A DNA stretch of 63,257 bases from a virus. Its lineage: Duplodnaviria > Heunggongvirae > Uroviricota > Caudoviricetes. The notes beneath the pieces are model-generated. The model made no database searches and had not been told where the DNA came from. It saw only the letters and a list, made by a program, of their open reading frames with translations. The stretch lies in IMG/VR virus record IMGVR_UViG_3300032167_002310; one strand, written 5' to 3'. This document shows positions 1 to 63,257 of the stretch, piece after piece (position 1 is the first letter of the stretch; each line of letters begins with the position of its first letter). A program made the translations under genes and the position numbers.

Positions 1-9
1 GGCGTACTT

Positions 10-2022
10 ATGGGTGATGTAGAGACAGGCTCAGGAGACAAAACCATTAAGAAAACTGGTGTATATGGTTATAACCATGGTATGCAAAGTTTTGGTTTTA
101 TGGATGATGGCAAAGCCTTCATTGGTAAAACTGGTAAGGGTCGAATTGAATTTGATGGTAACCATGGTTGGATTCAATCTATGTCTTATTCTTTGAATAA
201 GACTGGTATGCGAATTGATTTGGATGATGGTATTATTGACATTCGAGGAGCAAAAAAGCTTACTGAAAATAATACCAATACATCTAATAGTACATACAAA
301 GAAACCAACAGTCAGATTACAATTCAAGCACTTGACCCATATTTAATTATTAAAACCGAAAACGCAAAAGAAATTATGCGTATCGGCTCTGAAAAATATT
401 ATTTACAATCTGAGGATTTCACTGATAAAGTCGGTGCGAAATTAGATATTGCAAAAGGTATTTTCCAGGCATATGACGTAGATGGTTCAGGAAACTATAT
501 TAAATTAAGTGGTAATGGCAGCCCATTCTTCCAAATTCATGATGCCGCAAAAAGTATAAATATCATGTACGCGGGAGAAAGTCAATTTTACTTGCAATCT
601 TCTAATTATAAAGACAAGCAAGGTATGAAGATTGATTTAAATAATGGTACTTTAACTACTTATGATAATGAAGGTTCTGGCTCATATGTTAAGATTGATG
701 GTGGCGGCGCACCATTCTTAGCTATTTATGATGCTGAGGCGACAACTACATCTAAATATATTTTATATGCTTCTAAAAGTTCTTATTATATGCAGTCTTC
801 TGATTATGTAGCAGACACAGCTGGAGTTTATATTAACTTTAAAACTGGATATATTAACTCTTATAAAGGAAGCATTGGTGGTTGGGATATTTATCCTAAT
901 TATTTAAAGGGTGGTACTGTAACCCTTAATAAAGATGGCACTATTAGTGGTGGTACCACTTATAAATGGTCTATTACATCAGACGGTGAAGCTAATTTTG
1001 ATTATCTTCATGCAGAGTCCGGTGGGCAGATTGGACCATTCAAAGTTAATGCTACTTGTTTATATACTGGAAGTCCAACATTAGGCTCTTCTGGTGTTTA
1101 TCTTGGAAATGACGGTTTAAGTGTTGGTACTTCTTTTTCTGCCGTAGCTTCTTCTGGTACGGTTACTTGTACTAAGCTTATTGCGAAAAAGGAAGGCCAG
1201 ATTGGACCATTTAATATTTCTGCATCCGGACTTTCTACTGCGGCGACTTCAACATATAGCTTGCGTGCACGAGCAGCAGGAGGAACAGTAGATTTAACTT
1301 CTACTGGTATTAGTGTTAATGGAGATAGCTTTAGTGCTGATACTGCTGGTAATGTTAATCTTAAAGGAGTTATTGCCGGCAATCTTTGGTCTATTGATGC
1401 TGATGGATTAGCACAATTTGAAAATTTACAAGTTACTAAAAAAGGTAAATTTGGACCTTTATTAGTTGATGGAACTAAAATTAGTGCAGATACAGGATTA
1501 ATTTTAGAATTAGATCAAGGTTCATCTTCTTTGTATCTAAGTAATACCATGGCAAAGTTAGCAGGACCTACTGGATATGTTGCTTTTTTAAGTGATACTG
1601 CTTTTATTTATGCTGATAGATTACTATTAAAACAAAATGCAATATTTGAAGCTAATGGTAATTTTACAATTGAATGTTCAGGTACTATTAATTTTGATGC
1701 TGGTAAAGTAGATTTTAAAGAGGGTGGTTTAACAATCGCTGGTGAATCAGGTATTTCTGCCACTCAATTGATTAGAACTTCTGTGTTAGGCCCTCGTGCG
1801 AAGTTCCGATTTGTAAATGGTATTTTAGTTGAAGTTGATAAAAATGCAGAAACAGCCGACGGTGATGAAAGTGTAGGAAGCTTAGCTACACAAACGTGGG
1901 TTACAGAAAATTTTGCAGCAAAAAGTCATAGTCATAGCGGTTATGCTTCATCAAGTCATAGTCATTCTCAGTATTGTACAGCAGACGAAGTTGAAGATAT
2001 GATTAACGCCGCTTTGAAATAA
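10..2022 (+). CDS. Tail fiber/structural repeat protein; possibly 5'-partial because the frame is open back to nt 1
   Basis: Internal ~60-aa repeats (YYLQSEDF...SGNYIKLSGNGSPFFQIHDA / FYLQSSNYKD...GSGSYVKIDGGGAPFLAIYDA), repeated GQIGPF motifs, HSHS-rich C-terminus; sits in the + strand structural block. Confidence 0.55.
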   Translation: MGDVETGSGDKTIKKTGVYGYNHGMQSFGFMDDGKAFIGKTGKGRIEFDGNHGWIQSMSYSLNKTGMRIDLDDGIIDIRGAKKLTENNTNTSNSTYKETNSQITIQALDPYLIIKTENAKEIMRIGSEKYYLQSEDFTDKVGAKLDIAKGIFQAYDVDGSGNYIKLSGNGSPFFQIHDAAKSINIMYAGESQFYLQSSNYKDKQGMKIDLNNGTLTTYDNEGSGSYVKIDGGGAPFLAIYDAEATTTSKYILYASKSSYYMQSSDYVADTAGVYINFKTGYINSYKGSIGGWDIYPNYLKGGTVTLNKDGTISGGTTYKWSITSDGEANFDYLHAESGGQIGPFKVNATCLYTGSPTLGSSGVYLGNDGLSVGTSFSAVASSGTVTCTKLIAKKEGQIGPFNISASGLSTAATSTYSLRARAAGGTVDLTSTGISVNGDSFSADTAGNVNLKGVIAGNLWSIDADGLAQFENLQVTKKGKFGPLLVDGTKISADTGLILELDQGSSSLYLSNTMAKLAGPTGYVAFLSDTAFIYADRLLLKQNAIFEANGNFTIECSGTINFDAGKVDFKEGGLTIAGESGISATQLIRTSVLGPRAKFRFVNGILVEVDKNAETADGDESVGSLATQTWVTENFAAKSHSHSGYASSSHSHSQYCTADEVEDMINAALK

Positions 2023-2048
2023 ATATATTATAAAGGAGATAAAGGATT

Positions 2049-2447
2049 ATGTTAATTCGTAAAGAAATGGCAAATATTGAAATTTACAATATTGCAAACG
2101 CTCTTTTAGAGGTTTTCAATGAAGATGTACATCTCCCTGTTAAAGTAAATTTCTATTTACAGAAAAACATCGGCCGCATGGTCGAAATGGCAAAAGATAT
2201 TGACAAAGCTCGTATGGAGATTGTTAGAAAATATGGTGAGCCTCTTGAAGAAGACCCAAATCAGTTCAAGATTGACCCTGAGAAGGTTGATGATGCAAAC
2301 AAGGAGATTCAGGACCTATTCTCTTTGAAACAAGAGGTTAAGATTAATACCATTTTACTTGAAGCGTTTGACGATGTTGATTTAACAAGTCAGCAGGTTG
2401 GCGCAATCATGTTTATGATTCAGGACGACGAAGAAGATAAGGAGTAA
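2049..2447 (+). CDS. Small acidic hypothetical protein (possible fiber assembly/chaperone)
   Basis: RBS aaaggagataaagg 8 nt upstream of ATG; acidic C-terminus (QDDEEDKE); wedged between large structural genes. Confidence 0.45.
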   Translation: MLIRKEMANIEIYNIANALLEVFNEDVHLPVKVNFYLQKNIGRMVEMAKDIDKARMEIVRKYGEPLEEDPNQFKIDPEKVDDANKEIQDLFSLKQEVKINTILLEAFDDVDLTSQQVGAIMFMIQDDEEDKE

Positions 2448-2452
2448 AGGCT

Positions 2453-5203
2453 ATGGCAGTAAAGTTGTATCCCCCTGTAATAGAGGGAGCACTTCCAGCC
2501 TTCTATGGGACTGAGACTCTCTCAGTCCCATTTTCTATGAATCGAGCTGTTGGAGTTAGTGAAGTAGCTGGATTTGCTTTAAAAATCAAAACAGTTGGTG
2601 GTGTTTATGTCACAACTCTCAAGACAGTTGATACCTCTGATTTTGACCTACTTGATAGTACGATAGTTTCATTTGATATTTCAGGATTGGATAAACCTTT
2701 TACTGTTGGTCAATATTACAAAGTTCAGCTCGCTTATATTGACAAGGATAATCAAGTCGGTTTTTACTCAACTGTTGGTGTAATTAAATATACAACTAAA
2801 CCAACTGTAACTCTTCAGAATTTTAAATTCGGACAAATTAACCAGCATAATTATTCTTATGTTGGACTATATAGCCAAGAGGGTGCTACTACTCTTGAAG
2901 ATGGTCGTGTTGTAAAGCGTGATTCTACTGAGAAAATGTATTCCTGTAGATTTACAATTCAAGATGACCAAGGTAATTATGTGTATGATAGTGGAGAGAT
3001 TATCCATAAGACTATTGAAGATGATGTATCTTATGAATCACATGAGTCTTGTTTGATTTCTCAAGATTTGGATATTAACCGCTCTTATTATGCACGCTTC
3101 TGGGTTAAGACTATTAATGGTCTCGAAGAAGCTTCTCAGAAATATCGTGTAATGCAGAGACGTTCTATTAGTCCTGAGATTACAGTAGAACTTAAGGCTG
3201 AATTAGATTATGACAATGGTTTCATCAATATTAGAATTATTGATGTTCCACCAAAAGACCCAGTTATTTCTGGTACTTTCTTAATCTCTCGTGCGGCAAG
3301 TAATACAGGATATGTATGGGAAGAATTTAGACGTTTTGACTTACAATCTATGATTCCAGATAAATGGAGTGCGGTAGATTGTACAATTGAACAAGGCGTT
3401 ACTTATAAGTATTCTTTGCAGCAATATAATGCTAATAAGATTTACTCTGATAGAATCATTTCTAATGCAGTATATGCGGATTTCGAAGATGCGTTCCTTT
3501 ATGATGGGAGCAAGCAACTCAAGATTCGATTTAATCCTAAAGTGTCAAGCTTTAAGAATACAGTATTAGAAACCAAGGTGGATACTATTGGTAGTCAACA
3601 TCCATTCATTCTTAGAAATGGAAACGTAAACTATCGAGAATTTCCAATCTCTGGGCTAATTTCTTATCAAATGGACGACAGTCATATGTTCATGTCCAAG
3701 GAAGACCTTGCCCTTACTGAAAAATCGTTTGATTTAACAAGTGATAATATTAAAACAGAAAGAATATTTAAGTTGAAAGCATTAGAATGGCTTACGAACG
3801 GAAAAGCCAAACTCTTCCGCTCTCCGACCGAAGGTAATTATATTGTTCGCTTGATGAATAGCTCATTGACTCCGAACGATACGGTCGGCCGCATGCTTCA
3901 TACATTTAACTGTACTGCATACGAAATTGCGAAATGCACAACTGAAAACTTAGAATATTATGGACTTATTGATGCGACAGAGAACCTTACAGCACAGACT
4001 CGTTGGGTTACTGTTGACATTCAGAAGTTTGCACAAACTGCAATTGGTGAACCAAACGATTTAATCACATTAAATGATAAACAATTTTATTCTGTATCAT
4101 TAACTGATATGATGCCAGGCACTTTGATTTACATTGATGGCATTAGTATTCAGATTGGCGCTACTGGGGCTTACGCAGTTTCAAGTGAAACTCCTTTTAC
4201 AAAAATCCAAATTGCCAAGAAAGATATGATGCAAGGATTGGTAACTTATAGTTACAAATCTAAGGTGGCTAATGTGTTCGGTATGATTGAAGAAGTCCAT
4301 ATTGAGGATGTGCCTATCCAGCAATATGTTGGAGGATTCCCATATAATGGACCAGGTCTTCGAAACTATTTAGCTTCTTTAGAAGATATAAAAACAGAAG
4401 TCTTACATATTGCATTTATGCGTTTTACTAAGCGTGAAGCAAGAGATATTTTTATGGATATTAAATATCAAGACTATATCGAAAGAGGAGATTCTGTATT
4501 TATGGTTACATCTGACAATCCTTTGAAGTTTTATACTGATATGGATTGTTTGAATCCTATTGAACCAGCTGATTTAGACCCATTATGTTTATACCAGATT
4601 CGTTTCAGAAGAACTGACTATAGATACTATTATGAAAATAAAAAAGACCCAAGTGTCTATTTAGAACCTTTTATTAAAGAAGACCATTTGGTTGATAGAA
4701 CTTCTCCTTACTTTGCCCCTTATGCTCCGGTTTATTTCGACCCTATTACAATTAGCATCCATCCTATCAATGAAAATATTTATGATATTGTAATTGATGG
4801 TGAAAGGGTAAATATTGCAGAAACAGGACATTTTGAAATTTCTGATATGCAAGAAAGAAAACCAGATGTAAGACTTTATCCAGGTATTATTACTGAGATT
4901 AGCTATTCTAAACAAATTATTACTTATTCATTTGAAACAAGTGATGAAGCTGTAAAAACAGCAAAAAATAGTTATCTTTCAGCATATAATCAATACCAGA
5001 GTGATTGGTGTGGAGGTAAAGCGGCTGTAGTTAAATTGCCAGTTCCACCTAACTCACCAACTTCTTTAAATGATACTCAATTAAGTATGTATAGAAACCA
5101 AGTTAAAATGATGGAGAATTTAACTAAGAATACCTATTCATCTTTCATTTCTCAGTTAAATAGAGCCATTAGAGAATACAAGGAGGCGAATGGTATAGTA
5201 TGA
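2453..5203 (+). CDS. Large virion structural protein (tail/baseplate, 916 aa)
   Basis: Long uninterrupted ORF, tightly packed with neighbours, start overlaps RBS ggagtaaagg; no catalytic motif recognised. Confidence 0.5.
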   Translation: MAVKLYPPVIEGALPAFYGTETLSVPFSMNRAVGVSEVAGFALKIKTVGGVYVTTLKTVDTSDFDLLDSTIVSFDISGLDKPFTVGQYYKVQLAYIDKDNQVGFYSTVGVIKYTTKPTVTLQNFKFGQINQHNYSYVGLYSQEGATTLEDGRVVKRDSTEKMYSCRFTIQDDQGNYVYDSGEIIHKTIEDDVSYESHESCLISQDLDINRSYYARFWVKTINGLEEASQKYRVMQRRSISPEITVELKAELDYDNGFINIRIIDVPPKDPVISGTFLISRAASNTGYVWEEFRRFDLQSMIPDKWSAVDCTIEQGVTYKYSLQQYNANKIYSDRIISNAVYADFEDAFLYDGSKQLKIRFNPKVSSFKNTVLETKVDTIGSQHPFILRNGNVNYREFPISGLISYQMDDSHMFMSKEDLALTEKSFDLTSDNIKTERIFKLKALEWLTNGKAKLFRSPTEGNYIVRLMNSSLTPNDTVGRMLHTFNCTAYEIAKCTTENLEYYGLIDATENLTAQTRWVTVDIQKFAQTAIGEPNDLITLNDKQFYSVSLTDMMPGTLIYIDGISIQIGATGAYAVSSETPFTKIQIAKKDMMQGLVTYSYKSKVANVFGMIEEVHIEDVPIQQYVGGFPYNGPGLRNYLASLEDIKTEVLHIAFMRFTKREARDIFMDIKYQDYIERGDSVFMVTSDNPLKFYTDMDCLNPIEPADLDPLCLYQIRFRRTDYRYYYENKKDPSVYLEPFIKEDHLVDRTSPYFAPYAPVYFDPITISIHPINENIYDIVIDGERVNIAETGHFEISDMQERKPDVRLYPGIITEISYSKQIITYSFETSDEAVKTAKNSYLSAYNQYQSDWCGGKAAVVKLPVPPNSPTSLNDTQLSMYRNQVKMMENLTKNTYSSFISQLNRAIREYKEANGIV

Positions 5204-7956
5204 CAAACCCTTTGTTAGACAAAGAGTTCTTGAGATTATTAGACCAGCAGAAAGAAAGAGAAATTTTCGCCCGTGTAGTATCATTAAATTTTAAAGAGGA
5301 ACCCTTGGAAGAAATTACTGGTAGAGTAACCCAGGGTTCCGTGAATATTGATGGCAATTCTGCGGTCAGACGCACCTGTTCGGTTAGTATGGTCGCAGAA
5401 GAGCTCAACATTCATGATTATTATTGGGGATTAAATACAAAATTTGAACTTTATGTTGGTTTAACTAATGATATTGAACCCAAATATCCAGATATTATCT
5501 GGTTCCCGCAGGGAACATTTTTAATCTCCTCATTTAACACTTCTCAAAGTGTAAGTAACTATTCTATTTCTTTACAAGGTAAAGATAAGATGTGTATGCT
5601 AAATGGAGAGATTGGTGGTACTGTGACTGCGCTTTCCGTTGATTTCGGTCAGGTTGATCTGGTTCAAGAGGACGGAAGTATTATTACAGAAAAATATTTA
5701 TTGAAAGATATTATTCGTGATGCAGTTCACACCTATGCGCAAGAGCCATATCAAAATATTATTATTAATGACTTGGATGAGGCTGGCGCAGAATTAATGG
5801 AGTATAGAGGAGAAACTCCAATGTATTTCCTTGTTAATAATGACACTCATGAAGTAACCAATATGACTATGAATGGTGAACAAGGTGGTTATTATTATCA
5901 GAAATACGATAAAGAACAGGGAAAATATTTAGATTGGTCTACAGATACGATTGCTATTGGTAGTCTTGATGATTCTGAATATGATAATCGTACAGATTAC
6001 CTTGACGTAGATACCTATCCAACTTATGTACGCACGACTGATGAGAATGGTAACATCACTGGAACTTATACTGTTATTCGTGCAACAGATGGTATGACTA
6101 TTGGCTATCGCTTAATCGGTCTTACTTATGCAGGAGATTTAGTAATTCAAGTTGGCGGTACTGTTACTCAAATGCTTGATAAGATTAAATCTATGCTTGG
6201 TGATTTTGAATATTTTTATGACCTTCAAGGTCATTTTGTATTCCAAAGAAAAAGAACTTTTATTAATCAATCTTGGAATAATATTGCTCGCAATACAGAC
6301 AGCGAAACTTATGTAGACCCAGTTGCTCTTACTTCCGGTGTAAGTTATAACTTTGAAAATAGTAATATTATTACTTCTTTTGCAAATGCTCCTAACTTAG
6401 CAAATCTTAAAAATGATTTCTCAATTTGGGGCGCACGTAAGTCTACTACTGGGCAAGAGATTCCAATTCATTTACGTTATGCGATTGATAAGAAACCGAC
6501 TTATTATAAAAGTTTTAGTGGTCAAGTATACACAACAAATATGGATTTGGTAAAATATGATAAAGCTCCCGTACCGCAGGGCCTTTCTGATGATTGGTGG
6601 GAAGTAAGAGACTGGGCTGAATATTACCATCTTTTGACAGGCGATTATCCAAACGATGTTATGAGTAATTATATTACTGAATACACTTATTTGGATTTGC
6701 AAGCTTTATTCCCTGGTGGTGTTACTTGGGATAAAAATAGACCAGTTTTCTTATTCGACGTAACTGCGCTTGGTGCTCTTTCTTATACAGGTCATAATCC
6801 TATGAGAGAACCTGTTACTTACGCACCATGCGGCCACAGTTATAGTTATTTTATCAACAACGCAAATCAAAAAGGTATTTTATCTTATTTTTATAAGCCA
6901 AGGATTCCAGATGGCGTTGTCTATACTAAAGAAGTGGATTGGCGAGAGATTATTTATCAGATGGCTCTTGATTATATGGACCATCAAGGAGAAGATGATT
7001 TCTTGTTAAAACTTGCTGAAAATAATCGTGATGGTGAAACTGGTGAAAGCTATTACCCAGATGGATATACTGGCTATGAGCAGTATTATGCTGATATTTT
7101 AGGATTTTGGAGAAATCTTTATAATCCCACTTATCTTAGCTCTTATGAAACTGCTTATTTAACTAAAAGTAAATATAATGCCAATCCAACAAATTATTAT
7201 GTTCCAGTACAGTGTACTGGAACTGATAAATTTGATAAAAATAAAGCTTATGTAAAGAAGATTGTTTTTGGCTCATATGAACCTGTTGAGTTAAGTGAAG
7301 AAAATTATAATAATATTAAAGATATTTCAATTTTCTATTATTTAAAACAATGCACTAAAAATATGGCATATGACCCTAAGCAATTATATTTTGTTAAGGT
7401 TACTGGAGAATATGACACAGAAAGCGGATGGCATACAACAGTATTGGAGTCTCCAGAATTACTCAATTTCTGGTTCGATTTTTTAGATGCTCGTGATGGT
7501 CAACTTGCTAACTATGCAGTCTATAATGTTGGTAATAGGCCAAAATCCGAAAATGACTCTAATGTAAAAGCCATTTATTTTAGAGATACTCCAAACGTGA
7601 TTTTTGTAGATTCTACAGTCTCAGATGATGAAATGGGAGAAATGCATGAACAAAAACCTGGTTATACTTTTATTAAACTTCCTACTGTAATGGAGAATTT
7701 GTTTACTATTAGTTCTCAAGGTAAATCTGCATTTGACCAATTAAACTCTCATTTATATAATTATGCTTACTGTACAGAATCCATTACAGTCAATGCATTA
7801 CCAGTTTATTATCTTGAACCAAATACTCGTATATTTGTAAAAGATGAAAACAGTGGTATTGAGGGAGAGTATATTATAAATCGAATTTCGATTCCTTTGC
7901 AATATCAAGGAACGATGTCAATTTCTGCTACCAAAGTAGTGGAGAGATTATATTAA
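5200..7956 (+). CDS. Large virion structural protein (tail/baseplate, 918 aa)
   Basis: ATGA start/stop overlap with upstream gene (translational coupling); long ORF in structural block. Confidence 0.5.
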   Translation: MTNPLLDKEFLRLLDQQKEREIFARVVSLNFKEEPLEEITGRVTQGSVNIDGNSAVRRTCSVSMVAEELNIHDYYWGLNTKFELYVGLTNDIEPKYPDIIWFPQGTFLISSFNTSQSVSNYSISLQGKDKMCMLNGEIGGTVTALSVDFGQVDLVQEDGSIITEKYLLKDIIRDAVHTYAQEPYQNIIINDLDEAGAELMEYRGETPMYFLVNNDTHEVTNMTMNGEQGGYYYQKYDKEQGKYLDWSTDTIAIGSLDDSEYDNRTDYLDVDTYPTYVRTTDENGNITGTYTVIRATDGMTIGYRLIGLTYAGDLVIQVGGTVTQMLDKIKSMLGDFEYFYDLQGHFVFQRKRTFINQSWNNIARNTDSETYVDPVALTSGVSYNFENSNIITSFANAPNLANLKNDFSIWGARKSTTGQEIPIHLRYAIDKKPTYYKSFSGQVYTTNMDLVKYDKAPVPQGLSDDWWEVRDWAEYYHLLTGDYPNDVMSNYITEYTYLDLQALFPGGVTWDKNRPVFLFDVTALGALSYTGHNPMREPVTYAPCGHSYSYFINNANQKGILSYFYKPRIPDGVVYTKEVDWREIIYQMALDYMDHQGEDDFLLKLAENNRDGETGESYYPDGYTGYEQYYADILGFWRNLYNPTYLSSYETAYLTKSKYNANPTNYYVPVQCTGTDKFDKNKAYVKKIVFGSYEPVELSEENYNNIKDISIFYYLKQCTKNMAYDPKQLYFVKVTGEYDTESGWHTTVLESPELLNFWFDFLDARDGQLANYAVYNVGNRPKSENDSNVKAIYFRDTPNVIFVDSTVSDDEMGEMHEQKPGYTFIKLPTVMENLFTISSQGKSAFDQLNSHLYNYAYCTESITVNALPVYYLEPNTRIFVKDENSGIEGEYIINRISIPLQYQGTMSISATKVVERLY

Positions 7957-7970
7957 GGAGGATAAGGAGA

Positions 7971-8348
7971 ATGGCGAATAGAATTAAACAATTCCGCTAT
8001 TATAATGACACAGCTGATGGCGTGTCTAAAAATCAGCCTGCCCAGGTAGTTGGCGAAGATGGCGGATTAATAGATACTACATACCAGCACTATGTTTCTG
8101 GCCTTGTCTTTGGAGATAATTTCCCGGTTCTCCAGTTGGGAATTCAAGCCCTTCCTGGAACTAAGTTTAAGTTAAATAATGCTGTTGACCCGATTATCAT
8201 CGGGTTGACAGGCATTTATGAATTAGACTTGGTTGGACAAACAGAAATTACAGCGATTCAATTTGATGCAGATTCAATGGTTAATATCAATAATAATAAT
8301 AATGCTTACTTGATTGTAGACATTATTTATGATGATGGAAAGGAGTAA
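7971..8348 (+). CDS. Hypothetical structural-module protein (125 aa)
   Basis: RBS aaggaggataagg upstream; poly-Asn tract NINNNNNAY. Confidence 0.4.
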   Translation: MANRIKQFRYYNDTADGVSKNQPAQVVGEDGGLIDTTYQHYVSGLVFGDNFPVLQLGIQALPGTKFKLNNAVDPIIIGLTGIYELDLVGQTEITAIQFDADSMVNINNNNNAYLIVDIIYDDGKE

Positions 8349-8354
8349 TGATAT

Positions 8355-11300
8355 ATGGGATTTTATGGTAACATAACCAATACATCAAAAACTACTTTCC
8401 AGTTTGATAAAACCTATGCGAATCGCAATCAGATGCAAATGAACGCAGGTAACGATGGTGTTTATCCAGGCCGATTTGTATTGGTTGATTATGATACAAC
8501 AATCAATAATGATTATTTCTATAAGCCAGATCCAACAGACCCAACCAGTCAGTGTTGGATGTATGACGGACAGGTGTATACTGGTGCTCCTAAGTCAATG
8601 GACATTAATGGTACAGTCGTTTATACTGCTGCTCCTGAAGCGCCAACAAAAATCACTGCGTCCGCAGGATTTTCAAAAGGTAGATGTGTTGCAGTTCCTG
8701 TAGGACAGAGAATTTCAAATATCAGCCAAAATTCAATTTATTATAGAATTACTGGTAAAACCGAAACTGGTTATCAGGCTATGAAAGTAACTCAAACTGA
8801 ATATGAAGCCTTCATGAAGAGATATGAAGAAGATAATGAAGATGCAGTTACTTATTATCCAGTTACTTTATTTGACTTTGAGTATGAGCCAAATGTTTAT
8901 TATACCACAGCAGATGGCGTAGTTTTTGAAAAAGCAACTGGCCAATGGGTGGAAACCCAAACTTATTATGAAAGAGTTATTAGCCAAGACTTATTCATCT
9001 ATATTATTGGTAACTCTGCGTCTGACGCAGTTTTAAATTCTACTTGGGTAACCTCTGAAGAGTTAGAAGTTAACAATATTTATCATGTTAAAAAGGGCCA
9101 TTCCTACAATATCAACTCTAAATATGTTGAATATTGGGTTTTAACAAAAGAAACTGATGAGCTTGCTTGGTCTGCCGCAGCAGATGATGCTTCTACATAT
9201 ACATTAAACGCAAGTATTGACCGTTTAGTTTATGGAAGTGGACGTGGGTACGATTCTACTGTATGGCAGAAAGTTATTAGAAACGGTCGTGACACCTATG
9301 TAATGATTGCTGAATTAAATTCAGTAGTTCCTACATTTGACATTGCCGCAGACGCGCCTACTACAGTTCCTTTAGTTCCTCACTTTGACAAAGACAGTAC
9401 AAATGTTTATTATAAACTTCATGTTCAACCAGGTTGGGCTATTAGAACAAAAGCGCAAAGAAATGATTTACAAGGTCCAGCAATTGATAGAACTGGTGCG
9501 ATGGGAGGACAGCATTCATTAACAATTGATGAAATCTATTATCCTTCTGACCAATTAACAAGTTGGAATAGTAAATTATATAATTCCGCAAATGGAACAG
9601 AAAAAACTGTTTATTATAATCCTAATACAGGAACATGGGATGCTACGGAATCTCCTGAAGACCAAACTTTCGGCGCAGCTATTTACTATAATAAAGCAGG
9701 TTTTAATCCAAGTTTAATTAGTAAGAGTGCCGATCTTATTGCAGAAGGTAAACCAAGTTTCAATGAAATTGTGGCTAAAAGTGGCTGGACTCCAGAAGAT
9801 AGAATTGAATTGAAGCCTACTGGTTTAAGCGGTAAGAGATATGATACTCATAACGCTTCTGTTGATGACCAGATGCAGGTGGATACTCAAGAGTTTTCAA
9901 TTATGTTACCTTCTCTTGGTGACGCAGTATCTCGTATGTGGGATATGGTGTTTGGTGGTCGTGAGACTAATGACATTATTCGCCAAACAAGCGTACGTAA
10001 TGAAGATATTAAATGGGAAAATGCTCGTGGTGGATTGAATAGAAACGGTTTGCGTATGGTAAGTACCCAAGATGGAAATGCTTACAATACAGCTGAAGCC
10101 GAAACTCTTGCAGGATGTATTAACTCTGTTCATGACTTGATGGGTATGATTATCACTCCTGAGTCTTGTATTACTCTTGGTGATAATATCGACCTTTTAA
10201 ATATGGATAGAATTTACTTTGTAACTCCTGACCCAACTCTTGAGATTGACCCAGAAGACCCATGGATTTCAGACATGGTTAAAAAGGTTGCTAAGTATCA
10301 GAATTCTTATGTAAGAAAATATTTGACATATGAATACACTCCTGTTACTGATGAAATTTTTGATTTCAAGCCAACTCAACCAGAATCAGAAGACTTTGAT
10401 ATTTCTGATTATTATGTACTTGAGAATGGTGTATATAGACAAGCAACTGAAGCTGATAGAGGTAAAACTCTTTACAAGAAAGTTATTGCTGAAACAGCAA
10501 CTTTTGACCCAGCAGGATTAACTCCTTTCGATGGAAGTAAGTATTTCTATCAGGATTTCACTTCAAGTGGAAATATGACTGATATAAATAGTGACATTCC
10601 AGAGATTTGGTTGAAAGACTATGTTCGTGATGAAGTATATCATCCAGGACATAAGTATTTCACAATTGATGAAGAGAATGACCTTGAAGAGCGCCCTTTA
10701 AGTGGTGCATATGTACAGAATACTTACTATTATAAACAAAACGGTTCTTATTTGCTTGATTCAGCACTTGCACCAACCTTAAATAGAACTTACTATAAAA
10801 TCGACAATAATAGAGTATTTGATATTTCAAATGATAAAGCTGGCGGTTATGATGGACTTTATGTTCCAGGTAAGTACTATTATTTAGACCCAGATACTGG
10901 CGAATATAGAATCGATAATGAGCCAGAAGGAAAATATTTCGGTAATCAGAAAGCTGGACATTTTGCAATTAAGCAAGATAGCCAAGAATCTGATAAACCA
11001 TTATACATTCAAGAAACTCACTATCCACCAATTTCTTATGAAGAAATTCTTGAAGATGGTTTTGATTACGACCTTTATATTTATGATGATGGTGAAGGTG
11101 TTTATAAATTATACACTGAAGAAATCATTAATCCAGATTTAGATTACTTCTTGAGAGAAATTCGTCTTGTTCCTACTACTGGACATTTGGTAATTGAACC
11201 TACTCCATTAAGATTGGCGCTCTATCAAGAAGATACTTTCTACTTTAAAGAATATAACGACGATGGTGAATTTATTGGATACTCTCTTGTAACACCAGAC

Positions 11301-13904
11301 CAAATTGAAGCAGTTTATGATTCTGAACAGAAATTCTTTGTTTTTGGTGTTAAGAAAGAGGGAGACGAATATAATTTCGTTTATACAGACCAAGAGAAAG
11401 TAACTGACCCTGAGTATGCTTGCAAAACTCAGTCTACATTCTATGTTCCTCATAGATATCATTATTTGACTTCTAATGATGGAATGGGAAGTTACTTACT
11501 TGACCATTATGATAAGAAAACTCATAATCCTTACTATGTATTCGTGGATGGACCTACTCCAGTTCCTGATACTGTTAAGTTCTATGAGCCTAATAAATAT
11601 TATTCCAAGAACCCTATCACTGGTGAATATGAAATCGTTCGTGAGCCAGACATGCCAGACACTAATGAGACTCCATTGTATGATAAGAAGACTTATTACG
11701 TTATCGAAGATAAAGCTGGTGTTTATGAAAAGGGCGCTGAATGGAATGTATATGCGGGAGCCATCCCAGCGACCGTAACCTTAGGTACAAGAAAAGAAAC
11801 CTATGACTTAGTTCAGTTGACAGGTTTTGCGAGAAACCTTAACACTATTCATGGTTTGATTTTGAAAATCAATCAACTCTTATTGACTGATGATAAACTT
11901 ACCAGAGATAGAGCAACTGTACAAGGTGCTTTAAATACTTTGAATGACATTATCAATCGTTTTGATAAGATGATTCCTCATCGCTTAATGATTGTTGATG
12001 AGTATGGCAGAGTACAAAGCACTGATTGGAATACACAACAGCTTACTTCAAGTAATGTTGAAAAAACATCTGAAGCTACTTACCGTAAGGGTATTGGCGC
12101 AGATATCTATCCAAAAGCAGCAAATGTTGATGCAATGCAAGACCAGTGGATTACAATGCATGTTAGCGGAGAAATTGTTAACTCCAAAGGCAAGGCAGTA
12201 AATCCTTTGATTACTATTCATCACAACTTCCAGGCCGTTCAAGACCAGACTAAGTCTCTCTTAGACTTGAACAATCCTGCGGTTGACCAGTTTAATATTT
12301 TCACTCCAATCGTGGATAAGATGGGTCATGTTGTTGGTACTAACACACATCCAATTAGATTGCCATATGGATTTAAATATTTCAAGACTAATGGTGAAAG
12401 TACTTCAGTAGCACAATTGAGTGTAACTGAAGATTCAGTTATTGCAGCAGCAGATAATACACAAGATACATTTGGTATTTATACTGGCAATAAGTGGATT
12501 AGAATGGCAACCGATGCGGCTAATGACCGTATTACTATTGCGCATGAAATTCACACTCCAACTACAACTGCTATTGCAGAAGTAACTGATTTAGATAATA
12601 GTCAGACCTTCACAATGCAGGATATGCAGTTTGATGCAGCTGGTCATATTACTCATAATCAGACACATACTTATAGATTGCCAGATGGATTTAAGTTCTT
12701 AACAATTGGAAATGCCAGCTCTGTAGTAACCGATGGAATATCTGCCGCAGGTACGATTGAAGCAAATAATCATGTTGCAACATTTACTATTATCCCTGGT
12801 AATAGATGGATTACAATGAAAGCTGATGCTGAAAGTGATACTCTCACTATTGGTCATGCATTTGCGGGTACAACTTCTCAACATGATAATCAAGCTGACA
12901 ATCAAACTCCAGATTTTGGAGCGACATTTAATATTCCTTATAATGGATATGACCAGGCAGGACATTTAAGTTCCTTTGGAACTAAGACAGTGAAGATTCC
13001 TTTGCCTTCTTTGAATACCGCTACTGGAGATGTTGTAACTGGTTTGGTACTTGAAGATGCAGCTAAAGGCAAGTTCACAATGACCAAAGCCAATGTTGGA
13101 ACTTTAACAATTTCTGACTTTACTCTTGGTAGTGACAGTGCAGTAATTGGTGCCAATGATACAATTAATCAGGCCTTTGCAAAACTTCAAGTTCAGATGA
13201 ATAAAGAAGTTAAAGCTCGTGAAGATGCTATTACTAAAGAAGTTGAAGATAGAAATACTGCTATCACAAACGCAGTAAATGCACTTGATGTAGATGATAC
13301 TCCTGATGATAGTAAATATGTATCTGGTGTAAAAGAAGTTGATGGTAAAATTGAAGTTACAAGAGCAGACTTACCAACTAATGAAGCTGCTTCAGCAGAA
13401 ACTAAGGAAGGTAAGTATGTATCAGATGTAACTCAAGACAAGGGTAAAATTACAGTTCATAGAGAAGCTCTTCCAAGCTATTCTGATGATACTGTTACTG
13501 ATGATGATGGCAAATATGTTCATTCCGTAAAGCAAACCAATGGTAAGATTGAAGTTGAACGCAAAGAGCTTCCTACTTATACTCTTACTCCTGGTGAAGA
13601 AAACGGTACTGTTAAGTTGAATGAAGAAGAGGTTAAGGTAACTGGCCTTGGAACTGCAGCTTATAAGAATGAAGAAGATTTTGCGGCATCTGATATTATG
13701 GAAACCAGCACTTTTGAGTATGCAATTCCTGAAACCACTGAAGAAGAAACTCCAGAGGGTGAAGATGCAACTATGAAGACAATCGAATGGTTGTTTAAGA
13801 AAGTGGCTGAGTTAGAAGCTAAAATTGTTGAATTGGAAGCTTTCCACACTGAAGTACCAGAAGACAATACCAATGGAGAAAGCGGCGAGAATCCTCCAGC
13901 ATAA
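8355..13904 (+). CDS. Giant tail fiber-like protein (1849 aa) with internal repeats and C-terminal coiled coil
   Basis: Two ~75-aa repeats (HPIRLPYGFKYFKTNGES...NKWIRMATDA / HTYRLPDGFKFLTIGNAS...NRWITMKADA), three 25-27-aa repeats (KYVSGVKEVDGKIEVTRADLPT / KYVSDVTQDKGKITVHREALPSY / KYVHSVKQTNGKIEVERKELPTY), C-terminal heptad coiled coil (WLFKKVAELEAKIVELEAF); followed by a hairpin terminator. Confidence 0.55.
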   Translation: MGFYGNITNTSKTTFQFDKTYANRNQMQMNAGNDGVYPGRFVLVDYDTTINNDYFYKPDPTDPTSQCWMYDGQVYTGAPKSMDINGTVVYTAAPEAPTKITASAGFSKGRCVAVPVGQRISNISQNSIYYRITGKTETGYQAMKVTQTEYEAFMKRYEEDNEDAVTYYPVTLFDFEYEPNVYYTTADGVVFEKATGQWVETQTYYERVISQDLFIYIIGNSASDAVLNSTWVTSEELEVNNIYHVKKGHSYNINSKYVEYWVLTKETDELAWSAAADDASTYTLNASIDRLVYGSGRGYDSTVWQKVIRNGRDTYVMIAELNSVVPTFDIAADAPTTVPLVPHFDKDSTNVYYKLHVQPGWAIRTKAQRNDLQGPAIDRTGAMGGQHSLTIDEIYYPSDQLTSWNSKLYNSANGTEKTVYYNPNTGTWDATESPEDQTFGAAIYYNKAGFNPSLISKSADLIAEGKPSFNEIVAKSGWTPEDRIELKPTGLSGKRYDTHNASVDDQMQVDTQEFSIMLPSLGDAVSRMWDMVFGGRETNDIIRQTSVRNEDIKWENARGGLNRNGLRMVSTQDGNAYNTAEAETLAGCINSVHDLMGMIITPESCITLGDNIDLLNMDRIYFVTPDPTLEIDPEDPWISDMVKKVAKYQNSYVRKYLTYEYTPVTDEIFDFKPTQPESEDFDISDYYVLENGVYRQATEADRGKTLYKKVIAETATFDPAGLTPFDGSKYFYQDFTSSGNMTDINSDIPEIWLKDYVRDEVYHPGHKYFTIDEENDLEERPLSGAYVQNTYYYKQNGSYLLDSALAPTLNRTYYKIDNNRVFDISNDKAGGYDGLYVPGKYYYLDPDTGEYRIDNEPEGKYFGNQKAGHFAIKQDSQESDKPLYIQETHYPPISYEEILEDGFDYDLYIYDDGEGVYKLYTEEIINPDLDYFLREIRLVPTTGHLVIEPTPLRLALYQEDTFYFKEYNDDGEFIGYSLVTPDQIEAVYDSEQKFFVFGVKKEGDEYNFVYTDQEKVTDPEYACKTQSTFYVPHRYHYLTSNDGMGSYLLDHYDKKTHNPYYVFVDGPTPVPDTVKFYEPNKYYSKNPITGEYEIVREPDMPDTNETPLYDKKTYYVIEDKAGVYEKGAEWNVYAGAIPATVTLGTRKETYDLVQLTGFARNLNTIHGLILKINQLLLTDDKLTRDRATVQGALNTLNDIINRFDKMIPHRLMIVDEYGRVQSTDWNTQQLTSSNVEKTSEATYRKGIGADIYPKAANVDAMQDQWITMHVSGEIVNSKGKAVNPLITIHHNFQAVQDQTKSLLDLNNPAVDQFNIFTPIVDKMGHVVGTNTHPIRLPYGFKYFKTNGESTSVAQLSVTEDSVIAAADNTQDTFGIYTGNKWIRMATDAANDRITIAHEIHTPTTTAIAEVTDLDNSQTFTMQDMQFDAAGHITHNQTHTYRLPDGFKFLTIGNASSVVTDGISAAGTIEANNHVATFTIIPGNRWITMKADAESDTLTIGHAFAGTTSQHDNQADNQTPDFGATFNIPYNGYDQAGHLSSFGTKTVKIPLPSLNTATGDVVTGLVLEDAAKGKFTMTKANVGTLTISDFTLGSDSAVIGANDTINQAFAKLQVQMNKEVKAREDAITKEVEDRNTAITNAVNALDVDDTPDDSKYVSGVKEVDGKIEVTRADLPTNEAASAETKEGKYVSDVTQDKGKITVHREALPSYSDDTVTDDDGKYVHSVKQTNGKIEVERKELPTYTLTPGEENGTVKLNEEEVKVTGLGTAAYKNEEDFAASDIMETSTFEYAIPETTEEETPEGEDATMKTIEWLFKKVAELEAKIVELEAFHTEVPEDNTNGESGENPPA

Positions 13905-13914
13905 TATATAAAAA

Positions 13915-13950
13915 GTTAGCCTGGCCTTAATAGGCCAGGTTAATTTAATT
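13915..13950 (+). terminator. Rho-independent terminator after the 1849-aa gene
   Basis: Inverted repeat cctggcc / ggccagg (13920-13926 / 13933-13939) with 6-nt loop, followed by a T-rich run ttaatttaattt. Confidence 0.55.
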
Positions 13951-14010
13951 TACTATCCTCAATTCTGAAATATTGATAGGAGGATACATAAGGTAAAGGA
14001 GGTAAATGTT

Positions 14011-14970
14011 TTGGCTTACGTACAGCAATTAGGTAATTACGTAAAGTTTTTAAGAGGTACTCCTACCGCATGGGAAAGACTTGGCGCAAAAGATGCCGAT
14101 ACCTTGTATTTTATTTCTAAAGATGGAGAAGATAAAGGTAAATTATACCTTGGAGATAAGTTAATTGCAGATGGTGAAAATATTACTAAAATTGAAGATT
14201 TAGAAAATGTTTTCATTGAGTCTGGATTGCCTTCTAACTCTATCTTGGTTTATGACATAAATACTGAGGGATGGGTTCCTAAGACCCTTCAAGAGATTTT
14301 TGCTCTTGTTGTCAGCGTAATGACAGGTGCGACAGCAGAAGAGAATGGTACTTCTGGTCTTGTACCTAAACCTGAAAAAGGTCAGCAGAATCTCTACTTG
14401 CGCGGTGATGCTACATGGGCTAACCCAACCGCGGCAGTCGAGTTAGACATTCAAAAACTTAACACGGATTTAACAAATGCAACAGAGCAATTTGTTCAAG
14501 AGATTAAGACCTTAAGAGGTGGCTATCCTGACACTTCTACAATCCCTCAAATTGCGCAGTCCATTGTTAGTATTGAAGTTGCAAAGCTGGTAGCAAATGC
14601 TCCAGAGCAATTTGATACTTTCAAAGAAATTGCAGATTGGTTGCAAAAACACGATAATGTTGCAACTGTAACTCAGTTAAACGATCGTGTTGAAAGAGTT
14701 GAATTAGCAGTTTTTGGTCCTACTGATGGCAGCGTGAATGGCCTCGTACAGGACATGTCTAATGTTAAAATCGCTTTGTATGGCGACAGTGAGAACGTTG
14801 GTATTATTGCCGATGTTACATCACTTATGTCTCGAGTTCCTTCAATGGAAGGCAAGATTGTAACATTAGAAACAAAATACAACACAGTTTCTACCGAAAT
14901 CGAAAACATTAAGGATATCCTCAAGTGGCGCGATTTGGTATGGAAAGATGATGAAAATATCACAGCTTAA
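14011..14970 (+). CDS. Tail fiber/adaptor protein (319 aa) with the shared N-terminal anchor motif and a central coiled coil; TTG start
   Basis: TTG start 8 nt after aggagg; N-terminal motif TLYFISKDGEDKGKLYLGDKLIADG shared with three other tail genes; coiled coil mid-protein. Confidence 0.5.
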   Translation: MAYVQQLGNYVKFLRGTPTAWERLGAKDADTLYFISKDGEDKGKLYLGDKLIADGENITKIEDLENVFIESGLPSNSILVYDINTEGWVPKTLQEIFALVVSVMTGATAEENGTSGLVPKPEKGQQNLYLRGDATWANPTAAVELDIQKLNTDLTNATEQFVQEIKTLRGGYPDTSTIPQIAQSIVSIEVAKLVANAPEQFDTFKEIADWLQKHDNVATVTQLNDRVERVELAVFGPTDGSVNGLVQDMSNVKIALYGDSENVGIIADVTSLMSRVPSMEGKIVTLETKYNTVSTEIENIKDILKWRDLVWKDDENITA

Positions 14971-14995
14971 TAAAGATGGAAAGGAGTAAATAGCT

Positions 14996-16855
14996 ATGGC
15001 AGTTAATTCCAATGTTGGTTTTAAACTGGGTACCCAAGCCGCAGTTGACAACATTATTAAGAATAATACCGCTGTGTCAATTGGTAGCTTTTACTTAACA
15101 AGTGACACACACCGCTTATACATTGGTGAATCTGACGGTCTCCATCCAGTTAATGAGGGTGTTATTACTGTTGATACTATTAATGGTTTGCCTGATGTTT
15201 CAAGCAATCCTGGAGCCTATGCAGGTCGTTTTTACTACATCAAGAATGACAACATTCTTTGTGTATTCAACGGTTCCATCTGGGCGCAAATTAACAGTGA
15301 TACATATGTAAAGAAACATGAGTTTGTAGCAGTTAAGGTTGATGGTGAGGAAAATGTAATTGAGATTGATGGAAAAATCTACAATTACACTGCTGGAAAC
15401 GTCTCTCATACTTCTAATGCACCATTCCAAATTGAAGGTGCAAACGGAATTGTTGCAACTGTTTCTAAGTCTCAAAGAACTATTGGTCAAGAGACTATTG
15501 ATGTTTATAAAATCACTTTAACTGGTGATACTTATACTATTGGTACTAAAGCTAATGGTAGCAATGCACAAATTAAATTAGATTCTACGAATGCAAAGAA
15601 TAATTCTCTTGTAGAAATTGTTCCAGACATTCATGAAACTGAAGAAGAAACCAACGTAGTTCTTACTGTTGATGAAGCTAATAAAAAGATTAAATTAGCA
15701 GTTAAGGATACTAAGAATAAGACTCTTGCAATTACTGATGAAGCTGAAGGCTTTAAAGTATCTTTAACAGATACTTACAATAAGGTTTTATCTGCGGTTC
15801 TTAATCCTACCGTTGAATATGGTGTTGATGATAAAGACACTGCAACCTTTAAGAATGGTAAAGTTTCATTAGACGTATATTCCAAGTCTGAAATTCAGGA
15901 TAAGTTAAGAGCTCTTAACGCAATGACTTATAGAGGTACTATTGGTAACGGTGGTAGCGCAGCTACTCATATCGTAACAAGCGGCACCGCACCTAACTAC
16001 ACCTATAAGATTATGAATGGTACCACTGAAATTAAAGTATCTCTCGGTGATACCTTCATGGTTGTTGGTTCTGACTCTGTTTCCTTGAATAACAATGCTT
16101 CTTACTTATCTTCTGGTTCTCTCTTAATTGTTAGAGGTAATGCAGAAGGCACTGATGGTTATGTAACAAGTCCTCAGTTTGACGTAGTTGAATCTACTGT
16201 TGACTGGGATACTACTTATCACTTTGAAGGTGTTCCTGCAAGTGATGTTACTAATGGTGGTGGCATTCTTTTAAGAGATGACACCGCAAGTAAAACTATT
16301 CAAGGTAAGTTCATTGTAGAAGGCGGCACTCAGAGCGGCGGCGCAAAGATTGAAATTTCTCGTCAAACTGATAAGCTTGCAACAAACGGCTACCAAGAGA
16401 AATTGACAGTAAAGCATGGTACAGTAGCAAGAACTAATACCAAGAATGTAGATGATAGTGGAGTTGCTCGTGGCGCAATCGAAATGACTCCTCAAGAAGG
16501 CAACTTCGGACAAGAGGTAACCATTCCTGTTGTTATTGGAGTTACTACTGACTCTACTGGTCACGTAACTGGTGTTAGAACTCAGGACTATACTATTGAA
16601 GATACAAACGCTAAAATGGGCAAGAACCAATATGATACCAGCATTTATACAAAGGCTGATGGTACTCACGTTGGTGTTATTAAATCTACCGTAGGTGTTA
16701 AGTCTCATTTGAATGCAACTAATGAACTGGCTGGTTCAATGACCCTTAACAGCCAATCCCTTGTAATCTCTAACCAGGATGGCAATGGCGCCACTAATGG
16801 TGGTACAGCTGTTGCAGGACTCCAAATTGAGATGGTGTGGGGCGAATTTAAATAA
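14996..16855 (+). CDS. Abundant structural/tail protein (619 aa) carrying the shared N-terminal motif
   Basis: RBS aaaggagtaaatagctATG; N-terminal SFYLTSDTHRLYIGESDGL motif; followed by a strong terminator. Confidence 0.5.
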   Translation: MAVNSNVGFKLGTQAAVDNIIKNNTAVSIGSFYLTSDTHRLYIGESDGLHPVNEGVITVDTINGLPDVSSNPGAYAGRFYYIKNDNILCVFNGSIWAQINSDTYVKKHEFVAVKVDGEENVIEIDGKIYNYTAGNVSHTSNAPFQIEGANGIVATVSKSQRTIGQETIDVYKITLTGDTYTIGTKANGSNAQIKLDSTNAKNNSLVEIVPDIHETEEETNVVLTVDEANKKIKLAVKDTKNKTLAITDEAEGFKVSLTDTYNKVLSAVLNPTVEYGVDDKDTATFKNGKVSLDVYSKSEIQDKLRALNAMTYRGTIGNGGSAATHIVTSGTAPNYTYKIMNGTTEIKVSLGDTFMVVGSDSVSLNNNASYLSSGSLLIVRGNAEGTDGYVTSPQFDVVESTVDWDTTYHFEGVPASDVTNGGGILLRDDTASKTIQGKFIVEGGTQSGGAKIEISRQTDKLATNGYQEKLTVKHGTVARTNTKNVDDSGVARGAIEMTPQEGNFGQEVTIPVVIGVTTDSTGHVTGVRTQDYTIEDTNAKMGKNQYDTSIYTKADGTHVGVIKSTVGVKSHLNATNELAGSMTLNSQSLVISNQDGNGATNGGTAVAGLQIEMVWGEFK

Positions 16856-16895
16856 TTATTAAGTCTTAATTTTTATTTATTTTAGAGAGTTATGG

Positions 16896-16935
16896 AGCGG
16901 GAGAGAAGTTTTCTGCTTCTCTCCCGCTTTTCTTA
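16896..16935 (+). terminator. Rho-independent terminator
   Basis: Perfect 13-bp stem agcgggagagaag / cttctctcccgct with 7-nt loop, followed by tttcttatttt. Confidence 0.8.
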
Positions 16936-16972
16936 TTTTAGTATATAAAGATAGAAAGGAGATAAAACCGTA

Positions 16973-19900
16973 ATGACAGATAAGACAAAGTTTAGACCGG
17001 TCACCGGTCTTGATGAGTCCATCCAGAATGCGCCTAAAAATCCTGGTTGGGTATACTTCGCATCTGATACGGGGAAAATTTACTTCGATCTTGACGTAGA
17101 TACAAGAGTAGCCATGGGCGGAAGTGGTGTTTCATTACTTTATGGTGAAGCTGGTACCATTGACCCTGATGAATACTCCCTCTATCATTTAAGTTTTGAT
17201 GACCTTGAGGAAGAAGTAGTTCCAAAAGAAGGAGATTTAATTCTTAATCAAGATGGAATTTTTTACCGCGTACAAGAGGTTAATTCTGTAGAAAAGACAA
17301 TCGCTTGTACTATTATGTCTGTTAGTGGCGGCGGTGGTGGAGGCGGCGGCTCTAATTTTGCCAAGAAGATTGGTATTACAATGAAGAGCTTAGCAACTTC
17401 TAACTTACTGAATGGCCAGACTTGTGAGATTTTCTTCACAGCAAACTCTGGTATTGACGTTGATGGTTCTATTATGGATGATAGACTTACTGTTAGCTGG
17501 ACTTTGGCAGAAAGAATTGGTTCTGCGACTTCCGAGTATGCTAATGGTATTATCGACGTAGCAACTGGCGTAGAAGCTTCCTTCGAATTTGGTACTCGTT
17601 TACGTCAGAATGCGACATCTATTTTGACAATGTGGACACAGGGTACTAACTCTGGTGAGTCTACTAAGAAATCTGTAACTGTTCAGACTTCTGAATTGAC
17701 TTTGTCCCCAAGCGCAAACTTCTCAGCTTTAACACGTTACACTCCAGACAAGGTTCTTTTACAATGTAATGCTGTTGGTTCAATGGATAAGGTGCTTGAT
17801 TTCTATTTTGATGGAAATCTTATTCAGAGTAGAGTATTAACCGCTCAATCTGAAAACTTCCAAAGCTATCAGGTAGATAAAGAGATTGCTACTCATGGTA
17901 ATCATACTTGTCGTATTGAGTTATATCAAGGTATTAGAACCGGTAATGTGGTAGATAGAGGCTTGGCAGTTCCTGCTCTTGAATTCGAAATTGGTGTATT
18001 CGAAGTTGGAAATACAACCCCTGTTATTTGGTTAGGCGACTACCAAGAGACATATTATAACTATGACAATATTCAGATTCCTTTCTTAGCTTATGACCCA
18101 TCAAATTCTAATCAGATTACTGTAAACTTGAAAAAGAATGGTATTGAATTACCTGGTTCTCCTCGTACAATTGATACCACAAAGATGGATAAATGGAACT
18201 TGTTTGAAATCACTGATGCAGAGATGGAAAAACAGAACAGATATTCTATTAGTTGCGGTGATGTTGAAAGAACTATTGTTTTTGAGGTTATTCAAGACCC
18301 AACAAGAACAATGGAATATGTAAAACAAGAATCTTTATTCTTGAAGTTCGACGCTAAGGGACGTTCCAATAGTGAATCTGTTGTAAATAGACAGAATTGG
18401 GAAACCGAGGATGGCGCAATTAAGGCTGAATTCAAAGACTTTAACTGGTATAATAACGGTTGGGTTCTTGACGAAGATAATCAGACCTGTTTAAGAATTT
18501 CAAATGGCGCTGAGTTCTCATTGCCTATTGGTCAGATGACTTTTAACGATTCTACCATTGGTAGAGATTCTAACTCTATTGAAATTCAATTTAAAGTTAG
18601 AAATGTCCAAGACTACTCTAACTTGATTAAAAACGTTACTCGTTATAGCGGTGACGAAAACTTCTATAATGCGTTTATGGCACAGGATACATATGATAAC
18701 TACGATGCATTCTTGCAGTACTGGTTGCCAATTTATCCAATCGAGAAAGAAGAAGACCGTGTAAAATACGATGATTTGGAATTCTCTCGTGTTCAGAAGA
18801 ACATTACTCTTGAAAAAGCTGTATGTAAGTATTACTCTGGCGATAATGCTGGTGCTACTGGTTTGTGTTTAGGCCCTCAGGACGCTTTCTTCTCCAATGG
18901 TACTGATACAGTTTCTGTAGACTACGTTGAAGGTAAAATGGTTTACTTAACAATGGTATTCTCCAAGAGCTCTCAGTTAATGTATATCTACATTAATGGT
19001 GTTATTACTGGTGTTATTAAAGCATCTTCTGCAGACGCGTTTACCATTGAGAGTGACAAGTTAATCTTCAACTCTAACTATTGCGACATTGACCTTTACA
19101 AGATTCGTATTTATAATACTGACTTGAATGTTAATGACGTTGTAACTAACCACTCTGTAGATAAAAAAGATGTTCTTATTTATGACCAGAACAAACTTGC
19201 AGTTGAAAATGAGTCTATCAATGAGTTCCAGTTTAAGTTTGAAGAAATGATTAAGTATAATGAAGCCCATCCTGATGCTCCATTGATGCCATATATTGTT
19301 TACTCTACTGAGTTAACTGGTGACGACAGACTTCCTTGGTCTAAGAAGACTGAAATCGCTGCAAAAATTGAGTTCGTTAATACTGGTTTGGACGCAGCTT
19401 TTGCATCCGGCGAACTTTTAGATTTGGCTATTAAAGATGGCCTCTGCGCAGCTACTTCTGATGCAGCAACAAAAGAAGCTGCTGTTAAGACTTATTATAA
19501 ACACCACTGCCCATCTTGGACTGGTGATTATTGCGAATTGGTAGTTCAGGGTACTTCTTCTGAGTTCTATCCAAGACGTAATTATAAGATTAAATTAAAA
19601 ACCGATTATCATCCAAACGCAAACGAAAAGAAACTTTATCATATCTTACTGAATAAAGGACCTTTCGCTCAAGATTATCTTGACGACCAGGCTAAGCTTG
19701 CCGCAGGCGAGATTCAATATGGTAAAGAAAGTACTCGTCAAAAAGGATGGTACATGGATAACTATACAAACGCAACTGACAGATGGACCATGAAAGTTGA
19801 CTACATGGAGTCTTCTGGTTCTTACAATGCAGGTTTTGCTTCTCTCGTAGGTACTGCATATAGTAAGCATCCTCTCCAAGACTACATTAAAGCGGGCGCT

Positions 19901-22900
19901 TTCGCAGGTACAGATTCTATGATTACTGACGTAATTCCAGGTAATTCTGATATTCGTTGGGATGATTATAGAACATCTTTGAAGGGCTTCCCTGTTCTTG
20001 CTTTCCACAAGAAATCTGATGGTTCTTACCTCTATGTAGGTATGTATCGTATGCTCTTGGATAAGGGCTCTGATGATGTTCTTGGTTTCAATCTTCCTGA
20101 GGAAGTTACTGGTAACTTCTTAGGCGGAGAAGAAATGAGCAAGATGGCTGAATGTTGGGAATTCTGTAACAACGCACGTGGATTCTGTTCTTACAGAGAC
20201 CCATGGAATCGTGTTGAGTTGAGTTTTAGAGCTCCTAAGGGAGAATCCAACGAATTCACTTCTGCTGGTGCTCCTATCATTACAGATAACATTGAGTATC
20301 GTTATAATACTAATGAGGATTACATCGACATTCTTTTGAACTTGATTGATAAAGATGGTAAAGTTGCAGTAACTCCTGAGAACAACGCAAAGATTAAAGC
20401 TGAATTCGGTGATGAATACGACGTTATTGCTGACCCAGATAAGGGTCGTGAATTGATTTATAAGTTCTATAAGAACTGGGAAGACGTAAATAAGTGGGTA
20501 TGGTCTACTAATACAGAAAACGTAGTAGCAGAAGGTTCTTACCAAATTGCTCCTGTCGGTGATGTTCAGTATGCCCCAGGTACTTACTATGTTTATGATG
20601 AAGAGCAGAATGCTTACGTTAAAGAAGCAGATGATTCCGTATGGGATAGAAATACTGACTACTTTGAACAGCATGAAGATGAAAACGACGAGGGCGAAAC
20701 TGTAATTTCTTACGCAAAAGTTTTCGCAACAACTGGTATTTATCTCTGGTCTGAAACTACTTCCCCTGGTATGTTCTATTCTGAAAATGATGGAGCTTAT
20801 ACCACAATCAATAGCAAGACTTTCGATTCTGAGATTGATTACTATGAACTCGTTATTGACGAGTCATATAAAGATAACGCAGACAGACTCGTAGAAATCT
20901 GCAATGATGAAGCATATGATGCTTCTAAAGAATACTATACTTACGATGGTAGCGTTAAGGTAGGTACTCGCGCGACAGTTAAAGTAGATGCGGCAACCGC
21001 TGAAGCGAACTATGCGCCTGGTAAATACTACGTTCCTAAGAAAGTAAAATATGGTATTCGTGAGTACGAGTATGATACTCAGGAATATCGTGCAGCTAAA
21101 TTCGTTAATGAATTAACTGACCACTTTGACCCTGAATATCTTGCAACTTACTTCATTATGACTGAAGTTTTTGAGTGTTACGACTCTCGTGGTAAGAACT
21201 GTATGATGGCTTCTTGGGGTCCTCTCAAAGAAGGTGGAAATTACATTTGGTATCCTATCTTCTACGATATTGATACTCAGTTAGGTATTAACAATACTGG
21301 TATTCCTTCTTTCGAATACAATGTTGACGCTACTGAAGCTGGTAACTACTCTACATCAGACAGCTTACTTTGGAATAACTTCTATAAGTATTTCAAGAAC
21401 TCTTACATTTTGATGAAGTATAAGCATTTGAGAGGTACAACAGTAGGTGTTGACTGGACCAAGTTAAAGCAACCTACTTTGGAAAAGATTGAGAATATCG
21501 AATCTTGGTACAAGTTCGAAGAGTCTGCAACAGGTTCTTTAATGGCTCGTGGCGTAAGACCTCTTATCGCAACTAACCTTGATATGTGGTGGAAGTATAT
21601 TACTATTACCAATAACAAGGGTACTAAGGATGGTTTAACTGGATGGCTGAACAGAGATGGTCAGTACATTACAGACACCAACGGAACTTACTTCTACGCT
21701 TTGCAGGGTGACCGCTCACTCTCAAGACAGCAGTTCTTAACAAACCGTATCGAGTATATTGACTCTTGGTTGAACCAAGGTAACTACCAACGTGGTGGTT
21801 CAAATAATATTCGTGGTCGTGTGGCTGCTAATAACCCTACAAAGACTTCTGACGTATGGGTAAATAGTGTAGATACTCCTTACTACAATGAAAATGGTAG
21901 CAAGAGATATCCATTCGATGCTCAATATTGGATTGACTTAAAACCAATCCGAAGTTCTTATGTAACAGTATCTGACGATGCTGAAGCATATCCATCACAG
22001 AAATATGATGGTATTAACCCTGTTAAGTTTGAAATTACTGCTATCCAAAACGGTGTTATGAACAGTGCTAACTACCCTGAGCAGTTGCTCTATGTTTATG
22101 GTATGAATAAGATGGCAGACCTCGGTGAAATGCATAATCTCTACTGGCAGGAGTTCGACTTAACCGGTGACGCAACTCACTTGACAACCTTAAAGCTTGG
22201 TTATGACGGCGTTGAAATTGACCCAGATACTGGCGAAGAAATCACCTGGAGAAATGATAAGATTAACCAGCCTTCTATCCCTGGTAGTAAGGAAGATACT
22301 TTCGGTGGTATGCCACTCTTGAAAGAGGTTAACTTGTGTAATTTACAGGTTTCTACTGGTTCTCCTACACTTGACTTTAGTTCTTGTGAAAAGCTCCAGA
22401 ACTTCCGTGCAACTGGTTCTAACTTCGTAGCATTTAACTTCGCTGAAGGTGTTGCTCTTCATACTTTATACTTGCCTTCTTCTCTCACTCGTCTTGAGTT
22501 GACTGAAGCTAACTTGCTTACTAACTTAATTACTGAATACGAGGCTCCTAAGAGAGATACTCTTGGTAACTTAGTAGCAAAGAGAGGCCTTTACCTCGAA
22601 GGTATGTTTGAAGAGAATGCAACTGTAATCAATACTTTGAATTTCCGTGGCGGTAGCTTAGGCTACGACGGATATAAGTTGTTGAATAAATATTTTGAAA
22701 TTAGAAATGCTCAAAGCACAACTTCTAAGATTCAAATGACTAATGTAAACTGGTGTCCATATGTACAATTAGTTGAAGGTGATGAATACGACCCAACAGC
22801 TAAGTACTATAAAGATGATGGTCACTATGGTTTTGTCGAGTACGAATATGATGAGCATAAGTTTGAGACTGACATCTTGAATGGCGAACTCTATAGAAAA

Positions 22901-24436
22901 GACACAACCATTACAGATGATGATATCAATCAGATTAGCAGTATCAATATGTTAAAGACATTCATTACCGATAGTAAGTTCCAAGGTATGGCTGGTAACG
23001 TTCCTAATATCAGTGGTATTATTTATGTTAACAATACTGATGAAGCTGACATTGTTGATGAACTTTATGTAAGAAATACTCTTGTTAAGAACTATCCTTC
23101 CTTAACATTCTTCTTCGCTAACGTGAATAAGGCTAACACTGCTAAGTTTATCATTATGGAAGAGGACGGAACTTATAAGTATGTAGCTAATGCAAATCCT
23201 CAAAATACTGAAATTTCAGTACAAAAAGTTGCAGATGGCTCTTGGTTCTCTAACCCTTATGAGTTATACAATCCTCAGAAGGATAACTATGACTTCCACG
23301 GTTGGTCTACAACCAACGATAAGACAGGATTAATTTCAAGCGCCGAGGCGACACCTGCCGCACAGAAAGCTGCTTGGGAGGCATTAAGTCTTGAGGAAGG
23401 AAAAACTGACTACGTATTCTACGCAGTCTTCACAGTCCATGAATGGAATGTAAGATTCTGGGCGGGACCTTCTGAAACTCAGTTGACTGCTGTTGATGAT
23501 TACACAATTGTCCATGGAGAATCTCTCTACGACATTGAAAGCATTCCTTCAATTCCAGAAACATCACTCGGCGCTGAAGAGCGTTATCGTTTCTTAGGAT
23601 GGACTCAAAATGTTAAGAATCTCATTGTTGAGAATGCCTCTACTGCTAAGGTAGTAAACGTAAATACCATTATCGCTTCTCAAGATATGGACTTCTACGG
23701 CGTGTTCGTAAAAGAAAGCGTTTACGCTTCCGCAACTGATATGAAGTATTTTAAACCTGAACACATTACCTACATCGACGCTTTCACTCAGGAAGTTCTC
23801 GAAGGTTGGATGTTAACTCCTAATGTAAACCTCTCTGGTAAGATTACAATTCCTACTGAGTATAACAAAGAACCTGTTCTTCAGGTTGGTGGATTTAAGG
23901 GTTCAAACATCACTCATGTTTACTGGCATGGTACGCCTAAGGTTGTAGAAATCTTGCAGAATGGTTTTGCAGAGTGTGCAATGCTTGAAACATTCTCTAT
24001 GCCTAAGTCTATGAGAAGACTTGGAGCTTCCTGCTTCTCCGGATGTAGCTCTTTGGCTTGTCCTACTGATTTAGGAGACACTCAGATTTCTTACATTGGT
24101 AACTACGCTTACACTGGTTCCTTGAGAATTACTGATACTATTCCTGTGATGCAGTTACCTGCAACCTTGAAGCAGTTAGGTAATAACGCATTTGCGTACT
24201 TCATTAACATTAGTGCAGGCTCTGGCCCAGTTATTGAAACAGTTAACTTTGGTAAGCCAGGTAGTCCATCAGCGTTGACCACTATTGGTACAACTCCATT
24301 CGCACAGAATGAGCGTGCTATTAACAATGTTAATATCTACGTTACTGGTGGCACTCCAGACCCAACATTGCAGGCTACAGTCAACGACCGTATCGCTCCG
24401 GCTATCGCGGGTACCGTAAGCTATCCAAGTGCTTAA
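16973..24436 (+). CDS. Giant tail-associated adhesin-like protein (2487 aa): shared N-terminal anchor motif, poly-Gly linker, Listeria-Bacteroides-type repeats and BspA-like LRRs near the C-terminus
   Basis: N-terminus WVYFASDTGKIYFDLDVDTRVAMGGSG; SGGGGGGGGS linker (nt ~17326-17352); FHGWSTTND...VFYAVF and YRFLGWTQN...FYGVFV repeat units; LRR-like segments LGASCFSGCSSL / IGNYAYTGSLRI / LGNNAFAYF. Confidence 0.6.
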   Translation: MTDKTKFRPVTGLDESIQNAPKNPGWVYFASDTGKIYFDLDVDTRVAMGGSGVSLLYGEAGTIDPDEYSLYHLSFDDLEEEVVPKEGDLILNQDGIFYRVQEVNSVEKTIACTIMSVSGGGGGGGGSNFAKKIGITMKSLATSNLLNGQTCEIFFTANSGIDVDGSIMDDRLTVSWTLAERIGSATSEYANGIIDVATGVEASFEFGTRLRQNATSILTMWTQGTNSGESTKKSVTVQTSELTLSPSANFSALTRYTPDKVLLQCNAVGSMDKVLDFYFDGNLIQSRVLTAQSENFQSYQVDKEIATHGNHTCRIELYQGIRTGNVVDRGLAVPALEFEIGVFEVGNTTPVIWLGDYQETYYNYDNIQIPFLAYDPSNSNQITVNLKKNGIELPGSPRTIDTTKMDKWNLFEITDAEMEKQNRYSISCGDVERTIVFEVIQDPTRTMEYVKQESLFLKFDAKGRSNSESVVNRQNWETEDGAIKAEFKDFNWYNNGWVLDEDNQTCLRISNGAEFSLPIGQMTFNDSTIGRDSNSIEIQFKVRNVQDYSNLIKNVTRYSGDENFYNAFMAQDTYDNYDAFLQYWLPIYPIEKEEDRVKYDDLEFSRVQKNITLEKAVCKYYSGDNAGATGLCLGPQDAFFSNGTDTVSVDYVEGKMVYLTMVFSKSSQLMYIYINGVITGVIKASSADAFTIESDKLIFNSNYCDIDLYKIRIYNTDLNVNDVVTNHSVDKKDVLIYDQNKLAVENESINEFQFKFEEMIKYNEAHPDAPLMPYIVYSTELTGDDRLPWSKKTEIAAKIEFVNTGLDAAFASGELLDLAIKDGLCAATSDAATKEAAVKTYYKHHCPSWTGDYCELVVQGTSSEFYPRRNYKIKLKTDYHPNANEKKLYHILLNKGPFAQDYLDDQAKLAAGEIQYGKESTRQKGWYMDNYTNATDRWTMKVDYMESSGSYNAGFASLVGTAYSKHPLQDYIKAGAFAGTDSMITDVIPGNSDIRWDDYRTSLKGFPVLAFHKKSDGSYLYVGMYRMLLDKGSDDVLGFNLPEEVTGNFLGGEEMSKMAECWEFCNNARGFCSYRDPWNRVELSFRAPKGESNEFTSAGAPIITDNIEYRYNTNEDYIDILLNLIDKDGKVAVTPENNAKIKAEFGDEYDVIADPDKGRELIYKFYKNWEDVNKWVWSTNTENVVAEGSYQIAPVGDVQYAPGTYYVYDEEQNAYVKEADDSVWDRNTDYFEQHEDENDEGETVISYAKVFATTGIYLWSETTSPGMFYSENDGAYTTINSKTFDSEIDYYELVIDESYKDNADRLVEICNDEAYDASKEYYTYDGSVKVGTRATVKVDAATAEANYAPGKYYVPKKVKYGIREYEYDTQEYRAAKFVNELTDHFDPEYLATYFIMTEVFECYDSRGKNCMMASWGPLKEGGNYIWYPIFYDIDTQLGINNTGIPSFEYNVDATEAGNYSTSDSLLWNNFYKYFKNSYILMKYKHLRGTTVGVDWTKLKQPTLEKIENIESWYKFEESATGSLMARGVRPLIATNLDMWWKYITITNNKGTKDGLTGWLNRDGQYITDTNGTYFYALQGDRSLSRQQFLTNRIEYIDSWLNQGNYQRGGSNNIRGRVAANNPTKTSDVWVNSVDTPYYNENGSKRYPFDAQYWIDLKPIRSSYVTVSDDAEAYPSQKYDGINPVKFEITAIQNGVMNSANYPEQLLYVYGMNKMADLGEMHNLYWQEFDLTGDATHLTTLKLGYDGVEIDPDTGEEITWRNDKINQPSIPGSKEDTFGGMPLLKEVNLCNLQVSTGSPTLDFSSCEKLQNFRATGSNFVAFNFAEGVALHTLYLPSSLTRLELTEANLLTNLITEYEAPKRDTLGNLVAKRGLYLEGMFEENATVINTLNFRGGSLGYDGYKLLNKYFEIRNAQSTTSKIQMTNVNWCPYVQLVEGDEYDPTAKYYKDDGHYGFVEYEYDEHKFETDILNGELYRKDTTITDDDINQISSINMLKTFITDSKFQGMAGNVPNISGIIYVNNTDEADIVDELYVRNTLVKNYPSLTFFFANVNKANTAKFIIMEEDGTYKYVANANPQNTEISVQKVADGSWFSNPYELYNPQKDNYDFHGWSTTNDKTGLISSAEATPAAQKAAWEALSLEEGKTDYVFYAVFTVHEWNVRFWAGPSETQLTAVDDYTIVHGESLYDIESIPSIPETSLGAEERYRFLGWTQNVKNLIVENASTAKVVNVNTIIASQDMDFYGVFVKESVYASATDMKYFKPEHITYIDAFTQEVLEGWMLTPNVNLSGKITIPTEYNKEPVLQVGGFKGSNITHVYWHGTPKVVEILQNGFAECAMLETFSMPKSMRRLGASCFSGCSSLACPTDLGDTQISYIGNYAYTGSLRITDTIPVMQLPATLKQLGNNAFAYFINISAGSGPVIETVNFGKPGSPSALTTIGTTPFAQNERAINNVNIYVTGGTPDPTLQATVNDRIAPAIAGTVSYPSA

Positions 24437-24453
24437 TAAGGAGGTAAAAACAA

Positions 24454-24672
24454 ATGACTAAAACAGTTTATTACGTTTACCTTGGTACGAACGGGACTAT
24501 TACAAGTCCCGTTCATTTAGAGGACGTTTACTACATTCGTAAATACCTCTTGACTGCAGAAGATGGCAAAAAGCTTACTAAGGATAATAAGAATTTTGTC
24601 GATTCTGTAATGATTCCAGAAGGTGAACTTGACCTTTGGAAAGAAGTAAAGGCTCCAACTGGTCAGAAATGA
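24454..24672 (+). CDS. Small hypothetical protein (72 aa)
   Basis: Strong RBS aaggaggtaaaaacaaATG. Confidence 0.4.
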   Translation: MTKTVYYVYLGTNGTITSPVHLEDVYYIRKYLLTAEDGKKLTKDNKNFVDSVMIPEGELDLWKEVKAPTGQK

Positions 24673-24720
24673 TTATTATAAACTATTCTTTTTTCAAAAT
24701 TATTTGAAAGAAGAGTTGGG

Positions 24721-24749
24721 GGAGGCTGTGTTTTTCGCAACCGGCCTCC
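24721..24749 (+). terminator. Weak candidate hairpin (GC stem ggaggc / gcctcc with long loop)
   Basis: 6-bp GC stem at 24721-24726 / 24744-24749; no convincing T-run. Confidence 0.25.
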
Positions 24750-24785
24750 TTCAATTAAAATTTTAAGAAAGGATTGGACGATTGA

Positions 24786-26840
24786 ATGATTACATATGTT
24801 AATAAAAAGAATGCCGGTCAGTATCAATTCTTATATGAACTCGCTTCTAAAGACTTAAGAACCCATGATGGTGATGGTCGTGAAGTTCCATTCGGTTCTG
24901 CAGATGCGCTTCTTCCTATGGAAGCTATCACATTAGATGCAGAAACTTATATGCAGGATAGATACTATGTAATCGATGCAGTTACAGGCGGCTATACATT
25001 GTGTACAGATGAAGAGTTCGACGCAGCTAAGTCCTACTACAAGAGTGATGATATCACCACTCTGGACGAGTATTTCTCATTCATTGAAGAGTTGAACAAA
25101 ATTAATCGTAATAAGTACACTCGTCTTCCATTAGATGAGGAAGTCTTTACAATTAACGCTGACACAAGATTTATTACCGTACCTCCTTCATTTGCTTCTA
25201 ATGGCGTTGCTGTTCAGGGTGATGAAGTTGCTGAGGTTGTATATTTTAAAGTAAACAGATTCTTTGATGTAACTGACTTGGATACCAAGGACATTTACAT
25301 TCAGTGGCGTTCTCCTGCAAAAGATGCAAATGGTAACTTTATCGAGGGTGTTTCTGCACCTTGGATTAAAGATATTGAGAGTGAACCTGGCTATATCATC
25401 TTTGGTTGGCCTCTTTCTTCTACAATCACCCAGGCCGCAGGTGACGTTCAGTTCGCAGTTCGTTTCTATGAGTTCAATGATAAGAAGCAGCTTGTTTACT
25501 CCTTGTCTACTTTAACTCAGAAAGTAACTGTTAAACCTTCTCTCGATTTTAACCTTCCTGATATCATTCTTGATAACAAGGATAAGATTGATGATATGAC
25601 AACTCTTATCAATGACAGATTTGAGAACTCTACTCTTGTTAGCGGTTCTGTTGAGGCTATTGATCCTCGCTGGACTAAAGTTCTCACTGAAACTGATAAG
25701 GAAATCGTAAACCTTGACAAAGATGAAAATGGTTTCAGAACCAAGTCCATTACTAAGAGTGTTCAGGCTGTTGCTGATGACGGCGGTCGTATCTCTTACG
25801 GCTGGAGAAAGTTCTCCATCGACAATGGCGCAGGCTTAGATATGTTCTCTGAAATCACTATGGCTTTGACCGAGGATACCGAGAGACAGGATGGTAAGTT
25901 GTACTACCAGAAGGCTGTTGCTCCAGCTTCCGTTGGTGACTACATCCTTTATAATGGAAGCTTCGATAAAGACGCAGATGAATATCCAGTTGATGGTATC
26001 TTTGAGAAGTTCTCTACTGGTACAATCGATGGAATTGGTGAGTACTTTGTATTCGCGACTAACCGTTTGCGTAACAGCACTAAGAAAGTTCAGTCTAAGA
26101 CAATTATTGTTCCAAGACCAAAGCTTCCTGTATTCGCTGATGACGCAGCAAATCTTCCTTTGTCTGGCATTTTGTTAGCTGACAAGGAATATGATTTATC
26201 TCTTAAAGTAAATCCTACAATGCCTGACGCAGGTAAGTTTACTTATCAGTGGCAGAAGTGTGCTCCTGGCAAAGACCCAGCAATTGAAGAGTCTTGGGAG
26301 AACATCACAGATGCAGTTGCAGAAGAGTATCTCGTTGAAGGTACTGATGTTGAGACTGCTGAAGCTGGCGGTGTAGGTGATGGCTATTATAGAGTAGTTG
26401 TTACTAACAACGTAAACAAGGAATCTATTTCCTTAAATAGCTATGCTTGTAGAGTAACTCACACAGCAGCAACTCCTAAGGTAAGTGTTGTTGGTGACAT
26501 TAGCTTTACTGTTGATGACATGCTTATTGACCATCAATATCTTGAAGTAACTCATAGCTTTGCTGCTAACTGCGGTGAAACTATTCAGAGAACTGAAGAT
26601 GATAAGATTTCTTATCAATGGTTCAAATATAGAGCTAACGGTAGAACTGTTGAAGATGACATTGAGGCTTCTGATGAAGGTCGCTACGAGAGAAACATTA
26701 ATGACTTGCTCATTGAAGGTGAAACTGGTGCAACCTATCAGCCTACTTCTTCTGGTTATTACTACTGTGAAGTAACCAACCTTTATAACGGAACTAAGGC
26801 TTCTAAAGTTTCAAGATTCTTCGCTGTTGCTGAAGCTTAA
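24786..26840 (+). CDS. Ig-like domain-containing virion surface protein (684 aa)
   Basis: Two I-set-like signatures: YQWQK...GYYRVVVTN and YQWFKY...GYYYCEVTN (W..K...Y.C.VTN pattern); N-terminal domain paralogous to the downstream 198-aa gene. Confidence 0.55.
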   Translation: MITYVNKKNAGQYQFLYELASKDLRTHDGDGREVPFGSADALLPMEAITLDAETYMQDRYYVIDAVTGGYTLCTDEEFDAAKSYYKSDDITTLDEYFSFIEELNKINRNKYTRLPLDEEVFTINADTRFITVPPSFASNGVAVQGDEVAEVVYFKVNRFFDVTDLDTKDIYIQWRSPAKDANGNFIEGVSAPWIKDIESEPGYIIFGWPLSSTITQAAGDVQFAVRFYEFNDKKQLVYSLSTLTQKVTVKPSLDFNLPDIILDNKDKIDDMTTLINDRFENSTLVSGSVEAIDPRWTKVLTETDKEIVNLDKDENGFRTKSITKSVQAVADDGGRISYGWRKFSIDNGAGLDMFSEITMALTEDTERQDGKLYYQKAVAPASVGDYILYNGSFDKDADEYPVDGIFEKFSTGTIDGIGEYFVFATNRLRNSTKKVQSKTIIVPRPKLPVFADDAANLPLSGILLADKEYDLSLKVNPTMPDAGKFTYQWQKCAPGKDPAIEESWENITDAVAEEYLVEGTDVETAEAGGVGDGYYRVVVTNNVNKESISLNSYACRVTHTAATPKVSVVGDISFTVDDMLIDHQYLEVTHSFAANCGETIQRTEDDKISYQWFKYRANGRTVEDDIEASDEGRYERNINDLLIEGETGATYQPTSSGYYYCEVTNLYNGTKASKVSRFFAVAEA

Positions 26841-26879
26841 TTTTGAGCAAGATTTCGCTAAAAAGGAGGGTTTAGGCTT

Positions 26880-27476
26880 ATGAAGACAGAATCTAAAGAA
26901 TACTATGATTTGCTTTATGAAATCCAGGATTTCAATAGACCGAGCTTAGCCGTCTTGCTTCCAGGGACAGAGAAGATTTATCGAGTGGACCTAAACACTC
27001 GTACAATCGAGGCTCCTGAGTATTTAAGCGTTGAATCTGACCATCGTTCAGAATATATTTATTTCAAAACTGGAAGATATTACGACAATCTTGATTTATC
27101 CGGTGCCGTGTGCGTGATCCAATACATCAACGCACTCGGTGAGCCGAGAGTTTTTGCCGTACCTTACTTCGACGTTGATACATTCTCTGATGATAATGAT
27201 ATGGTTTTTTATTGGAGAATTGACCAAGAGGTAACTAAGGCTTCTGGCGATGTAGAATTCTCTATTCGATTCTATTTACTTGACGACAATTATGTTGACA
27301 AGAAATTAATCTTTAACTTAAATACCTTACCTGCTTCAAGTAAAGTATTATCTGGTATCGATTTTGACCCAGAAGGATTCAAACCTAATGAGGATTGGAT
27401 GGCGGACTACTTAGCTCAAATTGCGGCAGCCGCAAAAGAAGCTTATGAAAAGGACGTATACTGGGTAGTAATTTAA
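26880..27476 (+). CDS. Paralog of the N-terminal domain of the 684-aa Ig-like protein (198 aa)
   Basis: ASGDVEFSIRFYLLDD / KKLIFNLNTLPASSKV aligns with AAGDVQFAVRFYEFND / KKQLVYSLSTLTQKV of the upstream gene. Confidence 0.5.
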   Translation: MKTESKEYYDLLYEIQDFNRPSLAVLLPGTEKIYRVDLNTRTIEAPEYLSVESDHRSEYIYFKTGRYYDNLDLSGAVCVIQYINALGEPRVFAVPYFDVDTFSDDNDMVFYWRIDQEVTKASGDVEFSIRFYLLDDNYVDKKLIFNLNTLPASSKVLSGIDFDPEGFKPNEDWMADYLAQIAAAAKEAYEKDVYWVVI

Positions 27477-27485
27477 GACTTTTTT

Positions 27486-27530
27486 GGGGAAGAGCATCCT
27501 TCGGGGTGTTCTTCCCCTTTTTCTTATTTG
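27486..27530 (+). terminator. Rho-independent terminator
   Basis: Imperfect GC-rich stem ggggaagagcatcc / gggtgttcttcccc with ttcg loop, followed by tttttcttattt. Confidence 0.7.
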
Positions 27531-27621
27531 GCCAGAAAGTAATAATATGACTTGAATTACTTTCAAAGATATATAGGATGAATTATAAAAATTGAAGCGA
27601 TAAAGGAGGTTTAAAAATTTT

Positions 27622-30600
27622 ATGGCAACCAATGTAAAATTTTCGACCGGTTTAGAAGAAGACCTTCTGAAGCTTAATTCTGATAAAACCTATGTCAATA
27701 AGATAGATAACGGACACATTTACTTCACAACAAGAACCAATGATGAAGGTGAGGTTATTGGTTCAATCTTTTATGACGTAGATGACAAGCGTGTAAGTAT
27801 GGGCGGCGGTATCGCTGAGCAAGCAAAAGCTGACGATATGAAACAAAACATCGCAGATACTTATGTGACAAGAATTTCAAGCGAAGGAACAAAGTACGCA
27901 AGTACCGACGGTGTAACAATTACTACTTATAATGGTAGAAATGTTGCATTGGATACTATTATGTTGCCGGTCGCAAGTGCGAACCGCGCAGGTACTGTAA
28001 TCGCCGGTGCGCAAACATTTGCCGGAAATAAAACTTTTAATAACAATATCTTATTTCCAAATGTTTCAACTGGAATTTCAAGCGGAATTCGTTGGACTGT
28101 TGGTGATAGCGATGGTGCCCGTATTATTACTGGCGCAACCGCAAGTGATGCGGGATACTTAGAAATTGCCGTAAAATCCGATGGAAACGAGCCAATTTAC
28201 GTACGTCAATATTCTGGTGATTTCGCGACTTTAGTACGAACCTTAACTTTGTTAGATGCTTCTGGTAATACAATTATTCCAGGAAGTTTACTTCCAACAG
28301 CAAAAGACACCAAAGATTTAGGCTCTGAAACCTATAGATGGAATAATGCTTATATTAAAAATGTTCAAGCAGACACTTTAAGTGGTCACTTAACAGGCTC
28401 ATTAACAGGTAACGTAACTGGTAATGTAACCGGACATGCCAGCTTAGATTTACCTTTAGCGGGCGGAACAATGACTGGTGATATTACATTTAAAGCAATT
28501 GCATCTTGGCCTGCCGCGAGCGGAGAAACTTACCCAATTAAATCTAAAGGATTAAAGTGGAGTGGTAGTTCTGATACTGCAGCTATCTATTACCAAGTAG
28601 ATGGTGCAGACAGTGGACATTTATATATTAGCATGGGTGACGATGATGCCGCATCTGTCAAGTTTGCTAAGAGTGGAATTGCGCACACAATTTTTGACAG
28701 CGCTGGTAAATTGTATCCAGTAACTAATGACACTGGTTATATTGGTACGTCTTCTAATAAATTTAAAGCTATTTATGCAACAAATTTCTACGGAATCATT
28801 GAGAAAGCATATCAAGATGAAAGTGGAAATAATATTAAAGCGACTTACGCTGCAACCTTAAAAAATCACGCTCATGATGGAAATGGTTGGAGCTTTAGAT
28901 TGTTAAATAAAAACGGAGCAGCTTTGGCTGATGCTCTTACAATTCCAGGAGCAACCGCAGAAAAAGCTGGTCTCATTACCACAGGTGCTCAGACTTTTGC
29001 AGGAAAGAAAACCTTTAATGGTCAAGTTGTTATTGCAAATACAACTGATGCTGCTAAAGCAACCGCAAATTCTGGAGCATTAATCGTAGGTAACCCAAGC
29101 GGAGAGCATTTAGCTATTGATGGAAACGAAATTATGGCCAAAGCGAGCGGAACAACGGTTCGCGCACTTCTCTTCCAATTAGATGGTGGAGAAACTAAAT
29201 TTGGTGGTAGTGTTCTTCCATATACAACAGATACTCACTCTCTTGGTACTGAGGCTCTTGCTTGGAAAGAAGCTCACATTGGAGAAATTTATGGACATTT
29301 AACAGGTTCTTTAACTGGTAATGTAACTGGCAATGCAACAAGCGCTTCAAAATTATTAACCGCAAGAAAAATTATCTTGGGTAATGATTTACAAGGTTCA
29401 GTATCTTTTGATGGTACTAAGGATGTTACAATTAGTGCGGCAAGCTATTCTGCTTCTATTGGGGGCGGCAATAAAGCTAATTATCCATGGCATAGAATTG
29501 CAACTACCGGCGCAAACGCAGTAACAAGTATTTACAATGATAAAGATATTGTTATTGTAATTCGTCACAGTTATAATAACGGTGGATATGGTATTGCTAA
29601 AGTATCTATGCGTACTAACAATGCTTCTGGTGGTGCAACTGCTAATTGTACTATTACTTGGTTAGTGAGATATAATATCGCAGAAGACGCTTTGCAAGCT
29701 GGATTTAGAAACACTGCCGCAGACTCTTATGCAGATTTGTTCTATAAATGTAACACTTATCCAAGAGCAACTGTATATCAACTTCAAGGTAATCGAGCTT
29801 GGACTTTAATTAGTTCTACTGAAGCAAGCGACACAACTACAACAGATAAGAAAACATCTTCTGAAGCATACGCTACTATTGCAGCCGCAGCAACTGAACT
29901 GGGACGTACATACACCCACACTATTGTGGCAGAAGATGGGGGTATTATTGGAAAGGCTTATATGGATGAGTCTGGCAATAATATTAAAGCTTCTTATCTC
30001 GCAAGCATTCAGCAAGTAACTTCTGATAAAGACACATTTACATTCCGTGGTTATAACAAGAATAACGCGGCAATGAATAACTTAATTATTATTCCAGCTG
30101 CAACTGCAAGTGGTACGGACCAAACAAAATGGAAAGCTGGTTTAGTAACTTCTCAAGCTCAAACATGGGCGGGAGATAAAACCTTTACTGGCAATATTAT
30201 TATTGCACATACGGCTTCTACTGATATGACCGCAAGTTCTACCAATCCAAAAATTACTTTCTCTGAAGGTGGTACTCATCAACCAGTACATTTAATTTAT
30301 ACAGATTATGATGGTTATCGTAGTCCTGCAGGATTAAAAGTTATTGGTGGCACAAGCGCAACCCCTGCTTGGTTTGAAGTAGAAGGTGCATTGTTTGTTG
30401 GTGGAGCATCAACTCTCAATGGTAATGTATCTATCAAGGGTAATATTATGCCTCAAGTAGATAATACCTATGTCATTGGTGATTTGAACGCTAAGTGGAA
30501 AGATATTTATTCTACTACAGCACATGTATATAACACACTTTATGTAAATACTTCTACTACTGGCACTGTTGGTGGTATTGCATTGCATGGTACTGTTGAC

Positions 30601-33600
30601 CCAACAGCCTATGGTATTGCAATGCGTAGTAACCTTGGTGCTCATGGTTATGCAACAGACACTTGGAATACGTATTTCATGATGTCTAATGGCGCAACTC
30701 GTGGTTGGGTATTTAGAAATGGAACTACTAATGTAGCGTCTATTAATGGTCAAGGTTATATTTCAGCTAATAAGCTAAACTTGAATAGAACTGGTGGTAT
30801 AGCCAACGGTCGTATTAGCTGGTACAGCACAACATATAAGACATGGCATGATTATATGTCTAATGTTGTTGCAGGAGGATGCCCAAGTGGTGGAACTCCT
30901 TCAATTCTCGGTGCTGTTAAGACCTGGGCACTTAGAAGCTATATTGAAAATGCAAGTGGACATGGTTGGTTATGGGAGTCTGCCGCAGAATCAAATACTG
31001 GAACTCCTACTCCAAGAATGGCCTTGTCCTCTAATACTGGTAAACTTTACCTCTCCAATGATTTAAATATTATCACTGGAGATACAGATAAATTCGTTCA
31101 TTATTTGTATGACGGAACTGAAGCTAATACAATTGGTGCCTCTTGGAGAGCTGGTGTAAAACAGTCTACCACAGATAATGAATATGTCATTGAATCTGGT
31201 AGCGCAGCAACCACTGCAACTGCTTGGCTCAATGGATTAAAAATTACTCAAGCAACACTTAATGCTACTTTTGGTACTTCTGCTTTAGGTGGTTTAGGTA
31301 TTGCAAATACTTCTGCTACTACTGGTCACGGCATTTCCTTGTATAGCGGAGGTATGAGTGGCAAACCAACTTATGGTTTAATGTTTGCGGGTACGGCAAC
31401 ATTTAAAACTCATGGTTATGTAACTGGCGACTGGGCTACTTACTTCACTATGAATGGTACAGCAAATCGTGGTTGGATTTTCTTGAAAGATGCAAATCCA
31501 GTAGCATCTATTAGTAATGATGGTAAAGCTAACTTTGGAGAGACTTACATTAGAGGTCCTTTAAAGATTGGTGATAATGCGAATGGTGATACGAACTATA
31601 TTGCATTTTATGGAACAACTGGAGATAATCCTGGTTCATTTAATCACGCATATATTGGTGAAAATCTTTGGGGAACCAATGAGCGTAGTGAATTGTTAAT
31701 CTTTAAAGGTAATGATATTGGAACAACTGCTACAGGCCCAGATAGAATTCGTCACGTTGCTGCAGCTCATTTATTCCAAGTTTATACTACCGCTTTAAGT
31801 GGAACTTGGACTACAATTTGTGATTCTACTGTTCCAGTTAGTGTATTTGAAATTAACCAGTCTGGAATCGTAGTAACAGGTGCGACTACAATTAGTGGCA
31901 ATGCCACTGTTGGCGGAACTCTTGATGTAACTGGTAATACAAGTCTTGGTGCTGAATTAAGTGTAACAAGTTATGCTAAATTTAAGCAAGGTAGTGCGGC
32001 TACTGGTCTTAATACTGGTGCAGTGCAAGTGACTGGTGGTATTAGCGTAAGTGCAGCTTCTTATATTGGTGGAGCATTAACTGTAAATAGTACAATTAAT
32101 GCAACTGGTAATGTGACTGCTCCAAGATTTATTGGACTGGCAGATAGAGCAACTTTGATAGACGCAACTCTGTCTGGTACATCTTCTGCAACACATTTAA
32201 CTGCTCATCCAGCAACCGCAGGTCGTGTAGCATTTTATTATAATGTCAATCCATGTACAGGATTATTCACAACAGATAATAATGCTAATTTCTTGATTAC
32301 TCTTAATAAGCACTCTGGTAATTATGATTCTCAATTAGGATTTAGTTCAGATGGAAATATCTATTATAGAAGTTTTAATGGCTCTGCATTAGATACAACA
32401 ACTGGTTGGCAAATGTTACTTACGACTGCAAATGTAACTGGTGAATTAGATGGCCGTTATGTAAATGTCACTGGAGATACTATGTCTGGTGCATTAAAAG
32501 TTCCTAATATTACAATTAGTAGTACTTCAAGTATTGCACATATTCAATTCTCTTGTACTACTTCATACAATTACTTACATGTTCCTTCTACTGAGGGTAA
32601 AATTGCATTTTGTGCAGCTGATAGTTTATCTTTGAAGGGTTCAGCTTTGGTTGTTACTAACACAGGCATTGTTCCTGGAAATAACAATACATTCACTTTA
32701 GGTAGCTCTTCTGCTTATTGGAGTAGGGCTCACTTAGGAGCATTAACAATGTATGGTAATATTACATATGCTAATGGTTCTTATACTGATTATGAAATGA
32801 TTAAGTTTGTTACCGGCACTGGAGATGGTTGTGGTATTGTAATTGGCGGTGGCGGTCTTGCGGTATTTGGCTCAGGCGAGTCTGCAAGTAATTTTGTATC
32901 TGCTGCAGGCTTAGCTGGCAATACTGAAACAACTTATATCACTTCTGATAATGGAATTTATTTTGTAACTAATTGTCAGACTATTGCAGATAGAAATGAA
33001 AGTATTTTTGTTTCTGGTGGACAAATTAGCAGACCTGGAACTTCAACTTCTTGGTATTTAGGAAGAAGTAACGCTCTCTTAAAAATTACTTCTTACTTAG
33101 GATATAATGCTATTTATTCTATGAAAACAACCAATGGAGACTGGTCTTGTGGTGTTTATAGTAGCAATACTTTGTATTGGTCTTATGTTACTGATACTAA
33201 TTTTAATGCGGGTACAAATGAAACTACTGCTCAAATGAGGCTAACTGCTGATGGTTATTTATATGCTACAAGAGTATATAATGCTGTATGGAATGACTAC
33301 GCAGAGTGTAGAAGTGCAGATACAGAAGAGCCAGGTCGAGTTGTTATTGAAGGTAAATTTGGTATTATGACTAAATCTACTAAAAGACTTCAAGCTGGAG
33401 GTAGTATTATATCTGATACGTATGGCACTTCAATGGGAGAAACAGATAATTGCAAAACTCCAGTTGCAGTAGCGGGTCGTGTACTTGCATATCCATATGA
33501 AGATAGATATTCTTATCCTTTGGGTGCGGCGGTATGTACTGGACCAAATGGTACAGTAAGCTTAATGACTCGTGAAGAAATTCGAGAATATCCAGAACGT

Positions 33601-33693
33601 ATTCTTGGAACAGTTTCTGAAATTCCTGAATATGAAGTTTGGGGAAGCGGAAACGTTAAAGTTAATGGAAGAATTTGGATTAAAGTAAAATAA
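27622..33693 (+). CDS. Long tail fiber protein (2023 aa) with the shared N-terminal motif, repeated beta-helix-like modules and a possible C-terminal intramolecular chaperone domain
   Basis: RBS aaggaggtttaaaaattttATG; N-terminus GHIYFTTRTNDEGEVIGSIFYDVDDKRVSMGGG; repeated AGxxxxGAQTFAGxKTF modules and GHLTGSLTGNVTGN motifs; distinct C-terminal ~150 aa. Confidence 0.6.
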   Translation: MATNVKFSTGLEEDLLKLNSDKTYVNKIDNGHIYFTTRTNDEGEVIGSIFYDVDDKRVSMGGGIAEQAKADDMKQNIADTYVTRISSEGTKYASTDGVTITTYNGRNVALDTIMLPVASANRAGTVIAGAQTFAGNKTFNNNILFPNVSTGISSGIRWTVGDSDGARIITGATASDAGYLEIAVKSDGNEPIYVRQYSGDFATLVRTLTLLDASGNTIIPGSLLPTAKDTKDLGSETYRWNNAYIKNVQADTLSGHLTGSLTGNVTGNVTGHASLDLPLAGGTMTGDITFKAIASWPAASGETYPIKSKGLKWSGSSDTAAIYYQVDGADSGHLYISMGDDDAASVKFAKSGIAHTIFDSAGKLYPVTNDTGYIGTSSNKFKAIYATNFYGIIEKAYQDESGNNIKATYAATLKNHAHDGNGWSFRLLNKNGAALADALTIPGATAEKAGLITTGAQTFAGKKTFNGQVVIANTTDAAKATANSGALIVGNPSGEHLAIDGNEIMAKASGTTVRALLFQLDGGETKFGGSVLPYTTDTHSLGTEALAWKEAHIGEIYGHLTGSLTGNVTGNATSASKLLTARKIILGNDLQGSVSFDGTKDVTISAASYSASIGGGNKANYPWHRIATTGANAVTSIYNDKDIVIVIRHSYNNGGYGIAKVSMRTNNASGGATANCTITWLVRYNIAEDALQAGFRNTAADSYADLFYKCNTYPRATVYQLQGNRAWTLISSTEASDTTTTDKKTSSEAYATIAAAATELGRTYTHTIVAEDGGIIGKAYMDESGNNIKASYLASIQQVTSDKDTFTFRGYNKNNAAMNNLIIIPAATASGTDQTKWKAGLVTSQAQTWAGDKTFTGNIIIAHTASTDMTASSTNPKITFSEGGTHQPVHLIYTDYDGYRSPAGLKVIGGTSATPAWFEVEGALFVGGASTLNGNVSIKGNIMPQVDNTYVIGDLNAKWKDIYSTTAHVYNTLYVNTSTTGTVGGIALHGTVDPTAYGIAMRSNLGAHGYATDTWNTYFMMSNGATRGWVFRNGTTNVASINGQGYISANKLNLNRTGGIANGRISWYSTTYKTWHDYMSNVVAGGCPSGGTPSILGAVKTWALRSYIENASGHGWLWESAAESNTGTPTPRMALSSNTGKLYLSNDLNIITGDTDKFVHYLYDGTEANTIGASWRAGVKQSTTDNEYVIESGSAATTATAWLNGLKITQATLNATFGTSALGGLGIANTSATTGHGISLYSGGMSGKPTYGLMFAGTATFKTHGYVTGDWATYFTMNGTANRGWIFLKDANPVASISNDGKANFGETYIRGPLKIGDNANGDTNYIAFYGTTGDNPGSFNHAYIGENLWGTNERSELLIFKGNDIGTTATGPDRIRHVAAAHLFQVYTTALSGTWTTICDSTVPVSVFEINQSGIVVTGATTISGNATVGGTLDVTGNTSLGAELSVTSYAKFKQGSAATGLNTGAVQVTGGISVSAASYIGGALTVNSTINATGNVTAPRFIGLADRATLIDATLSGTSSATHLTAHPATAGRVAFYYNVNPCTGLFTTDNNANFLITLNKHSGNYDSQLGFSSDGNIYYRSFNGSALDTTTGWQMLLTTANVTGELDGRYVNVTGDTMSGALKVPNITISSTSSIAHIQFSCTTSYNYLHVPSTEGKIAFCAADSLSLKGSALVVTNTGIVPGNNNTFTLGSSSAYWSRAHLGALTMYGNITYANGSYTDYEMIKFVTGTGDGCGIVIGGGGLAVFGSGESASNFVSAAGLAGNTETTYITSDNGIYFVTNCQTIADRNESIFVSGGQISRPGTSTSWYLGRSNALLKITSYLGYNAIYSMKTTNGDWSCGVYSSNTLYWSYVTDTNFNAGTNETTAQMRLTADGYLYATRVYNAVWNDYAECRSADTEEPGRVVIEGKFGIMTKSTKRLQAGGSIISDTYGTSMGETDNCKTPVAVAGRVLAYPYEDRYSYPLGAAVCTGPNGTVSLMTREEIREYPERILGTVSEIPEYEVWGSGNVKVNGRIWIKVK

Positions 33694-33694
33694 G

Positions 33695-33722
33695 TTAGAG
33701 AGCTTTCGGGCTCTCTAATTTG
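33695..33722 (+). terminator. Terminator hairpin after the 2023-aa fiber gene
   Basis: ttagagagc / gctctctaa 9-bp stem with tttcgg loop, immediately before the -35 of the next promoter. Confidence 0.6.
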
Positions 33723-33748
33723 ACAATCCAATTTTTTTATGATATAAT
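33720..33748 (+). promoter_or_regulatory. Consensus sigma-70/sigma-A promoter (TTGACA-N17-TATAAT)
   Basis: TTGACA at 33720-33725, 17-nt spacer, TATAAT at 33743-33748, then RBS ggaggg at 33761-33766 and ATG at 33774. Confidence 0.75.
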
Positions 33749-33773
33749 ATAATTAAAATAGGAGGGTTATAAT

Positions 33774-34118
33774 ATGGTAAAATACTATTTAGTAATCAAT
33801 GACAATGCTGAAAAATCTTATCTTATTGGTCGTTTCAATGAAATGATTTTACCAGATATGAAGCGTCAGTTATCTGTCACACTTTATCATGAAGACTCTT
33901 TAAATGGAGATTCTATTTTAGTTGATTTAGCTGTTTACCAAGCTGAAAACAGTCTTACTAAAATTGCTATTAAAGATGCAAACGATAAGACGATTTATGA
34001 ATCAACTAATTACTCAAGATTAAATTCTTGCACTGCAAGCTTGCATAATATTACTGACCCAGAAGATGATTTTACTGGTATGGAGTATACAATCGGCGCA
34101 GAGGCAAGTATTGATTAA
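33774..34118 (+). CDS. Hypothetical protein (114 aa), first gene of a promoter-driven small cassette
   Basis: Directly downstream of the perfect promoter and RBS; no recognisable motif. Confidence 0.45.
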   Translation: MVKYYLVINDNAEKSYLIGRFNEMILPDMKRQLSVTLYHEDSLNGDSILVDLAVYQAENSLTKIAIKDANDKTIYESTNYSRLNSCTASLHNITDPEDDFTGMEYTIGAEASID

Positions 34119-34130
34119 GGAGGATAAATC

Positions 34131-34535
34131 ATGGATTGGTTAGCATTATTATCTGATATTTTTGAAGTTTGTGTGCTTCCTCTTCTTGGCGTTTTAACAA
34201 TGTATATTGTTAAGTTTATCCAGGTTAAGAGCGCAGAAATCACTGGTAAGGTTGATAATGACCTCGCAGATAAGTACATCAATATGCTTGCTGTCACCAT
34301 TGAAAACTGTGTAATTGCTACAAACCAAACCTATGTTGAAGCACTTAAGCAGGCTGGCAAATTTGATGCTGAAGCTCAGAAGACCGCATTTAATATGACA
34401 AAGAATGCCGTTATGGCAATTCTTAGCGACGAAGCTAAGAAATATCTTGAGAATGCGGTTGGCGACTTAAATGAATATATTACTCAACAGATTGAAGCTG
34501 CTGTTAATATTAACAAGCCTGCAAAAGCTCAATAA
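34131..34535 (+). CDS. Small membrane protein with one N-terminal TM helix (134 aa); holin-like or membrane-targeted
   Basis: Hydrophobic segment VCVLPLLGVLTMYIV followed by a helical soluble domain; RBS aggaggataaatcATG; ends at the bidirectional terminator. Confidence 0.4.
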   Translation: MDWLALLSDIFEVCVLPLLGVLTMYIVKFIQVKSAEITGKVDNDLADKYINMLAVTIENCVIATNQTYVEALKQAGKFDAEAQKTAFNMTKNAVMAILSDEAKKYLENAVGDLNEYITQQIEAAVNINKPAKAQ

Positions 34536-34592
34536 AAACAAAAAAGGGGAGACCTTAGTAATTTCTTACTAAGGTCTCCCCTATTTTTTTTA
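34536..34592. terminator. Bidirectional rho-independent terminator at the convergence of + and - strand modules
   Basis: Perfect 13-bp stem ggggagaccttag / ctaaggtctcccc (34546-34558 / 34569-34581) flanked by an A-run upstream and a T-run downstream. Confidence 0.85.
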
Positions 34593-35096
34593 TTTTTCTG
34601 GTGCATGGTCAACAACATCAAGTTCAATTACTTTTTCGTAATATTCTTGTGCTTGACCATTGCCACCTAAGCCATGATATAATTTATACATTTCTGTAAT
34701 TTGCTCAAAATCGGAGGTAGTAATCCAGCCATCACGAAGATGTGTTTTACAAAGTTGGATAAGTCTAAATTTATAAGAATTGATAATCAATTCCAAATTC
34801 TTATCATTCTTTTGCGTAACTTTTTCCAAATCTTTATACATTTCTGCGTGGGTCTTATCTGCTTCTCTTTGAGCATTATGTAAGCCTTTTTCTAAGTCAT
34901 CTTTCACAACTTTTAATTCTTTGATGATTGGCTCAATTTCATCTAAAATCATTTGTCTGTGAAGACGTGTCAAATCTTCCTGTTTACGTTTCTCTAATTC
35001 TTTCTTTTGTGACCAAAGGGATTTGCAGAATGCAAGTAGGCCCGCAGAAACTAAACCGAAGAAGATTTCAAGACCATATTCGGTTAAAATCTCCAT
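34590..35096 (-). CDS. Membrane-anchored coiled-coil protein (168 aa)
   Basis: N-terminal TM (LEIFFGLVSAGLLAF), then a long charged coiled coil; RBS ggagg upstream on the - strand. Confidence 0.45.
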   Translation of the reverse strand: MEILTEYGLEIFFGLVSAGLLAFCKSLWSQKKELEKRKQEDLTRLHRQMILDEIEPIIKELKVVKDDLEKGLHNAQREADKTHAEMYKDLEKVTQKNDKNLELIINSYKFRLIQLCKTHLRDGWITTSDFEQITEMYKLYHGLGGNGQAQEYYEKVIELDVVDHAPEK

Positions 35097-35106
35097 AATA
35101 AAAAAC

Positions 35107-35154
35107 CTCCATTCAAATTCCTAACCTCTATAGAGATTTAAAAGTTGAATGGAG
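35107..35154 (-). promoter_or_regulatory. 10-bp inverted repeat (ctccattcaa ... ttgaatggag) enclosing the palindrome CTCTATAGAG; overlaps the RBS of the 168-aa gene
   Basis: Arms at 35107-35116 and 35145-35154; internal perfect palindrome at 35126-35135; the left arm contains the cctcc complement of the GGAGG RBS. Confidence 0.4.
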
Positions 35155-35163
35155 ATTATTTGC

Positions 35164-35673
35164 TTAATCCGCCCAATCAAATCCATCACTCACAGTTGTT
35201 CCAACTCCTGGTCGTTTCAAACAATGAGTTCCAATGCAAATTGCATCGCAGACGTCTTGAATGGCCTTTACATTATATGTTTTCAATACATATTCTTGTG
35301 CATTTTTCTTTTGTTCAGGTCTGGTGCGGCCTTTAATACCAAGAGTAGATTTCCAAGTACCAGCCATCACAATTGTATATTTCATCTTTTTCTCTTGGAG
35401 TGTTTCAGCGATTACACCAAAAACTTCGGACAGGACTTTAAAGGTTTGAACATTATTTGCGACATTTCCTTGCATCTGAATATCTTCAAATGCAACTTCA
35501 TCAATATCGTACTCTTGGATAAGTTCAATTACCTTTGCGCGGATTTTAACAAGGCGCTCCGCGATTACATCATCATTGAAAGTGAACTTACCATAATTGA
35601 CAAGCTCACCATCTTTAAAGACCGCATAACCTGAAGTTACGCTCGCTTGGTCAATTGCTAATAGATTGGACAT
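35164..35673 (-). CDS. RuvC-like Holliday junction resolvase
   Basis: N-terminal LAIDQASVTSGYAV (RuvC motif GIDPG..TGWAV-like), acidic DIDEVAFEDIQ segment, size 169 aa typical of phage RuvC. Confidence 0.6.
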   Translation of the reverse strand: MSNLLAIDQASVTSGYAVFKDGELVNYGKFTFNDDVIAERLVKIRAKVIELIQEYDIDEVAFEDIQMQGNVANNVQTFKVLSEVFGVIAETLQEKKMKYTIVMAGTWKSTLGIKGRTRPEQKKNAQEYVLKTYNVKAIQDVCDAICIGTHCLKRPGVGTTVSDGFDWAD

Positions 35674-36248
35674 TACGTCGCTGGAGCCATAGCGGATTCA
35701 TCAGAATGACCCATAGTGGTGGAGCCAAATCCGCCTGTGCGAAACCCTTCTGCATTATCGTCTTCAGTTTTGAAGTAGTTCTTAATAATTCCCTGTCCAA
35801 TGGCCTCGCCCTTTTGAATTTTGATAGGAAAAGGACTCATATTATATAACTGGAAGAAAATTTCACCCTCATTGTCAGGATTATCATAGTAGTCAGCATC
35901 AATAATACCAACACTATTAGCCATCATAACCCAATATTTTAAAGGAGAAGAGCTACGAACACTCAATTCCAAATACTGGTTAGGAGCAAGTTTACATTTC
36001 ATACCAGTAGAAACAAGAGTTGGTTTTGTGCCTAACTTCTTAGTTAAAGCAGCCATCTCATCAATAGTTCTTACTTCATTATCCATAGGAGAAGTTTCTC
36101 CTAACATAGTTGAAAATAATACATCATATGGAGGAATAATAATGTCCTCTGCGGCAACCATGTCATAACCTGCGGCATGTGCAGTCTTTCTGACCGGCAT
36201 AGCGATGTCCGCATCTGCAAATCTGCTAACTTTCTCAAATTTTGCCAT
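35673..36248 (-). CDS. dut: dUTP diphosphatase (dUTPase)
   Basis: RKTAHAAGYDM (dUTPase motifs I/II) and C-terminal FRTGGFGSTTMGH (motif V). Confidence 0.75.
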   Translation of the reverse strand: MAKFEKVSRFADADIAMPVRKTAHAAGYDMVAAEDIIIPPYDVLFSTMLGETSPMDNEVRTIDEMAALTKKLGTKPTLVSTGMKCKLAPNQYLELSVRSSSPLKYWVMMANSVGIIDADYYDNPDNEGEIFFQLYNMSPFPIKIQKGEAIGQGIIKNYFKTEDDNAEGFRTGGFGSTTMGHSDESAMAPAT

Positions 36249-36249
36249 A

Positions 36250-36492
36250 TTAGTTTACCTCGTACCCAATATCAACAACTGTGCAAGGGTCTTTCTCTTC
36301 ATTGAAAACTTTCTTAATAGAAACCTGATACCACTCGTCAATAATTTCACCCTTCTGCTTTGTACACTTGTACTTATAGCTAAAAGATGCTAACTCATAA
36401 CGACCGTCAGTTTTTACTTCCTCTTGGAGGGCTTCAACCTCCTCGATGCTTCCTACTCTAAATACTTCTGTTGTGTTTACTAAATATTTCAT
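36250..36492 (-). CDS. Hypothetical protein (80 aa)
   Basis: ORF coupled within the early operon. Confidence 0.35.
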   Translation of the reverse strand: MKYLVNTTEVFRVGSIEEVEALQEEVKTDGRYELASFSYKYKCTKQKGEIIDEWYQVSIKKVFNEEKDPCTVVDIGYEVN

Positions 36493-36755
36493 TACTCAAT
36501 TACCTCGACTTCAATAGTATTATTTTTATACATAAACGCATTACATACTCTTACATCATCTGCAATACTTTCAGCATAAGATGCATTTCCTGCAATCTTC
36601 ACAGAGAAGACTTGATTATCGTTACAAAGAGTTGCGATTGTATGACCGAGTTCACTCATCTCAACGCTCGCAAGTTCAGAGGAAGCAACATCATCGACCA
36701 ACTGGATAGTCTGCTTTGCATCGAATAGGTTTAATCTACAATAAATTACTGGCAT
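36492..36755 (-). CDS. Hypothetical protein (87 aa)
   Basis: ORF coupled within the early operon. Confidence 0.35.
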   Translation of the reverse strand: MPVIYCRLNLFDAKQTIQLVDDVASSELASVEMSELGHTIATLCNDNQVFSVKIAGNASYAESIADDVRVCNAFMYKNNTIEVEVIE

Positions 36756-37255
36756 AAAACAACGCCCCTTCCATAATCGAAGAAATACATTACATATGCT
36801 TCGCCTTCAGATACAATCCAAATTTCAATAGCCTGACCATCCTCAGACTCTTCAACAGATTTAATTTCACCGACATAAGACAAGCAATCCATAATTGCAT
36901 CTACGATATTTTCTTCATACTTTTGGTCTCGCGCAAACATTGTGAAATATCTTAAATCATAACACAATAGCATATAGTAATCATCACTATGGTCAAGACC
37001 ATTTACATAGTGAGATAAAGTCAATCTCGCTTCTTCCAAATCTGTGCCACTTAGTGTAGGCAGTTGCGCAATTACTTGCTTGTTTACCTCATAAAGTGAG
37101 AGGCCGACACCAGTGGTCTTTGGGTCGAGAACAACCCATTGACCATCGTGCCATACACGATACTCCTTGATATCTTCAATCCAGGCGATTTCGTTTTCCT
37201 CGTGATTTTGGAGAGCGTACAATGAATTCATATTAGGTATTCTAATTAAGTTCAT
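36746..37255 (-). CDS. Hypothetical protein (169 aa)
   Basis: ORF downstream of nrdG; no motif recognised. Confidence 0.4.
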   Translation of the reverse strand: MNLIRIPNMNSLYALQNHEENEIAWIEDIKEYRVWHDGQWVVLDPKTTGVGLSLYEVNKQVIAQLPTLSGTDLEEARLTLSHYVNGLDHSDDYYMLLCYDLRYFTMFARDQKYEENIVDAIMDCLSYVGEIKSVEESEDGQAIEIWIVSEGEAYVMYFFDYGRGVVLCQ

Positions 37256-37282
37256 TATTATTCTCCTTTTTCACTTCATTAC

Positions 37283-37780
37283 TTACATTATATCATTTTT
37301 TCTCATTTTTGTCAAATCAATAATGCGTTGATTTGAGCTTCCCCTCATTTCAAGAGTAATATTTCTACACTCTTCCATGTAGGGCCCATCAATCAATACA
37401 TCAGCTACTTTAAGTAGCATCATTGTATGTTTGTTATTTTGTGCGACAAGGTCTTCATATGTATAACCGGTCCACACATAGATTTTTGCTTCTGGGACTT
37501 TTTCCTTTACAGTAGAGACGATGAGATATGAGAGGAAGATATTTTCGGGACACAGTGGTTCTCCGCCCATAAGGCAGAAATTTCGCTGAATTCCTTGAGC
37601 AGTCAGACCTTCAACAATCTTGTCAAGAATGTCTGGTGTAAACTCTTTTCCTCCTTGGAAATCCCAGGTCTCTGGGTTGTGGCAACCCTTACATCTGTGC
37701 GGGCAGCCTTGAGAGAAAAATGTTACACTAACTCCCGGAGCAGCCGCCATGTCATTATATAATATTCCACTATATTGCAT
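37283..37780 (-). CDS. nrdG: Anaerobic ribonucleotide reductase activating protein (radical SAM)
   Basis: GCPHRCKGCHNPETW (CxxxCxxC radical-SAM cluster in NrdG context), 165 aa, immediately downstream of nrdD. Confidence 0.85.
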   Translation of the reverse strand: MQYSGILYNDMAAAPGVSVTFFSQGCPHRCKGCHNPETWDFQGGKEFTPDILDKIVEGLTAQGIQRNFCLMGGEPLCPENIFLSYLIVSTVKEKVPEAKIYVWTGYTYEDLVAQNNKHTMMLLKVADVLIDGPYMEECRNITLEMRGSSNQRIIDLTKMRKNDIM

Positions 37781-37814
37781 TTCGTAAACTCCTTTGTAAT
37801 TTTCTGGTGCTGTA

Positions 37815-37848
37815 TTGCTCTGTAGTAAACACTACAGAGCAAATTTTT
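37815..37848 (+). other. Strong 12-bp hairpin between the zinc-ribbon ORF and nrdG; T-run lies on the + (antisense) side
   Basis: ttgctctgtagt / actacagagcaa (37815-37826 / 37831-37842), loop aaac, followed on the + strand by attttt. Confidence 0.5.
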
Positions 37849-37850
37849 AA

Positions 37851-38069
37851 TCAGCTGAGGGTATTTTCACCGTCGACTAAATAAACGAGGTAATTTTTCT
37901 TGCGGCATTCTGGGCAAGTAATATATTCCATTTCTACAGAATGTAACTCACCAAAAACGTCATCAAGACGAGATTCCTTTTTTATATCAGCCTTAGTATA
38001 TCCCAGGATTGCGCGACAACGGTCGCATCCTCGTTCTACATATGTTTCTCCATGTCGAATTACAATCAT
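37851..38069 (-). CDS. Small zinc-ribbon protein (72 aa)
   Basis: Two CxxC pairs (CDRC ... CPEC); start overlaps the nrdD stop. Confidence 0.4.
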   Translation of the reverse strand: MIVIRHGETYVERGCDRCRAILGYTKADIKKESRLDDVFGELHSVEMEYITCPECRKKNYLVYLVDGENTLS

Positions 38070-40375
38070 CTGTGTTTAACCCTCATTAAAGTTTCTTGCT
38101 GCTTACCAAGATTGAAAGCAGATTTAAAGTCACCAGTCAAGTAGCCAGTTACACGGCGCAAACGCTGAATTTCGGTGCAGCCGCACATTGGACATTCATC
38201 GTTAATTTCATCAGTATAGCCACAATTCATACAAGTATCATTTGGGACATTAACTGCGAAATAAGGAATGTCTTTATTCATAGCATAGTCAACAATCATT
38301 TCTAATGCATCAATATTATTCTTAATACCAGAGTCAAGCTCTACATAAGTAATACAACCAGCAGAAGAATAACCAGTCAACTGAGATTCAATATCAATCT
38401 TTTCAAAAGGACTCATTTCTCTCCAAACAGGAACATGGATACTGTTAGTAAAGAAGTCTTTATCAGAAACATTAGGAATTCTGCCATACTTAGCCTGGAA
38501 TTTCTTCATAGCGGTGTAGCAGAGATTCTCAGCAGGAGTATAGTAAACACCAAAGTTCAACTGATATTGTCGCTTGAATTCGGCACAGCGGTCTTTAAAC
38601 AACTGTTCAATTCTCTTAGCAAGCTCCATACCTTTTTCAGTAGTATGGTCACAACCAATTAAAATTTGAAGTGTTTCTGCTAATCCAAGCTGACCAAGTG
38701 CTAATGTACCATGCTTCAATGCAGAACGAATGTCCTTACCATCATATCCTGCCATAGTTCCGTTCTCATACATGAACTTAGCCGCACTTGACTTCTGAGA
38801 GCAAATATACTCAAAACGCTCGAGCAGCATATCTTTTGCTTCGTGAATCTTTACATCCAAGAGTTGCATAAAGAACTCAATGGTGTCGTTCTCAAGGTCG
38901 CCGCAAGGCGTAATTTCATAATACTTAACAGCCTGCATAGCTAAAGTAGGCATAATAACAGTTACAGGGCAAATATTGCCACGGCCATCTTTACGCTGAC
39001 CGAGACCGTTAATATCCCAACCATTAGCAGTTCTACAACCCATAGTAGAGAAATAAGTACAAGGGTCATTTACATCATAACCAGCGTTACCAGACCAATC
39101 CACATTCGCATAGTTAGGATAAAGTCTTGTTGCAGTAGACGCAAGAGCCATTCTCTTCAAATCATAGTTAGGAGTACCTGGCTCTTTATTAACACCAGAC
39201 ATAAGCTGGAAGATACCACAAGGGAAGATAGAGGTCTTGCGCAAACGACCAGTTCCTTTAAGAGAACCATCAATAAGAGCTTTGATAACTAATCTACCTT
39301 CTGGGCTTGTACAAGTACCATAGTTAATAGAAGTGAAAGGAAGCTGGTTGCCGCTTCTGGACTGAAGAGTATTGAGGTTGTGATACATACCCTCAACAGC
39401 CTGCTTAGTTTCACAAATAGTATCATAAAGTGCGCCTTGGTAAAGAACTGGGTCAAGTTTTGCCTTATTGTCCAATCTAAAGTCAGCTTCTGTTAAACCA
39501 AACTTATTAAGGAATACGGCTTTATTTTCATCAACCCACTCGTCAAATTTATTACGAATAATTCCAACTTCATCTTTATAGTTGTCGAACAACATACCCA
39601 TTAAATCCAATCCCAAGAAATCAGGAGTTGTCTTTAAGTATCCAACAACATAGTGCTTAAAGAAAGACTTGCGCACATATGGAACAGCAGTCCAGTCAAG
39701 GTGAGTTGCAGAAACGCCACCAAACTGCTGTAAACTCTGAAGCTGGAATAAAACAGCAACGAGCTGGAACATTGTATTCACAGAGTTAGCTGGGCGCACG
39801 TCTGTCTGACGAGTATTAAAACCATTAGCGAGCAAATCATCAAATGGAATAGAAAGACAGTTGTGCATACCAACGGCATATGCGCCAAGGTCATGAATAT
39901 AAATTTCATTATTCTCGTGGTTAGCACGAGCCATAGGAGAAACGCAGAAATCTAATGCGTATCTCTTGGTTAAATAATCAGTAGCTTCGCCCATTCTTCC
40001 GCCGAAAGAATGTTCATCAACGTTTGCGTTCTGGTTCTGAACGTTGGAAGCCTGAAGCTTTTCTGAAATAGCAGCCAAGAAATCATCTGAGTAGTTTCTT
40101 GCTACTTCCTTCTTATATCTATAACGAATATATGCGCGGGCTACGTCACGACGCTCGGAGCGCATGAGAAAGTCCTCAACACAATTCTGAATAGCTTCAA
40201 CGGAAATATCAGAAGAAGATTTTTCTACTAAACTTTCAATTTCATCAGCAATATCTTCGGCAGTATCAGTTTCGTACAAAATGCCATCAACATCTAAGAA
40301 CGCACTATTAATAGCATTAATTATCTTTTGTTTGTCAAAAGGAACTTGTGTTCCATCTCTTTTAACAATATACAT
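38066..40375 (-). CDS. nrdD: Anaerobic ribonucleoside-triphosphate reductase (class III RNR)
   Basis: 769 aa; C-terminal zinc ribbon CMNCGYTDEINDECPMCGC and glycyl-radical motif RVTGYLTG near the C-terminus. Confidence 0.9.
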   Translation of the reverse strand: MYIVKRDGTQVPFDKQKIINAINSAFLDVDGILYETDTAEDIADEIESLVEKSSSDISVEAIQNCVEDFLMRSERRDVARAYIRYRYKKEVARNYSDDFLAAISEKLQASNVQNQNANVDEHSFGGRMGEATDYLTKRYALDFCVSPMARANHENNEIYIHDLGAYAVGMHNCLSIPFDDLLANGFNTRQTDVRPANSVNTMFQLVAVLFQLQSLQQFGGVSATHLDWTAVPYVRKSFFKHYVVGYLKTTPDFLGLDLMGMLFDNYKDEVGIIRNKFDEWVDENKAVFLNKFGLTEADFRLDNKAKLDPVLYQGALYDTICETKQAVEGMYHNLNTLQSRSGNQLPFTSINYGTCTSPEGRLVIKALIDGSLKGTGRLRKTSIFPCGIFQLMSGVNKEPGTPNYDLKRMALASTATRLYPNYANVDWSGNAGYDVNDPCTYFSTMGCRTANGWDINGLGQRKDGRGNICPVTVIMPTLAMQAVKYYEITPCGDLENDTIEFFMQLLDVKIHEAKDMLLERFEYICSQKSSAAKFMYENGTMAGYDGKDIRSALKHGTLALGQLGLAETLQILIGCDHTTEKGMELAKRIEQLFKDRCAEFKRQYQLNFGVYYTPAENLCYTAMKKFQAKYGRIPNVSDKDFFTNSIHVPVWREMSPFEKIDIESQLTGYSSAGCITYVELDSGIKNNIDALEMIVDYAMNKDIPYFAVNVPNDTCMNCGYTDEINDECPMCGCTEIQRLRRVTGYLTGDFKSAFNLGKQQETLMRVKHR

Positions 40376-40438
40376 AAATTATTGTTCTCCTTCCTTATAA
40401 AAAATGAATAGATAAAAATGGAGATAGAAACCCCATAC

Positions 40439-40470
40439 ATTATATGAGAATTTATATAACCAAATTTACC
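40439..40470 (-). promoter_or_regulatory. Weaker candidate promoter upstream of nrdD (TATAAT without TG extension, poor -35)
   Basis: Minus-strand TATAAT is the reverse complement of + 40439-40444; it shares the cattatat core of the conserved promoter motif, but the -35 is degenerate. Confidence 0.3.
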
Positions 40471-40496
40471 TATTCTGCCCTCAGTCCGCCGCTGGT

Positions 40497-41057
40497 TTAG
40501 AGCTGGGACACAATCGTCCTTACAGCTGCCCTAAATTCTTCTCGAGTGTCATTCGGTAGGACTTGGAATTCGAACCCCAAATCTGAAAAGTCATCTCTAT
40601 CAGCCTTAAATCTGCGGATAATTTCATCCACGTCTGGATTCTCTTCTCTATTAAGTTGACGAATTAATCTATTTTTATCAGTAGCATGAACATAGTACAC
40701 GGTCACATCCACAAGTGGAGACTCCAAGAGAGCGTCAATACCATCAGGATTGAATACTCCAATGTTCACAACGTTTTCGTCAAGTGACTGGAGGGCCGTC
40801 CCGTAGAACCAGTCATTAAAACAAGTTGCTTCCAGCATTTCCATATTGAGAACCTTGGCCGCAAATTGCTCATTTGTAAGGTAGAAGTAGTTTACCCCTT
40901 CTTTTTCACCCTCGCGCATTGGGCGCGTAGTACAGCTAATAATCTCATGTAGGCCTGGCGCAGCTTCTAAAACAGCCTGCATCACAGAGTCCTTGCCTGC
41001 GCCAGCCTCTCCAATTAACGCAACAATTTTATACATCTGCGTCCTCCTCAAACTCAT
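40497..41057 (-). CDS. gmk: Guanylate kinase-family nucleoside monophosphate kinase
   Basis: P-loop GEAGAGKDS; CTTRPMREGEKEGVNYFYLTNEQF...FYGT matches the guanylate kinase signature STTR..R.GE.dG..Y.F....F. Confidence 0.75.
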   Translation of the reverse strand: MSLRRTQMYKIVALIGEAGAGKDSVMQAVLEAAPGLHEIISCTTRPMREGEKEGVNYFYLTNEQFAAKVLNMEMLEATCFNDWFYGTALQSLDENVVNIGVFNPDGIDALLESPLVDVTVYYVHATDKNRLIRQLNREENPDVDEIIRRFKADRDDFSDLGFEFQVLPNDTREEFRAAVRTIVSQL

Positions 41058-41256
41058 ATCTCAGCACTCCTGGTACCTCCCCTTCCCAGAAAGTCTGACG
41101 CCCATCACAGTCCTTATTAGTGCATTCAAAAGGATATTGCGCGGGGTAAGAAGTCAATACCATGCCTGTGTGGCGCATAATCGCGCCACACTTATCACAG
41201 TATGCTTCTTCAATATAAGCTCTTTTTACATATTTCTTTTTAAGCATCTTCCTCAA
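41029..41256 (-). CDS. Small zinc-finger protein (75 aa)
   Basis: CDKCG ... CTNKDCDG cysteine pairs; overlaps both neighbours. Confidence 0.35.
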   Translation of the reverse strand: MRKMLKKKYVKRAYIEEAYCDKCGAIMRHTGMVLTSYPAQYPFECTNKDCDGRQTFWEGEVPGVLRYEFEEDADV

Positions 41257-44200
41257 TACCTCTTTGATATCTCTGGTCTTTCAATACCAAGTCACCATTT
41301 TCGTCAATGCTTTCAATTCTATACAACTGATGTCCACCAGTACTCTGATACTTCTTGGCAACAAAATCATCACCAGAACGAATACCTTGAACAACAATCA
41401 TATTTCCACGATTGAACCAAGATTTCTCAACTACGTGCTTAACACCATCAGCTCCCTTTTCGGAAATCTGCTTGTCAAACAATGAGAAATATTCTTTTCT
41501 GAATTTAACATCAACAACTCCTGAATTTGTCAACAGAGTTACTGTGCTCTTGGTTTTATTCTTTGCAATACAAGTTCCACAAATCTTGTGAATCTTAAAA
41601 ATCTTAACTTCTTGTCCTGCACGAGACATGAAGGTTCTTTCAACAATCGGTTCTTCTGGCAGGCTGTGGAAATTAACCAAACCATATTTACCCATGTTTA
41701 CATCTTTCAACTCATGGTCATGATAATAGAAGCAAAGCACTTCCATCTCCCAAGCGGAGATATTTCCAAGAGCATATTTATTCCAATCTTCAAGGAAGAT
41801 TTGAGTATTCAAAGCTTGTAAAATTCCATCTTTATCAGATGCAATCCAATTACGAACTTTATCCATCCAAGGCTGATATGCTTTCTTATCCCATTCGCTT
41901 ATATTTAACATATAGTTATCTGCTACGACATTGAGCAATCCTTCATATCCTAATTCCATTACGAAGTTTAATCCTCTTTCATCAAGATAGTAATACTTAG
42001 GGTCTCTGCCCTTGCACATAGCTTTGAGATATCTATTGAATTCAAAAACTCTTTTTGCAGTTACAAGGTCTTCATTTTCAGTTGGAATGATACCATACTT
42101 AATCAATCCACCCATATTCTGCAAAGTAATTCTCTTTTTCTTATCACAAGTTTCCCAGAGATACCATCCCATACAAAGTTTTCTATCCATCATTTCATCA
42201 AAGGCTCCGCCCTTAATCAAAGAAATCATAGCCTGCTTGCCAGGTTTAACTTTGTTTAAGAAATCTCTTGGAGAAACATAAGGTCTGTTTGCAATCGTGT
42301 TAGCAATAACATCATCACCGACATTCAACATACCCTTCAAACCGAACAAGATTCTATTGTTCTCAACGTCCGGCGCAAAACCATAGTCAGACTTGTTGAT
42401 ATTTGCCAAACTAACTTTGATACCAACTGACATAATATCTCCAATTGCTTTCGCAATCTTACCATAGTCAGTTGAGCCACCTGCTTCTTCATCAGTCGCA
42501 CCACTGTTTACAATTAAGCAAGCAGTGTTCCAATAAATCGGATTGAAATTGATTACAAAGTAGATAGATTGCATACCAACAAAAGAATAAGGAAGTGAAT
42601 GGTTCAAGCTAAACGCATAACCAAGCTGAGGCGCAATCGCATTTTCCCAGAAATAGTCAGCAACCATTCTGTCCTCAAAGCTTCCATATACCTGTTCGCG
42701 CAACTCTGGAATCTTGCTCATTTGTTTCTTACCAACAATCTTACGAGCGTTATTTGCTTCACCGAGCGTAAATCCGGCAACATCCATAAGAAGTTCCATC
42801 ATCTGCTCCTGGAGAGCGCAACATCCCCAATACTGGTCACAATGTTTATGCATTAACTCTCTCTGTTGGTCAGTAAATCTTGCTCTCTGCATTTCTGCAT
42901 CGAATACTTCCAAGCCTTGATTCTGAATACGAACATATCTGTCCTGCTGAGACTCCTTGCCTTTTTCAGACATAAGTCTCATCATAGCGTTCGCTGCAGT
43001 CATCTCCATAGGGTTTTGAGGTTTAAGCTTTTTCGCAATCGCCAAACCTACGCCAGTAGAGAACTGGAATACGTCAAGAACATCACCCAAAGCCAAATGT
43101 TCCCAAAGTCTTGGGTCTGTCGTATCCATAATCTCAGGATGAATGTATTTATTATATAATTCACGAATTGTGAATTCAGCTTCAACAACTTTATCTTTCT
43201 GTAATAACTCGAAACACTTGATAATTTTATCAGAAATTTCAGTTACAAGGAAGTCGTACTTTGTATCACCCGCTGCTTCCGCTTTATGTAGGTCGTAGCA
43301 AGTAATCAAGTCGCCTCCTGGAGTCTTCATGAAAGATGCAGTTTCAAATGGGTCATCACCATAAAGAATAACACCAGACGCATGAGAAGAACGCTTATTT
43401 ACAAGACCTTCAATTCTTTCAATAATATCCAAAAGACCAGGATATTGATTTACTTCACGAATGAAAGCCTGAACTGGTTTTCTACCTTTTTCCTCACTAC
43501 CATGAATAACTTCACTAATAGACCACAAAAATCCACGCTCTTGTGGAATCAGCGAAGACATGTATTGAGCTTGGTCAACATCAATTCCATCTGGGAAGTC
43601 ATCACTCCTGTAGCCTCTGCAAGCCGTGAGAACTGCTGACTTAGTTCCTTCAGTTCCGAAAGTTGCGACCTGAATGAGTCCGAATTCTCCTCGCTCTTTT
43701 CTGATAGCTTCGAAGATTGCTGGTCGTTTACTTGGTGCCAAGTCAATGTCGATATCTGGCAACTCTGCTCTTTCTTTATTGAGGAATCGCCAGTAAGGCA
43801 ACTTCCATCTGATTGGGTCGAGCTGAGTGATTCCAAGTAAGTAGTTCGATAGGAATCCAGTTGCTGAACCTCGTCCAGGGCCAACTGTACTTCCGCATTC
43901 CCAAAATAAGTCGATGTAGTGCTTAAAGGTGTTGAAATATGCGAATAAGCAGTCATCTAACTTCTCTCCAATATATTTAATTACATCAGCTTCGATTTCC
44001 AATCTCTGAGCATATTCACTATTGCCATCGAGATTCATTTCAATCAACTTGTTGATGCATTCATTTGCCCAGTATCTTTCTTGAACATTATCAGACACCA
44101 ACAAATCACGAATTGTTGGATACATATCCCATTCCCAAGCAGAACACTTAGGATAATCTTTTACTTCAACCTTTGGAATAATCTGATTTCTTTCAAGAGA

Positions 44201-45121
44201 ATACCAAGTAATTTTATCTTTAACTTCATTAGTATTATCTAAAATCCACTGAACAATATCTGCAGGATCTTCGTGAATATCCTCTGCATCAAAACATGGT
44301 TTCAAAAGTTCAGTTACTTCTTCTACAGTCATCAAACGAGAGAACTCGTAGAAAGAGTCAACCTCACGCTCGCCACCTTTAGAATTCAGATAAGCCTTAT
44401 GAACTTGTCTATCTTCAGTTGTAAGATAATGTGCATCTGTTCCCACAACCATCTTAACGCCCATTGCTTTTGCAATTCTATAGAGCTTATGATTAACAAT
44501 CATCTGGTCCTGCATAGTGGAAGGCGCACATTCAATATAGAAATCATCACCAAAAACATCTTTACAAAATGTGACAAATTCTACAATCTGACTATGATAC
44601 TCGCGCATTGCTTTAGTATCATTCACATCGGCCGCAAGTTCCATAGCCAAAGCTAAAGTGGAAAGTTCTCCACCCATACATGCTGTAGTCGCAACCACAT
44701 GACCTCTATACTTATTCATTACCTCTTGGAGTTCAGATTTAAGCAGAGGTACACGCTCCATTCGTCTATCTTCATAGCTATTATACCATGCGATAGAACT
44801 CATTTCACGAAGAGCTTTGTGACCCAAAGCATCTTTCGCACCAAGAATGAAGTGGTAATATTTTTGACCACGACTTCTATCTTCAGTTAAATAAATCTCA
44901 TTGCCAAGACCAATCGTGAAATCTGGGTCAATTTCTTTTAGCTTCTTTGCATACTGATTTACCTCCATGTGTGCTGAAAGACACTCATGGTCGGTAATCA
45001 TAATGCCACTGAGACCCATCTCTCTGGCTTTGTCAATGAGAGCTTTTGGTTTGTTAATACAGTCTAACAAACGGATATTGGAATATTCTGTGTGATTATG
45101 AATCCCGAAATAAGTTCCCAT
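41240..45121 (-). CDS. dnaE: DNA polymerase III alpha subunit (DnaE-type replicative polymerase with N-terminal PHP domain)
   Basis: 1293 aa; PHP signature GIHNHTEYSNIRLLD ... GIMITDHECL at the N-terminus. Confidence 0.85.
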   Translation of the reverse strand: MGTYFGIHNHTEYSNIRLLDCINKPKALIDKAREMGLSGIMITDHECLSAHMEVNQYAKKLKEIDPDFTIGLGNEIYLTEDRSRGQKYYHFILGAKDALGHKALREMSSIAWYNSYEDRRMERVPLLKSELQEVMNKYRGHVVATTACMGGELSTLALAMELAADVNDTKAMREYHSQIVEFVTFCKDVFGDDFYIECAPSTMQDQMIVNHKLYRIAKAMGVKMVVGTDAHYLTTEDRQVHKAYLNSKGGEREVDSFYEFSRLMTVEEVTELLKPCFDAEDIHEDPADIVQWILDNTNEVKDKITWYSLERNQIIPKVEVKDYPKCSAWEWDMYPTIRDLLVSDNVQERYWANECINKLIEMNLDGNSEYAQRLEIEADVIKYIGEKLDDCLFAYFNTFKHYIDLFWECGSTVGPGRGSATGFLSNYLLGITQLDPIRWKLPYWRFLNKERAELPDIDIDLAPSKRPAIFEAIRKERGEFGLIQVATFGTEGTKSAVLTACRGYRSDDFPDGIDVDQAQYMSSLIPQERGFLWSISEVIHGSEEKGRKPVQAFIREVNQYPGLLDIIERIEGLVNKRSSHASGVILYGDDPFETASFMKTPGGDLITCYDLHKAEAAGDTKYDFLVTEISDKIIKCFELLQKDKVVEAEFTIRELYNKYIHPEIMDTTDPRLWEHLALGDVLDVFQFSTGVGLAIAKKLKPQNPMEMTAANAMMRLMSEKGKESQQDRYVRIQNQGLEVFDAEMQRARFTDQQRELMHKHCDQYWGCCALQEQMMELLMDVAGFTLGEANNARKIVGKKQMSKIPELREQVYGSFEDRMVADYFWENAIAPQLGYAFSLNHSLPYSFVGMQSIYFVINFNPIYWNTACLIVNSGATDEEAGGSTDYGKIAKAIGDIMSVGIKVSLANINKSDYGFAPDVENNRILFGLKGMLNVGDDVIANTIANRPYVSPRDFLNKVKPGKQAMISLIKGGAFDEMMDRKLCMGWYLWETCDKKKRITLQNMGGLIKYGIIPTENEDLVTAKRVFEFNRYLKAMCKGRDPKYYYLDERGLNFVMELGYEGLLNVVADNYMLNISEWDKKAYQPWMDKVRNWIASDKDGILQALNTQIFLEDWNKYALGNISAWEMEVLCFYYHDHELKDVNMGKYGLVNFHSLPEEPIVERTFMSRAGQEVKIFKIHKICGTCIAKNKTKSTVTLLTNSGVVDVKFRKEYFSLFDKQISEKGADGVKHVVEKSWFNRGNMIVVQGIRSGDDFVAKKYQSTGGHQLYRIESIDENGDLVLKDQRYQRGIEEDA

Positions 45122-45161
45122 TCGACTTTTCCTTTCATCTTTTTATAACTTCTTTACTTAT

Positions 45162-45190
45162 ATTATATCATATTTTTCATTAAATGTCAA
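45162..45190 (-). promoter_or_regulatory. Consensus extended -10 promoter (TTGACA-N17-TGaTATAAT) upstream of dnaE
   Basis: Minus-strand TTGACA is rc of + 45185-45190; 17-nt spacer; TGATATAAT is rc of + 45162-45170. Confidence 0.75.
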
Positions 45191-45365
45191 CTGGTTGCCC
45201 GTCAGCTTCAAGTCTATCCAAAAGGACTTGTAAGATGTAGGCTGCCGCAGTAAAATCTGTTGTTTGGTCAAGCAAGAATCTGGCAAAAGCTTCACTCTTA
45301 ACAATACGACTTACTTCATCTAAGTTAACTTCAACTTCCATATTCCAATCTATTTTTTCTGCCAT
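45180..45365 (-). CDS. Hypothetical protein (61 aa)
   Basis: Small ORF coupled to the upstream gene. Confidence 0.3.
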   Translation of the reverse strand: MAEKIDWNMEVEVNLDEVSRIVKSEAFARFLLDQTTDFTAAAYILQVLLDRLEADGQPVDI

Positions 45366-45366
45366 A

Positions 45367-45993
45367 TTATTTTACCTCTTTATAATAATACTCATACATT
45401 AACTTCCAAGTAGCAAACAAATGTCTGTACATCGGAGGAATCCACCAAGAGCTGCCACAGAGGACTACTCTATCAATTTTATCAAGATATTTTTCTAATT
45501 TATAAAAATCAAATGGAAGCTCTAATACTTCTTGAGGGTAATACTTTGCGTCAATAATATCAGTGTCAAATTCTGAATTGCCATTAGCAACCCATGTGTA
45601 ACTATTGATGCGATCTCGGTCAGTTAGATATTTTACCCAGTCACCAACGCTTGCAAAATCTAACTCTTCATCCCAGTGTTGACAAATATATCCATATCCA
45701 ATGTCATGATGATAATCTACATTGATTAAATCAAATTTCTCTAAGTCAGCAGTACAATCTACAATTTCCGCATGATTATCAATGAAATAAAAAACATCTT
45801 TATCTAAGCGTTCAAAAAGTTTCATTAAAAACTCTGTTAAATTTTGATATAAACCAAGGTCGGCCGTAGCTCCCCACATATGAGGGAAATGAGTTGCCAT
45901 ATCTTCAAATTTATATTCTTCTCTAATAAAATTGTTATAGGTAGGTAAACTTAAATACATAATTGTATCAAAATCAATAGTTAATACTGTCAT
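45367..45993 (-). CDS. Hypothetical protein (208 aa) with His/Asp-rich putative metal-binding motifs
   Basis: FIDNHAEIVD and INVDYHHDIGYGY, which resembles the deacetylase/arginase-fold DxDxHHGDG motif; weak. Confidence 0.4.
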   Translation of the reverse strand: MTVLTIDFDTIMYLSLPTYNNFIREEYKFEDMATHFPHMWGATADLGLYQNLTEFLMKLFERLDKDVFYFIDNHAEIVDCTADLEKFDLINVDYHHDIGYGYICQHWDEELDFASVGDWVKYLTDRDRINSYTWVANGNSEFDTDIIDAKYYPQEVLELPFDFYKLEKYLDKIDRVVLCGSSWWIPPMYRHLFATWKLMYEYYYKEVK

Positions 45994-47171
45994 CTATAAT
46001 TCCTCACAATCACTAATCTATCTACTGCACGAGTAGCGGCCGTATAGAGCCAGCGCGCATGCATTTCTGCATCACCTTTAAGCCACTCTTCAAGAACTAA
46101 AACTTTACCATATTCAGAACCCTGTGACTTATGGCAAGTAATACAATAGCCATAATCAAATTCTTTAGGCCTCCAAATCTTAGGGAAAGATTTCCAGTTT
46201 TTTTGATTTACTGTTGTTTCACCTTCGTTCAACAACTTATAATCCATATTTACATTTCTGAATATCAAATCTTGAGGTGACAGCATTAGGTCTTCATCCG
46301 TCACTCCCTCTGGTATAAAATCTGCTAACATTTGAGGTTTCAAGAAATAGTGGTTATCATTGAAAGTAACATTACTCAAATATCCGATACTTCCATTAAC
46401 CATTACATCTCCCGCCTCGTTCGGATTCTCCCAGTCGTTGCGCACACAAATTACCTTATCCCCTTCGATAGGACGAGGGTCAGTGACGCCATGAATCATC
46501 TGGCGCATCTGATGATTTACCAGTCTTCTGGTTTCATTCTTCGCTACGATTACTTGGTCAGCCCAAGTAAGCATTCCGTCAACCATATCACACTGGTCAA
46601 TAACCTGCACTTGCTTACCCTTAAAAAGTTCAAGAGGCTTGCCCGCACGAATGTCCATAGTCAACTTAATAATTTCACTATCTTCCTCTTGGCGCATAAT
46701 CTCGTCCAAAAAGATATGAGCATCCTTAAGAACTCCATTATCTTTACCTACTGGTGGCAGCTGGAACGGGTCACCAAGAGCAATAACATGAATATTATGA
46801 GAAAGAAGCAACTGCCAAATTTCATCAGGCAACATAGAAATCTCGTCTACAACAATTAACTTATAAGGATAAATTGGTCTACGAGGTCTGTGTGCGAAGG
46901 TGCCATCATTTCTCGGATAAGATTGATAAAGTAGTCTATGTGCGGTCATGGCATTGGGGCAACCTTTGTCCTTGAGGACAAGGGCTGCTTTGCCAGTAAA
47001 AGCGATATATGCAATATCGGTTTGACGGAGGTTTAGAGCGGATACAATGAACTTAACCAGAGTGGACTTTCCTGTACCGGCGTAACCAGCAATACAGGTA
47101 TATGGAGCGTCTTCATTGTAACGCTTTACAGCAAGCTCCAATCCTTCCTGTTGTTTCTTTGTTAATTCCAT
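45990..47171 (-). CDS. RecD/Dda-like SF1 DNA helicase
   Basis: Walker A GYAGTGKST, Walker B LIVVDEISML, C-terminal YCITCHKSQGSEY...LYTAATRAVDRLVIV (RecD motifs V/VI). Confidence 0.8.
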   Translation of the reverse strand: MELTKKQQEGLELAVKRYNEDAPYTCIAGYAGTGKSTLVKFIVSALNLRQTDIAYIAFTGKAALVLKDKGCPNAMTAHRLLYQSYPRNDGTFAHRPRRPIYPYKLIVVDEISMLPDEIWQLLLSHNIHVIALGDPFQLPPVGKDNGVLKDAHIFLDEIMRQEEDSEIIKLTMDIRAGKPLELFKGKQVQVIDQCDMVDGMLTWADQVIVAKNETRRLVNHQMRQMIHGVTDPRPIEGDKVICVRNDWENPNEAGDVMVNGSIGYLSNVTFNDNHYFLKPQMLADFIPEGVTDEDLMLSPQDLIFRNVNMDYKLLNEGETTVNQKNWKSFPKIWRPKEFDYGYCITCHKSQGSEYGKVLVLEEWLKGDAEMHARWLYTAATRAVDRLVIVRNYR

Positions 47172-47183
47172 TCATATTCTCCT

Positions 47184-47777
47184 TTATTCACAATAACAAT
47201 CGGAATCATCATCGTCATCCCAATCATCATCTTCATATTCATAATCATCATCGTCGCTCGTCCACTCGGCGCTGTTGAATGCGGCAATGGGGTTCGAGAG
47301 ATCGATATCTCGGCAAATCATGGTTTCATATGGGCAACCCCAAACGCAGCCTTCTACATAAAGGGTATCTTCATCCCAATCAAAATAAATAGGACAGAAG
47401 CCACAGCCGAACTTTTTATCATCAATATCAACATATGACTTGGCTTCCATATCATCCAAGTTCACAATAGTGATGCACTGGTAATCACCAGAAGTGATAA
47501 TGTAATCTACCCCATTTTGTTCGACAAAAATTGCTTCAAAAGATGGGTAGTTGCGCACGAACTCAAACATTACAGTACCATTACTGCAAATCTGAATGAG
47601 TGAAGAACCCCATACATGGTCGTCGGTAGCGTGCTTAAAACTCTGTTTAATAACACTATAAGGTTGAGGTAAATCTCTTACTTGATATGAAATATCCTTA
47701 ACCTCATGAATAATATAATTTTCCAGTAAACGCTGCTTATCTAATAGTGCAACTTCTTGATAGTTTTGTCTTTGCAT
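47184..47777 (-). CDS. Cys-rich protein with an extremely acidic C-terminal tail (197 aa)
   Basis: CGFCPIY...CVWGCP cysteine cluster; C-terminus SDDDDYEYEDDDWDDDDDSDCYCE; start codon overlaps the stop of the upstream HD gene. Confidence 0.45.
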   Translation of the reverse strand: MQRQNYQEVALLDKQRLLENYIIHEVKDISYQVRDLPQPYSVIKQSFKHATDDHVWGSSLIQICSNGTVMFEFVRNYPSFEAIFVEQNGVDYIITSGDYQCITIVNLDDMEAKSYVDIDDKKFGCGFCPIYFDWDEDTLYVEGCVWGCPYETMICRDIDLSNPIAAFNSAEWTSDDDDYEYEDDDWDDDDDSDCYCE

Positions 47778-48436
47778 TATTCTTCTTTCCTTTCATAAAT
47801 CTTTAACCACTTTTCATATTCCTCTGAATAGTGAAATTTCAAGATATCATTTAAGGTTCTAATATTAGTGCGCAGAACAAAGAGAGGGTCTGCCATCTCT
47901 GGAAACTCTTCTTTTGCCTTCTTGAGAATGGGAAGAAGCAGCACTTCGGTCTCAGCGCAATTCTTACCAATAGAATCCGCAGAAAGAGCAAAAGGCATAT
48001 CAGACAGATTATTATATCTATCCAATGCCTTACAAATCAAGGCTTCCTTACTTTCCAATAACTCGTTGAAATATCTGCACTTAGTTTCAATCTTAGAGAT
48101 ATCAGTATCCATATGCATGATTGTCATATGTACAACGGCATCTTTGATGGTGTCGTTTACTGGCAAATACTCTGCCTTGATATTGCAATCTTCGAGAATA
48201 TCGTGCAAAAGAATAGTTGCAACAATATTGTCCTCGTTTAAACCGAGCGCAATGGCGTAACAAGCCATAGAAAGCGGATGCACAATATAGGGGGTGCCAT
48301 CTTTACGAGTCTGCGCACTGTGCTGTTTACGAGCGAATTGAAGCGCCTTGATAGACTCGGTCATACCCGCACCTGTGAGATAACCTCTTAAATATGTATA
48401 CATTTTGTCAACATTATAAGGTTGTCTGTTACTCAT
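47777..48436 (-). CDS. HD-domain (p)ppGpp hydrolase (small alarmone hydrolase, RelA/SpoT hydrolase-domain family)
   Basis: RKDGTPYIVHPLSMAC ... ILLHDILEDC matches the SpoT hydrolase signature RKSGEPYI.HP..VA ... ALLHDV.ED; 219 aa stand-alone. Confidence 0.75.
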   Translation of the reverse strand: MSNRQPYNVDKMYTYLRGYLTGAGMTESIKALQFARKQHSAQTRKDGTPYIVHPLSMACYAIALGLNEDNIVATILLHDILEDCNIKAEYLPVNDTIKDAVVHMTIMHMDTDISKIETKCRYFNELLESKEALICKALDRYNNLSDMPFALSADSIGKNCAETEVLLLPILKKAKEEFPEMADPLFVLRTNIRTLNDILKFHYSEEYEKWLKIYERKEE

Positions 48437-48470
48437 ACCAATACCTCCTAACTTTTCTTTCTATACATTT

Positions 48471-48499
48471 ATTATACCATATTTTATATGGAAAGTCAA
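48471..48499 (-). promoter_or_regulatory. Consensus extended -10 promoter (TTGACT-N17-TGgTATAAT) for the alarmone-hydrolase operon
   Basis: rc of + agtcaa 48494-48499, 17-nt spacer, rc of + attatacca 48471-48479. Confidence 0.75.
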
Positions 48500-48602
48500 T
48501 TAGAAGCTTTTTAGAGAAAAATTACCCATGGCATTTTTAATTTGGGTTGACGATTCATGCGTCTGTCACCGGCCGGAGCGTGTTCCACAATTTGCATATA
48601 AA

Positions 48603-48643
48603 CAAAAAAAAATGGCTACATAGTTGTTACACTATGTAGCCAT
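48603..48643 (-). terminator. Rho-independent terminator downstream of the lysozyme-like gene
   Basis: Perfect 13-bp stem atggctacatagt / actatgtagccat with 6-nt loop; a 9-nt A-run on the + strand supplies the T-run for the - strand transcript. Confidence 0.85.
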
Positions 48644-48646
48644 CTG

Positions 48647-49519
48647 TTAATTTACAAAATAGTTATATGCTTTCAAGGCATTAGACTGGCGGATTCCATA
48701 AGAACCACTGCCGCATCTTTCATATGCCTTTGCGAATGCCAATGCAGCATCCTCAGCATCTGTTAAAGCACAGAAACTTTCATAATCCATGCCACTTCTA
48801 AATGCGTATCCGTATGTATCCAACTCTTTCTTAACAGTATCTCTTAAGAAATCGAGTTGGGCTTCAAGGCTTGCGCCCTGGATACCTGGGTAATATCTAC
48901 CAGACCATTGGCAAATACCGTAGTAGCCTCCGCCACTATGACCATATAAGAAAGGCTGTAAGTTGAGAGTCTGTCCGCCAACTTCCGCCATCATGTTACC
49001 CATGACACCGGCGCAAACATAATCATTCCAACCTAATTCGTCTTTCATATATCTCCAAACTTGTGTTGCTACTGGATATTCTCCAGCTTTCTCGCTCCAC
49101 ATAGCTTCAATACGTACTTCTTCAGCTTCGATTGCGGCGATTGTTTCTTCATACTCCGCCATCAAGCCTCGCACATCTGCGAGCTCCTCTTCTACTAAGT
49201 CTCTTTCATCTGCTAACTCTTGGTTGTTTAACAGCTTAATGAGACGGAACTCATAGTCTTTACAAGTTGCCAGTTCAGTCTTTAATACTTCTTTATCAGT
49301 GGAATCTTCATATGTCATTTCTTGAAAATATTTCAACACTTCTGGAACTTTAACTTCTTCTGTCGGGTTTTCAATCATCATCACAGCGGCCGTAGCCGCC
49401 GGGTCTGAACTTGCTGCACTGTCATCTGTTTTATTAAATGCTAACGATGTTGTTGTAATAAGTGCCACAAGTATAATTACTATACCTACTATACGTAAGC
49501 AGTTGAGCTTCTTTTTCAT
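48647..49519 (-). CDS. Membrane-anchored coiled-coil protein with a C-terminal lysozyme-like (phage tail lysozyme-type) domain; putative peptidoglycan hydrolase
   Basis: N-terminal signal-anchor LRIVGIVIILVALITTTSLA; central coiled coil; C-terminal GVMGNMMAEVGG...GYYGICQWSGRYY motif. Confidence 0.45.
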   Translation of the reverse strand: MKKKLNCLRIVGIVIILVALITTTSLAFNKTDDSAASSDPAATAAVMMIENPTEEVKVPEVLKYFQEMTYEDSTDKEVLKTELATCKDYEFRLIKLLNNQELADERDLVEEELADVRGLMAEYEETIAAIEAEEVRIEAMWSEKAGEYPVATQVWRYMKDELGWNDYVCAGVMGNMMAEVGGQTLNLQPFLYGHSGGGYYGICQWSGRYYPGIQGASLEAQLDFLRDTVKKELDTYGYAFRSGMDYESFCALTDAEDAALAFAKAYERCGSGSYGIRQSNALKAYNYFVN

Positions 49520-49536
49520 AATAATGTACTTTCCTT

Positions 49537-49554
49537 CCTAATATTACTATTAGG
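49537..49554 (-). terminator. Short hairpin after the RecJ-like gene (possible weak terminator)
   Basis: cctaata / tattagg 7-bp stem, ttac loop. Confidence 0.35.
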
Positions 49555-49569
49555 TCTGTTGTGCAATTA

Positions 49570-51321
49570 TTAGAAATAATAGGCTGTCCTTCCTACAATT
49601 TCATAGTCTTCAATAATTATCTGCGGTTTGTCGTCCCATCCACTGTTTCTTGAACAGCGGCCAACGACGTTAATGGTAACACAACCTAACTCTGAATACA
49701 AACTTTCATATTCTTCATTAGACGACCTGAACTTAACTAAACTAATACCTTCATCCGAAGGTAAGGCTATCTTCAGAGTTGAACCGAACAAATTGAGGTT
49801 ACTTGCGCTGACTTTTACATCAGTAATAACAACAATTGGCTCTTCCACTCCTTGGCCCCAAATATGCCCCAGGTCAGCAAGTTTCAGAATTTCTGAACCG
49901 TGAACCATATCTGCAAAATAAATCACATCAGGAGAATATTTTGGGGAGAAGTCTACATCTTTTAGTTTTTCATTTGCATATGCGATGAAATCTGCAAAGT
50001 ATTCATCACGAATAGATACACCAAAAGCATTATCATGCCCTTCTGCAAATTCAAAATAACCAGATTCATTTAAGAATTCTTGGAAATTAGTCAAGTCTGT
50101 ACCATTAGCGTTTCGGCCGGAGCCGTCCCATGTAACATAGACATTATCTGGGTCTTCATCGTGGACAGTTCGGTTTAGAATGAGAACAGGGCGTTGGTAC
50201 CTACCCATTATTTGGTTCGCAATCAAACCTGTGATGTTTCGGTTGGACTCATTTTTGCCTTCGAGTTTTACTGCTAAGACTTGATTCTCTAAAAGATTTT
50301 TCTCTTCAATTATGCGTTCAATTATCTCCAAGCTTGCGTCTCTTGCTTTATTCTGTCTGTTTCGAATGTTTGTGCAATTTCTGCAGGCTTGCTCGACTCT
50401 CGTTTCGAACTGACCCTTACAACCACGTTTAGTGGAAGGAATCTGTTCGTAGGCACGAAACTCAAGCATAGACTCAAATAACATTAACTTCTCTTCTACA
50501 GTTCCGACACGAGTAATCGCATTCACACCAGGTGCGATGTAGAAGGAAATTCCATGTGGCGTTACGCGGTCCTTTAGCTGGAATGCTTGCTTTGTGACCA
50601 TGCCACGCAGGAATGGATTTCGAATATTGGCTAAGCCAGTATCCACTAAGTATCTTGTTTCAAAATCTCTCAAATCCATAACGTCAGCAAGGATACCAAG
50701 AGCAACTAAATCTAAATACTGGTCTGCATAATCAACATGAAGCAATGAATCCAAATAAGAACAAAACTTATACACCATACCTACACCAGATAATGACTTG
50801 GTAGGATAGTCGTCCATTTGGTTGTTAATTACGCAAGCGTATTCAGAATAGTGAGTTGTATTGTGGTGGTCAATAACCAACACATCCACCCCTCTTTCGT
50901 GAAGCTCTTTGTGAATTTCAAATTCATTTGAACTTGAGTCAGGAGCAATCACAAGCTTCACATCACTTGGCACTGTCTCCGGAATGATTCCGTGAGCCTT
51001 GTTTGTATGAGGTCTATAAAAGACATTATTCTGCACAAAACCTGGGAAAAGGCAATTCAGATAATTGATAAGAACTGCCGCAGATGTAAAACCATCACAG
51101 TCACTATCAATTTGAACTAAAACTTTATGGTTCTGTGCAATGTGAGAAACCAGCATCTTTGCGCCGGTCTCTATATTGGTAATTGTAGCCGGGTCAATTA
51201 CATCGGCTACCGAGGTATGCAAATAATGATTTACCTCTTCTGCGGGAATCCCGCGGTTGACAAACACCTGTTCGACCACTGACATATGTGGGATGCGAGG
51301 TGCTCTTAGTTGAAAATTCAT
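49570..51321 (-). CDS. RecJ-like DHH-family ssDNA exonuclease/phosphoesterase
   Basis: Motif I VQIDSDCDGFTSAAVL and DHH motif LVIDHHNTTHY; 583 aa. Confidence 0.8.
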   Translation of the reverse strand: MNFQLRAPRIPHMSVVEQVFVNRGIPAEEVNHYLHTSVADVIDPATITNIETGAKMLVSHIAQNHKVLVQIDSDCDGFTSAAVLINYLNCLFPGFVQNNVFYRPHTNKAHGIIPETVPSDVKLVIAPDSSSNEFEIHKELHERGVDVLVIDHHNTTHYSEYACVINNQMDDYPTKSLSGVGMVYKFCSYLDSLLHVDYADQYLDLVALGILADVMDLRDFETRYLVDTGLANIRNPFLRGMVTKQAFQLKDRVTPHGISFYIAPGVNAITRVGTVEEKLMLFESMLEFRAYEQIPSTKRGCKGQFETRVEQACRNCTNIRNRQNKARDASLEIIERIIEEKNLLENQVLAVKLEGKNESNRNITGLIANQIMGRYQRPVLILNRTVHDEDPDNVYVTWDGSGRNANGTDLTNFQEFLNESGYFEFAEGHDNAFGVSIRDEYFADFIAYANEKLKDVDFSPKYSPDVIYFADMVHGSEILKLADLGHIWGQGVEEPIVVITDVKVSASNLNLFGSTLKIALPSDEGISLVKFRSSNEEYESLYSELGCVTINVVGRCSRNSGWDDKPQIIIEDYEIVGRTAYYF

Positions 51322-51400
51322 ATGAAAGTCAACCTCCTTTCATACGAATCACCAAAAATCTATGAATAATGTTCAAATTCAATTAACCACCTTTCGCCTT

Positions 51401-51745
51401 TTAGAATGGAAGTGGTACTTCATCACTAATATGAAGATTACCCTCACCCCAAAGACGAATAGCCGCAAACGGAAAGTCGAACATAGTTGGACTGATTATG
51501 GTTCGATATACATCATATGGAATATTGCGTTGGATGTAAGCTACATTACAACGCACTCCTCTGGAACAATCACTGGCTCTACAAACTCGCCAGAAATCTC
51601 CATTGCCGAACTCTGCAGTAGAACCACTAATTGCAGAGATTTTCTTATGGCGTAATTCAATTCCATATCTTGTATAATTTTCGATTACTTTTTCGAGCAT
51701 TTCATTACCTTCTGCGGCAGTCATGCTCCAAATCGCACCTTTCAT
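51401..51745 (-). CDS. Hypothetical protein (114 aa)
   Basis: ORF overlapping the primase stop by 4 nt (coupled). Confidence 0.4.
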   Translation of the reverse strand: MKGAIWSMTAAEGNEMLEKVIENYTRYGIELRHKKISAISGSTAEFGNGDFWRVCRASDCSRGVRCNVAYIQRNIPYDVYRTIISPTMFDFPFAAIRLWGEGNLHISDEVPLPF

Positions 51746-52806
51746 AGCGTTACTCTCTCCTTAAATAATTTCAAAAACTTTTCAGGTCCTTCGTCTATTG
51801 GGCTTGCTTTATAACTTGTAATCATGTGTCTATCAAATATAAAAGACAAAGTTGCAAAGTTTTTATATTTCGCATGGAGTTTCTTGAAATTGGCTACAAG
51901 ATGCTGATGTTCTTTATCCCCAATCTCTTGGAACTGTCTATCGAATGCTACTATAATTTCCTTTGCGCCAGCGTCAATCAGCATTTGAATCTGATACGCT
52001 GAGATATTACTACCACAACAAGCCACAGAAATGTCATTTTCAATTCCAAAATAAGATTGATACAACAAACAGCTTTTTTCTGATTCAAAGATAATGGCTT
52101 TACCCATTATTTTAATATTTTCTTTGCTGTTGTTCAAGTTGTATAAATTCATTCCTAATGGATGGTTGTAGAGTTCTTTGTTGATACGAATCGGTCTATA
52201 TTTACCGAATCGCTCGCCTTCCTCTGCACATAAGGTACGGCCACGTAACCCGATAAACCTGCCATCTTTATCAAAATGAGGAATTGTGATTTGGTCACCA
52301 CCAGGATAAAAGCCAATATAATTATGTCTAATTGCTTCTTGACTAATTCCCTCGCGCAACCAAGGCGCAATCTTCAAACTGTAATTCAAGCGTGTTAAGA
52401 TAATTGGGTTGAATTCCTTAAGCGTCACATGATAGTCCTTAGTCTCTGTCGCTTGGATTCGGTCATAGTTTGTCAGATGCTTCCAGTCGTCCAACTGGTC
52501 TTCGTCTTGTACCTCGTATTTTGTGGACAATCCGAATCTATATGCGACCCAGCGTACTGCATCATTTAAGTCATATTCTTTATTTCCCTGTATAGCAGCT
52601 ACTTTACTGGTCAATTCGAAAATATCGAACGAGGTGCCGCAACCCGTATAACAAGCAAACAAATCTGTATTTTCATAGTAATATAACTTTCTACTTCCTT
52701 CTCCTGGGAGATTATGACAGATAGTAGAAGAGAGGATACCAAAGTCTGTCCACTCTGGGTCTCCTCCCCATTCTTGAAGTAATTCAAAAATGTTATCTAC
52801 TGTCAA
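51742..52806 (-). CDS. dnaG: DnaG-like DNA primase (zinc-binding and TOPRIM domains); TTG start per ORF track
   Basis: Zinc-ribbon-like LYYYENTDLFACYTGCGTSFDIFEL (DnaG signature FYHCFGCG..G..IDF); TOPRIM-like KAIIFESEKSCLL and VAFDRQ. Confidence 0.65.
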   Translation of the reverse strand: MTVDNIFELLQEWGGDPEWTDFGILSSTICHNLPGEGSRKLYYYENTDLFACYTGCGTSFDIFELTSKVAAIQGNKEYDLNDAVRWVAYRFGLSTKYEVQDEDQLDDWKHLTNYDRIQATETKDYHVTLKEFNPIILTRLNYSLKIAPWLREGISQEAIRHNYIGFYPGGDQITIPHFDKDGRFIGLRGRTLCAEEGERFGKYRPIRINKELYNHPLGMNLYNLNNSKENIKIMGKAIIFESEKSCLLYQSYFGIENDISVACCGSNISAYQIQMLIDAGAKEIIVAFDRQFQEIGDKEHQHLVANFKKLHAKYKNFATLSFIFDRHMITSYKASPIDEGPEKFLKLFKERVTL

Positions 52807-52849
52807 AGCCTCACGAATATCCGCTTTGGAATAGGGGAGGTTGTTGCTA

Positions 52850-53167
52850 TTAATAAGTCAACACCCTAATACATGTACCAAGCAGGCCGTACTGCTCAGT
52901 TACATACTCGCAAAGATACTGCTGAGGGTTCTTCTTTGCATCCTGGCCGCTACGATTCTTGAGGATATTTCTTGCACATTCAGCGGACATCTTATACTCA
53001 TAAGCTCTGCCCTCTACCTTCATCACAGCCTGTGCTTTGCTCTGATTTACGTTGAAGTTCTTAGGAGTATTATCTCTCTTCTGATTCTTTCTCTGTCCGT
53101 TACCCTGAGCCTTAGCCTTAGGATTTCCATTCTTATTCTTATTAAAATTCTTTCTCTGTTCAGCCAT
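52850..53167 (-). CDS. Highly basic small protein (105 aa), possible nucleic-acid-binding protein
   Basis: N-terminal ~60 aa rich in K/R/N/Q (KNKNGNPKAKAQGNGQRKNQKRDNTPK); elevated GC relative to surroundings. Confidence 0.4.
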   Translation of the reverse strand: MAEQRKNFNKNKNGNPKAKAQGNGQRKNQKRDNTPKNFNVNQSKAQAVMKVEGRAYEYKMSAECARNILKNRSGQDAKKNPQQYLCEYVTEQYGLLGTCIRVLTY

Positions 53168-53186
53168 ATCATTTTCTCCTTTTCAC

Positions 53187-54716
53187 TTAGAAGGCGCCTT
53201 CGTCCTCTGTTATGATTTTGATATCTTCCATTGTTAGGATTTCATAATCGTATGTTGTACAAAACATTGGTTTGACTCTACAAGTTCCAAGGTCTCCTTT
53301 ACACCATAAGATTACGCCTTTATATCTACCTCGTCTATTCTTATAGATAGAGAGTTTTAGGTTTGGTTTCTCGAAAGTATTTGCGCTCAAGATTGTCTCC
53401 AAAGCCGCAATGTCTTCCTCTTTTACGCCGAGTAGAATCGAACCATAGTCAATCTTATCAGCGATAGCTTTTGCGCCACGAAGCAAGTTCTGGTCTGGTG
53501 TTTTCGCCTCTTGGTAATCGCCATTCAGCTGAGTCGCAGACATAATGAAGATTCCATACTGGTTACAAATATCTTTCAAACGAATTGAAAGCATAAACAA
53601 GATGTTATCTTCTCTCAACTTAACGCCACCAGAACGTCTGGTAATCTCTTCCAAAATCTTCAAACTGGTATGAATATAATCGTGGAATACATATTTTACA
53701 TCGTAATCACGAATATGCTTCTTAATACAGTCCTCAATATCTTTCAAAGAGAAATCAGGCATTTCGACAATGTACAAAGGACTTTCAGAAAGAATTCTTG
53801 CGGCCTCGCGTACACGGTCCTCTTCATCGCCGTCATACTTACCATTCAGAATATGGTCTTCGTTTACATTGGACAAGAACGCAAGCATCATTGTCTGAAT
53901 TTCTTCTTTTTCCTGCTCTGTAGAAATATACAAAACAGGTTCAGCTGTACCATTCTTAATCCAACCAAAAATTTCATCATAGATGCGATTGCAGCCTATG
54001 TAACAGGCATCCGCAATCATTGTACGGGACTTACCCACACCAGTAGGCGCTGAACGCAAATAAAACTTTTTCAGTCTTGCGCCACGAGTTACGGTATTGA
54101 TAAGTGGTCCATACAAAGGAACACCTACTTCTGGATACTGTTTCAATCTGTCAATTAAATCAAAAATTCCATCACCAGCTTGATAAGTATCACCATTTAC
54201 ATCATCAACATATTGCATTCTGATGGCTTCAATTGTTGCGTCTACTTTGTTTGCAATATCTTCCAAAGAAGCATTATCGAGCCAATCTTCTTGCTGTTGT
54301 TTCTTCTTTACGTCCAAAATATTGTCGGGATCATAAATATATGAAACATCAATTCCATAATTATCATATGCTCTCAACAATGACATTTTCTTTAGACGGT
54401 TATAATAATAGTCAAAGGCTGATGGGATGGCCGCATCCGCAACCTTCAACAACCACTCTTCACCTTTATTTTGCTTAAAACTCGCCGCACTCTTAGGTCT
54501 TGAAGATAAGAAGTCTGAAATATTCTCCAATGTAATTCTCTCTGCGCCCAGTTCATAGATTTTGTAAATCGCACCAAACGCAATTCTGTGGAATTCATCG
54601 GCAAAATCTTCATCAGTAATAGTATACTTATCTGTAAAGTCTAAAAGCTGAGGAGTATTATAAACGCAACCAATTACTTGCATGATTGCGGTTGTATCTA
54701 CATATCTACTACTCAT
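53187..54716 (-). CDS. dnaB: DnaB-like replicative DNA helicase
   Basis: Walker A RSAPTGVGKSRT; DnaB-like N-terminal domain; 509 aa. Confidence 0.8.
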   Translation of the reverse strand: MSSRYVDTTAIMQVIGCVYNTPQLLDFTDKYTITDEDFADEFHRIAFGAIYKIYELGAERITLENISDFLSSRPKSAASFKQNKGEEWLLKVADAAIPSAFDYYYNRLKKMSLLRAYDNYGIDVSYIYDPDNILDVKKKQQQEDWLDNASLEDIANKVDATIEAIRMQYVDDVNGDTYQAGDGIFDLIDRLKQYPEVGVPLYGPLINTVTRGARLKKFYLRSAPTGVGKSRTMIADACYIGCNRIYDEIFGWIKNGTAEPVLYISTEQEKEEIQTMMLAFLSNVNEDHILNGKYDGDEEDRVREAARILSESPLYIVEMPDFSLKDIEDCIKKHIRDYDVKYVFHDYIHTSLKILEEITRRSGGVKLREDNILFMLSIRLKDICNQYGIFIMSATQLNGDYQEAKTPDQNLLRGAKAIADKIDYGSILLGVKEEDIAALETILSANTFEKPNLKLSIYKNRRGRYKGVILWCKGDLGTCRVKPMFCTTYDYEILTMEDIKIITEDEGAF

Positions 54717-55237
54717 TCTTCTACCTCTTCTTCATCTAAAAATGTGAATAGCTTTCGCTTCTTAACTTTGCGTTGAGGCACCGGAATATGGACTTCTCGA
54801 ACTTCGATAATCATTTGTTCTGGTTTGAGAATTTCTTCATTCTTCTGGTTTGCCAACCAAATGTTGTAGTAGTAGTTATAAGCATCATTGTACACATATG
54901 GCACAATACCTATTCCACCCTTAGCTTTTTCGATACTATTCCCTTTAACCTCAAAGAAGTAAACCAATGCTTTTAAGATACCACTATAAGTATAATTATA
55001 TTTATCCTTAAACTCATTGATTTGTTTGCGCACACGCGGATTCACGAACTCTTCATTGAACATCTTCATAATATACTGTTCTAATGCTTCTTTATCCTTT
55101 TCTTCCTTTGCGCGCTTCTCTTCTTCTCTTTCATGACAATGTAAGTGAGCATATCGCCTGGATGACACCTGTGCAGTTGGCATTCTGTCACGGTCAAATC
55201 GTTCATTGCAATATACGCAAGTTACCCAATGCGCCAT
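54713..55237 (-). CDS. Zinc-finger protein (174 aa), first gene of an early transcription unit
   Basis: CVYCNERF ... HLHCH cluster at the N-terminus; stop overlaps the dnaB start. Confidence 0.4.
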   Translation of the reverse strand: MAHWVTCVYCNERFDRDRMPTAQVSSRRYAHLHCHEREEEKRAKEEKDKEALEQYIMKMFNEEFVNPRVRKQINEFKDKYNYTYSGILKALVYFFEVKGNSIEKAKGGIGIVPYVYNDAYNYYYNIWLANQKNEEILKPEQMIIEVREVHIPVPQRKVKKRKLFTFLDEEEVEE

Positions 55238-55273
55238 GGCTATACACTCTCCTTTTCATTACTTTATATATAT

Positions 55274-55302
55274 ATTATACCATATTTTTAATAAAAAATC
55301 AA
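55274..55302 (-). promoter_or_regulatory. Consensus extended -10 promoter (TTGATT-N17-TGgTATAAT)
   Basis: rc of + aatcaa 55297-55302, 17-nt spacer, rc of + attatacca 55274-55282. Confidence 0.75.
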
Positions 55303-55328
55303 CCCGAGGATTCTGTTGCCTCGGGTTG
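55291..55328 (-). terminator. Rho-independent terminator after the AAA ATPase gene, overlapping the -35 of the next promoter
   Basis: 10-bp stem caacccgagg / cctcgggttg (55300-55309 / 55319-55328); the + strand A-run 55292-55298 gives a T-run on the - strand. Confidence 0.75.
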
Positions 55329-55337
55329 ACTGTTATC

Positions 55338-56327
55338 TTATAGACGCTTCAAGTCGAAAATAATCATATCCAACTGAGGAGCCTGGTCTGCGGTACAGTC
55401 GCCAACCTTCTTGCCCCTGCCAAGGTGACTCTCAACAATCTGAGTAATCTTAGCGGCATTAGTAGGACTGCCCTTTTCCATCAAACGACCAACGATTGTC
55501 TGGAATTCATCCATCAAAGCCTTGAAGTCGTATGTAGGCTCATCTACATGCATCTGAGTAGCGGAGTTTGTAACAGCGCCTGCTCCACGCATTTCAGCTT
55601 CCTTGTCAATAGCCTCTGCAATAGCATTTACAAGGTTATCATAAGTGAAATTAATTACGTCAGGAGTATAGCGGAAACGAGAACCAGCTACATATCTTGG
55701 AGTTCCACGGAGGAAGAGCTTAGTCTGAACACCAGCCTCGGTATCAACAGCCTTAGAGAAGCCGATGATATCGCAAGTTCTCTCGCAAACCAGTCTTGCT
55801 CTCTTGTCAAGAGTAGGAACAATCTGATTATATTCCTTACCAGTTTCGTCGGTGAAGACCTTGTCTTCGGAGTGAGAGATAAGTACCAGACCGTAATCCA
55901 TCTGAAGAATCTTTCTGATGCTCTCGTCGAACTCAGTCATCGCCATCTTATAACCCTTACCATAAGGAATTTCAGCGATGTTATCGTAGGAGTTCTTAGC
56001 ATCGGACGCCTGGCCGCAAATGTATTTCTCACAGTAGCCATATGCGATATCCGCAGTGTCGATAACAACAGTCTGGAAGATGTTCTTTACTTCTGGGTCA
56101 TTGAGTTCACGGAGAGTCTTTTTGAAATCACCCCAGCTGTTCATAGGCTTAGCCATGATGCCAGGAATCGCAGAGTAACCCTTTTCGAATGCAAGAACAA
56201 TTGCACCAGGGAACTGAGAAGCGATTGTAGTCTTACCACTCTTAGGTGTTCCGTAGAACAGAACAGAATATCCACGAAGGTTTCTACTTACCTGATGAGG
56301 TTTAATGTCTAATAGTGAATTTCCCAT
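55338..56327 (-). CDS. AAA_24/Sak4-like RecA-fold ATPase
   Basis: Walker A YGTPKSGKTT near the N-terminus; 329 aa; adjacent to an SSB-like gene. Confidence 0.55.
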   Translation of the reverse strand: MGNSLLDIKPHQVSRNLRGYSVLFYGTPKSGKTTIASQFPGAIVLAFEKGYSAIPGIMAKPMNSWGDFKKTLRELNDPEVKNIFQTVVIDTADIAYGYCEKYICGQASDAKNSYDNIAEIPYGKGYKMAMTEFDESIRKILQMDYGLVLISHSEDKVFTDETGKEYNQIVPTLDKRARLVCERTCDIIGFSKAVDTEAGVQTKLFLRGTPRYVAGSRFRYTPDVINFTYDNLVNAIAEAIDKEAEMRGAGAVTNSATQMHVDEPTYDFKALMDEFQTIVGRLMEKGSPTNAAKITQIVESHLGRGKKVGDCTADQAPQLDMIIFDLKRL

Positions 56328-56376
56328 TTTATTTTCTCCTTATATAATATATGAACAATATTCAATTAAAAATCCT

Positions 56377-56400
56377 TGTTAACCCCTCGTGGGGGCTGGG
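56377..56400 (-). terminator. Candidate compound hairpin after the SSB-like gene
   Basis: cccc tcgt gggg core nested in aatcc...ggatt; T-rich sequence follows on the - strand. Confidence 0.3.
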
Positions 56401-56407
56401 GATTCAA

Positions 56408-57346
56408 TTAGAAATCGAATCCACCAGCGGCAGGAGCTGCCTTAGCGGCACCGCCAGCCTTAGATGCCTTATATTCATCGCTACGAGCCTTCATTGCAGC
56501 CAAGTCAGTTTCTCTCTTGGTCATGCACTCCTTAAGCTCAGCAGCTGTAATGGTGCTTTCATCATCCCAGAGGTAAGGCTCTTTCATAGCCCAAGTAATG
56601 ACAAAGTCCTTACGAGTGCTCTTAACCTCACGTACGGAAGCTTCACCGAATGCAGACTCTTCCTCGATAGTACGAACGATAGTCTCGCTTACCTGACGAC
56701 CCTTAACCTTTGTGAACACAGGCTCCTTAGAAGAAGCTTCAAGTCCCTCAAAGTAGTTAATAGCATTAGGATTGAGAACAGAAAGTTCGATAGGCATCAA
56801 ATCATTTCTGAAGTTAAAGATAGCTCCACGAACGATTGCCTTCTCAGGAGTCTGCTTCTCTTCGTCAGCGTCAACATGGCTCACGTTAGTGATAATCATG
56901 TCAACCTCGAAAGTGTTACGAGTCTTTTCATCCTCGTTGATTGCGTTAACTACGTGGATAAAACCACCTTCGTTACGCTTTACGCTAACAAGCTCTTCCT
57001 TACCATTTCTGTCAGAATAGAACTCGTTCAAACCGATTGCAGAATCGATACGAAGCTTAGCAGCCTTGTCAGCGCCATCCTTCATAACAGTACCGAGCTT
57101 ACCATTGATGATATCGCTCAGAGTACCGAAAGATGCATTTGCCTTACCCTTAGAGGTAGTAGCAGTTACATATGTGAAGTGAACAGGCACGATGTTAACA
57201 CCGGCATCGTCAGTTGCGATTTCGATGTTACCAGAGATGAACTCTGTACCAGGGTTCTTAGAATTCTCGCCAGTCACTTTGAGTTCCAAATCATGCTGAT
57301 AAAGTAAACCTTCAATATGAGTTCTGTTAATCATTGCACTTTTCAT
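56408..57346 (-). CDS. Putative ssDNA-binding protein (OB-fold-like N-terminus, C-terminal GGFDF tail)
   Basis: N-terminus INRTHIEGLLYQHDLELKVTGENS...FISGNIEIA resembles an SSB OB-fold start; Ala/Gly-rich linker ending in AAGGFDF (SSB-like acidic/aromatic tip). Confidence 0.4.
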   Translation of the reverse strand: MKSAMINRTHIEGLLYQHDLELKVTGENSKNPGTEFISGNIEIATDDAGVNIVPVHFTYVTATTSKGKANASFGTLSDIINGKLGTVMKDGADKAAKLRIDSAIGLNEFYSDRNGKEELVSVKRNEGGFIHVVNAINEDEKTRNTFEVDMIITNVSHVDADEEKQTPEKAIVRGAIFNFRNDLMPIELSVLNPNAINYFEGLEASSKEPVFTKVKGRQVSETIVRTIEEESAFGEASVREVKSTRKDFVITWAMKEPYLWDDESTITAAELKECMTKRETDLAAMKARSDEYKASKAGGAAKAAPAAGGFDF

Positions 57347-57360
57347 GTTCTTAATTCTCC

Positions 57361-57708
57361 TTAATCAATCTTATAATTTTTTCCTTTTTCAGTTAAAGCG
57401 TAAACAACTGGGTCAGCTCCGACCTTTTCACAGAAGCCATCATTGACCAACTTACGCAGAGAACCGGATACTGCACGAGAACTAATAAACAGTCCTTCGG
57501 CAACATCTCTTGCCTTAACCATAGGCATATCGGACTTCTGCATCCAGTCAAGAATCACCTTGCCGCTGTCAGTGACTTCGGGTTTGTCATTCTTAGTGTC
57601 CATGAGTGCTTCAATGTAAGCCTTTACATTATCAGTCATTTTGTCAGCAACTACGTCTGGCGCAGCTGCCATTAGCGCATTTAGAAAATCAATAAATTCT
57701 TGTTTCAT
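57361..57708 (-). CDS. Small winged-helix DNA-binding protein (115 aa), first gene after an early promoter
   Basis: HTH-like ARDVAEGLFISSRAVSGSLRKLVNDGF; paralogous to the 89-aa ORF at 60168-60437. Confidence 0.4.
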   Translation of the reverse strand: MKQEFIDFLNALMAAAPDVVADKMTDNVKAYIEALMDTKNDKPEVTDSGKVILDWMQKSDMPMVKARDVAEGLFISSRAVSGSLRKLVNDGFCEKVGADPVVYALTEKGKNYKID

Positions 57709-57751
57709 AATAGTATTACCTCTTTTTGTTTTTCATTTACTTTATATAAAT

Positions 57752-57780
57752 ATTATACCATATTTAATTTGAAAAATCAA
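57752..57780 (-). promoter_or_regulatory. Consensus extended -10 promoter (TTGATT-N17-TGgTATAAT)
   Basis: rc of + aatcaa 57775-57780, 17-nt spacer, rc of + attatacca 57752-57760. Confidence 0.75.
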
Positions 57781-58272
57781 TTAGTGTCTTCTATAATGTT
57801 GGTATTGGTAGTTAACTCCATTGTAATCGTAGGTTTCTGAACTTTCATCCTGCTCCCATTCTTCCATCTCGTCGAGATTTGGGAAATAAGTGTCCACATT
57901 ATCGTGGTCTTTCAAGATTTTAGTTACATAAACTTCTTGGCAATATGGAAGTAATTCACGATAAATCATTCCACCGCCAATAATAAACACTGGAATACCA
58001 AGATCCAATTCCAAGAATGCTTTGACTTCTTCCATGCTTGAGTGTTTGATATCTATATCATTATCATCGACTTCTTGCGAAGTAACAATGATATTGAATC
58101 TGTTAGGAAGAGGTTTCTTTGGAAGGGAGTCCCAAGTCTTTCTGCCCATAACTACGGTTGAATCATCAGTTAACTGCTTAAAACGCTTTAAATCATCGGG
58201 AATGCGTTCCAAGAGCTCCCCATTAAAACCGATACCCCAGTTATTATCGACAGCTACAATTGCCGCAATCAT
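57781..58272 (-). CDS. folA: Dihydrofolate reductase
   Basis: MIAAIVAVDNNWGIG ... LPNRFNIIVTS matches DHFR (E. coli MISLIAALAVDRVIG ... LPGRKNIILSS). Confidence 0.9.
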   Translation of the reverse strand: MIAAIVAVDNNWGIGFNGELLERIPDDLKRFKQLTDDSTVVMGRKTWDSLPKKPLPNRFNIIVTSQEVDDNDIDIKHSSMEEVKAFLELDLGIPVFIIGGGMIYRELLPYCQEVYVTKILKDHDNVDTYFPNLDEMEEWEQDESSETYDYNGVNYQYQHYRRH

Positions 58273-58274
58273 GA

Positions 58275-59147
58275 TTAAATACCCAGTTCAAGTTTCAACT
58301 GAGGTTGCATAGGAGCATAATTAACCATGTTGAAATCGTCAATTGTCATGCTATAGAAATCTGTTACCTCAGAGTTGAGTTCCAGATGTGGGGCAGAAGT
58401 CAGTACAAGCTGACCCTCATACTCCTGTCTTTGGAGTTCATAACGACGCAACATTTCATAGGCTGCGTCCATATGACGGTCATAAATCTGTTCATTTGCA
58501 ACCATATGAGAGAAAACTCCAGCCTTATAACCAGTATGGCGCGCAATCATCATAAGCAATGCCGCATACTGAATTTCATTGATACCTCCTGGACCAGAAG
58601 CAGTAAGCATATCACCGCTACGCTGAACCAAAACCATATCAAGATAATCTCCATCTTCTGCATTTCTTACATTCCAAATAGTAAGGAACGCACAAGGAGC
58701 AAGACCAGGAGTCTCATGTAGGTCAGTTTCCTGCCAAAGAGAAACAATTTTGCGGCGACCATATGGGTCATTCTGAATATCCTTGATTAGATTATTAATC
58801 AAATCATAACGACTTACAGTTGCACCATAGCGCTGACCGATTGTGCCGTCGCCAATATCCCATTCATCCCACCAAGTAACGCCCATGTCATGCATCTTTG
58901 CAATGTCATTGGTTGGCTTCTGGTAGATAGTAAAGATTTCTCTAATACCAGTCTTCCAAGCCTGTCTGCGGAGGGTGCAGATTGGGAATTCACCCTTACT
59001 TAAATCGTAAGTTCTAAAAGTATGATTTACTGAGATGGTATGGGCAGGGGTGCCGTCCGCATAATGAGGGCGAGGATTTACATCCTTATAACCTTCACGC
59101 AAAATGCGGTCAATCATCTCATTCATATATCTATCCGCTTTAGTCAT
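58275..59147 (-). CDS. thyA: Thymidylate synthase-family enzyme (ThyA; dUMP hydroxymethylase not excluded)
   Basis: Aligns with E. coli ThyA across YMNEMIDRILREG, FPICTLRR, WDEW, NDPYGRRKIVSLWQ, LAPCAFL (catalytic Cys) and QRSGD; Asn of the uracil-recognition GIN retained; the His after the catalytic Cys is absent. Confidence 0.8.
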   Translation of the reverse strand: MTKADRYMNEMIDRILREGYKDVNPRPHYADGTPAHTISVNHTFRTYDLSKGEFPICTLRRQAWKTGIREIFTIYQKPTNDIAKMHDMGVTWWDEWDIGDGTIGQRYGATVSRYDLINNLIKDIQNDPYGRRKIVSLWQETDLHETPGLAPCAFLTIWNVRNAEDGDYLDMVLVQRSGDMLTASGPGGINEIQYAALLMMIARHTGYKAGVFSHMVANEQIYDRHMDAAYEMLRRYELQRQEYEGQLVLTSAPHLELNSEVTDFYSMTIDDFNMVNYAPMQPQLKLELGI

Positions 59148-59158
59148 TATTTTTCTCC

Positions 59159-60109
59159 TTACTTAATACTATATCCAAATTCTTTGGCTTTGAAATAATC
59201 TTGCCAATAATCTTCTCTTTCATTTAACATTGTTCTGTCACATTCTTCTACAATTTCAAATGTAAAATTCTCGACTCCAATAGCTAACATAGCAGGATAT
59301 AGTTTGTTACGAGTTGGAGTTTCTGCGCCAATGCCTCTCTTGATGTGTTGCTTCCAACGGTCAGCAATGTTGGCAGCTTGGCCGATATAACACATACCAT
59401 TTTCTATATTGGTAATTTTATAAATTCCAGTGTGGACACCTTTACCTACAACTCTACCAATTAAGTCTGTATATGGATTTTCATAATAAACTTTCCAAAT
59501 AACCTTATTTAAAGGTTCGCTATCTCTTAAGTATGGAGTGACCTCACGCAACCTTTCGATTTCTCTCAAATCTTCCTCTGAGAGTACAAGACGGTAGAAG
59601 TTAGCCTTCTCAACCATTTCTTGTGCGCGTTTGTTTGCTTCGACAGCGGCGTTGGTTAATGCACGCATTGTATCCAACTCGCTCTCTACTTCGGATAGTT
59701 CTATTCTCTTGGTTGAGATATTCGAAGTGAAGTATTCCATCAAATCTCGAAGTGTATCGAGATATTCGGCCTCTGCTTCAGCTTCGCTTTGACGAAATTT
59801 CTCACCAATAGCCAAAGCAGATGAAGAGAGTTTTTCCTGCATTTCATTCATTGCAGACTCATATACTGCGGAAGCCGATTGGCGGTTATTTTCCATCATT
59901 TGTTGAAGACTTGCGCTTACCTCGTCTCGACGAGCGGTCATCGCATATGTCTCCGCGTTTAGGTTAGCGAGCTCCTCTCGGAGTTCGTTGTTTTTGTTGA
60001 GTGTAGCTAAATCCAGCTCTTGCGCAACTTTCATTTTCGGACGCAATACGAAATAAACCGAAATTGCGCCGATAGCCAAACCAGCTACAATGCCGAGGAA
60101 TATTAACAT
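59159..60109 (-). CDS. Membrane-anchored coiled-coil protein with C-terminal GIY-YIG nuclease domain
   Basis: N-terminal TM LIFLGIVAGLAIGAISVYFVL; ~170-aa coiled coil; C-terminal GIYKITNIENGMCYIGQAANIADRWKQH ... E ... N (GIY-YIG signature with conserved R, H, E). Confidence 0.65.
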   Translation of the reverse strand: MLIFLGIVAGLAIGAISVYFVLRPKMKVAQELDLATLNKNNELREELANLNAETYAMTARRDEVSASLQQMMENNRQSASAVYESAMNEMQEKLSSSALAIGEKFRQSEAEAEAEYLDTLRDLMEYFTSNISTKRIELSEVESELDTMRALTNAAVEANKRAQEMVEKANFYRLVLSEEDLREIERLREVTPYLRDSEPLNKVIWKVYYENPYTDLIGRVVGKGVHTGIYKITNIENGMCYIGQAANIADRWKQHIKRGIGAETPTRNKLYPAMLAIGVENFTFEIVEECDRTMLNEREDYWQDYFKAKEFGYSIK

Positions 60110-60167
60110 AGAGAGTAAAAAAGCGGGGTAGATGTAGAACCTACCCCGCCGCTTCGCTCTTTATATA

Positions 60168-60437
60168 TTACTCAGCGTCAGTTGCGTCTGGGTCGAAGCT
60201 CATGCCATCAGCAGTGAGGGACAAGAACTTAACAGCCTTGTGAGTGCCATCCTCAAGCTCGATTTCAGCAGGTGTACGAACACCAAGACCCTTTCTCTGG
60301 ATAGCAGAAGTAAAGATGCCATCTACCTGGCGCTTCTCGAGACCGAGAGCCTCTGCTACATCAGCGGCAGTAACCTGAGCGCCGTTGATTTCCTTCAAAT
60401 AATTGAGAACCTTCTTAGAATTTTCCTTCATAGCCAT
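60168..60437 (-). CDS. Small winged-helix DNA-binding protein (89 aa), paralog of the 115-aa ORF
   Basis: VTAADVAEALGLEKRQVDGIFTSAIQRKGL aligns with ARDVAEGLFISSRAVSGSLRKLVNDGF; C-terminal SLTADG vs ALTEKG. Confidence 0.4.
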   Translation of the reverse strand: MAMKENSKKVLNYLKEINGAQVTAADVAEALGLEKRQVDGIFTSAIQRKGLGVRTPAEIELEDGTHKAVKFLSLTADGMSFDPDATDAE

Positions 60438-60505
60438 AATCGTAATCTCCTTTTTAATAATAAAAAATTTAGTGTATTTTCTAAGCCGTTTCAGCTTATA
60501 TAAAC

Positions 60506-60534
60506 ATTATATCAAAAAAATTTTCAAAAGTCAA
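60506..60534 (-). promoter_or_regulatory. Consensus extended -10 promoter (TTGACT-N17-TGaTATAAT)
   Basis: rc of + agtcaa 60529-60534, 17-nt spacer, rc of + attatatca 60506-60514. Confidence 0.7.
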
Positions 60535-60539
60535 GATTT

Positions 60540-60737
60540 TTAAGAATTTTCTTTCTCAAGAATCTCTTGAACGAGGACATCGATTTCCATCATGTCTTCC
60601 AAGCTCATCGCATGACCGGAAAGGGTCATAATTTCATCCTGAGCCCTTGCTACTTCCTTTGGGTCAGAACTGTTTTGAATAATCAATTCGCACTTTGCGA
60701 TTTTCTGAGCCAGGTTTTTGCGTTCTTTTCTCTTCAT
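60540..60737 (-). CDS. Hypothetical protein (65 aa)
   Basis: Small charged helical ORF downstream of ligA. Confidence 0.35.
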   Translation of the reverse strand: MKRKERKNLAQKIAKCELIIQNSSDPKEVARAQDEIMTLSGHAMSLEDMMEIDVLVQEILEKENS

Positions 60738-60784
60738 GAATTTTTCATCCTTAATCTTTACATTTATATTGTATCAAATTTTTT

Positions 60785-62731
60785 TCAATTTGTCAAGAAT
60801 TGTTCAATAAATTCCGCTTCAGTGAGGACTGGGACGCCCAGCTTCTGAGCAGCTACATTCTTGGCAGATGATGAAGTGTTGTCGTTGTTAATGAGATAGT
60901 TAGTGTTCTTGCTTACCGAACCGACAACTTTGCCTCCTCGGCTTTCGATGTCAGCCTGGAGCGCACTTCTATTCTTATACTGGGTTAATTTACCCGTAAT
61001 AACAACTGTAACTCCATCCAAGGAGGTTGAAGTTACCTCTTTTTGCTCGACCTCTTGGACTTTAATGTATTTTTCAACAATTGAGTCCGCAAGTTCATAA
61101 TCAAAGTTTACAATCGCATTGTGCATTTCCAATCCAAAACCATCAATGTTATAGAATTTGAAACCACCGCCAACTGCATCTCTGAAATCCTCCCAAGAAC
61201 TAAAACACTTACTCAGTTCTTTAGAAGCAGAAGAGCCGATAAGAGGAATACCCAAGGCACATATGAAAGAATTCAAGGTACAATTTCTTGATGCATCAAT
61301 TGCATCCAGAATTTTCTCGACAGACTTGACGCCAAAACCAGGTTTCTTAATCCAGTCCGCAGTATAATCTTGCAAACAATACAAGTCAGCTACATTCGAT
61401 ACCCAGCCCCAGTTAATGAGCTTCTCGAGGGTCATCTTTGAAAGCCCCTTGATATCCAAACCTTTCTTTCCGCAGAAATGGTCTAATTTATTAATGAGTT
61501 TCCCCTCACACGAGATATTGGTACAAACAAGGAATGTTGAATCATTGTCTGTACGCTCGGTTACAGGACCGCCGCAAATCGGGCAAACAGTTGGTAATTC
61601 AAACGTCTCCCCGTGAGACTCTTTTTCTGCGAAACCAATTTGAGGGATAATCATATTGGCTTTGTAGACTTCGACTTTTTGACCAACGTGAGCATTTTCA
61701 CCGAGGGTTTCTCTCATAACAGTTACATTATGGAGGCTTGCTCGCTCGACAGTAGAACCATCAATGTCTATGGCTTCAAAGACTGCTATTGGTGTCAAGA
61801 CACCAGTTCTTCCCATGGTCCACTCAATTCTGAGTAACTGAGTTCCAAACATTTCATCATAGAACTTATATGCAAGCGCATTTCTGAAATGGTGGGAAGT
61901 TTCACCTTGTGATAAACCATATTTTACGTCGTCAAACTTAAATACGACTCCGTCTATTGGATAAGAGTATTTAACTGCTAACTGCTTGATATCTTCAGTT
62001 ACATTTTCAAGGATTTCTGCTTTAGAAACCTCTTCCCCAGAAAGGACGATTCGAGGAACAGTCGTAAAACCTAATGCAGACAATGTATTCAAGCGAAGAT
62101 TGAGAGTATCAATCTCGTCCATGCCCTTCAACACATCCCATGCAACGAACTTAAGTCTGCGCTCAGCGCATTCTTTTGAGTCAAGCAGACGAATACTTCC
62201 CGCAGCAAAGTTTCGTGGATTTTTATATTCATTCGCAAAAAACTCAAAATCATCGTAGGTACAAATTACTTCTCCATCCACAACAAGTTCATCCATATAC
62301 TTAATTCGCTTAGGAATAGACGGAATGACTAACGCATTGTGGAAAATACCCTCACCAATAAAACCATTACCACGAGTTTCCGCACTCACTAACTTACCAT
62401 CTACATAACGAAGAGAACAAGTCAAGCCATCCATTTTACACATAGCAACTGTATCTTTGCGATGCATGAACGCTACAACTTCAGATAACTCTTTTGTCTT
62501 CGCCAATGATAGCATCTTATGATTATGTTCCACTTTGTCGAGCTGGTTCACAACCTGATAACTAATCACCTGCGTAGGGGAATCCGGTAAAACGACGCCT
62601 TCACTAATTTCCATAGCCATAAGCTCGAAATACAGGTCATCCCACTCTTCATCAGACATAATAGGAGTGCCCTTGTCGTATTGTAGAGTAGCAAGATTTA
62701 ATTTTTGAACTAACTCTTTCATATCATTCAT
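60785..62731 (-). CDS. ligA: NAD-dependent DNA ligase
   Basis: Adenylation motif CKMDGLTCSLRY (KxDG); zinc finger CPICGGPV...CTNISCEGK; C-terminal BRCT-like region; 648 aa. Confidence 0.9.
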   Translation of the reverse strand: MNDMKELVQKLNLATLQYDKGTPIMSDEEWDDLYFELMAMEISEGVVLPDSPTQVISYQVVNQLDKVEHNHKMLSLAKTKELSEVVAFMHRKDTVAMCKMDGLTCSLRYVDGKLVSAETRGNGFIGEGIFHNALVIPSIPKRIKYMDELVVDGEVICTYDDFEFFANEYKNPRNFAAGSIRLLDSKECAERRLKFVAWDVLKGMDEIDTLNLRLNTLSALGFTTVPRIVLSGEEVSKAEILENVTEDIKQLAVKYSYPIDGVVFKFDDVKYGLSQGETSHHFRNALAYKFYDEMFGTQLLRIEWTMGRTGVLTPIAVFEAIDIDGSTVERASLHNVTVMRETLGENAHVGQKVEVYKANMIIPQIGFAEKESHGETFELPTVCPICGGPVTERTDNDSTFLVCTNISCEGKLINKLDHFCGKKGLDIKGLSKMTLEKLINWGWVSNVADLYCLQDYTADWIKKPGFGVKSVEKILDAIDASRNCTLNSFICALGIPLIGSSASKELSKCFSSWEDFRDAVGGGFKFYNIDGFGLEMHNAIVNFDYELADSIVEKYIKVQEVEQKEVTSTSLDGVTVVITGKLTQYKNRSALQADIESRGGKVVGSVSKNTNYLINNDNTSSSAKNVAAQKLGVPVLTEAEFIEQFLTN

Positions 62732-62765
62732 AATTAAAACCTCTTTATCTTTACTCTATGTATAT

Positions 62766-62794
62766 ATTATATCATTTTTTTATAAAAAAATCAA
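62766..62794 (-). promoter_or_regulatory. Consensus extended -10 promoter (TTGATT-N17-TGaTATAAT) upstream of ligA
   Basis: rc of + aatcaa 62789-62794, 17-nt spacer, rc of + attatatca 62766-62774. Confidence 0.75.
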
Positions 62795-62820
62795 TGGGAG
62801 GAAACCATATGATTTCCTCC
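62779..62820 (-). terminator. Candidate terminator after the GyrA-like gene, abutting the ligA promoter
   Basis: 8-bp stem ggaggaaa / tttcctcc (62797-62804 / 62813-62820); the + strand A-run 62784-62790 gives a T-run on the - strand. Confidence 0.5.
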
Positions 62821-62826
62821 ACCGAT

Positions 62827-63257
62827 TTATACCTTAGTTACAGACAAGAGCTTAGTACCCTTAAGAATCTGGTTACCAAGAGACACTCGAGTAGCGAGCG
62901 GTACTTCTGTAGCGGAAATGCAAATTGAATTTGTCAAACCACAAACAAGCAAATTATCTTCATCAGAAATCAATGCTGTGCCAGTTACATCTCCTGTCTT
63001 TTCAGAAGTTTTGTAGCAAATAATACCCTTGCCACCACGCTTCTGTGTTACCAATTCATTAAGGTCAATTTTCTTGCCAAGTCCGCACTCAGAGAAAATT
63101 GCAAGACTATCTTGTGGGTTTCTGATAGGTAGGGCCGCAACAACATAATCGTCTTCGTTCAATCCCATACCCTTAACACCAGAAGTTGCTCTTGAAGTCG
63201 CAGAAACGTCCATAGAGTTAAACTTAATACCCATACCCTTGCCAGTAATCAACACAA
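62827..63257 (-). CDS. Type II topoisomerase subunit A (GyrA/ParC-like), C-terminal beta-pinwheel region only; N-terminus lies beyond the window
   Basis: Repeated GyrA-C-like blades (SRATSGVKGMGL...DD, QKRGGKGIICY); ORF runs to the window edge. Confidence 0.6.
   Translation of the reverse strand, partial: VLITGKGMGIKFNSMDVSATSRATSGVKGMGLNEDDYVVAALPIRNPQDSLAIFSECGLGKKIDLNELVTQKRGGKGIICYKTSEKTGDVTGTALISDEDNLLVCGLTNSICISATEVPLATRVSLGNQILKGTKLLSVTKV

Follow-up and report, generated by a model that had tools for sequence, protein, structure and literature searches.

Four fibre-like tail proteins encoded in the analysed stretch of viral DNA (63,257 nucleotides, hereafter the window) carry at their N-termini copies of one module of about 50 residues, the homology of which is shown by comparisons of family profiles. 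In the reading that we prefer, with a probability of roughly 55%, the module is a trimer-forming, virion-proximal mounting unit, each fibre having its own site or partner, with the fibre F2023 exchangeable and the fibres A319, B619, and C2487 fixed.

Fibre genes and their signals

The gene of the short fibre protein A319 (14011..14970, + strand) starts with TTG and encodes the N-terminal module, a GLVPxP...FLRGDATW motif, and a long coiled coil. B619 (14996..16855, + strand), a fibre-like protein of unassigned fold, lies directly downstream in the same transcription unit. C2487 (16973..24436, + strand) is a giant protein resembling a fibre or adhesin; a BspA-type LRR and a Listeria-Bacteroides repeat lie near its C-terminus. 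F2023 (27622..33693, + strand), a long tail fibre of mosaic make-up, occupies a variable slot. All four genes are preceded by a GGAG-type ribosome-binding site at a distance of 6–10 nt. Terminator-like hairpins, all on the + strand, were found in the gap between U1849 and A319 (13913..13946, 15-bp stem), between B619 and C2487 (16894..16930, with a T run after the 16-bp stem), and between E198 and F2023 (27486..27517, with a T run after the 14-bp stem). The initial annotation had assigned each gene its own ribosome-binding site and three of them their own terminator-delimited units. Both assignments hold, with a strong hairpin-plus-T element before A319, C2487, and F2023, and B619 following A319 directly.

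The C-terminal regions had been described as unrelated and indeed gave only E values above 0.1 among all four proteins (BLASTP outside the N-termini). A319 has 720 full-length homologues of ~310 amino acids, its residues 139–249 are matched by PHROG tail-fibre families, and residues 141–304 of its AF2 model are helical; a fold search with the full model was uninformative. The A319 family profile matches the upper fibre FibU (gp68) of Staphylococcus phage 80alpha (E 1.7e-6), with which the family has the fibre motif APExxDTLKEIA in common. B619 matched nothing in Pfam or PHROG; its orthologues (548–621 amino acids) occupy the same position in 7 contigs. In C2487, residues 2308–2411 correspond to Pfam LRR_5 (E 3e-10), the match to Flg_new is weak, and phrog_14959 spans residues 98–552; orthologues in the 7 related contigs measure 2335–2602 amino acids. 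Residues 1163–1313 of F2023 are matched by phrog_20242 (tail fibre). A search of viral contigs returned no match for B619 and only a near-identical fragment for F2023, and a word-based search with the first 120 residues of F2023 found none. INPHARED yielded no nucleotide match, only marginal protein matches to A319, and no protein match to a MALFKILKG-type N-terminus.

Homology of the N-terminal modules

The module is a domain of ~50 residues that starts at about residue 3–10 and follows the consensus VKFxxG...GxxYFxxD...GxxYxD...Rxx. In A319 it covers residues ~8–55 (14032..14175, + strand; YVKFLRGTPTAW...KDADTLYFIS...GKLYLGDKLIADG) and is nearly invariant among 65 homologues. The weakest member is that of B619 (residues ~6–55; 15011..15160, + strand; NVGFKLGTQAAVDNI...GSFYLTSDTHRLYIGESDGLHPVNEG). 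The copy in C2487 comprises residues ~4–52 (16982..17128, + strand; KTKFRPVTGLDESIQ...GWVYFASDTGKIYFDLDVDTRVAMGGSG), and that in F2023 residues ~3–64 (27628..27813, + strand), with an extra loop between strands 2 and 3. A motif common to the 319-, 619-, 2487-, and 2023-aa proteins had been noticed before; genes and strings are as described, and the family profiles confirm the homology. The strings themselves are real and lie at residues ~25–65, but they do not open the proteins: they begin at residues 25–32, whereas the domain begins at ~5–10, its true start being VKF/VGF/KFR-x-x-G at residues ~5–10.

Pairwise comparison of the first 90 residues by Smith-Waterman against shuffled sequences was significant for C2487 versus F2023 alone (z = 9.8); B619 versus C2487 was marginal, and the pairs A319–B619, A319–C2487, A319–F2023, and B619–F2023 were at chance. 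BLASTP among the four N-termini gave no significant match. Both methods are too weak for 50-residue domains of 20–35% identity. Family profiles were built from orthologues in the 7 related contigs or from database homologues, and the profile of each family was compared by hhalign with a profile pooled from the three remaining families. This leave-one-family-out comparison linked all four (91–98%): A319 with 94.3% (E 1e-7), B619 with 91.4% (E 9e-7), C2487 with 98.0% (E 3e-13), and F2023 with 98.4% (E 9e-15). The control, the N-terminus of the adjacent U1849 family, reached at most 0.1%. The B619 module aligned in register over 49 columns, and an alignment of 29 module sequences is coherent.

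Similarly, the six-frame ORFs of the window (524 in all) were searched with leave-one-out HMMs. The left-out protein was found with E values of 3.9e-4 (A319), 0.097 (B619), 7.6e-11 (C2487), and 3.9e-8 (F2023), in every case directly below the three proteins in the model and above the best unrelated ORF (E 0.23–1.4). All of these matches were N-terminal, and no further ORF with the module was found among the 524 or in 11 related loci.

Predicted fold and relation to catalogued domains

AlphaFold predicts the module to be a beta-alpha-beta-beta-beta unit. In the AF2 model of C2487, strands at residues 6–12, 26–30, 36–39, and 45–48 and a helix at 14–19 form a core with pLDDT 83–88, and the predicted secondary structure is alike in the A319 and C2487 modules. 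The best fold matches, all weak, are trimerising end-domains: the N-terminus of Mtd, the trimerisation domain of collagen XV/XVIII (multiplexin; 3n3f, 3hon, 9bnb), and HylP. From these weak matches, we infer that the module may form trimers. The scores against the Mtd N-terminal domain of Bordetella phage BPP-1 (PDB 1yu0; Mtd_N, PF18454) and the streptococcal HylP N-terminus (2c3f, 6x3m) were below the usual significance levels, and neither domain has a sequence link to the module. At the sequence level Mtd_N was rejected as a relative, as it matched 1 of 29 module members (E 0.014) and hhalign against the Mtd_N-positive proteins P0224, P0231, and P0204 gave 0.2–6.3%; a weak fold resemblance to Mtd_N remains. 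The pooled profile also matched blades of designed beta-propellers (Cake proteins) in the PDB. In the fold searches propellers did not rank high, and we therefore take these matches for convergence on a hairpin pattern.

The nearest catalogued relative is PF24243 (Phage_tail_C, 'Phage tail tip domain'), which has the pattern V-K-[FI]-W/L-R/T-G-T-x-x-x-[YW]...KD-x-x-TLY[FL]I in common with the first half of the module and is exemplified by the last 25 residues of 80alpha FibU gp68 (PDB 6v8i). PF24243 comprises 26 residues (strand-helix-strand) in a distal, C-terminal position, whereas the module described here has ~50 residues, two extra strands, and an N-terminal position. No C-terminal tip location of the PF24243 kind was found in the four proteins, all of which have the module starting within residues 3–10. 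A319 scored 18.2 bits against PF24243 (E 0.0016), below the gathering cutoff of 23.7, and the FibU C-terminus scored 28.2 as the positive control; B619, C2487, and F2023 had no match at E ≤ 10. In an hhalign comparison with repeats of P0241 and P0328 that are PF24243-positive, A319 reached 97.8% (E 1e-12) and F2023 86.9%, and the values for B619 (42%) and C2487 (10.6%) were weak. At the profile level, A319 and F2023 are homologous to PF24243 directly, and B619 and C2487 only indirectly.

The term "anchor", used in the initial annotation, must be read as a putative role, because this nearest relative is the distal C-terminus of 80alpha FibU. FibU is anchored by its N-terminal BppU-like domain, and its C-terminal end, which holds the PF24243 part, was not resolved in the structure (PMC7048315).

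Conservation and exchange of the fibres

Among the 50-residue segments of each protein, that of the module ranked first of 6 in conservation in A319, second of 12 in B619, fifth of 49 in C2487, and fifth of 40 in F2023. Module identity amounts to 49–56% within a family across phages, compared with 21–30% between the families in one phage, and the positions common to all four modules are glycines and core aromatics. The four modules are old paralogues. The difference in identity fits four distinct sites or partners better than a shared adaptor, and the single baseplate site proposed earlier is not supported.

In each of the 7 diverged contigs, A319, B619, and C2487 are present at full length and in synteny, as core genes. 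Homologues of F2023, in contrast, retain the N-terminus and match just 3–60% of the remainder, and many fibres combine an F-type N-terminus with different bodies. Different fibres occupy the F2023 position in the related contigs L010 and L011, behind the same D684 and E198 genes. The position of F2023 behaves as a swappable fibre slot. The swapping of distal domains, originally ascribed to all four proteins, therefore applies to this slot and not to A319, B619, or C2487.

D684 and E198 (24786..27476, + strand) are conserved adjoining genes, which lay upstream of the fibre in the F2023 slot in all related contigs compared. Both contain a paralogous domain of ~175 amino acids (residues 95–270 of D684 versus 7–176 of E198; BLASTP, E 3e-17), and they are candidate partners of the fibre in this slot. 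Searches of Pfam and of PDB sequences gave no match for either protein. A role as BppU-like adaptors was considered and found no support, as BppU_N gave no match at E ≤ 10, orthologues included; nor was BppU_N found by Pfam in the four fibre proteins.

Discussion

According to the preferred reading, A319, B619, C2487, and F2023 would serve a large, uncultured phage of gut Firmicutes type as fibre-like tail proteins. In each fibre, the module would join three chains at the end proximal to the virion, and its surface would mount the fibre on the tail tip. Docking via the module is suggested by its position and conservation. In phage fibres and spikes, the N-terminus is normally the particle-proximal end. 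The paralogue-specific sequence kept across the phage clade leads us to infer a separate mounting site or partner for each fibre, with no competition for one adaptor. F2023 would occupy an exchangeable host-range slot, and the other three would be fixed components.

The similarity of the four N-termini might instead be due to chance or to convergence on a generic beta-hairpin pattern of beta-rich proteins (G-x-h-Y-h ... G-x-h-Y), as the four pairs at chance, the marginal B619–C2487 pair, the match to propeller blades, and the E value of just ~0.1 for B619 in the search with the HMM of the three remaining families could suggest. We regard this as very improbable, given that the whole 50-residue unit aligns in register, VKFxxG strand and helix included, that every copy lies at the extreme N-terminus of a fibre gene with no other match among 524 ORFs, and that the control family stayed at or below 0.1%, the A319 and C2487 modules have the same predicted secondary structure, and database members of the family keep tightly to the N-terminal position. 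Somewhat less remote, though still improbable, is the mounting of all four fibres by the common motif on a single adaptor or site of the baseplate, the distal domains being swapped freely. The low identity between the copies relative to that with their orthologues, and the restriction of common positions mostly to glycines and core aromatics, argue against such a site, as does the conservation of A319, B619, and C2487 as full-length genes rather than cassettes. Furthermore, the searches revealed no adaptor: neither a BppU nor another match was obtained for D684 and E198. The idea does draw on a module common to four proteins, on the distal exchange in the F2023 slot, and on the precedent of 80alpha, where FibL and FibU share BppU-like N-terminal domains (PMC7048315).

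A further alternative, unlikely in our view but deserving more weight than these two, is that the module is solely a portable oligomerisation or folding nucleus, like foldon or the collagen XV/XVIII domain, and that the fibres attach by other regions or proteins. Dedicated trimerisation domains are among the best fold matches, and the unit is position-independent, being C-terminal in 80alpha FibU beside a collagen-like segment (PMC7048315) and occurring as tandem copies in P0241 and P0328. A pure folding nucleus, however, would need no paralogue-specific near-invariance, surface included, across phages that are only ~40% identical, and in long fibres the module is overwhelmingly N-terminal, which fits the usual particle-proximal end. 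Mounting by the module at separate sites remains our preferred reading. Its boldest extension is speculative and rather doubtful: the paralogue-specific module surfaces could be an addressing code by which every one of the four fibres reaches a place of its own on a siphophage-type tail tip of very large size, with the module an uncharacterised, very widespread family of portable trimerisation-and-docking units of large gut-Firmicutes phages and the C-terminal half-module of FibU-like fibres possibly a matching connector that allows end-to-end building of fibres.

The general view of multi-fibre phages is unchanged, as a shared N-terminal design is already familiar for phages with several fibres. 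Like 80alpha (FibL/FibU), TP901-1 (BppU), and the Ackermannviridae with their tailspikes (PMC7048315, PMC11414711), the phage studied here encodes several fibre or receptor-binding proteins, four in its case, with related N-termini and unrelated distal parts. In 80alpha and TP901-1, mounting proceeds via a BppU-like Ig domain, and the present module is a different domain.

Distribution of the module

The module is a marker of fibre genes in uncultured gut phages that form a large and common group without an isolate in INPHARED. Once defined, it would aid the annotation of receptor-binding proteins in metagenomes and would show where the distal parts that determine host range can be exchanged in fibre engineering; it might also serve as a compact trimerising tag. 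The module is widespread yet largely undescribed. It is absent from PHROGs, Pfam covers half of it (PF24243), and ten members of the family are nameless or just 'hypothetical protein' in their source databases. Among 1.84 billion proteins, the module profile matched 1651 cluster representatives at E ≤ 1e-3. Nearly all of the best 150 of these 1651 were matched at residues 1 to ~60, in proteins of 48–3245 amino acids.

N-terminal modules of the four fibre-like proteins

The genes of the four fibre-like tail proteins A319, B619, C2487, and F2023 (named by length in amino acids), their start codons and ribosome-binding sites agreed with the initial annotation, and the motif strings quoted there correspond to residues 25-65 of each protein. 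By pairwise alignment, similarity was significant for C2487/F2023 (z 9.8), whereas the remaining pairs were at or near chance. As only this pair passed, family profiles were built, with 720 homologues for A319 and with B and C orthologues drawn from seven diverged contigs. For F2023, 267 homologues were found, many of which open with variants of its N-terminus. An alignment of 29 sequences from the four families was coherent (consensus MAxxVKFxxGxxxxx...GxxYFxxD...GxxYxD...Rxx), with one glycine invariant and one tyrosine nearly invariant.

Profile-profile comparison via a diverse F-type profile yielded 91% for A, 86% for B, and 98% for C. Leaving out one family at a time resulted in 94.3% (A), 91.4% (B), 98.0% (C), and 98.4% (F), while the N-terminus of the control family U1849, encoded before A319, scored ≤0.1%. 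When leave-one-out HMMs were run on the 524 ORFs from a six-frame translation of the window, the omitted protein was recovered with E-values of 3.9e-4 (A), 0.097 (B), 7.6e-11 (C), and 3.9e-8 (F). It always ranked right behind the three modelled ones, above all unrelated ORFs, and the match was always N-terminal. Both approaches confirmed that the same motif opens all four proteins, B619 being the weakest member. A fifth copy of this ~50-residue module was not found in the window or related loci. Outside the N-termini no similarity among the four was detectable, in line with the C-terminal regions having been described as unrelated.

Fold of the module

The AlphaFold2 model of A319, based on an alignment of the A family only, contains a strand (11-15), a helix (18-22), and three further strands (32-36, 43-47, and 50-53; pLDDT 58-75). 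The same order of elements was predicted for C2487 residues 1-62 from a pooled alignment (strand 6-12, helix 14-19, strands 26-30, 36-39, and 45-48; core pLDDT 83-88). The pooled profile (alignment A2) matched designed 'Cake' beta-propellers in the PDB and a PQQ-type propeller (RFKTGKAIEASPVIGEDGTIYVGSNDGHLY) blade by blade, with ~9 bits for each blade. The sequence pattern of the module thus mimics a single propeller blade and is partly generic to hairpins. Identity with Mtd_N, our initial idea, failed by sequence comparison.

Gene organization and distal regions

Terminator-like hairpins precede A319, C2487, and F2023, and B619 lies directly 3' of A319. The transcription units are therefore likely A-B, C with a 72-aa gene, D-E (D684 and E198, conserved genes between C2487 and F2023), and F. 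Seven diverged contigs, 45-190 kb long, keep the gene order U-A-B-C-72aa-D. The 72-aa ORF (MTKTVYYVYLGTNGTITSPVHLEDVYY..., 24454-24672) follows the giant C2487 gene in all related loci with a length of 65-73 aa, and its product may serve C2487 as an assembly factor or chaperone.

C2487 carries a BspA-type leucine-rich repeat at its C-terminal end (23894-24205, aa 2308-2411; Pfam LRR_5, E 3e-10), kept in most orthologues (none reported in the related contig L009), and a weak match to a Listeria-Bacteroides repeat (~23210-23340). Both repeats are typical of gut-bacterial surface adhesins.

Swapped distal domains, as originally proposed, hold for F2023, whose homologues keep the N-terminus and match only parts of the body; A, B, and C, unlike F, are conserved over their full length. 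Behind the D-E pair, related contigs encode a 1473-aa or 1805-aa fibre with other N-terminal subtypes, in one case together with an extra Peptidase_S74 gene. Of the four positions, F is the one open to exchange. A domain of ~175 aa occurs as paralogous copies in D684 and E198 (25068-25595, D684 aa 95-270; 26898-27407, E198 aa 7-176; BLASTP E 3e-17) without a match in Pfam, PHROG, or PDB sequences. The pair always lies before the variable slot, and both proteins may act as adaptors for the fibre encoded there.

Breadth of the module family and relation to known fibres

A 57-position four-family profile retrieved 1651 cluster representatives from 1.84 billion proteins (E≤1e-3). Among the best 150, the match nearly always covered residues 1-~60 of proteins 48-3245 aa long. 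Recognisable N-terminal subtypes (NYVKFLRGTPxAY..., MALFKILKG..., MANYVKFKQG..., TKFRPVTG...) are fused to very different bodies. PHROGs do not cover the module; Pfam covers half of it by PF24243 ('Phage tail tip domain', 26 positions), which scored 77.6 bits on the database protein P0241 (three tandem copies) and 48 bits in a second one, P0328. To these PF24243-positive copies, the A319 family matched with 97.8%, F with 87%, B with 42%, and C with 11%. P0241 (aa 1-160) carries the three copies before Ig-like domains, and P0328 (aa 1-100) an F-type followed by an A-type copy. The tandem copies identify the module as an autonomous, repeatable domain.

The profile of full-length A319 homologues matched the upper fibre FibU of Staphylococcus phage 80alpha (gp68, PDB 6v8i; E 1.7e-6). 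A319 contains GATxxxNGxSGLVPxPxxGxxxLFLRGDATWANPT (14315-14430, aa ~103-140) and APExFDTLKEIADW (14590-14640, aa ~195-210), the latter aligning to FibU residues 266-311. FibU residues 364-388, VKIWTGTENEYNYIYQKDPNTLYLI, form part of the profile match, and this peptide alone scored 28.2 bits on PF24243, exceeding the gathering cutoff. FibU is mounted by an N-terminal BppU-like domain, and its part past residue 123 is unresolved in the structure (PMC7048315). Hence, the closest relative catalogued for the motif occupies the distal rather than the anchoring end of a fibre.

That one phage can carry a set of fibres with shared N-terminal modules is well known from 80alpha FibL/FibU, TP901-1 BppU, and Ackermannviridae spikes (PMC7048315, PMC11414711). 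The novelty lies in the module family: large, uncharacterised, only half represented in Pfam, and used fourfold in one uncultured phage clade.

Putative role of the module

Fibre N-termini are generally particle-proximal. The N-terminal 50-aa segment ranked 1/6 (A), 2/12 (B), 5/49 (C), and 5/40 (F) in conservation, which makes it one of the most conserved stretches of every protein, and the A-family module is nearly invariant although whole proteins are only ~40% identical. From this position and conservation, we infer that the module probably docks the fibre on the tail. A pure trimerisation role is a serious rival. Since the module also occurs C-terminally and in tandem elsewhere, anchoring is not its fixed role.

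Module identity was 0.49-0.56 within a family across phages versus 0.21-0.30 between families, which speaks against one common adaptor or site for all four; the initial proposal is thus supported in part, as the phage does encode several fibres with one type of N-terminal module, one of them swappable. The positions shared by all four families are glycines, aromatic core residues, and a single basic residue. Together, these data are read as a probable old duplication followed by specialisation of the four copies, in which the shared core would build the fold, probably a trimer, and paralogue-specific surfaces may recognise separate tail-tip partners or sites.

Phage and genome context

The window derives from a large phage with tail genes and a holin (34131-34535, + strand) on the + strand up to ~34.5 kb, and replication genes (DnaE-type polymerase, NrdD, RecJ, DnaB, primase, NAD ligase) on the - strand. 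Coding strand and GC skew change sign at ~34000-35000, from the tail/lysis to the replication module. An INPHARED nucleotide search with the window gave no match; its polymerase shares 39% identity with the polymerases of phAss-1, Enterococcus phages (EF1, VRE9 series), and SPbeta-like Bacillus phages. Neither in-frame stops nor tRNA genes were found in the window. In the related contig L006 (5893-20665), 30 in-frame TAG codons are spread across the four tail genes orthologous to U, A, B, and C, all of which end in TAA. Some clade members therefore appear to recode TAG, as has been reported for phAss-1 (PMC10607447). An identical E198 protein was present in 48 assembly blocks, mostly contigs of 50-200 kb; the phage is thus common. 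Among the replication genes, a 316-aa ORF (59159-60109, - strand) has a C-terminal domain matching PHROG homing-endonuclease families (E 1e-14 to 2e-16), one of GIY-YIG type.

Follow-up and report, generated by a model that had tools for sequence, protein, structure and literature searches.

Introduction

SAR or signal-peptide endolysins that act together with a depolarising holin are known from phage 21 and from P1 (Lyz), and the endolysins of the Oenococcus phage fOg44 are secreted. Among phages of Gram-positive bacteria, holins encoded at the end of the late operon (PHROG 13712 and, distantly, PF09682 and TIGR01673) are small proteins with an N-terminal transmembrane (TM) segment and a charged helical C-terminus. 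The Hcp/tail-tube fold of phage tail modules is shared by the T6SS protein Hcp, tube and tube initiator proteins, 'ripcord', lambda gpM and the N-domain of Dit. Finally, morons in the sense of Hendrix and colleagues are, in the definition quoted in PMC2920897, extra genes between otherwise adjacent genes, of deviating base composition, with a promoter and a terminator of their own and expressed independently of their neighbours.

Here we compare with these systems two small genes, p114 and p134, located in a tailed-phage DNA of 63,257 nucleotides (IMG/VR record IMGVR_UViG_3300032167_002310), which is referred to as the window; loci from related contigs are denoted by L and a number. The two genes lie where the tail (late) gene arm of a large phage comes to its 3' end. 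We regard it as fairly probable that the whole is an ordinary tail-arm end, in which p114 is a tail accessory protein, p134 is holin-like, the promoter ahead of them is lineage-specific and the coding cargo is exchanged between relatives.

Genomic context

The positive-strand block (1–33.7 kb) encodes giant tail and structural proteins, including the fibre protein, and the negative-strand block encodes RuvC, dUTPase, NrdD/NrdG, guanylate kinase, a 1293-aa DNA polymerase, a Dda-like helicase, RecJ, primase, DnaB, Sak4, DHFR, ThyA, an NAD-dependent ligase and a gyrase fragment. Both the sign of the GC skew and the gene orientation flip at the junction of the tail and replication arms, in agreement with an earlier note on this DNA that had placed a gene cassette at a strand-switch point. 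The tail fibre gene is followed by p114, p134 and a bidirectional terminator common to the converging replication arm (Table 1). The final gene of the latter arm, p168, encodes a protein with a TM segment at residues 9–27, and its synteny with RuvC and dUTPase extends to relatives. The window has promoters and ribosome-binding sites of the Gram-positive type.

Related contigs reach 190–220 kb, and a 76-kb JGI contig (L085) is 100% identical to the window over the 2.3 kb compared (33000–35300); therefore, the window is a piece of a large phage genome. A blastn search of GenBank phages with the DNA of the region gave no match, and searches of the whole window for Rfam families and for tRNAs identified none. 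The conserved C-terminal ~140 aa of the fibre protein (...NGRIWIKVK) are 54–79% identical in relatives and 99% identical in L005. This C-terminus may resemble an intramolecular chaperone domain, but a search of PDB sequences with it gave no match, and no argument here draws on the resemblance.

Table 1. Features of the tail-arm end and related elements in the window
Feature	Coordinates	Strand	Description
Tail-fibre gene	27622..33693	+	2023 aa; PHROG 20242 'tail fiber protein', E 4.2e-27
Hairpin	33691..33722	+	UUCG-type loop; begins at fibre stop codon; -17.1 kcal/mol, z -4.7
Promoter	33720..33748	+	sigma-70/sigma-A type, extended -10; TTGACA-N17-(TG)n-TATAAT, 12/12 matches; TTGACA 33720-33725, 17-nt spacer, TG 33740-33741, TATAAT 33743-33748
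5' leader	33749..33773	+	25 nt; ribosome-binding site AGGAGGG 33760-33766
p114	33774..34118	+	114 aa; acidic, soluble; ORF with GGAGG ribosome-binding site
p134	34131..34535	+	134 aa; holin-like; ORF with ribosome-binding site AAGGAGG in 12-nt gap after p114
Bidirectional intrinsic terminator	34545..34582	both	tail arm and replication arm; 17-bp stem, 8 GC pairs
p168	34590..35096	-	TM and coiled-coil; conserved; final gene of converging arm; PHROG 4105/4257 (unknown function)
Same-class promoter	37287-37315	-	TTGAC(A/T)-N17, TG-extended TATAAT
Same-class promoter	45162-45190	-	TTGAC(A/T)-N17, TG-extended TATAAT
Same-class promoter	48471-48499	-	TTGAC(A/T)-N17, TG-extended TATAAT
Candidate endolysin	48647..49519	-	290 aa; signal-anchor and C-terminal Phage_lysozyme2; Pfam PF18013, E 2.5e-17, above threshold
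Same-class promoter	60506-60534	-	TTGAC(A/T)-N17, TG-extended TATAAT
Same-class promoter	60768-60796	-	TTGAC(A/T)-N17, TG-extended TACAAT; -35 end within last ligase ORF codons

Promoter, hairpin and terminator

Considered as an extended -10 promoter of the sigma-70/sigma-A type, the site upstream of p114 has both hexamers, the spacer and the TG element, is intergenic and lies 26 nt before the start codon. Exact TTGACA-N16-18-TATAAT sites occur three times in the window against 0.06 expected, and none of 100 dinucleotide shuffles reached three. On the positive strand this is the sole site with 12 matches out of 12, as well as the sole TG-extended site with at least 11. The transcription start is predicted near 33755. 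The promoter, presumably a strong one, lies in the 80-nt spacer between the fibre gene and p114, and the p114/p134 pair would therefore be transcribable independently of the fibre gene.

The promoter belongs to a class of six sites, all with a 17-nt spacer and a TG-extended -10 element, the other five being located in the negative-strand replication arm. Four of these five are intergenic, ahead of replication or nucleotide-metabolism genes, and no promoter of the class was found in the 33-kb structural block. A replication-arm-class promoter ahead of a holin gene is unusual if the class is early. We searched for a phage sigma factor near the lineage of the window with the sigma protein of L089 as a query and obtained no match; a sigma-70-family gene is present in the L088 lineage.

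L005 has exactly the same promoter and leader, and those of L011 (TTGACT...TGATATAATATAAC) are almost unchanged; in L011 the leader ATAA(T/C)TAAAATAGGAGGG is kept although p114 is only 38% identical at the protein level. Since they are kept in both genomes despite divergent coding sequence, the promoter is real by conservation. In L087, which has a 73% identical p114, the stretch from a degenerate -35 to the ribosome-binding site is missing, including the -10 region, and in L103-106, L107 and L108 the promoter is absent and the ribosome-binding site alone precedes the p114 homologue. Across the six p114 lineages, it is thus conserved in two, deleted in a third and absent from three. Judged from this comparison of sequences, the promoter is lineage-specific and dispensable.

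The hairpin that begins at the fibre stop codon lacks a U-tract, as only TTT-GACA follows on the positive strand, and was not called in a consensus terminator scan of this strand. Lacking the U-tract, it could at most terminate weakly or stabilise the mRNA 3' end. An equivalent hairpin with another stem sequence and the same UUCG-type loop is found at the same place in L087, and it is absent in L011. Transcription of p114 and p134 could start at their own promoter, with probable additional read-through past the weak hairpin. The bidirectional terminator, by comparison, has the GC-rich stem followed by a U-tract that characterises intrinsic terminators on both strands, with T-runs in either direction (-30.8 and -33.8 kcal/mol, z about -9). 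In L011, L087, L107 and L108 the sequence differs, yet the structure is preserved.

The earlier note had described a cassette driven by the only canonical sigma-70 promoter of the positive strand, situated right after a terminator hairpin and closed by a perfect bidirectional terminator, with two genes for a 114-aa protein and a single-TM 134-aa protein. Our results agree with it on the promoter, on the closing terminator and on the two genes, both of which are under purifying selection. Regarding the upstream hairpin, its existence stands, but its designation as a canonical terminator does not, as there is no U-tract.

The holin-like protein p134

The p134 protein has the features of a holin, which include small size, one or more TM segments and a charged C-terminus: a single N-terminal hydrophobic/TM segment (about residues 4–32) is followed by a hydrophilic, acidic and helical C-terminal part of 100 aa. 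It is under purifying selection (dN/dS 0.03–0.16) and has 3227 homologues in the protein collection. It matches PHROG 13712 'holin' (E 2.7e-30, residues 17–132 on profile positions 18–133 of 175), the name of this family being derived from annotation and not from experiment. Searches with curated holin models gave no comparable result. The match to Pfam Holin_LLH (PF09682) covers the whole length and is sub-threshold (E 0.012, 16.4 bits against a cut-off of 24.9); two of fifteen members of the p134 family reach E<0.01 with this model, and one of fifteen matched TIGR01673 (E 0.006). The hhalign comparison with ORF107 of phage LL-H revealed no similarity (probability 0.2). These Pfam, NCBIfam and hhalign results gave no support for a membership of p134 in Holin_LLH, and with PF09682, TIGR01673 and LL-H ORF107 tried, no experimentally known holin is detectably related to p134.

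The genomic neighbourhood of distant homologues links the family to lysis. By tblastn, Roseburia phage Shimadzu, Faecalibacterium phage FP_Lagaffe and Dulem virus 37 were found to encode p134 homologues right behind their endolysins; these are three of four annotated phages, and all three are temperate phages of the Firmicutes type. In the temperate phages with p134 homologues, another small TM protein is encoded upstream of the endolysin, and therefore the p134 family may represent a second lysis membrane protein, not the primary holin. Together with the unsupported LL-H membership, this extra TM protein is why we use the label 'holin-like, lysis-associated' and do not call p134 a proven holin. 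As such, p134 is supported by its homology as a holin-like lysis membrane protein, for which holin is the best-supported option; among the roles proposed in the earlier note for the membrane protein, this one fared best, given PHROG 13712 and the endolysin-adjacent homologues, and no positive evidence was obtained for superinfection exclusion or an abortive-infection counter-defence.

Alternatively, p134 might be a membrane protein other than the lysis holin: it could regulate lysis or act as an antiholin, exclude superinfecting phages by depolarisation, or be an anchor resembling ATP synthase subunit b, with the lysis genes located outside the window. Such a role would account for the unreached curated holin models and for the small TM protein upstream of the endolysin in temperate phages, and two family members show weak matches to F0F1 ATP synthase subunit b. 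A TM family from lysis cassettes carries similarly mixed annotations, namely holin, spanin, lysis regulator and ATP synthase B chain (Borges et al., bioRxiv 10.1101/2021.08.26.457843). The assignment of the p134 promoter to the replication-arm class also points in this direction. We nevertheless consider this alternative unlikely: the PHROG 'holin' match is strong, the distant homologues consistently adjoin endolysins, no other holin-like protein was found in the 63-kb window, and even then p134 would still be lysis-associated.

Similar to the holins at the end of Gram-positive late operons, p134 combines an N-terminal TM segment with a charged helical C-terminus, and its gene closes the late arm just ahead of a strong terminator. 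It differs from them in that its promoter is of the consensus sigma-70 type and belongs to the replication-arm class, and in lacking an adjacent endolysin gene: none was found next to p134 in the window. The only lysin-like protein of the window, the 290-aa candidate endolysin, is encoded 14 kb away in the replication arm. It has a hydrophobic N-terminal segment (residues 3–31), and its gene is followed by its own terminator. This signal-anchor-like segment resembles that of the SAR/signal-peptide endolysin systems, where collapse of the membrane potential by a single-TM holin would suffice as a lysis trigger. Unlike in those systems, p134 and the lysozyme gene are unlinked and lie on opposite arms, and we pair them purely by inference. 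As a holin-like protein, p134 would accumulate in the membrane and permeabilise or depolarise it late in infection, and the signal-anchored lysozyme, its likely partner, would be released or activated by membrane collapse. Activation of a tethered or exported lysozyme by a depolarising single-TM holin would make a coherent mechanism.

The p114 family

The p114 protein has a pI of 4.4 and neither a TM segment nor a signal peptide. It is under purifying selection (dN/dS 0.16–0.54), and the GC content of its gene (31.6%) deviates modestly from that of the window (38.2%), a deviation confined to p114 as p134 has 36.8%. By sequence p114 comes close to being an ORFan: among 5.8 billion sequences, a word-based search retrieved three proteins, and a profile search of 1.84 billion representatives yielded fifteen matches, one of which, the 947-aa protein P0128, was discarded as a repeat artefact. 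A scan of IMG/VR close relatives for p114 by peptide patterns found none; the relatives described here were reached via the holin and by profile search. When the p114 HMM was compared with six-frame translations of 108 loci, homologues were found only in the window and its counterparts L085 and L086, L005, L087, L011, L103-106, L107 and L108.

In all six lineages, the p114 gene lies 23–80 nt behind a fibre gene with the C-terminal domain ...NGRIWIKVK. Among them, L103-106, L107 and L108 have a gap of 23–49 nt that contains a ribosome-binding site only, so p114 would be co-transcribed there with the fibre gene. In L107 and L108, the bidirectional terminator directly follows the p114 homologue and there is no holin gene. 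It is thus the fibre gene, not the holin gene, that is the constant partner of p114, as far as the six lineages indicate. It should be noted that p114 is 43% different from the L005 allele while the last 363 residues of the fibre protein are 99% identical, which is odd for tight co-evolution.

An AlphaFold prediction of p114 based on an eight-sequence alignment (pLDDT 86.3, pTM 0.78, all five models alike) has the Hcp/tail-tube fold; it supersedes a poor earlier model from three sequences (pLDDT 67), for which a Foldseek search of BFVD returned nothing below E 1e-3. Profile searches of Pfam, PHROG and NCBIfam families and of PDB sequences gave no match for p114. Because no tail-protein family is matched by sequence, its structural role is read from fold and position only. 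Like other proteins of this fold, p114 is encoded in the tail module. In contrast to them, it belongs to no tube or Hcp family by sequence, is at the small end of the size range, is encoded after the fibre gene and not among the tube and baseplate genes, and is optional among close relatives. According to its modelled fold and its location, p114, which travels with this type of fibre gene, is most likely a small accessory or assembly component of the tail or fibre, and an accessory-protein role is the most economical reading. The earlier note had set its cassette proposal against the two proteins being ordinary structural components; for p114, the Hcp/tail-tube fold places it computationally among such components.

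A more speculative possibility, which we consider improbable, is that the p114 family represents an undescribed minimal Hcp-fold protein that is not part of the virion and is expressed from an early-class promoter together with a depolarising holin-like partner at a dedicated exchange site. Such a protein could be directed against superinfecting phages or contractile injection systems, for instance by acting as a decoy or by excluding them, or the pair could form an early membrane-conditioning module. If true, the exchange site formed by the promoter and terminator would explain allele swaps between otherwise identical genomes.

Gene arrangement in related phages and exchange of coding sequences

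In about 100 related contigs, mostly long ones reaching ~200 kb, the structural arm ends with the holin-like gene, which is thus conserved in this position; in at least 17 of the loci retrieved, it directly follows the fibre gene. Usually it begins ~12 nt past the fibre stop codon and is preceded by a ribosome-binding site only, with no promoter. For example, the fibre and holin-like genes are contiguous in L012-L017, L020-L024, L049 and L051 (...AAAGTTAAATAGGAGGAATAATTATGG), and p114 sits between these otherwise adjacent genes in the window. A further arrangement is found in L088-L101, where a holin 92–95% identical to p134 at the protein level and 83–87% at the DNA level is encoded after GDSL-lipase or CotH proteins and before YAcAr, a metallophosphatase and a sigma-70-family gene. 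There it is monocistronic, with its own TTGACT-N17-TGGTATAATATAA promoter of the same type and its own terminator. Judging by this distribution, the holin-like gene is not an insert. Many relatives have in-frame TAG codons in the same holin gene.

The window and L005 are 98–100% identical outside ~33770–34540 and 62–78% identical inside this interval, where dS is about 1.3–1.4. The divergence is confined to the coding stretch between the promoter and the terminator, so this stretch has been exchanged by recombination. The holin of the L088 lineage, which has another gene context, is closer to p134 (95%) than is the holin of the sibling L005 (78%). Being conserved, the promoter/leader and the terminator apparently serve as recombination arms, i.e., as homology arms through which related phages would swap coding cargo.

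Both genes have been replaced jointly relative to L005, and they are separated by 12 nt and share one promoter, as would be expected if p114 were a cytoplasmic, antiholin-like regulator of the holin, with the pair being co-expressed and exchanged together. Nevertheless, we rejected this function as very improbable, since p114 homologues occur without a holin behind them (L107, L108) and holins occur without p114, both as the monocistronic genes of L088-L101 and in most relatives, which have the holin alone; moreover, the fold of p114 points to tail proteins.

Comparison with morons

The earlier note had interpreted promoter, two genes and terminator as a moron-like cassette wedged between the late and early modules. 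As a two-gene unit, this interpretation fails, because the holin-like gene is conserved in about 100 related contigs and the unit therefore cannot be a wedged insert; for p114 alone, it holds in part. When compared with the definition quoted in PMC2920897, p114 is likewise an extra gene between otherwise adjacent genes, and it corresponds in part as regards a promoter ahead, present in some lineages, and a modestly lower GC content. It departs from that definition in having no terminator of its own, as there is none between p114 and p134 and the downstream terminator is also present in relatives without p114. Further departures from the quoted definition are that the promoter is missing in half of the p114-bearing lineages, that p114 occurs in a single phage family and never apart from the fibre gene, and that the second member of the supposed cassette, the holin-like gene, is conserved throughout that family and no insert.

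One may still propose that p114 and its promoter are a true moron that entered between the fibre and holin genes and is expressed early and autonomously from the host-type promoter, with a role, for example, in superinfection exclusion, anti-defence or host takeover. This would fit its patchy distribution (it is absent from about 70 related loci where fibre and holin genes are contiguous), its consensus promoter of the replication-arm class, its lower GC content, its small size, acidity and ORFan character, and the deep divergence of alleles among near-identical genomes. We consider it distinctly unlikely, as the predicted fold is Hcp/tail-tube-like, the gene always lies behind the same type of fibre gene, L103-106, L107 and L108 have only a ribosome-binding site ahead of it, L087 keeps the gene with the promoter deleted, no terminator, TM segment or signal peptide of its own is present, and the family was not found outside this phage group. 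As p114 shares only part of the properties of morons and the holin-like gene is no insert, the locus is therefore better described as an ordinary module at the end of the tail arm.

Biological implications

The analysis suggests likely roles for two unannotated genes of abundant uncultured large phages with contigs of up to ~200 kb, one for a holin-like lysis protein, of which more than 3,000 homologues exist, and one for a member of a small Hcp-fold family whose genes mark the fibre gene's end. It also illustrates that the textbook picture of a promoter, genes and a terminator can mislead, as the same holin-like gene is coupled to the fibre gene in most relatives, monocistronic elsewhere, and linked to a promoter and p114 here. 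Three aspects still deserve attention: the small Hcp-fold family, a promoter class shared with the replication arm, and the contrast with relatives that have TAG codons in the holin gene. With regard to the control of lysis, a standard-code holin gene under a replication-arm-class promoter, as opposed to its TAG-recoded relatives, is relevant to the suggestion that the timing of lysis is set by recoding (bioRxiv 10.1101/2021.08.26.457843).

Apparent exchange of the holin gene

Comparison of positions 33770–34540 of the window with positions 1170–1945 of the related locus L005 revealed a nucleotide identity of 62–78% inside this segment and 98–100% outside it. The recombination boundaries are sharp, coinciding with the start of the gene for p114, the 114-aa protein with a predicted tail-tube fold, and with the end of the gene for p134, the holin-like 134-aa membrane protein. 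In loci L088–L101, a gene at 4001–4402, whose holin product is 92–95% identical to p134, occupies a gene neighborhood unlike that of the window, with GDSL-lipase or CotH proteins encoded upstream and YAcAr, a metallophosphatase, a 341-aa sigma-70-family protein and RNase T downstream. There the holin gene forms a monocistronic promoter–gene–terminator unit, and this arrangement points to exchange of the holin between phage lineages.

Gene content at the strand-switch point

Additional genes tend to accumulate at the strand switch, a hot spot in this respect: in the relatives, 2–4 kb of variable small genes, some encoding Gly/Trp-rich membrane-like proteins, separate the holin gene (or p114) from the homolog of p168, the last gene of the replication arm. 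In the window, the tail and replication arms abut directly. The p168 gene converges on the holin gene, and it shares synteny with RuvC and dUTPase in many relatives among those for which that arm was fetched. It may have a lysis-related role.

Features of the window and its relatives
Feature	Location	Strand	Description
p168	34590–35096	-	N-terminal TM segment, coiled coil, conserved C-terminal domain; PHROG 4105/4257 ("unknown function")
290-aa protein	48647–49519	-	N-terminal signal-anchor/TM segment, Phage_lysozyme2 domain (Pfam E 2.5e-17)
Hairpin	27486–27517		UUCG-type loop; upstream of fiber gene; proper terminator with T-run
Hairpin	33691–33722		UUCG-type loop; other flank of fiber gene
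Promoter	37287–37315	-	TTGAC(A/T)-N17, TG-extended -10 TATAAT
Promoter	45162–45190	-	same
Promoter	48471–48499	-	same
Promoter	60506–60534	-	same
Promoter	60768–60796	-	same, but -10 TACAAT
Variable small genes	L006 6400–9500
Variable small genes	L012 6400–9400
Variable small genes	L026 6400–10200
Variable small genes	L044 3600–7300
Variable small genes	L087 5700–7800
Variable small genes	L107 5850–7870

Promoters and terminators

Five further promoters, all of one class, each precede replication or nucleotide-metabolism genes. Since this class has no sites in the 33-kb structural block of the window, that block must be served by another promoter type. Two hairpins with UUCG-type loops flank the 2023-aa tail-fiber gene on both sides. 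Because the upstream hairpin is a proper terminator, transcription of the fiber gene probably starts from a separate promoter of a type other than sigma-70.

In-frame TAG codons

In-frame TAG codons are common among the relatives; the code of the window is the standard one. One to four were found in the holin gene (approximately 6001–6400 of each locus) of L025–L027, L029, L031, L034, L039, L040, L044–L047 and L050, up to eight in RuvC (L006, L028, L030, L041 and others), and two to four in p168 homologs. TAG is therefore read as a sense codon across much of the phage group, including in a replication-arm gene.

Candidate lysis enzymes

The sole candidate endolysin within the window, the 290-aa protein, is a product of the replication arm; its gene lies at a distance of 14 kb from the holin-like gene and is followed by a terminator of its own. 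In L030, ORFs at 7338–8738 on the minus strand, approximately 1–2.3 kb downstream of the holin gene and on the opposite strand to it, resemble, as judged by eye, an NlpC/P60-like peptidase and a SpoIID-like protein. If these candidate assignments are correct, lysis enzymes would be linked to the p134 holin family in some of its members.

Follow-up and report, generated by a model that had tools for sequence, protein, structure and literature searches.

Predicted near-consensus sigma-A-type promoter copies along the replication module of an uncultured phage related to SPbeta and Enterococcus phages

Gene order and position of the promoter copies

The window, by which we mean the whole stretch of 63,257 nucleotides that was analysed, is part of a metagenomic contig of 220 kb from an uncultured phage, which has SPbeta, the ~140-kb Enterococcus phages and Phass-1 among its distant relatives. 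Its - strand carries a module of replication and nucleotide-metabolism genes, and its + strand a tail module; the two converge at a bidirectional terminator (Table 1). The module shares with SPbeta the yorE-yorL order (small gene, YorF, YorG/Sak4-like, stem-loop, YorH, YorI/DnaB, YorJ, YorK/RecJ-like and YorL/DnaE): the YorF and YorH Pfam families, AAA_24, DnaB, the DHH/RecJ-like protein and DnaE follow each other as they do in SPbeta, and DnaE is 39% identical to its SPbeta counterpart.

The first-pass annotation had described six copies of an extended -10 promoter on the - strand, and all six are found where it had placed them, each upstream of the gene that it had named. Six is, however, too low a count. 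The corrected pattern (see below) has nine perfect matches in the window, eight on the - strand and one on the + strand, and the proposal that the motif could be used to find further units proved fruitful, since it yielded P37287, P60768 and P33720 as well as a tenth copy, which precedes gyrB just beyond the window (L001:4784-4812).

All eight copies of the - strand module are oriented along the genes, and of the module's 16 intergenic gaps that measure 20 nt or more, eight contain a copy. The -35 hexamer of P60768 sits within the final codons of ligA, and that of P57752 begins directly 3' of the DHFR stop codon. A hairpin abuts the -35 hexamer at three of the nine window copies; another, immediately past the predicted start of P60506, may act as a 5' stabiliser or as an operator. 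The GIY-YIG/thyA/DHFR unit begins 12 nt past the strong terminator that follows the 89-aa gene and has no promoter copy, so that the copies do not make up the whole transcription map. No intergenic copy was found in the tail module, either in the window or in the 8 kb to its left.

Table 1. Promoter copies and adjoining hairpins and terminators in the window
Feature	Position	Strand	Details
Terminator hairpin after gyrA	62797..62820	-	GGAGGAAA...TTTCCTCC; T-run serves P62766 as -35 (TTGATT) and T-rich spacer
P62766, promoter copy	62766..62794	-	TTGATT-17-TGATATAAT; upstream of ligA; predicted start 62759
P60768, promoter copy	60768..60796	-	TTGACA-17-TGATACAAT; would drive 65-aa gene; predicted start 60761 (G)
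P60506, promoter copy	60506..60534	-	upstream of 89-aa gene; predicted start 60499; leader 62 nt
Hairpin, 7 bp	60482..60498	-	+2 to +18 of the P60506 transcript
Strong intrinsic terminator after 89-aa gene	60122..60150	-	12 pairs, 7 G-C, then TTTTT
P57752, promoter copy	57752..57780	-	would drive 115-aa, YorF-like and AAA_24 (YorG/Sak4-like) genes; predicted start 57745
Terminator hairpin after AAA_24	55303..55325	-	CCCGAGG...CCTCGGG; abuts the -35 of P55274 with zero gap
P55274, promoter copy	55274..55302	-	would drive YorH-like 174-aa gene, DnaB and downstream genes; predicted start 55267
Intrinsic terminator closing P55274 unit	48610..48645	-	~110 nt upstream of P48471
P48471, promoter copy	48471..48499	-	would drive HD_4 (RelA/SpoT-type HD) gene and SF1 helicase unit; predicted start 48464
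P45162, promoter copy	45162..45190	-	12/12 consensus plus TG; upstream of dnaE (YorL-like); predicted start 45155
P37287, promoter copy	37287..37315	-	12/12 consensus plus TG; within nrdG 3' end; would drive unit running from 169-aa gene via dUTPase and RuvC-like to 168-aa gene; predicted start 37280
Bidirectional terminator	34545..34582		17 pairs; convergence point of + and - strand modules
P33720, promoter copy	33720..33748	+	12/12 consensus plus TG; sole + copy; would drive 114-aa gene and 134-aa one-TM holin-like gene; predicted start 33755
Hairpin after 2023-aa tail gene	33695..33718	+	ends 1 nt short of the -35 of P33720

Sequence and statistics of the motif

The corrected pattern is TTGAYW-N14-TGR-TAYAAT, with a hexamer spacing of 17 in every copy. 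The formula first given, TTGAYW-N17-TGR-TATAAT, has no match, even with one mismatch allowed; it was miswritten because the 17 nt between the hexamers already include the TGN. The invariant spacing of 17 nt, to which the same annotation had drawn attention, holds when measured between the hexamers (9/9 window copies). The -35 hexamer is TTGACA in four copies, TTGACT in two and TTGATT in three, while the -10 hexamer is TATAAT in eight and TACAAT in one. A TG precedes the -10 in all nine, as part of a full TRTG in five, and besides the TG each copy matches 10-12 of the 12 consensus positions of the hexamers. The ATA that had been read as a tail to the -10 was found exactly at 45162, 55274 and 62766, but the other three of the six sites have AAA, ATT and GTT instead. 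In all nine window copies a start codon lies on the same strand 26-69 nt from the end of the -10, and a Y(-1)/R(+1) step falls exactly 7 nt past it.

The nine perfect matches compare with 0.32 expected from 100 dinucleotide-preserving shuffles in which one mismatch was allowed, with a maximum of four in any shuffle. We also built a weight matrix of 43 columns on the ten sites and scanned it over the sequence covered by our scans, which is 80.7 kb of the contig. The ten sites score 33-50 bits (17-45 bits when each is left out in turn) and the rest of the 80.7 kb scores at most 12 bits, with the single exception of a match of 21 bits; the distribution of scores is thus bimodal, and shuffled sequence gave no match of 14 bits or more. 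The exception, a strict match inside a tail gene ~80 nt to the left of the window, is a probable chance occurrence.

Firmicute core promoters have a TRTG Ex element and, close to the -10, an AT-tract; their discriminator is rich in A and T, the start element is YRY/YRR, and the region transcribed first is AG-rich, features to which Bacteroides thetaiotaomicron is an exception (PMC12641261). With those Firmicute sigma-A promoters that have a -16 TRTG, the phage copies share a TTGACA-like -35, a 17-bp spacer, TG at -15/-14 and TATAAT, as well as the AT-rich discriminator, the Y-R start element and an initial transcript rich in A and G. No categorical difference separates the two, but the phage copies are unusually near to the full consensus and unusually uniform in spacing (17 bp in 9/9). 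The sigma-A promoter reading proposed at the outset fits the orientation of the copies, their distance to the start codons, the Y(-1)/R(+1) step and all other computational tests that were run. We consider it very probable (about 0.88) that the nine copies are promoters for the host housekeeping RNA polymerase, of the sigma-A/sigma-70 type, in their full Firmicute form, which includes a spacer of 17 bp that is rich in A and T, an extended -10 that is often TRTG, and an initial transcript that leads into a Shine-Dalgarno site. Sigma-A would then bind at the copies, transcription would start at the positions predicted in Table 1, and the activity may be strong. A full-consensus promoter is not always the strongest in vivo, since promoter escape can become limiting.

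Relatives and the likely host

Phass-1, a gut phage, and the ~140-kb Enterococcus phages VRE9_4, EF1 and H1 are the nearest sequenced relatives (DnaE 39% and YorF-like protein 23-28% identical). They show the same promoter design, co-oriented with the non-structural genes, although these promoters are neither annotated in the feature tables nor discussed in the literature that we searched. In the relatives, 73 of 75 matches are on the coding strand. A set of 39 non-redundant sites of relatives comes from phages whose LigA proteins are only 38-57% identical, and at positions that the search pattern leaves free these sites have T at -17 (31/39), A at -2 (33/39), T at -1 (32/39) and R at +1 (38/39), followed by TAAA. 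Phass-1, which differs from the window in that it recodes TAG (genetic code 15), whereas the window has intact long ORFs under the standard code, carries four near-identical copies on its replication strand. The cultured E. faecium phage VRE9_4 has 36 sites of a relaxed pattern in 127 kb; they are co-oriented with the genes in the replication block (12/12) and in the nucleotide/tRNA block (13/14), and none is found on the coding strand of the 51-kb structural/lysis module.

Conversely, the motif is absent from 44 kb of SPbeta, where no TTGAnn-16-18-TAYAAT was found on the coding strand either. Since SPbeta is syntenic and yet has no copies, the promoter array is not inherent to the module. The late genes of SPbeta are transcribed by YonO (PMC5467207). 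With SPbeta YonO as the query, tblastn gave no match below E = 0.6 in 80.7 kb of the contig studied here or in the 127 kb of VRE9_4, YonO being a protein that diverges fast.

The view, already put forward in the first-pass annotation, that the host is a Firmicute rather than a member of the Bacteroidetes gains from these comparisons: Enterococcus and Bacillus are the hosts of the closest relatives in culture, and the promoter design of VRE9_4 is the same. The ribosome-binding sites invoked for it are also there, with a Shine-Dalgarno core ahead of 41 of 46 genes. In the upstream regions of 47 genes, each taken as 150 nt, no full motif of the Bacteroidota type, TTTG...TAnnTTTG with the TTTG near -33, occurs, and its -7 motif alone (TAnnTTTG) is found upstream of genes six times against 3.7 expected. 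As the extra conserved bases of the copies match Firmicute features, and in view of the Shine-Dalgarno sites and of the lack of a Bacteroidota promoter upstream of those genes, both promoters for the host RNA polymerase and a Firmicute host appear well supported.

Transcription of the module and alternative readings

With the help of intrinsic terminators, the eight - strand copies would break up the module of replication and nucleotide-metabolism genes into units with a start of their own: ligA; the 65-aa gene; the 89-aa gene; the 115-aa, YorF and Sak4-like genes; YorH and DnaB through the RecJ-like gene to a lysozyme-like gene; the HD and helicase genes; DnaE and Gmk; and the 169-aa gene through to dUTPase and RuvC. 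NrdDG is probably transcribed by read-through within the DnaE/Gmk unit. Since nothing but the host holoenzyme would be required at the sites, transcription of the units could begin on entry of the DNA into the cell; the + strand tail module, which has no copy, would have to rely on something else. Dependence on promoters of the host type and the gene content of the module suggest the early timing that had been proposed. P33720, ahead of a holin-like gene, takes the motif beyond the replication genes, however, and since such a gene is not expected to be expressed early, this copy argues against a uniform early class.

Strong host-sigma-A promoters also head polycistronic units of replication genes among the early promoters of SPO1 and phi29. 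The same is true of PE1-PE5 of SPP1 (PMC6316719). The arrangement is shared, but those promoters were mapped experimentally while ours are predicted from sequence; moreover, the density is higher here (~1 per 3 kb of module) and the genome is much larger. The PeSLs (promoter-early stem-loop cassettes) of T4-type phages are a composite form, in which repeated consensus host promoters are joined to a stem-loop that terminates upstream transcription, the cassettes lying in intergenic gaps and ending in a Shine-Dalgarno site (PMC2839356, PMC4122927). Three window copies share the composite form, with the difference that the hairpin is here immediately upstream of the -35, its T-run doubling as TTGATT and spacer, an overlap seen at six of seven fused sites in the family (Fisher p = 0.006).

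Could the copies be read in another way? Both the pattern and the intergenic DNA are AT-rich, so that matches could arise by chance, which a G+C of 35-41% would favour, and generic sigma-70-like matches are indeed common (76-80 found against 51-62 in shuffles); but no shuffle reached nine, and we regard this reading as refuted by the excess of matches, the complete co-orientation with genes, the bimodal scores, the conservation in divergent relatives and the distribution in VRE9_4. It is also very improbable that the copies are mobile promoter/stem-loop cassettes, of the PeSL type, whose main role is to provide short homologies for gene-shuffling recombination. Hairpins abut the -35 at 7 of 53 non-redundant sites across the family, as compared with 58 of 3000 random positions (p = 7e-5), and one indel between near-identical relatives begins ~40 nt past a promoter copy. 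However, 46 of the 53 sites have no adjacent hairpin, the genes next to the copies are conserved core replication genes and not orphans, and the likeness of copies from one genome is no greater than selection for a common consensus would account for. The four indels between close relatives, a small sample, gave no evidence of recombination between copies: only one touches a copy, and what was inserted there, a free-standing homing-endonuclease-like gene, lacks a second copy on its other flank.

Somewhat less improbable, but still unlikely, is that the shared bases outside the hexamers (the A-tract spacer and the ATATRTAAAG start block) are also bound by a phage regulator or sigma-like factor, which would switch the whole set together, as a middle class or in a coordinated shut-off. 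In the window as in the relatives, more than the canonical hexamers is conserved, and the spacers of the Phass-1 copies are ~90% identical. The 89-aa and 115-aa genes, described in the first pass as wHTH genes, each own a copy as claimed, but the wHTH label itself comes from sub-threshold matches. Against a dedicated factor, all of the extra conserved features already belong to Firmicute sigma-A promoters in general (PMC12641261), the spacers of one genome are barely more identical to each other than to those of other genomes (0.454 versus 0.416), the identity of the block after the -10 does not differ significantly between the two comparisons (0.533 versus 0.51, p ~0.12), and no sigma-factor domain was found among the window proteins scanned.

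As an extension of the sigma-A reading, and a doubtful one, the fused sites might act as stop-and-restart insulators. The U-tract of the terminator would at the same time be the next promoter's -35 (TTGATT) and T-rich spacer, so that all non-structural units would share one core promoter and each would be insulated from the unit upstream of it; how far units differ in expression would then be decided in their leaders, for instance by the 5' hairpin on the transcript of the 89-aa gene, and a phage factor might recognise the start block and shut the set off at the late switch.

In any event, the analysis provides a map of predicted transcription units for the replication module of an uncultured gut/rumen phage lineage related to Phass-1, the Enterococcus phages and SPbeta, in which such promoters had not been described before, along with evidence at the sequence level for a Firmicute host. 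Compact, near-consensus Gram-positive promoters, some of them with an upstream terminator, are possible expression parts for anaerobic Firmicutes. The current understanding of phage transcription is unchanged by the finding. In this family, the gene-co-oriented pattern TTGAnn-N14-TGn-TAYAAT separates non-structural from structural modules, and a set of near-perfect sigma-A promoters is an ordinary mode of expression for the non-structural genes of large phages of Gram-positive bacteria.

The promoter motif and its occurrences

The six minus-strand sites listed by the first-pass annotation are all present. Its formula, TTGAYW-N17-TGRTATAAT, has no match in the sequence, even at one mismatch, because the TGN is already counted inside the 17-nt spacing between the hexamers. 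When corrected to TTGAYW-N14-TGR-TAYAAT, the pattern has nine perfect matches in the window, eight on the minus strand and one on the plus strand, whereas 100 dinucleotide-preserving shuffles, in which one mismatch was tolerated, averaged 0.32 matches and reached at most 4. The count of six was therefore too low. The ATA tail proposed to follow the -10 is exact at three of the six sites, and not at the remainder.

With a 43-column weight matrix, the sites score 33-50 bits (17-45 bits leave-one-out), and all other positions in the 80.7 kb scanned (the window, about 8 kb to its left and 9.5 kb to its right) score 12 bits or less, with one exception. This is a strict match, TTGACA-N14-TGGTACAAT, about 80 nt to the left of window position 1, in the flanking stretch L095 (21 bits). 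It lies inside a 1563-aa tail gene and, lacking both the AT-rich spacer and the start block, is probably there by chance, an internal promoter being possible.

All nine window copies have a start codon in the same orientation 26-69 nt beyond their end, and in all of them a pyrimidine-purine step puts the purine at position 7 after the -10; for the copies at 45162, 55274 and 62766 the predicted starts are 45155, 55267 and 62759. Among phages fetched through LigA (38-57% identical), 73 of 75 strict matches are on the coding strand. At positions left free by the search pattern, 39 non-redundant sites of these relatives conserve T at -17 (31/39), A at -2 (33/39), T at -1 (32/39) and R at +1 (38/39), followed by TAAA. 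A promoter survey of 49 species, in which Bacteroides is the outlier, lists the following for Firmicutes (PMC12641261): a TRTG Ex element, an AT-tract beside the -10, a discriminator rich in A and T, a Y-R-Y/R start element and an initial transcript rich in A and G. As the positions conserved in the window and its relatives are these very elements, the "extra" conservation belongs to the ordinary Firmicute sigma-A promoter; the additional bases are no separate signal. The original interpretation of the copies as sigma-A promoters is essentially right: the finding is real, with formula and count corrected.

Coordinates of promoter copies, terminators and associated features
Feature	Position	Strand	Remark
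Promoter copy	33720-33748	+	added; sole plus-strand match
Promoter copy	37287-37315	-	added
Promoter copy	45162	-	listed earlier
Promoter copy	48471	-	listed earlier
Promoter copy	55274	-	listed earlier
Promoter copy	57752	-	listed earlier
Promoter copy	60506	-	listed earlier
Promoter copy	60768-60796	-	added
Promoter copy	62766	-	listed earlier
Strict match in flank	L095:7872-7900	+	left of window
Intrinsic terminator	34545-34582		
Intrinsic terminator	48610-48645		
Intrinsic terminator	55303-55325		
Intrinsic terminator	60122-60150		strong
Intrinsic terminator	62797-62820		
33720 unit with both terminators	33695-34582	+	
Region at the start of the GIY-YIG/thyA/DHFR unit	60110-60167		
Gap before nrdD	40376-40496	-	121 nt
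Leader hairpin of P60506	60482-60498	-	+2 to +18
Tail-module gap	13905-14010	+	
Tail-module gap	16856-16972	+	
Tail-module gap	24673-24785	+	
Tail-module gap	27477-27621	+	
318-aa ORF	56351-57307	+	
YorF-like gene	56408-57346	-	
Lysin genes in flank	L001:942-4278		replication strand
Tandem copies in relative	L016:6451-7098		four copies
Inserts in relative	L013:14224-14937, 17366-18152		compared with L010
Long ligA match spans	L036:10001-12729, L026:10001-12899		

The phage, its relatives and its host

The window is 99.96% identical to the 220,435-bp metagenomic contig ena:ERZ27248326:k141_1199140 across a 12.5-kb overlap. Megablast with an 18-kb query gave no nucleotide match among 50,697 phage records, and relatives were found at the protein level only; the nearest sequenced phages, each with about 39% DnaE identity, are the gut phage Phass-1, Enterococcus phages of about 140 kb and the SPbeta group. 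The minus-strand half (34.6-63.3 kb), the core of which is syntenic with SPbeta yorE-yorL, encodes replication and nucleotide-metabolism functions: GyrA (C-terminus only), NAD-dependent ligase, 65-aa and 89-aa proteins, a GIY-YIG protein, ThyA, DHFR, a 115-aa protein, YorF-like and AAA_24/Sak4-like proteins, a YorH-like 174-aa protein, DnaB, a DHH/RecJ-like nuclease, a lysozyme-like protein, an HD_4 (RelA/SpoT-type HD) protein, an SF1 helicase, DnaE, guanylate kinase, anaerobic NrdD/NrdG, dUTPase and a RuvC-like resolvase. PDB sequence searches with the 89-aa and 115-aa proteins gave HTH/wHTH matches only, all non-significant. The plus-strand half and the DNA to its left form the tail module (tape measure protein, 3085 aa), for whose large proteins Pfam and PHROGs give tail-related families and no further function. 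The window has no tRNAs and no Rfam families at gathering score. A 318-aa plus-strand ORF, almost exactly opposite the YorF-like gene and without a family match, is most likely a shadow ORF.

Among named relatives the closest is Phass-1 (L037, OQ749652). It is assigned to the "code 15" clade, in which TAG is recoded, and has suppressor tRNAs; because the multi-kilobase ORFs of the window are intact under the standard code and tRNAs are absent, recoding is not common to the two. It has four near-identical copies of the promoter on its replication strand, and the paper describing it makes no mention of promoters. VRE9_4, a cultured E. faecium phage, has 36 sites matching the relaxed pattern TTGAnn-N14-TGn-TAYAAT in 127 of its 134 kb; the sites are co-oriented in its replication block (12/12) and in its nucleotide-metabolism/tRNA block (13/14), and its 51-kb structural/lysis module has none on the coding strand. 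In SPbeta the module is syntenic, yet no copy occurs in 44 kb, so that the array is a property of this phage branch and not of the gene module itself. In another relative, L016, four tandem copies about 120 bp apart, each with the same AAAAAAGTnC block upstream and with no ORF between them, precede a tRNA-Lys/tRNA-Leu pair; they could be promoters stacked in series, or three small RNAs. In two other relatives the ligA match spans 2.7-2.9 kb rather than 1.9 kb, which points to an intron, intein or endonuclease inserted in the ligase gene.

Four observations support the Firmicute host first proposed: the kind of promoter, the hosts that the cultured relatives infect, the Shine-Dalgarno cores preceding 41 of 46 genes, and the lack of promoters of Bacteroidota type. 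The NrdD/NrdG pair points to an anaerobe. Comparing NrdD with reference genomes does not tell the phyla apart, since Prevotella and Firmicute homologues are both 62-67% identical. The best NrdD matches (72-77%) are in MAG contigs, in which the gene may be interrupted, because the match spans exceed it by about 0.7-1 kb.

Hairpins and the origin of the copies

A terminator-like hairpin abuts the -35 of three window copies and, across the family, of 7 of 53 non-redundant sites; at random positions the rate is 1.9% (p = 7e-5). The TTGATT-plus-T-run variant accounts for six of these seven sites (Fisher p = 0.006); the terminator U-tract thus doubles as the -35 and proximal spacer, which is why the -35 first described varies between C and T and between A and T. 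The arrangement resembles the hairpin and promoter of the PeSL (promoter-early stem-loop) cassettes of T4-type phages (PMC2839356, PMC4122927). Recombination of the PeSL type is unsupported: of four indels between close relatives, only one adjoins a copy, and its insert is a homing-endonuclease-like gene without a second flanking copy. Nor did a copy-and-paste origin hold for the window, as spacer identity, at 0.454 within genomes, is little higher than the 0.416 between them; the block after the -10 does not differ significantly in this respect. The copies are thus independent realisations of a consensus, not recent duplicates, except in Phass-1, where copying is possible.

One of two 97%-identical relatives has two free-standing homing-endonuclease-like genes (201-aa GIY-YIG-like and 256-aa); one insert lands exactly between a promoter copy and the YorH-like gene, replacing the first codons of the latter.

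The predicted P60506 transcript opens with a 7-bp hairpin, followed by a long A-rich leader. Among the homologous leaders of the conserved 89-aa gene (L003:4906, L010:12123, L006:8880, L005:12028, L026, L014), a 5'-proximal hairpin is kept in most lineages, with differing stem sequences; it is missing in L007 and L034. The P60506 hairpin might stabilise the mRNA at its 5' end, or be an operator for the wHTH-like protein.

Proposed transcription units of the two modules

The minus-strand module has 16 intergenic gaps of 20 nt or more, eight of which hold a copy; these copies and the intrinsic terminators together define at least eight units. The perfect-consensus 33720 copy heads only two genes, one of 114 aa and one of 134 aa, the latter holin-like with one TM (phrog_13712); the unit, set between two terminators, looks like a self-contained, moron-like element where the two modules meet. 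The lysin genes lie apart from it. The GIY-YIG/thyA/DHFR unit has no promoter copy and begins 12 nt past the strong terminator; its ribosome-binding site is poor, and its expression would depend on read-through, which is known for some homing-endonuclease genes. The gap before nrdD has a TATAAT without TG or a good -35, then a weak hairpin and a T-run, and could hold a promoter that is weaker or regulated, or else an attenuator acting on the anaerobic reductase genes.

In the late module, each of the four tail-module gaps has a G+C-rich terminator-like hairpin and none a sigma-A consensus; no promoter is recognisable in the late-module gaps and, by eye, the plus-strand gaps show no recurring alternative motif, only terminator hairpins. 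A late polymerase of the type of YonO, the single-subunit enzyme of SPbeta, was set aside, tblastn finding no homologue in the 80.7 kb of window and flanks or in 127 kb of VRE9_4. The 33720 copy, the GIY-YIG/thyA/DHFR unit, the late module and the negative YonO search argue against the copies being one uniform class.

The copies are best explained as sites where the host sigma-A holoenzyme initiates without phage factors; the replication and nucleotide-metabolism units would be expressible from the start of infection, and the terminators would insulate adjoining units. Early timing and strong activity are what we infer for these promoters. The copies are a further, unsurprising example of a well-known type of element, in an undescribed phage lineage, and are useful for annotation and for host inference.

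What the first reader, a model, noticed from the sequence alone, without database searches (positions are those of the whole stretch)
59159..60109. Membrane-anchored, coiled-coil GIY-YIG nuclease inside the nucleotide-metabolism operon
An N-terminal TM helix is followed by ~170 aa of coiled coil and a C-terminal canonical GIY-YIG domain (GIYKITNIENGMCYIGQA...R...H...E). Homing GIY-YIG enzymes are soluble and carry DNA-binding domains. A TM-tethered version is atypical, resembling DUF4041/T5orf172-like architectures. Possible roles are degradation of host or unmodified DNA at the membrane, superinfection exclusion of incoming DNA, or an Abi-like function. It is co-transcribed with the ThyA-family enzyme, DHFR and a wHTH regulator.
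Basis: partly seen in the sequence, partly recalled or inferred. Interest (0 to 1): 0.65.

Follow-up and report, generated by a model that had tools for sequence, protein, structure and literature searches.

The report
Membrane-tethered GIY-YIG nuclease, phage core gene
The gene is real and encodes a DNA-cutting enzyme held to the inside of the cell membrane by a long helical stalk; it is an uncharacterised family present in nearly every member of a large group of big gut phages, and its build resembles the bacterial defence nuclease SNIPE.

Summary
The ORF at 59159..60109 (-) is real (316 aa). It has an N-terminal membrane anchor (residues 1-22, predicted N-out/C-in), one long helix to residue ~171, a conserved ~55-aa module (172-225), and an I-TevI-type GIY-YIG domain (226-316) with the catalytic Tyr/Tyr/Arg/His/Glu intact.

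It is not a homing endonuclease. It has no DNA-binding domain, and it is present in 64 of 64 related phage loci chosen through a different gene. It always follows a very conserved small winged-helix gene and a conserved terminator, and it always precedes a thymidylate-synthase-type gene (ThyA+DHFR here; ThyX or ThyX-like elsewhere). The surrounding replication module resembles that of SPbeta.

The family is large (783 clusters at E<1e-30) and has no name. DUF4041, T5orf172 and PD-lambda-1 models do not match, so it resembles SNIPE without belonging to that family.

My best reading (confidence ~0.37) is a dimeric nuclease confined to the membrane that cuts DNA there, most likely incoming competitor DNA. 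The close rival (~0.30) is host-DNA breakdown for nucleotide salvage, as with T4 EndoII. It is a new variant of a known kind.

The parts
59159..60109 (-). Gene for the membrane-tethered GIY-YIG nuclease (316 aa plus stop codon)
   Evidence: ORF list and sequence. Full-length homologues at 58-96% identity. 783 clusters at E<1e-30.
60044..60109 (-). Residues 1-22: single N-terminal transmembrane anchor, predicted N-out/C-in, with a GxxxG motif (G10...G14)
   Evidence: KD19 maximum 2.4, the only segment above 1.6. 119 of 125 full-length family representatives have the same anchor, with 2.6 K/R in the 10 residues after it and 0.1 before it. GxxxG occurs in 61 of 127 representatives against 13 expected from shuffling.
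59597..60043 (-). Residues 23-171: long helical stalk (~22-25 nm if straight), poorly conserved, variable in length across the family, coiled-coil heptads clearest at 108-170
   Evidence: AF2 gives a helix over 2-171 with pLDDT mostly above 90 and a dip to ~67 at 151-170. Heptad analysis. TM-to-GIY distance is 160-303 aa, median 219. Conservation 0.32 against 0.65 for the nuclease domain.
59435..59596 (-). Residues 172-225: conserved family-specific module (FYRLxLSxxDLxEIxxLRxIxPYLRxxEPLNKVIWKxYYExPxxDLIGRV), two helices leading into the nuclease domain; no Pfam match
   Evidence: Alignments A1 and A2. AF2 helices 178-188 and 198-221 at pLDDT 93-97. No Pfam family covers it.
59162..59434 (-). 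Residues 226-316: I-TevI-type GIY-YIG catalytic domain (Y230, Y241, G243, R251, H255, E299 invariant; S314 at the I-TevI N90 position). The protein ends with this domain.
60112..60150 (-). Intrinsic-terminator-like hairpin (12 bp, 7 GC) plus T-run, ending ~12 nt before the nuclease ATG
   Evidence: Terminator scan. A hairpin plus T-run at the same position, with different sequences, occurs in 11 of 13 related loci.
60168..60437 (-). Upstream partner gene: 89-aa winged-helix-like protein with an acidic tail, extremely conserved (mostly 75-93% identity; 59-63% in the most distant syntenic loci), always next to the nuclease gene
   Evidence: Synteny. A homologue lies directly downstream of the nuclease in Phass-1. 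Only weak wHTH/Z-alpha similarity.
60506..60534 (-). Near-consensus sigma70-like promoter (TTGACT-17-TGnTATAAT) for the winged-helix gene; the probable source of read-through transcripts for the nuclease
   Evidence: Promoter scan, 11 of 12 matches. A promoter scoring at least 10 of 12 sits at the same distance in 9 of 14 loci.
58275..59147 (-). ThyA thymidylate synthase, starting 11 nt after the nuclease stop codon (GGAG in the gap); occupies the variable 'thymidylate synthase slot'
   Evidence: Pfam 1.1e-57. NCBIfam thyA equivalog 302 bits, cutoff 327. Slot filled by ThyX or ThyX-like genes in relatives.
57781..58272 (-). Dihydrofolate reductase, with only a 2-nt gap after the ThyA stop codon
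   Evidence: Pfam DHFR_1, E=3e-43.

Best explanation
The protein is a DNA endonuclease held at the cytoplasmic face of the membrane.

Shown by computation:
- A single N-out/C-in anchor, often carrying a GxxxG helix-pairing motif.
- A ~150-aa helical stalk that is poorly conserved and variable in length.
- A conserved two-helix module.
- An I-TevI-type GIY-YIG domain with all core catalytic residues and no sequence-reading DNA-binding domain.
- It is a near-universal core gene of a large clade of 150-220 kb gut phages.
- Its expression is restrained. It sits directly behind a conserved terminator, and in relatives that read TAG as a sense codon it is loaded with in-frame TAG codons.

Inferred:
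- The anchor and stalk pair two chains in parallel. This brings two single-active-site nuclease heads together so that they can make double-strand breaks.
- The tether confines cutting to DNA that comes within about 25 nm of the membrane. The phage's own replicating DNA is spared by location rather than by sequence or base modification.
- The most likely substrate is foreign DNA entering through the membrane, from superinfecting or competing phages. This is the phage-encoded counterpart of the bacterial SNIPE nuclease.
- The adjacent, extremely conserved winged-helix protein may be a partner that targets or controls the nuclease.
For: - Architecture and topology.
- No DNA-binding domain.
- Core-gene status: 62 of 64 loci chosen via YorF have the intact gene, and the other 2 carry it interrupted by an insert.
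- Experimental precedent for the same domain logic: SNIPE has a TM anchor, a cytoplasmic elongated region and a C-terminal GIY-YIG. It is N-out/C-in by PhoA/LacZ and cleaves lambda DNA during injection. Removing its TM makes it cut the host chromosome (bioRxiv 10.1101/2025.11.03.685801, read).
- The conservation gradient is the same as reported for SNIPE homologues, with a conserved nuclease and a variable N-terminal region.
- Apart from homing-endonuclease models and weak coiled-coil matches, UzuA is the main defence family hit in PADLOC: 30 of 40 members match it, over its C-terminal nuclease part where shown.
- The winged-helix and nuclease genes are adjacent in the main clade and, in reversed order, in the distant phage Phass-1.
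- No evidence of DNA modification that could otherwise protect self DNA.
Against: - No DUF4041, which in SNIPE binds DNA and the tape measure protein, and no periplasmic or adapter region.
- Superinfection-exclusion genes are usually accessory and fast-changing. This gene is a fixed core gene inside the replication module over very deep divergence (32-50% identity).
- Its conserved adjacency to thymidylate-synthase-type genes in three gene arrangements has no obvious reason under this model.
- Attenuated transcription and TAG gating suggest low or delayed production. Exclusion is expected to be needed early.
- All function statements are inference. No activity, localisation or oligomeric state has been measured.
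Confidence: 0.37

Rival explanations
1. Host-chromosome degradation for shut-off and nucleotide salvage, in the manner of T4 EndoII or T7 gp3. The tethered nuclease nicks or cuts host DNA lying near the membrane. Exonucleases such as the RecJ-like enzyme of the same module then release dNMPs, which feed the phage's ThyA/DHFR or ThyX, NrdDG, dUTPase and Gmk pathway. The tether keeps the nuclease away from the phage's own replicating DNA.
For: - The gene next to the nuclease is a thymidylate-synthase-type gene in every arrangement seen. These are ThyA+DHFR, ThyX or divergent ThyX-like downstream in the main clade, and ThyX directly upstream in L017/L018. In Phass-1, ThyX and NrdDG lie within 5 kb.
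- It is probably co-transcribed with ThyA-DHFR.
- In TAG-recoded relatives both the nuclease and the RecJ-like exonuclease are enriched in TAG (32% and 44% of Gln-type codons, against ~10% for all other module genes pooled; Fisher p=3e-12 for the nuclease). This suggests joint delayed production of two DNA-degrading enzymes.
- Rich nucleotide metabolism in the window.
- A core-gene distribution fits a life-cycle function.
Against: - A membrane tether is the opposite of what a chromosome-degrading enzyme would seem to need. In SNIPE the tether is exactly what prevents chromosome cleavage, even when host DNA is artificially pulled to the membrane.
- No sign of phage DNA modification to protect self DNA.
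- No sequence similarity to EndoII (E=7.2).
- Gene adjacency may only reflect a shared early or middle transcription unit.
Confidence: 0.3
2. Processing of the phage's own DNA at the membrane. The enzyme would nick or cut replication or recombination intermediates, or act at membrane-attached replication sites. The winged-helix neighbour would supply site recognition.
For: - It occupies a fixed position inside the replication module, between gyrase, ligase and the small genes on one side and YorF, Sak4, YorH, DnaB, primase and RecJ on the other.
- It pairs with a DNA-binding-like winged-helix gene in two gene orders.
- A mobile intervening sequence targets its catalytic-site coding region. The same is seen for ligase, Sak4 and DnaB genes in relatives, and such inserts typically hit conserved, functionally important genes.
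Against: - The window already encodes a RuvC-like resolvase (35164..35673).
- SPbeta has the homologous replication module without this nuclease, so the module works without it.
- No known replication system uses a GIY-YIG initiator (my own knowledge).
- The variable stalk length argues against a precise structural role.
Confidence: 0.15
3. A free-standing homing endonuclease, or a recently domesticated one, that promotes its own spread and that of the neighbouring thymidylate-synthase locus.
For: - The catalytic domain is closest to I-TevI, whose own target is a thymidylate synthase gene.
- PHROG and PADLOC homing-endonuclease models match the domain.
- The gene next to it is unusually variable.
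Against: - No DNA-binding domain. The protein ends with the catalytic domain.
- Present in 64 of 64 unbiased relatives at the same position, so it is not sporadic.
- The membrane anchor is conserved in 95% of members.
- True homing endonuclease genes with C-terminal DNA-binding regions do occur sporadically in the same phages, and one even interrupts this gene.
Confidence: 0.05

Closest known systems
SNIPE (formerly PD-lambda-1), a bacterial anti-phage membrane-bound GIY-YIG nuclease (Saxton et al., bioRxiv 10.1101/2025.11.03.685801; Vassallo et al. 2022, PMC9519451)
   Same: - Single N-terminal TM anchor with N-out/C-in topology.
- Elongated cytoplasmic region.
- C-terminal GIY-YIG-superfamily nuclease with an essential catalytic Glu.
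- Conserved nuclease and poorly conserved, length-variable N-terminal part.
- The tether serves as a way to keep a low-specificity nuclease off resident DNA.
   Different: - No DUF4041 domain and no T5orf172-type domain.
- The PADLOC PD-lambda-1 model does not match this protein and is not among the families listed for 40 members.
- The nuclease domain is I-TevI/PF01541-type.
- The middle of the protein is a plain long helix plus a unique 55-aa module.
- It is encoded by the phage itself, as a fixed core gene of the replication module, not by a bacterial defence island.
I-TevI and related GIY-YIG homing endonucleases (TIGR01453; PDB 1ln0, 1mk0)
   Same: - It has the same Tyr/Tyr/Arg/His/Glu set.
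   Different: - The domain is at the C-terminus instead of the N-terminus.
- No linker, zinc finger or HTH DNA-binding region.
- Membrane anchored.
- Universally present at one locus rather than sporadic.
- Ser at the N90 position in this subfamily.
T4 endonuclease II (DenA)
   Same: - Phage-encoded, with no separate DNA-binding domain.
- The gene sits in the thymidylate and dNTP precursor cluster.
   Different: - No detectable sequence similarity.
- EndoII is a small soluble protein (annotated CDS 144 aa) with no membrane anchor or stalk.
- T4 protects itself by hmC-modified DNA, for which there is no evidence here.
Uzume defence protein UzuA (PADLOC PDLC03973/03974) and phrog_26160
   Same: - A C-terminal GIY-YIG domain that ends the protein, preceded by ~180-210 aa of other sequence.
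- 30 of 40 family members hit the UzuA model.
   Different: - For the window protein only the last ~90 residues of the model align (E=3.6e-7 for this protein).
- I could not establish the nature of UzuA's N-terminal part, so homology beyond the nuclease domain is untested.
Architectural analogues with other nuclease folds: RmuC and RNase Y (from my own knowledge, not tested here)
   Same: N-terminal membrane anchor, then a coiled coil, then a C-terminal nuclease domain facing the cytoplasm.
   Different: - Unrelated catalytic domains: PD-(D/E)xK in RmuC, KH/HD in RNase Y.
- They are cellular rather than phage proteins.

Membership tests
GIY-YIG nuclease superfamily (Pfam PF01541 / clan CL0418) | GIY and YIG motifs on the first two strands | tested here: met
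   G228-I-Y230 and Y241-I-G243. Pfam E=1.3e-10, above the gathering score. Invariant in 40 members.
GIY-YIG nuclease superfamily (Pfam PF01541 / clan CL0418) | Catalytic Arg, His and Glu (I-TevI R27, H31, E75) | tested here: met
   R251, H255 and E299 align to R27, H31 and E75. All three are invariant in A2.
GIY-YIG nuclease superfamily (Pfam PF01541 / clan CL0418) | Conserved Asn after the last helix (I-TevI N90, UvrC N88) | tested here: not met
   Ser314 sits at this position in the window protein and in its whole 'GYSIK-end' subfamily. More distant members have GYN. The effect on activity is unknown.
GIY-YIG nuclease superfamily (Pfam PF01541 / clan CL0418) | Three-stranded sheet flanked by helices (GIY-YIG fold) | tested here: met
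   [not shown]
I-TevI-like homing endonucleases (TIGR01453) | Catalytic domain joined to a C-terminal sequence-reading DNA-binding region | tested here: not met
   Only positions 2-87 of the 215-position model match. The protein ends at the catalytic domain.
I-TevI-like homing endonucleases (TIGR01453) | Sporadic presence/absence among close relatives (mobile gene) | tested here: not met
   Present upstream of YorF in 62 of 64 loci picked via YorF. The other 2 carry it interrupted by an insert.
SNIPE / PD-lambda-1 | Membrane localisation through an N-terminal TM segment, nuclease in the cytoplasm | tested here: met
   By prediction only: hydrophobic segment at residues 1-22 and the positive-inside rule. 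Not measured.
SNIPE / PD-lambda-1 | Central DUF4041 domain (binds DNA and tape measure protein) | tested here: not met
   No DUF4041 hit at E<=1 for the protein. It is not among the families listed for 40 members at E<=0.01. A profile-profile comparison was not possible because no SNIPE sequences were available.
SNIPE / PD-lambda-1 | Match to the family's own model (PADLOC PD-lambda-1) or T5orf172-type nuclease domain | tested here: not met
   No such hit at E<=1 for the protein. It is not among the 25 families shown for 40 members.
SNIPE / PD-lambda-1 | Cleaves phage DNA during injection | not testable with these tools
   Needs labelled-DNA injection assays.
Uzume UzuA | Full-length match to the UzuA model | tested here: inconclusive
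   Only model positions 184-275 of 278 align (E=3.6e-7). 30 of 40 family members hit the model.
T4 EndoII-like host-DNA nucleases | Sequence relationship to DenA | tested here: not met
   [not shown]
T4 EndoII-like host-DNA nucleases | Self DNA protected by base modification | tested here: inconclusive
   ThyA is close to the canonical equivalog and is paired with DHFR. No modification genes were recognised in the part of the window scanned. The rest of the genome was not seen.

The most novel reading that the evidence does not exclude
Phages themselves use location, not sequence or base modification, to tell self DNA from other DNA. A core, membrane-tethered, dimeric nuclease works with its conserved winged-helix partner. 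It destroys whatever DNA lies at or crosses the membrane, either host DNA pushed to the periphery or competitors' incoming genomes. The central replicating phage DNA is spared, and the products may feed directly into the adjacent thymidylate-synthesis enzymes. This would be a general strategy of a very large, uncultured clade of gut phages. It would also be an independent invention of the SNIPE principle on the viral side.
Probability: 0.2. Interest if true: 0.8.

Novelty: new variant of a known kind. Interest (0 to 1): 0.6.

Why it matters
- Scale: this is one of the most conserved genes of a very large and almost entirely uncultured clade of 150-220 kb gut phages. A profile search found 783 sequence clusters at E<1e-30, and 407 IMG/VR loci carry the neighbouring YorF marker. 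Yet the protein carries only a generic 'GIY-YIG nuclease' label.
- Self/non-self: if the tether is how the phage keeps a low-specificity nuclease off its own DNA, spatial self/non-self discrimination was first shown in 2025 for the bacterial SNIPE system. It would then also be a viral strategy.
- Testability: the nuclease has only 316 residues, a clear catalytic Glu and a removable anchor.
- Annotation: several relatives, including the deposited phage Phass-1, have the gene broken into fragments because TAG is read as a stop codon.

Tried and rejected
1. Megablast of the 5.8-kb neighbourhood against 50,697 phage records found no match. The phage has no close sequenced relative there. By tblastn, only Phass-1 carries the family.
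2. The first AlphaFold run used 15 close homologues and gave an unusable C-terminal half, with pLDDT below 50. It was repeated with 40 diverse members.
3. The afdb50 fold library was not available.
4. I looked for a description of Uzume's domain make-up. One preprint only says it has a GIY-YIG-like domain. The Millman preprint text does not use the name. A term search returned mostly unrelated papers.
5. I could not obtain a SNIPE or DUF4041 sequence for a profile-profile comparison, so I relied on negative Pfam and PADLOC results.
6. Resolvase role: I think this unlikely, because a RuvC-like resolvase is already encoded at 35164..35673.
7. SPbeta was checked as the source of the module. It has yorE-yorL but no such nuclease.
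8. Rfam found no group I intron model in the insert that splits the gene in L072, so 'intron' remains an inference from the frame change and the embedded homing endonuclease ORF.
9. Bacillus phage 250 was checked as a possible UzuA-like protein. It is an ordinary endonuclease with an N-terminal GIY-YIG domain.
10. No homologue of the upstream winged-helix gene was found next to the nuclease in L017-L019.
Full report
**1. The observation**

The ORF at 59159..60109 on the minus strand is present as described: ATG start, 316 codons, TAA stop.

A Kyte-Doolittle scan finds one hydrophobic segment, residues 1-22 (19-residue mean 2.4). It has no charged residue before it and RPKMK directly after it. 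[quoted passage not shown]

The C-terminal ~90 residues are a GIY-YIG domain:
- Pfam PF01541, E=1.3e-10, above the gathering score.
- TIGR01453, 67 bits against a cutoff of 56, covering only the catalytic part of that model.
- PHROG and PADLOC homing-endonuclease models also match.
- BLASTP against T4 I-TevI, taken from the T4 record, gives 32% identity over 94 residues. It pairs Y230/Y6, Y241/Y17, R251/R27, H255/H31 and E299/E75. I-TevI N90 corresponds to Ser314.

**2. Structure**

A first AlphaFold2 run with 15 close homologues modelled only the helix with confidence. With 40 diverse family members the model reached mean pLDDT 90.3. Its parts are:
- one continuous helix over residues 2-171;
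- a lower-confidence hinge around 151-172;
- a small module (strand at 173, helices 178-188 and 198-221);
- a GIY-YIG fold (strands 228-234, 240-245 and 282-289; helices 248-260, 270-277 and 292-305).

The heptad pattern is strong for residues ~108-170 and weak further upstream. Overall periodicity is not above shuffled controls. I therefore call the region a helical stalk with a clear coiled-coil segment, not 170 residues of proven coiled coil.

**3. The family**

A word-indexed search returned 120 full-length homologues at 58-96% identity, many on contigs of 180-200 kb.

A profile search of 1.84 billion cluster representatives found 27,942 proteins at E<=0.001 and 783 at E<=1e-30. The best 150 almost all match end to end and are 290-410 aa long.

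An alignment of 40 representatives at 32-49% identity shows the same plan throughout:
- an N-terminal hydrophobic helix;
- a stalk of low conservation and variable length;
- the module FYRLxLSxxDLxEIxxLRxIxPYLRxxEPLNKVIWKxYYExPxxDLIGRV;
- the nuclease domain, with Y230, Y241, G243, R251, H255, Y271, N281, E285, E299 and G312 invariant.

Family statistics:
- Of 125 representatives of at least 290 aa, 119 have the N-terminal anchor. It starts at a median of residue 3, with 2.6 Lys/Arg in the ten residues after it and 0.1 before it.
- The distance from the anchor to the GIY motif is 160-303 residues.
- GxxxG occurs in the anchor of 61 of 127 representatives, against 13 expected from shuffling.
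- Column conservation rises from 0.32-0.35 in the anchor and stalk to 0.61-0.65 in the module and nuclease.
- No Pfam family other than GIY-YIG is shared by more than 5 of the 40 members, and the few others are generic coiled-coil or ZapG-like anchor hits.

In BFVD, two viral proteins match over the whole length.

**4. Genomic context**

The neighbours on the same strand are, in order:
- GyrB and GyrA-like genes;
- NAD-dependent ligase;
- a 65-aa gene;
- an 89-aa winged-helix-like gene;
- the nuclease;
- ThyA and DHFR;
- a 115-aa winged-helix gene;
- YorF-like, Sak4-like (YorG), YorH-like, DnaB-like, primase and RecJ-like genes.

This matches the yorE-yorL replication module of Bacillus phage SPbeta. 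SPbeta lacks the nuclease, the 89-aa gene and the thymidylate synthase at that place.

Relatives were found in MAG contigs of 150-180 kb, which are evidently binned phage genomes. They keep the same order even at 31-50% nuclease identity.

To avoid selecting on the nuclease itself, I collected IMG/VR loci through the YorF-like gene. There were 407 relatives and the best 80 were fetched. Of 64 loci with at least 4.5 kb upstream:
- all 64 have the 89-aa gene;
- 62 have the intact nuclease;
- the remaining 2 have it split by a ~1.25-kb insert.

The gene is therefore a core gene and not a sporadic mobile one.

**5. The neighbouring slot**

ThyA is present in only 15 of those 64 loci. Elsewhere the gene after the nuclease is one of two types:
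- a clear ThyX/Thy1 (L012 at 1e-53, L014 at 1e-29, L030);
- a divergent protein with only weak Thy1 similarity (L008 at 9e-4, L004-type at 0.02).

In a different gene arrangement (L017, L018), a ThyX gene lies directly upstream of the nuclease. In Phass-1, ThyX and NrdDG lie a few kb downstream.

The window's ThyA scores 302 bits on the thyA equivalog, just under the cutoff of 327, and is followed by DHFR. This argues for ordinary dTMP synthesis rather than base hypermodification.

**6. Regulation**

A 12-bp GC-rich hairpin with a T-run lies at 60150..60122, ending about 12 nt before the nuclease ATG.

A hairpin plus T-run sits at the same position in 11 of 13 related loci. The stem sequences differ, which indicates selection on the structure.

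The 89-aa gene upstream has a near-consensus promoter (TTGACT-17-TATAAT with TG). A promoter scoring at least 10 of 12 lies at the same distance in 9 of 14 loci.

The nuclease and ThyA-DHFR have no comparable promoter of their own, and ThyA starts 11 nt after the nuclease stop codon. The nuclease is thus probably made from attenuated read-through transcripts.

Many relatives, like Phass-1, read TAG as a sense codon. In ten such loci:
- TAG makes up 32% of Gln-type codons in the nuclease gene, against ~10% for all other genes of the module pooled (odds ratio 4.2, Fisher p=3e-12);
- only the 65-aa gene (31%) and the RecJ-like gene (44%) are similar.

This suggests translation gated by the suppressor tRNA, meaning delayed or limited production. 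That reading is an inference.

**7. Partner gene**

The 89-aa protein is 75-93% identical in most related loci (41-63% in the most distant ones), in phages whose DnaB is 50-77% identical. It has only weak winged-helix/Z-alpha-like similarity. In Phass-1 its homologue lies directly after the nuclease gene rather than before it. Adjacency kept through a change of order points to a functional link. It is absent near the nuclease in L017-L019.

**8. What it is not**

It is not a homing endonuclease. It has no DNA-binding region, it is present in every relative examined, and it carries a conserved anchor.

Genuine homing endonuclease genes occur sporadically in the same phages. Some lie within inserts that split ligase, Sak4 and DnaB genes. 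In L072 and L103 an insert carrying a classical GIY-YIG endonuclease with a C-terminal DNA-binding-like region splits this very gene just before the catalytic Arg. Rfam does not recognise an intron there.

It is not a recognisable SNIPE, DUF4041 or T5orf172 member.

**9. What it most likely does**

The experimentally studied protein with the same design logic is SNIPE. SNIPE has a single N-out/C-in anchor, a cytoplasmic elongated region and a C-terminal GIY-YIG nuclease. It cleaves lambda DNA during injection, and removing the anchor makes it cut the host chromosome (bioRxiv 10.1101/2025.11.03.685801; reviewed in PMC12904381).

By analogy I propose that the anchor and stalk dimerise the protein and confine a low-specificity nuclease to a shell under the membrane. 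The phage's own replicating DNA would then be spared by position. The most likely target is DNA entering the infected cell. I put this at about 0.37.

The main rival, at about 0.30, is host-DNA breakdown for nucleotide salvage, as with T4 EndoII. The EndoII gene closes the frd-td-nrdA-nrdB cluster. This rival explains the persistent linkage to thymidylate synthases and the shared TAG gating with the RecJ-like exonuclease. It fits the membrane tether less well.

A role in processing the phage's own DNA (about 0.15) fits the location in the replication module. It is weakened by the RuvC-like resolvase already encoded at 35164..35673 and by SPbeta managing without such a gene.

None of these functions has been measured.

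**10. Verdict**

The protein belongs to a large, unnamed, phage-specific family. That family is a new variant of the membrane-anchored GIY-YIG nuclease theme. Interest is 0.6.

Noticed in passing
L072 4158-5410 and L103 4154-5378 (relatives; equivalent to window residue ~247 of the nuclease, about nt 59369): In 2 of 64 related loci the core nuclease gene is split just before the codon of the catalytic Arg. The ~1.25-kb insert is in another reading frame and carries a classical I-TevI-like GIY-YIG homing endonuclease ORF with a C-terminal DNA-binding-like region. Rfam finds no group I intron model there.
   Followed up: partly
L001 (Phage Phass-1, OQ749652) 5407-6387: The deposited annotation lists two short hypothetical CDSs (WIC39637, WIC39636). 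They are fragments of one ~330-aa TM-stalk-GIY-YIG gene read through in-frame TAG codons. The homologue of the window's 89-aa winged-helix gene (WIC39635) follows directly.
   Followed up: yes
window 60168-60437 (-), with promoter 60506-60534 and terminator 60122-60150: The 89-aa winged-helix-like protein with an acidic tail is far more conserved (mostly 75-93% identity) than the replication enzymes around it. It forms its own unit of strong promoter, gene and terminator. It has no family assignment, only weak Z-alpha/wHTH similarity.
   Followed up: partly
window 57781-59147 (-) and the same slot in L003-L016, L029-L031: Non-orthologous replacement occurs at one slot: ThyA+DHFR, ThyX, or a divergent protein with only weak Thy1 similarity (E 9e-4 to 0.02, or none). 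The divergent type could be a new thymidylate-synthase-like or base-modifying enzyme. The ligase slot likewise alternates between NAD-dependent and ATP-dependent ligases (L031).
   Followed up: partly
L002, L004-L013 (relatives that read TAG as sense): Within the replication module, in-frame TAG codons are concentrated in three genes. They are the nuclease (32% of Gln-type codons), the 65-aa gene (31%) and the RecJ-like exonuclease (44%). The other genes have 0-16%. This suggests selective translational gating of these genes.
   Followed up: partly
L008 11173-13226, L015 13296-15316, L011 3931-6488, L013 4423-7038: Sak4-like, ligase and DnaB-like genes of relatives are each split by inserts of about 0.7-1.1 kb, which are likely introns or inteins. 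Free-standing GIY-YIG genes also occur sporadically in several related loci. The inserts were not examined further.
   Followed up: no
window 35164-35673 (-), 35673-36248 (-), 37283-40375 (-), 40497-41057 (-), 41240-45121 (-): The window also encodes a RuvC-like resolvase, dUTPase, anaerobic ribonucleotide reductase NrdD/NrdG, guanylate kinase and a 1293-aa DNA polymerase (PHROG phrog_405). The phage therefore has extensive nucleotide metabolism and a replication module resembling that of SPbeta.
   Followed up: partly
L002-L019 (GTDB 'genome' contigs): All genome-collection hits are MAG contigs, many of 150-180 kb. They are assigned to very different taxa (Mollicutes, Clostridia, Bacilli, Melainabacteria, Gastranaerophilaceae, Prevotella) yet have phage synteny. 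These look like phage genomes mis-binned into bacterial MAGs, and no isolate genome carries the gene.
   Followed up: no
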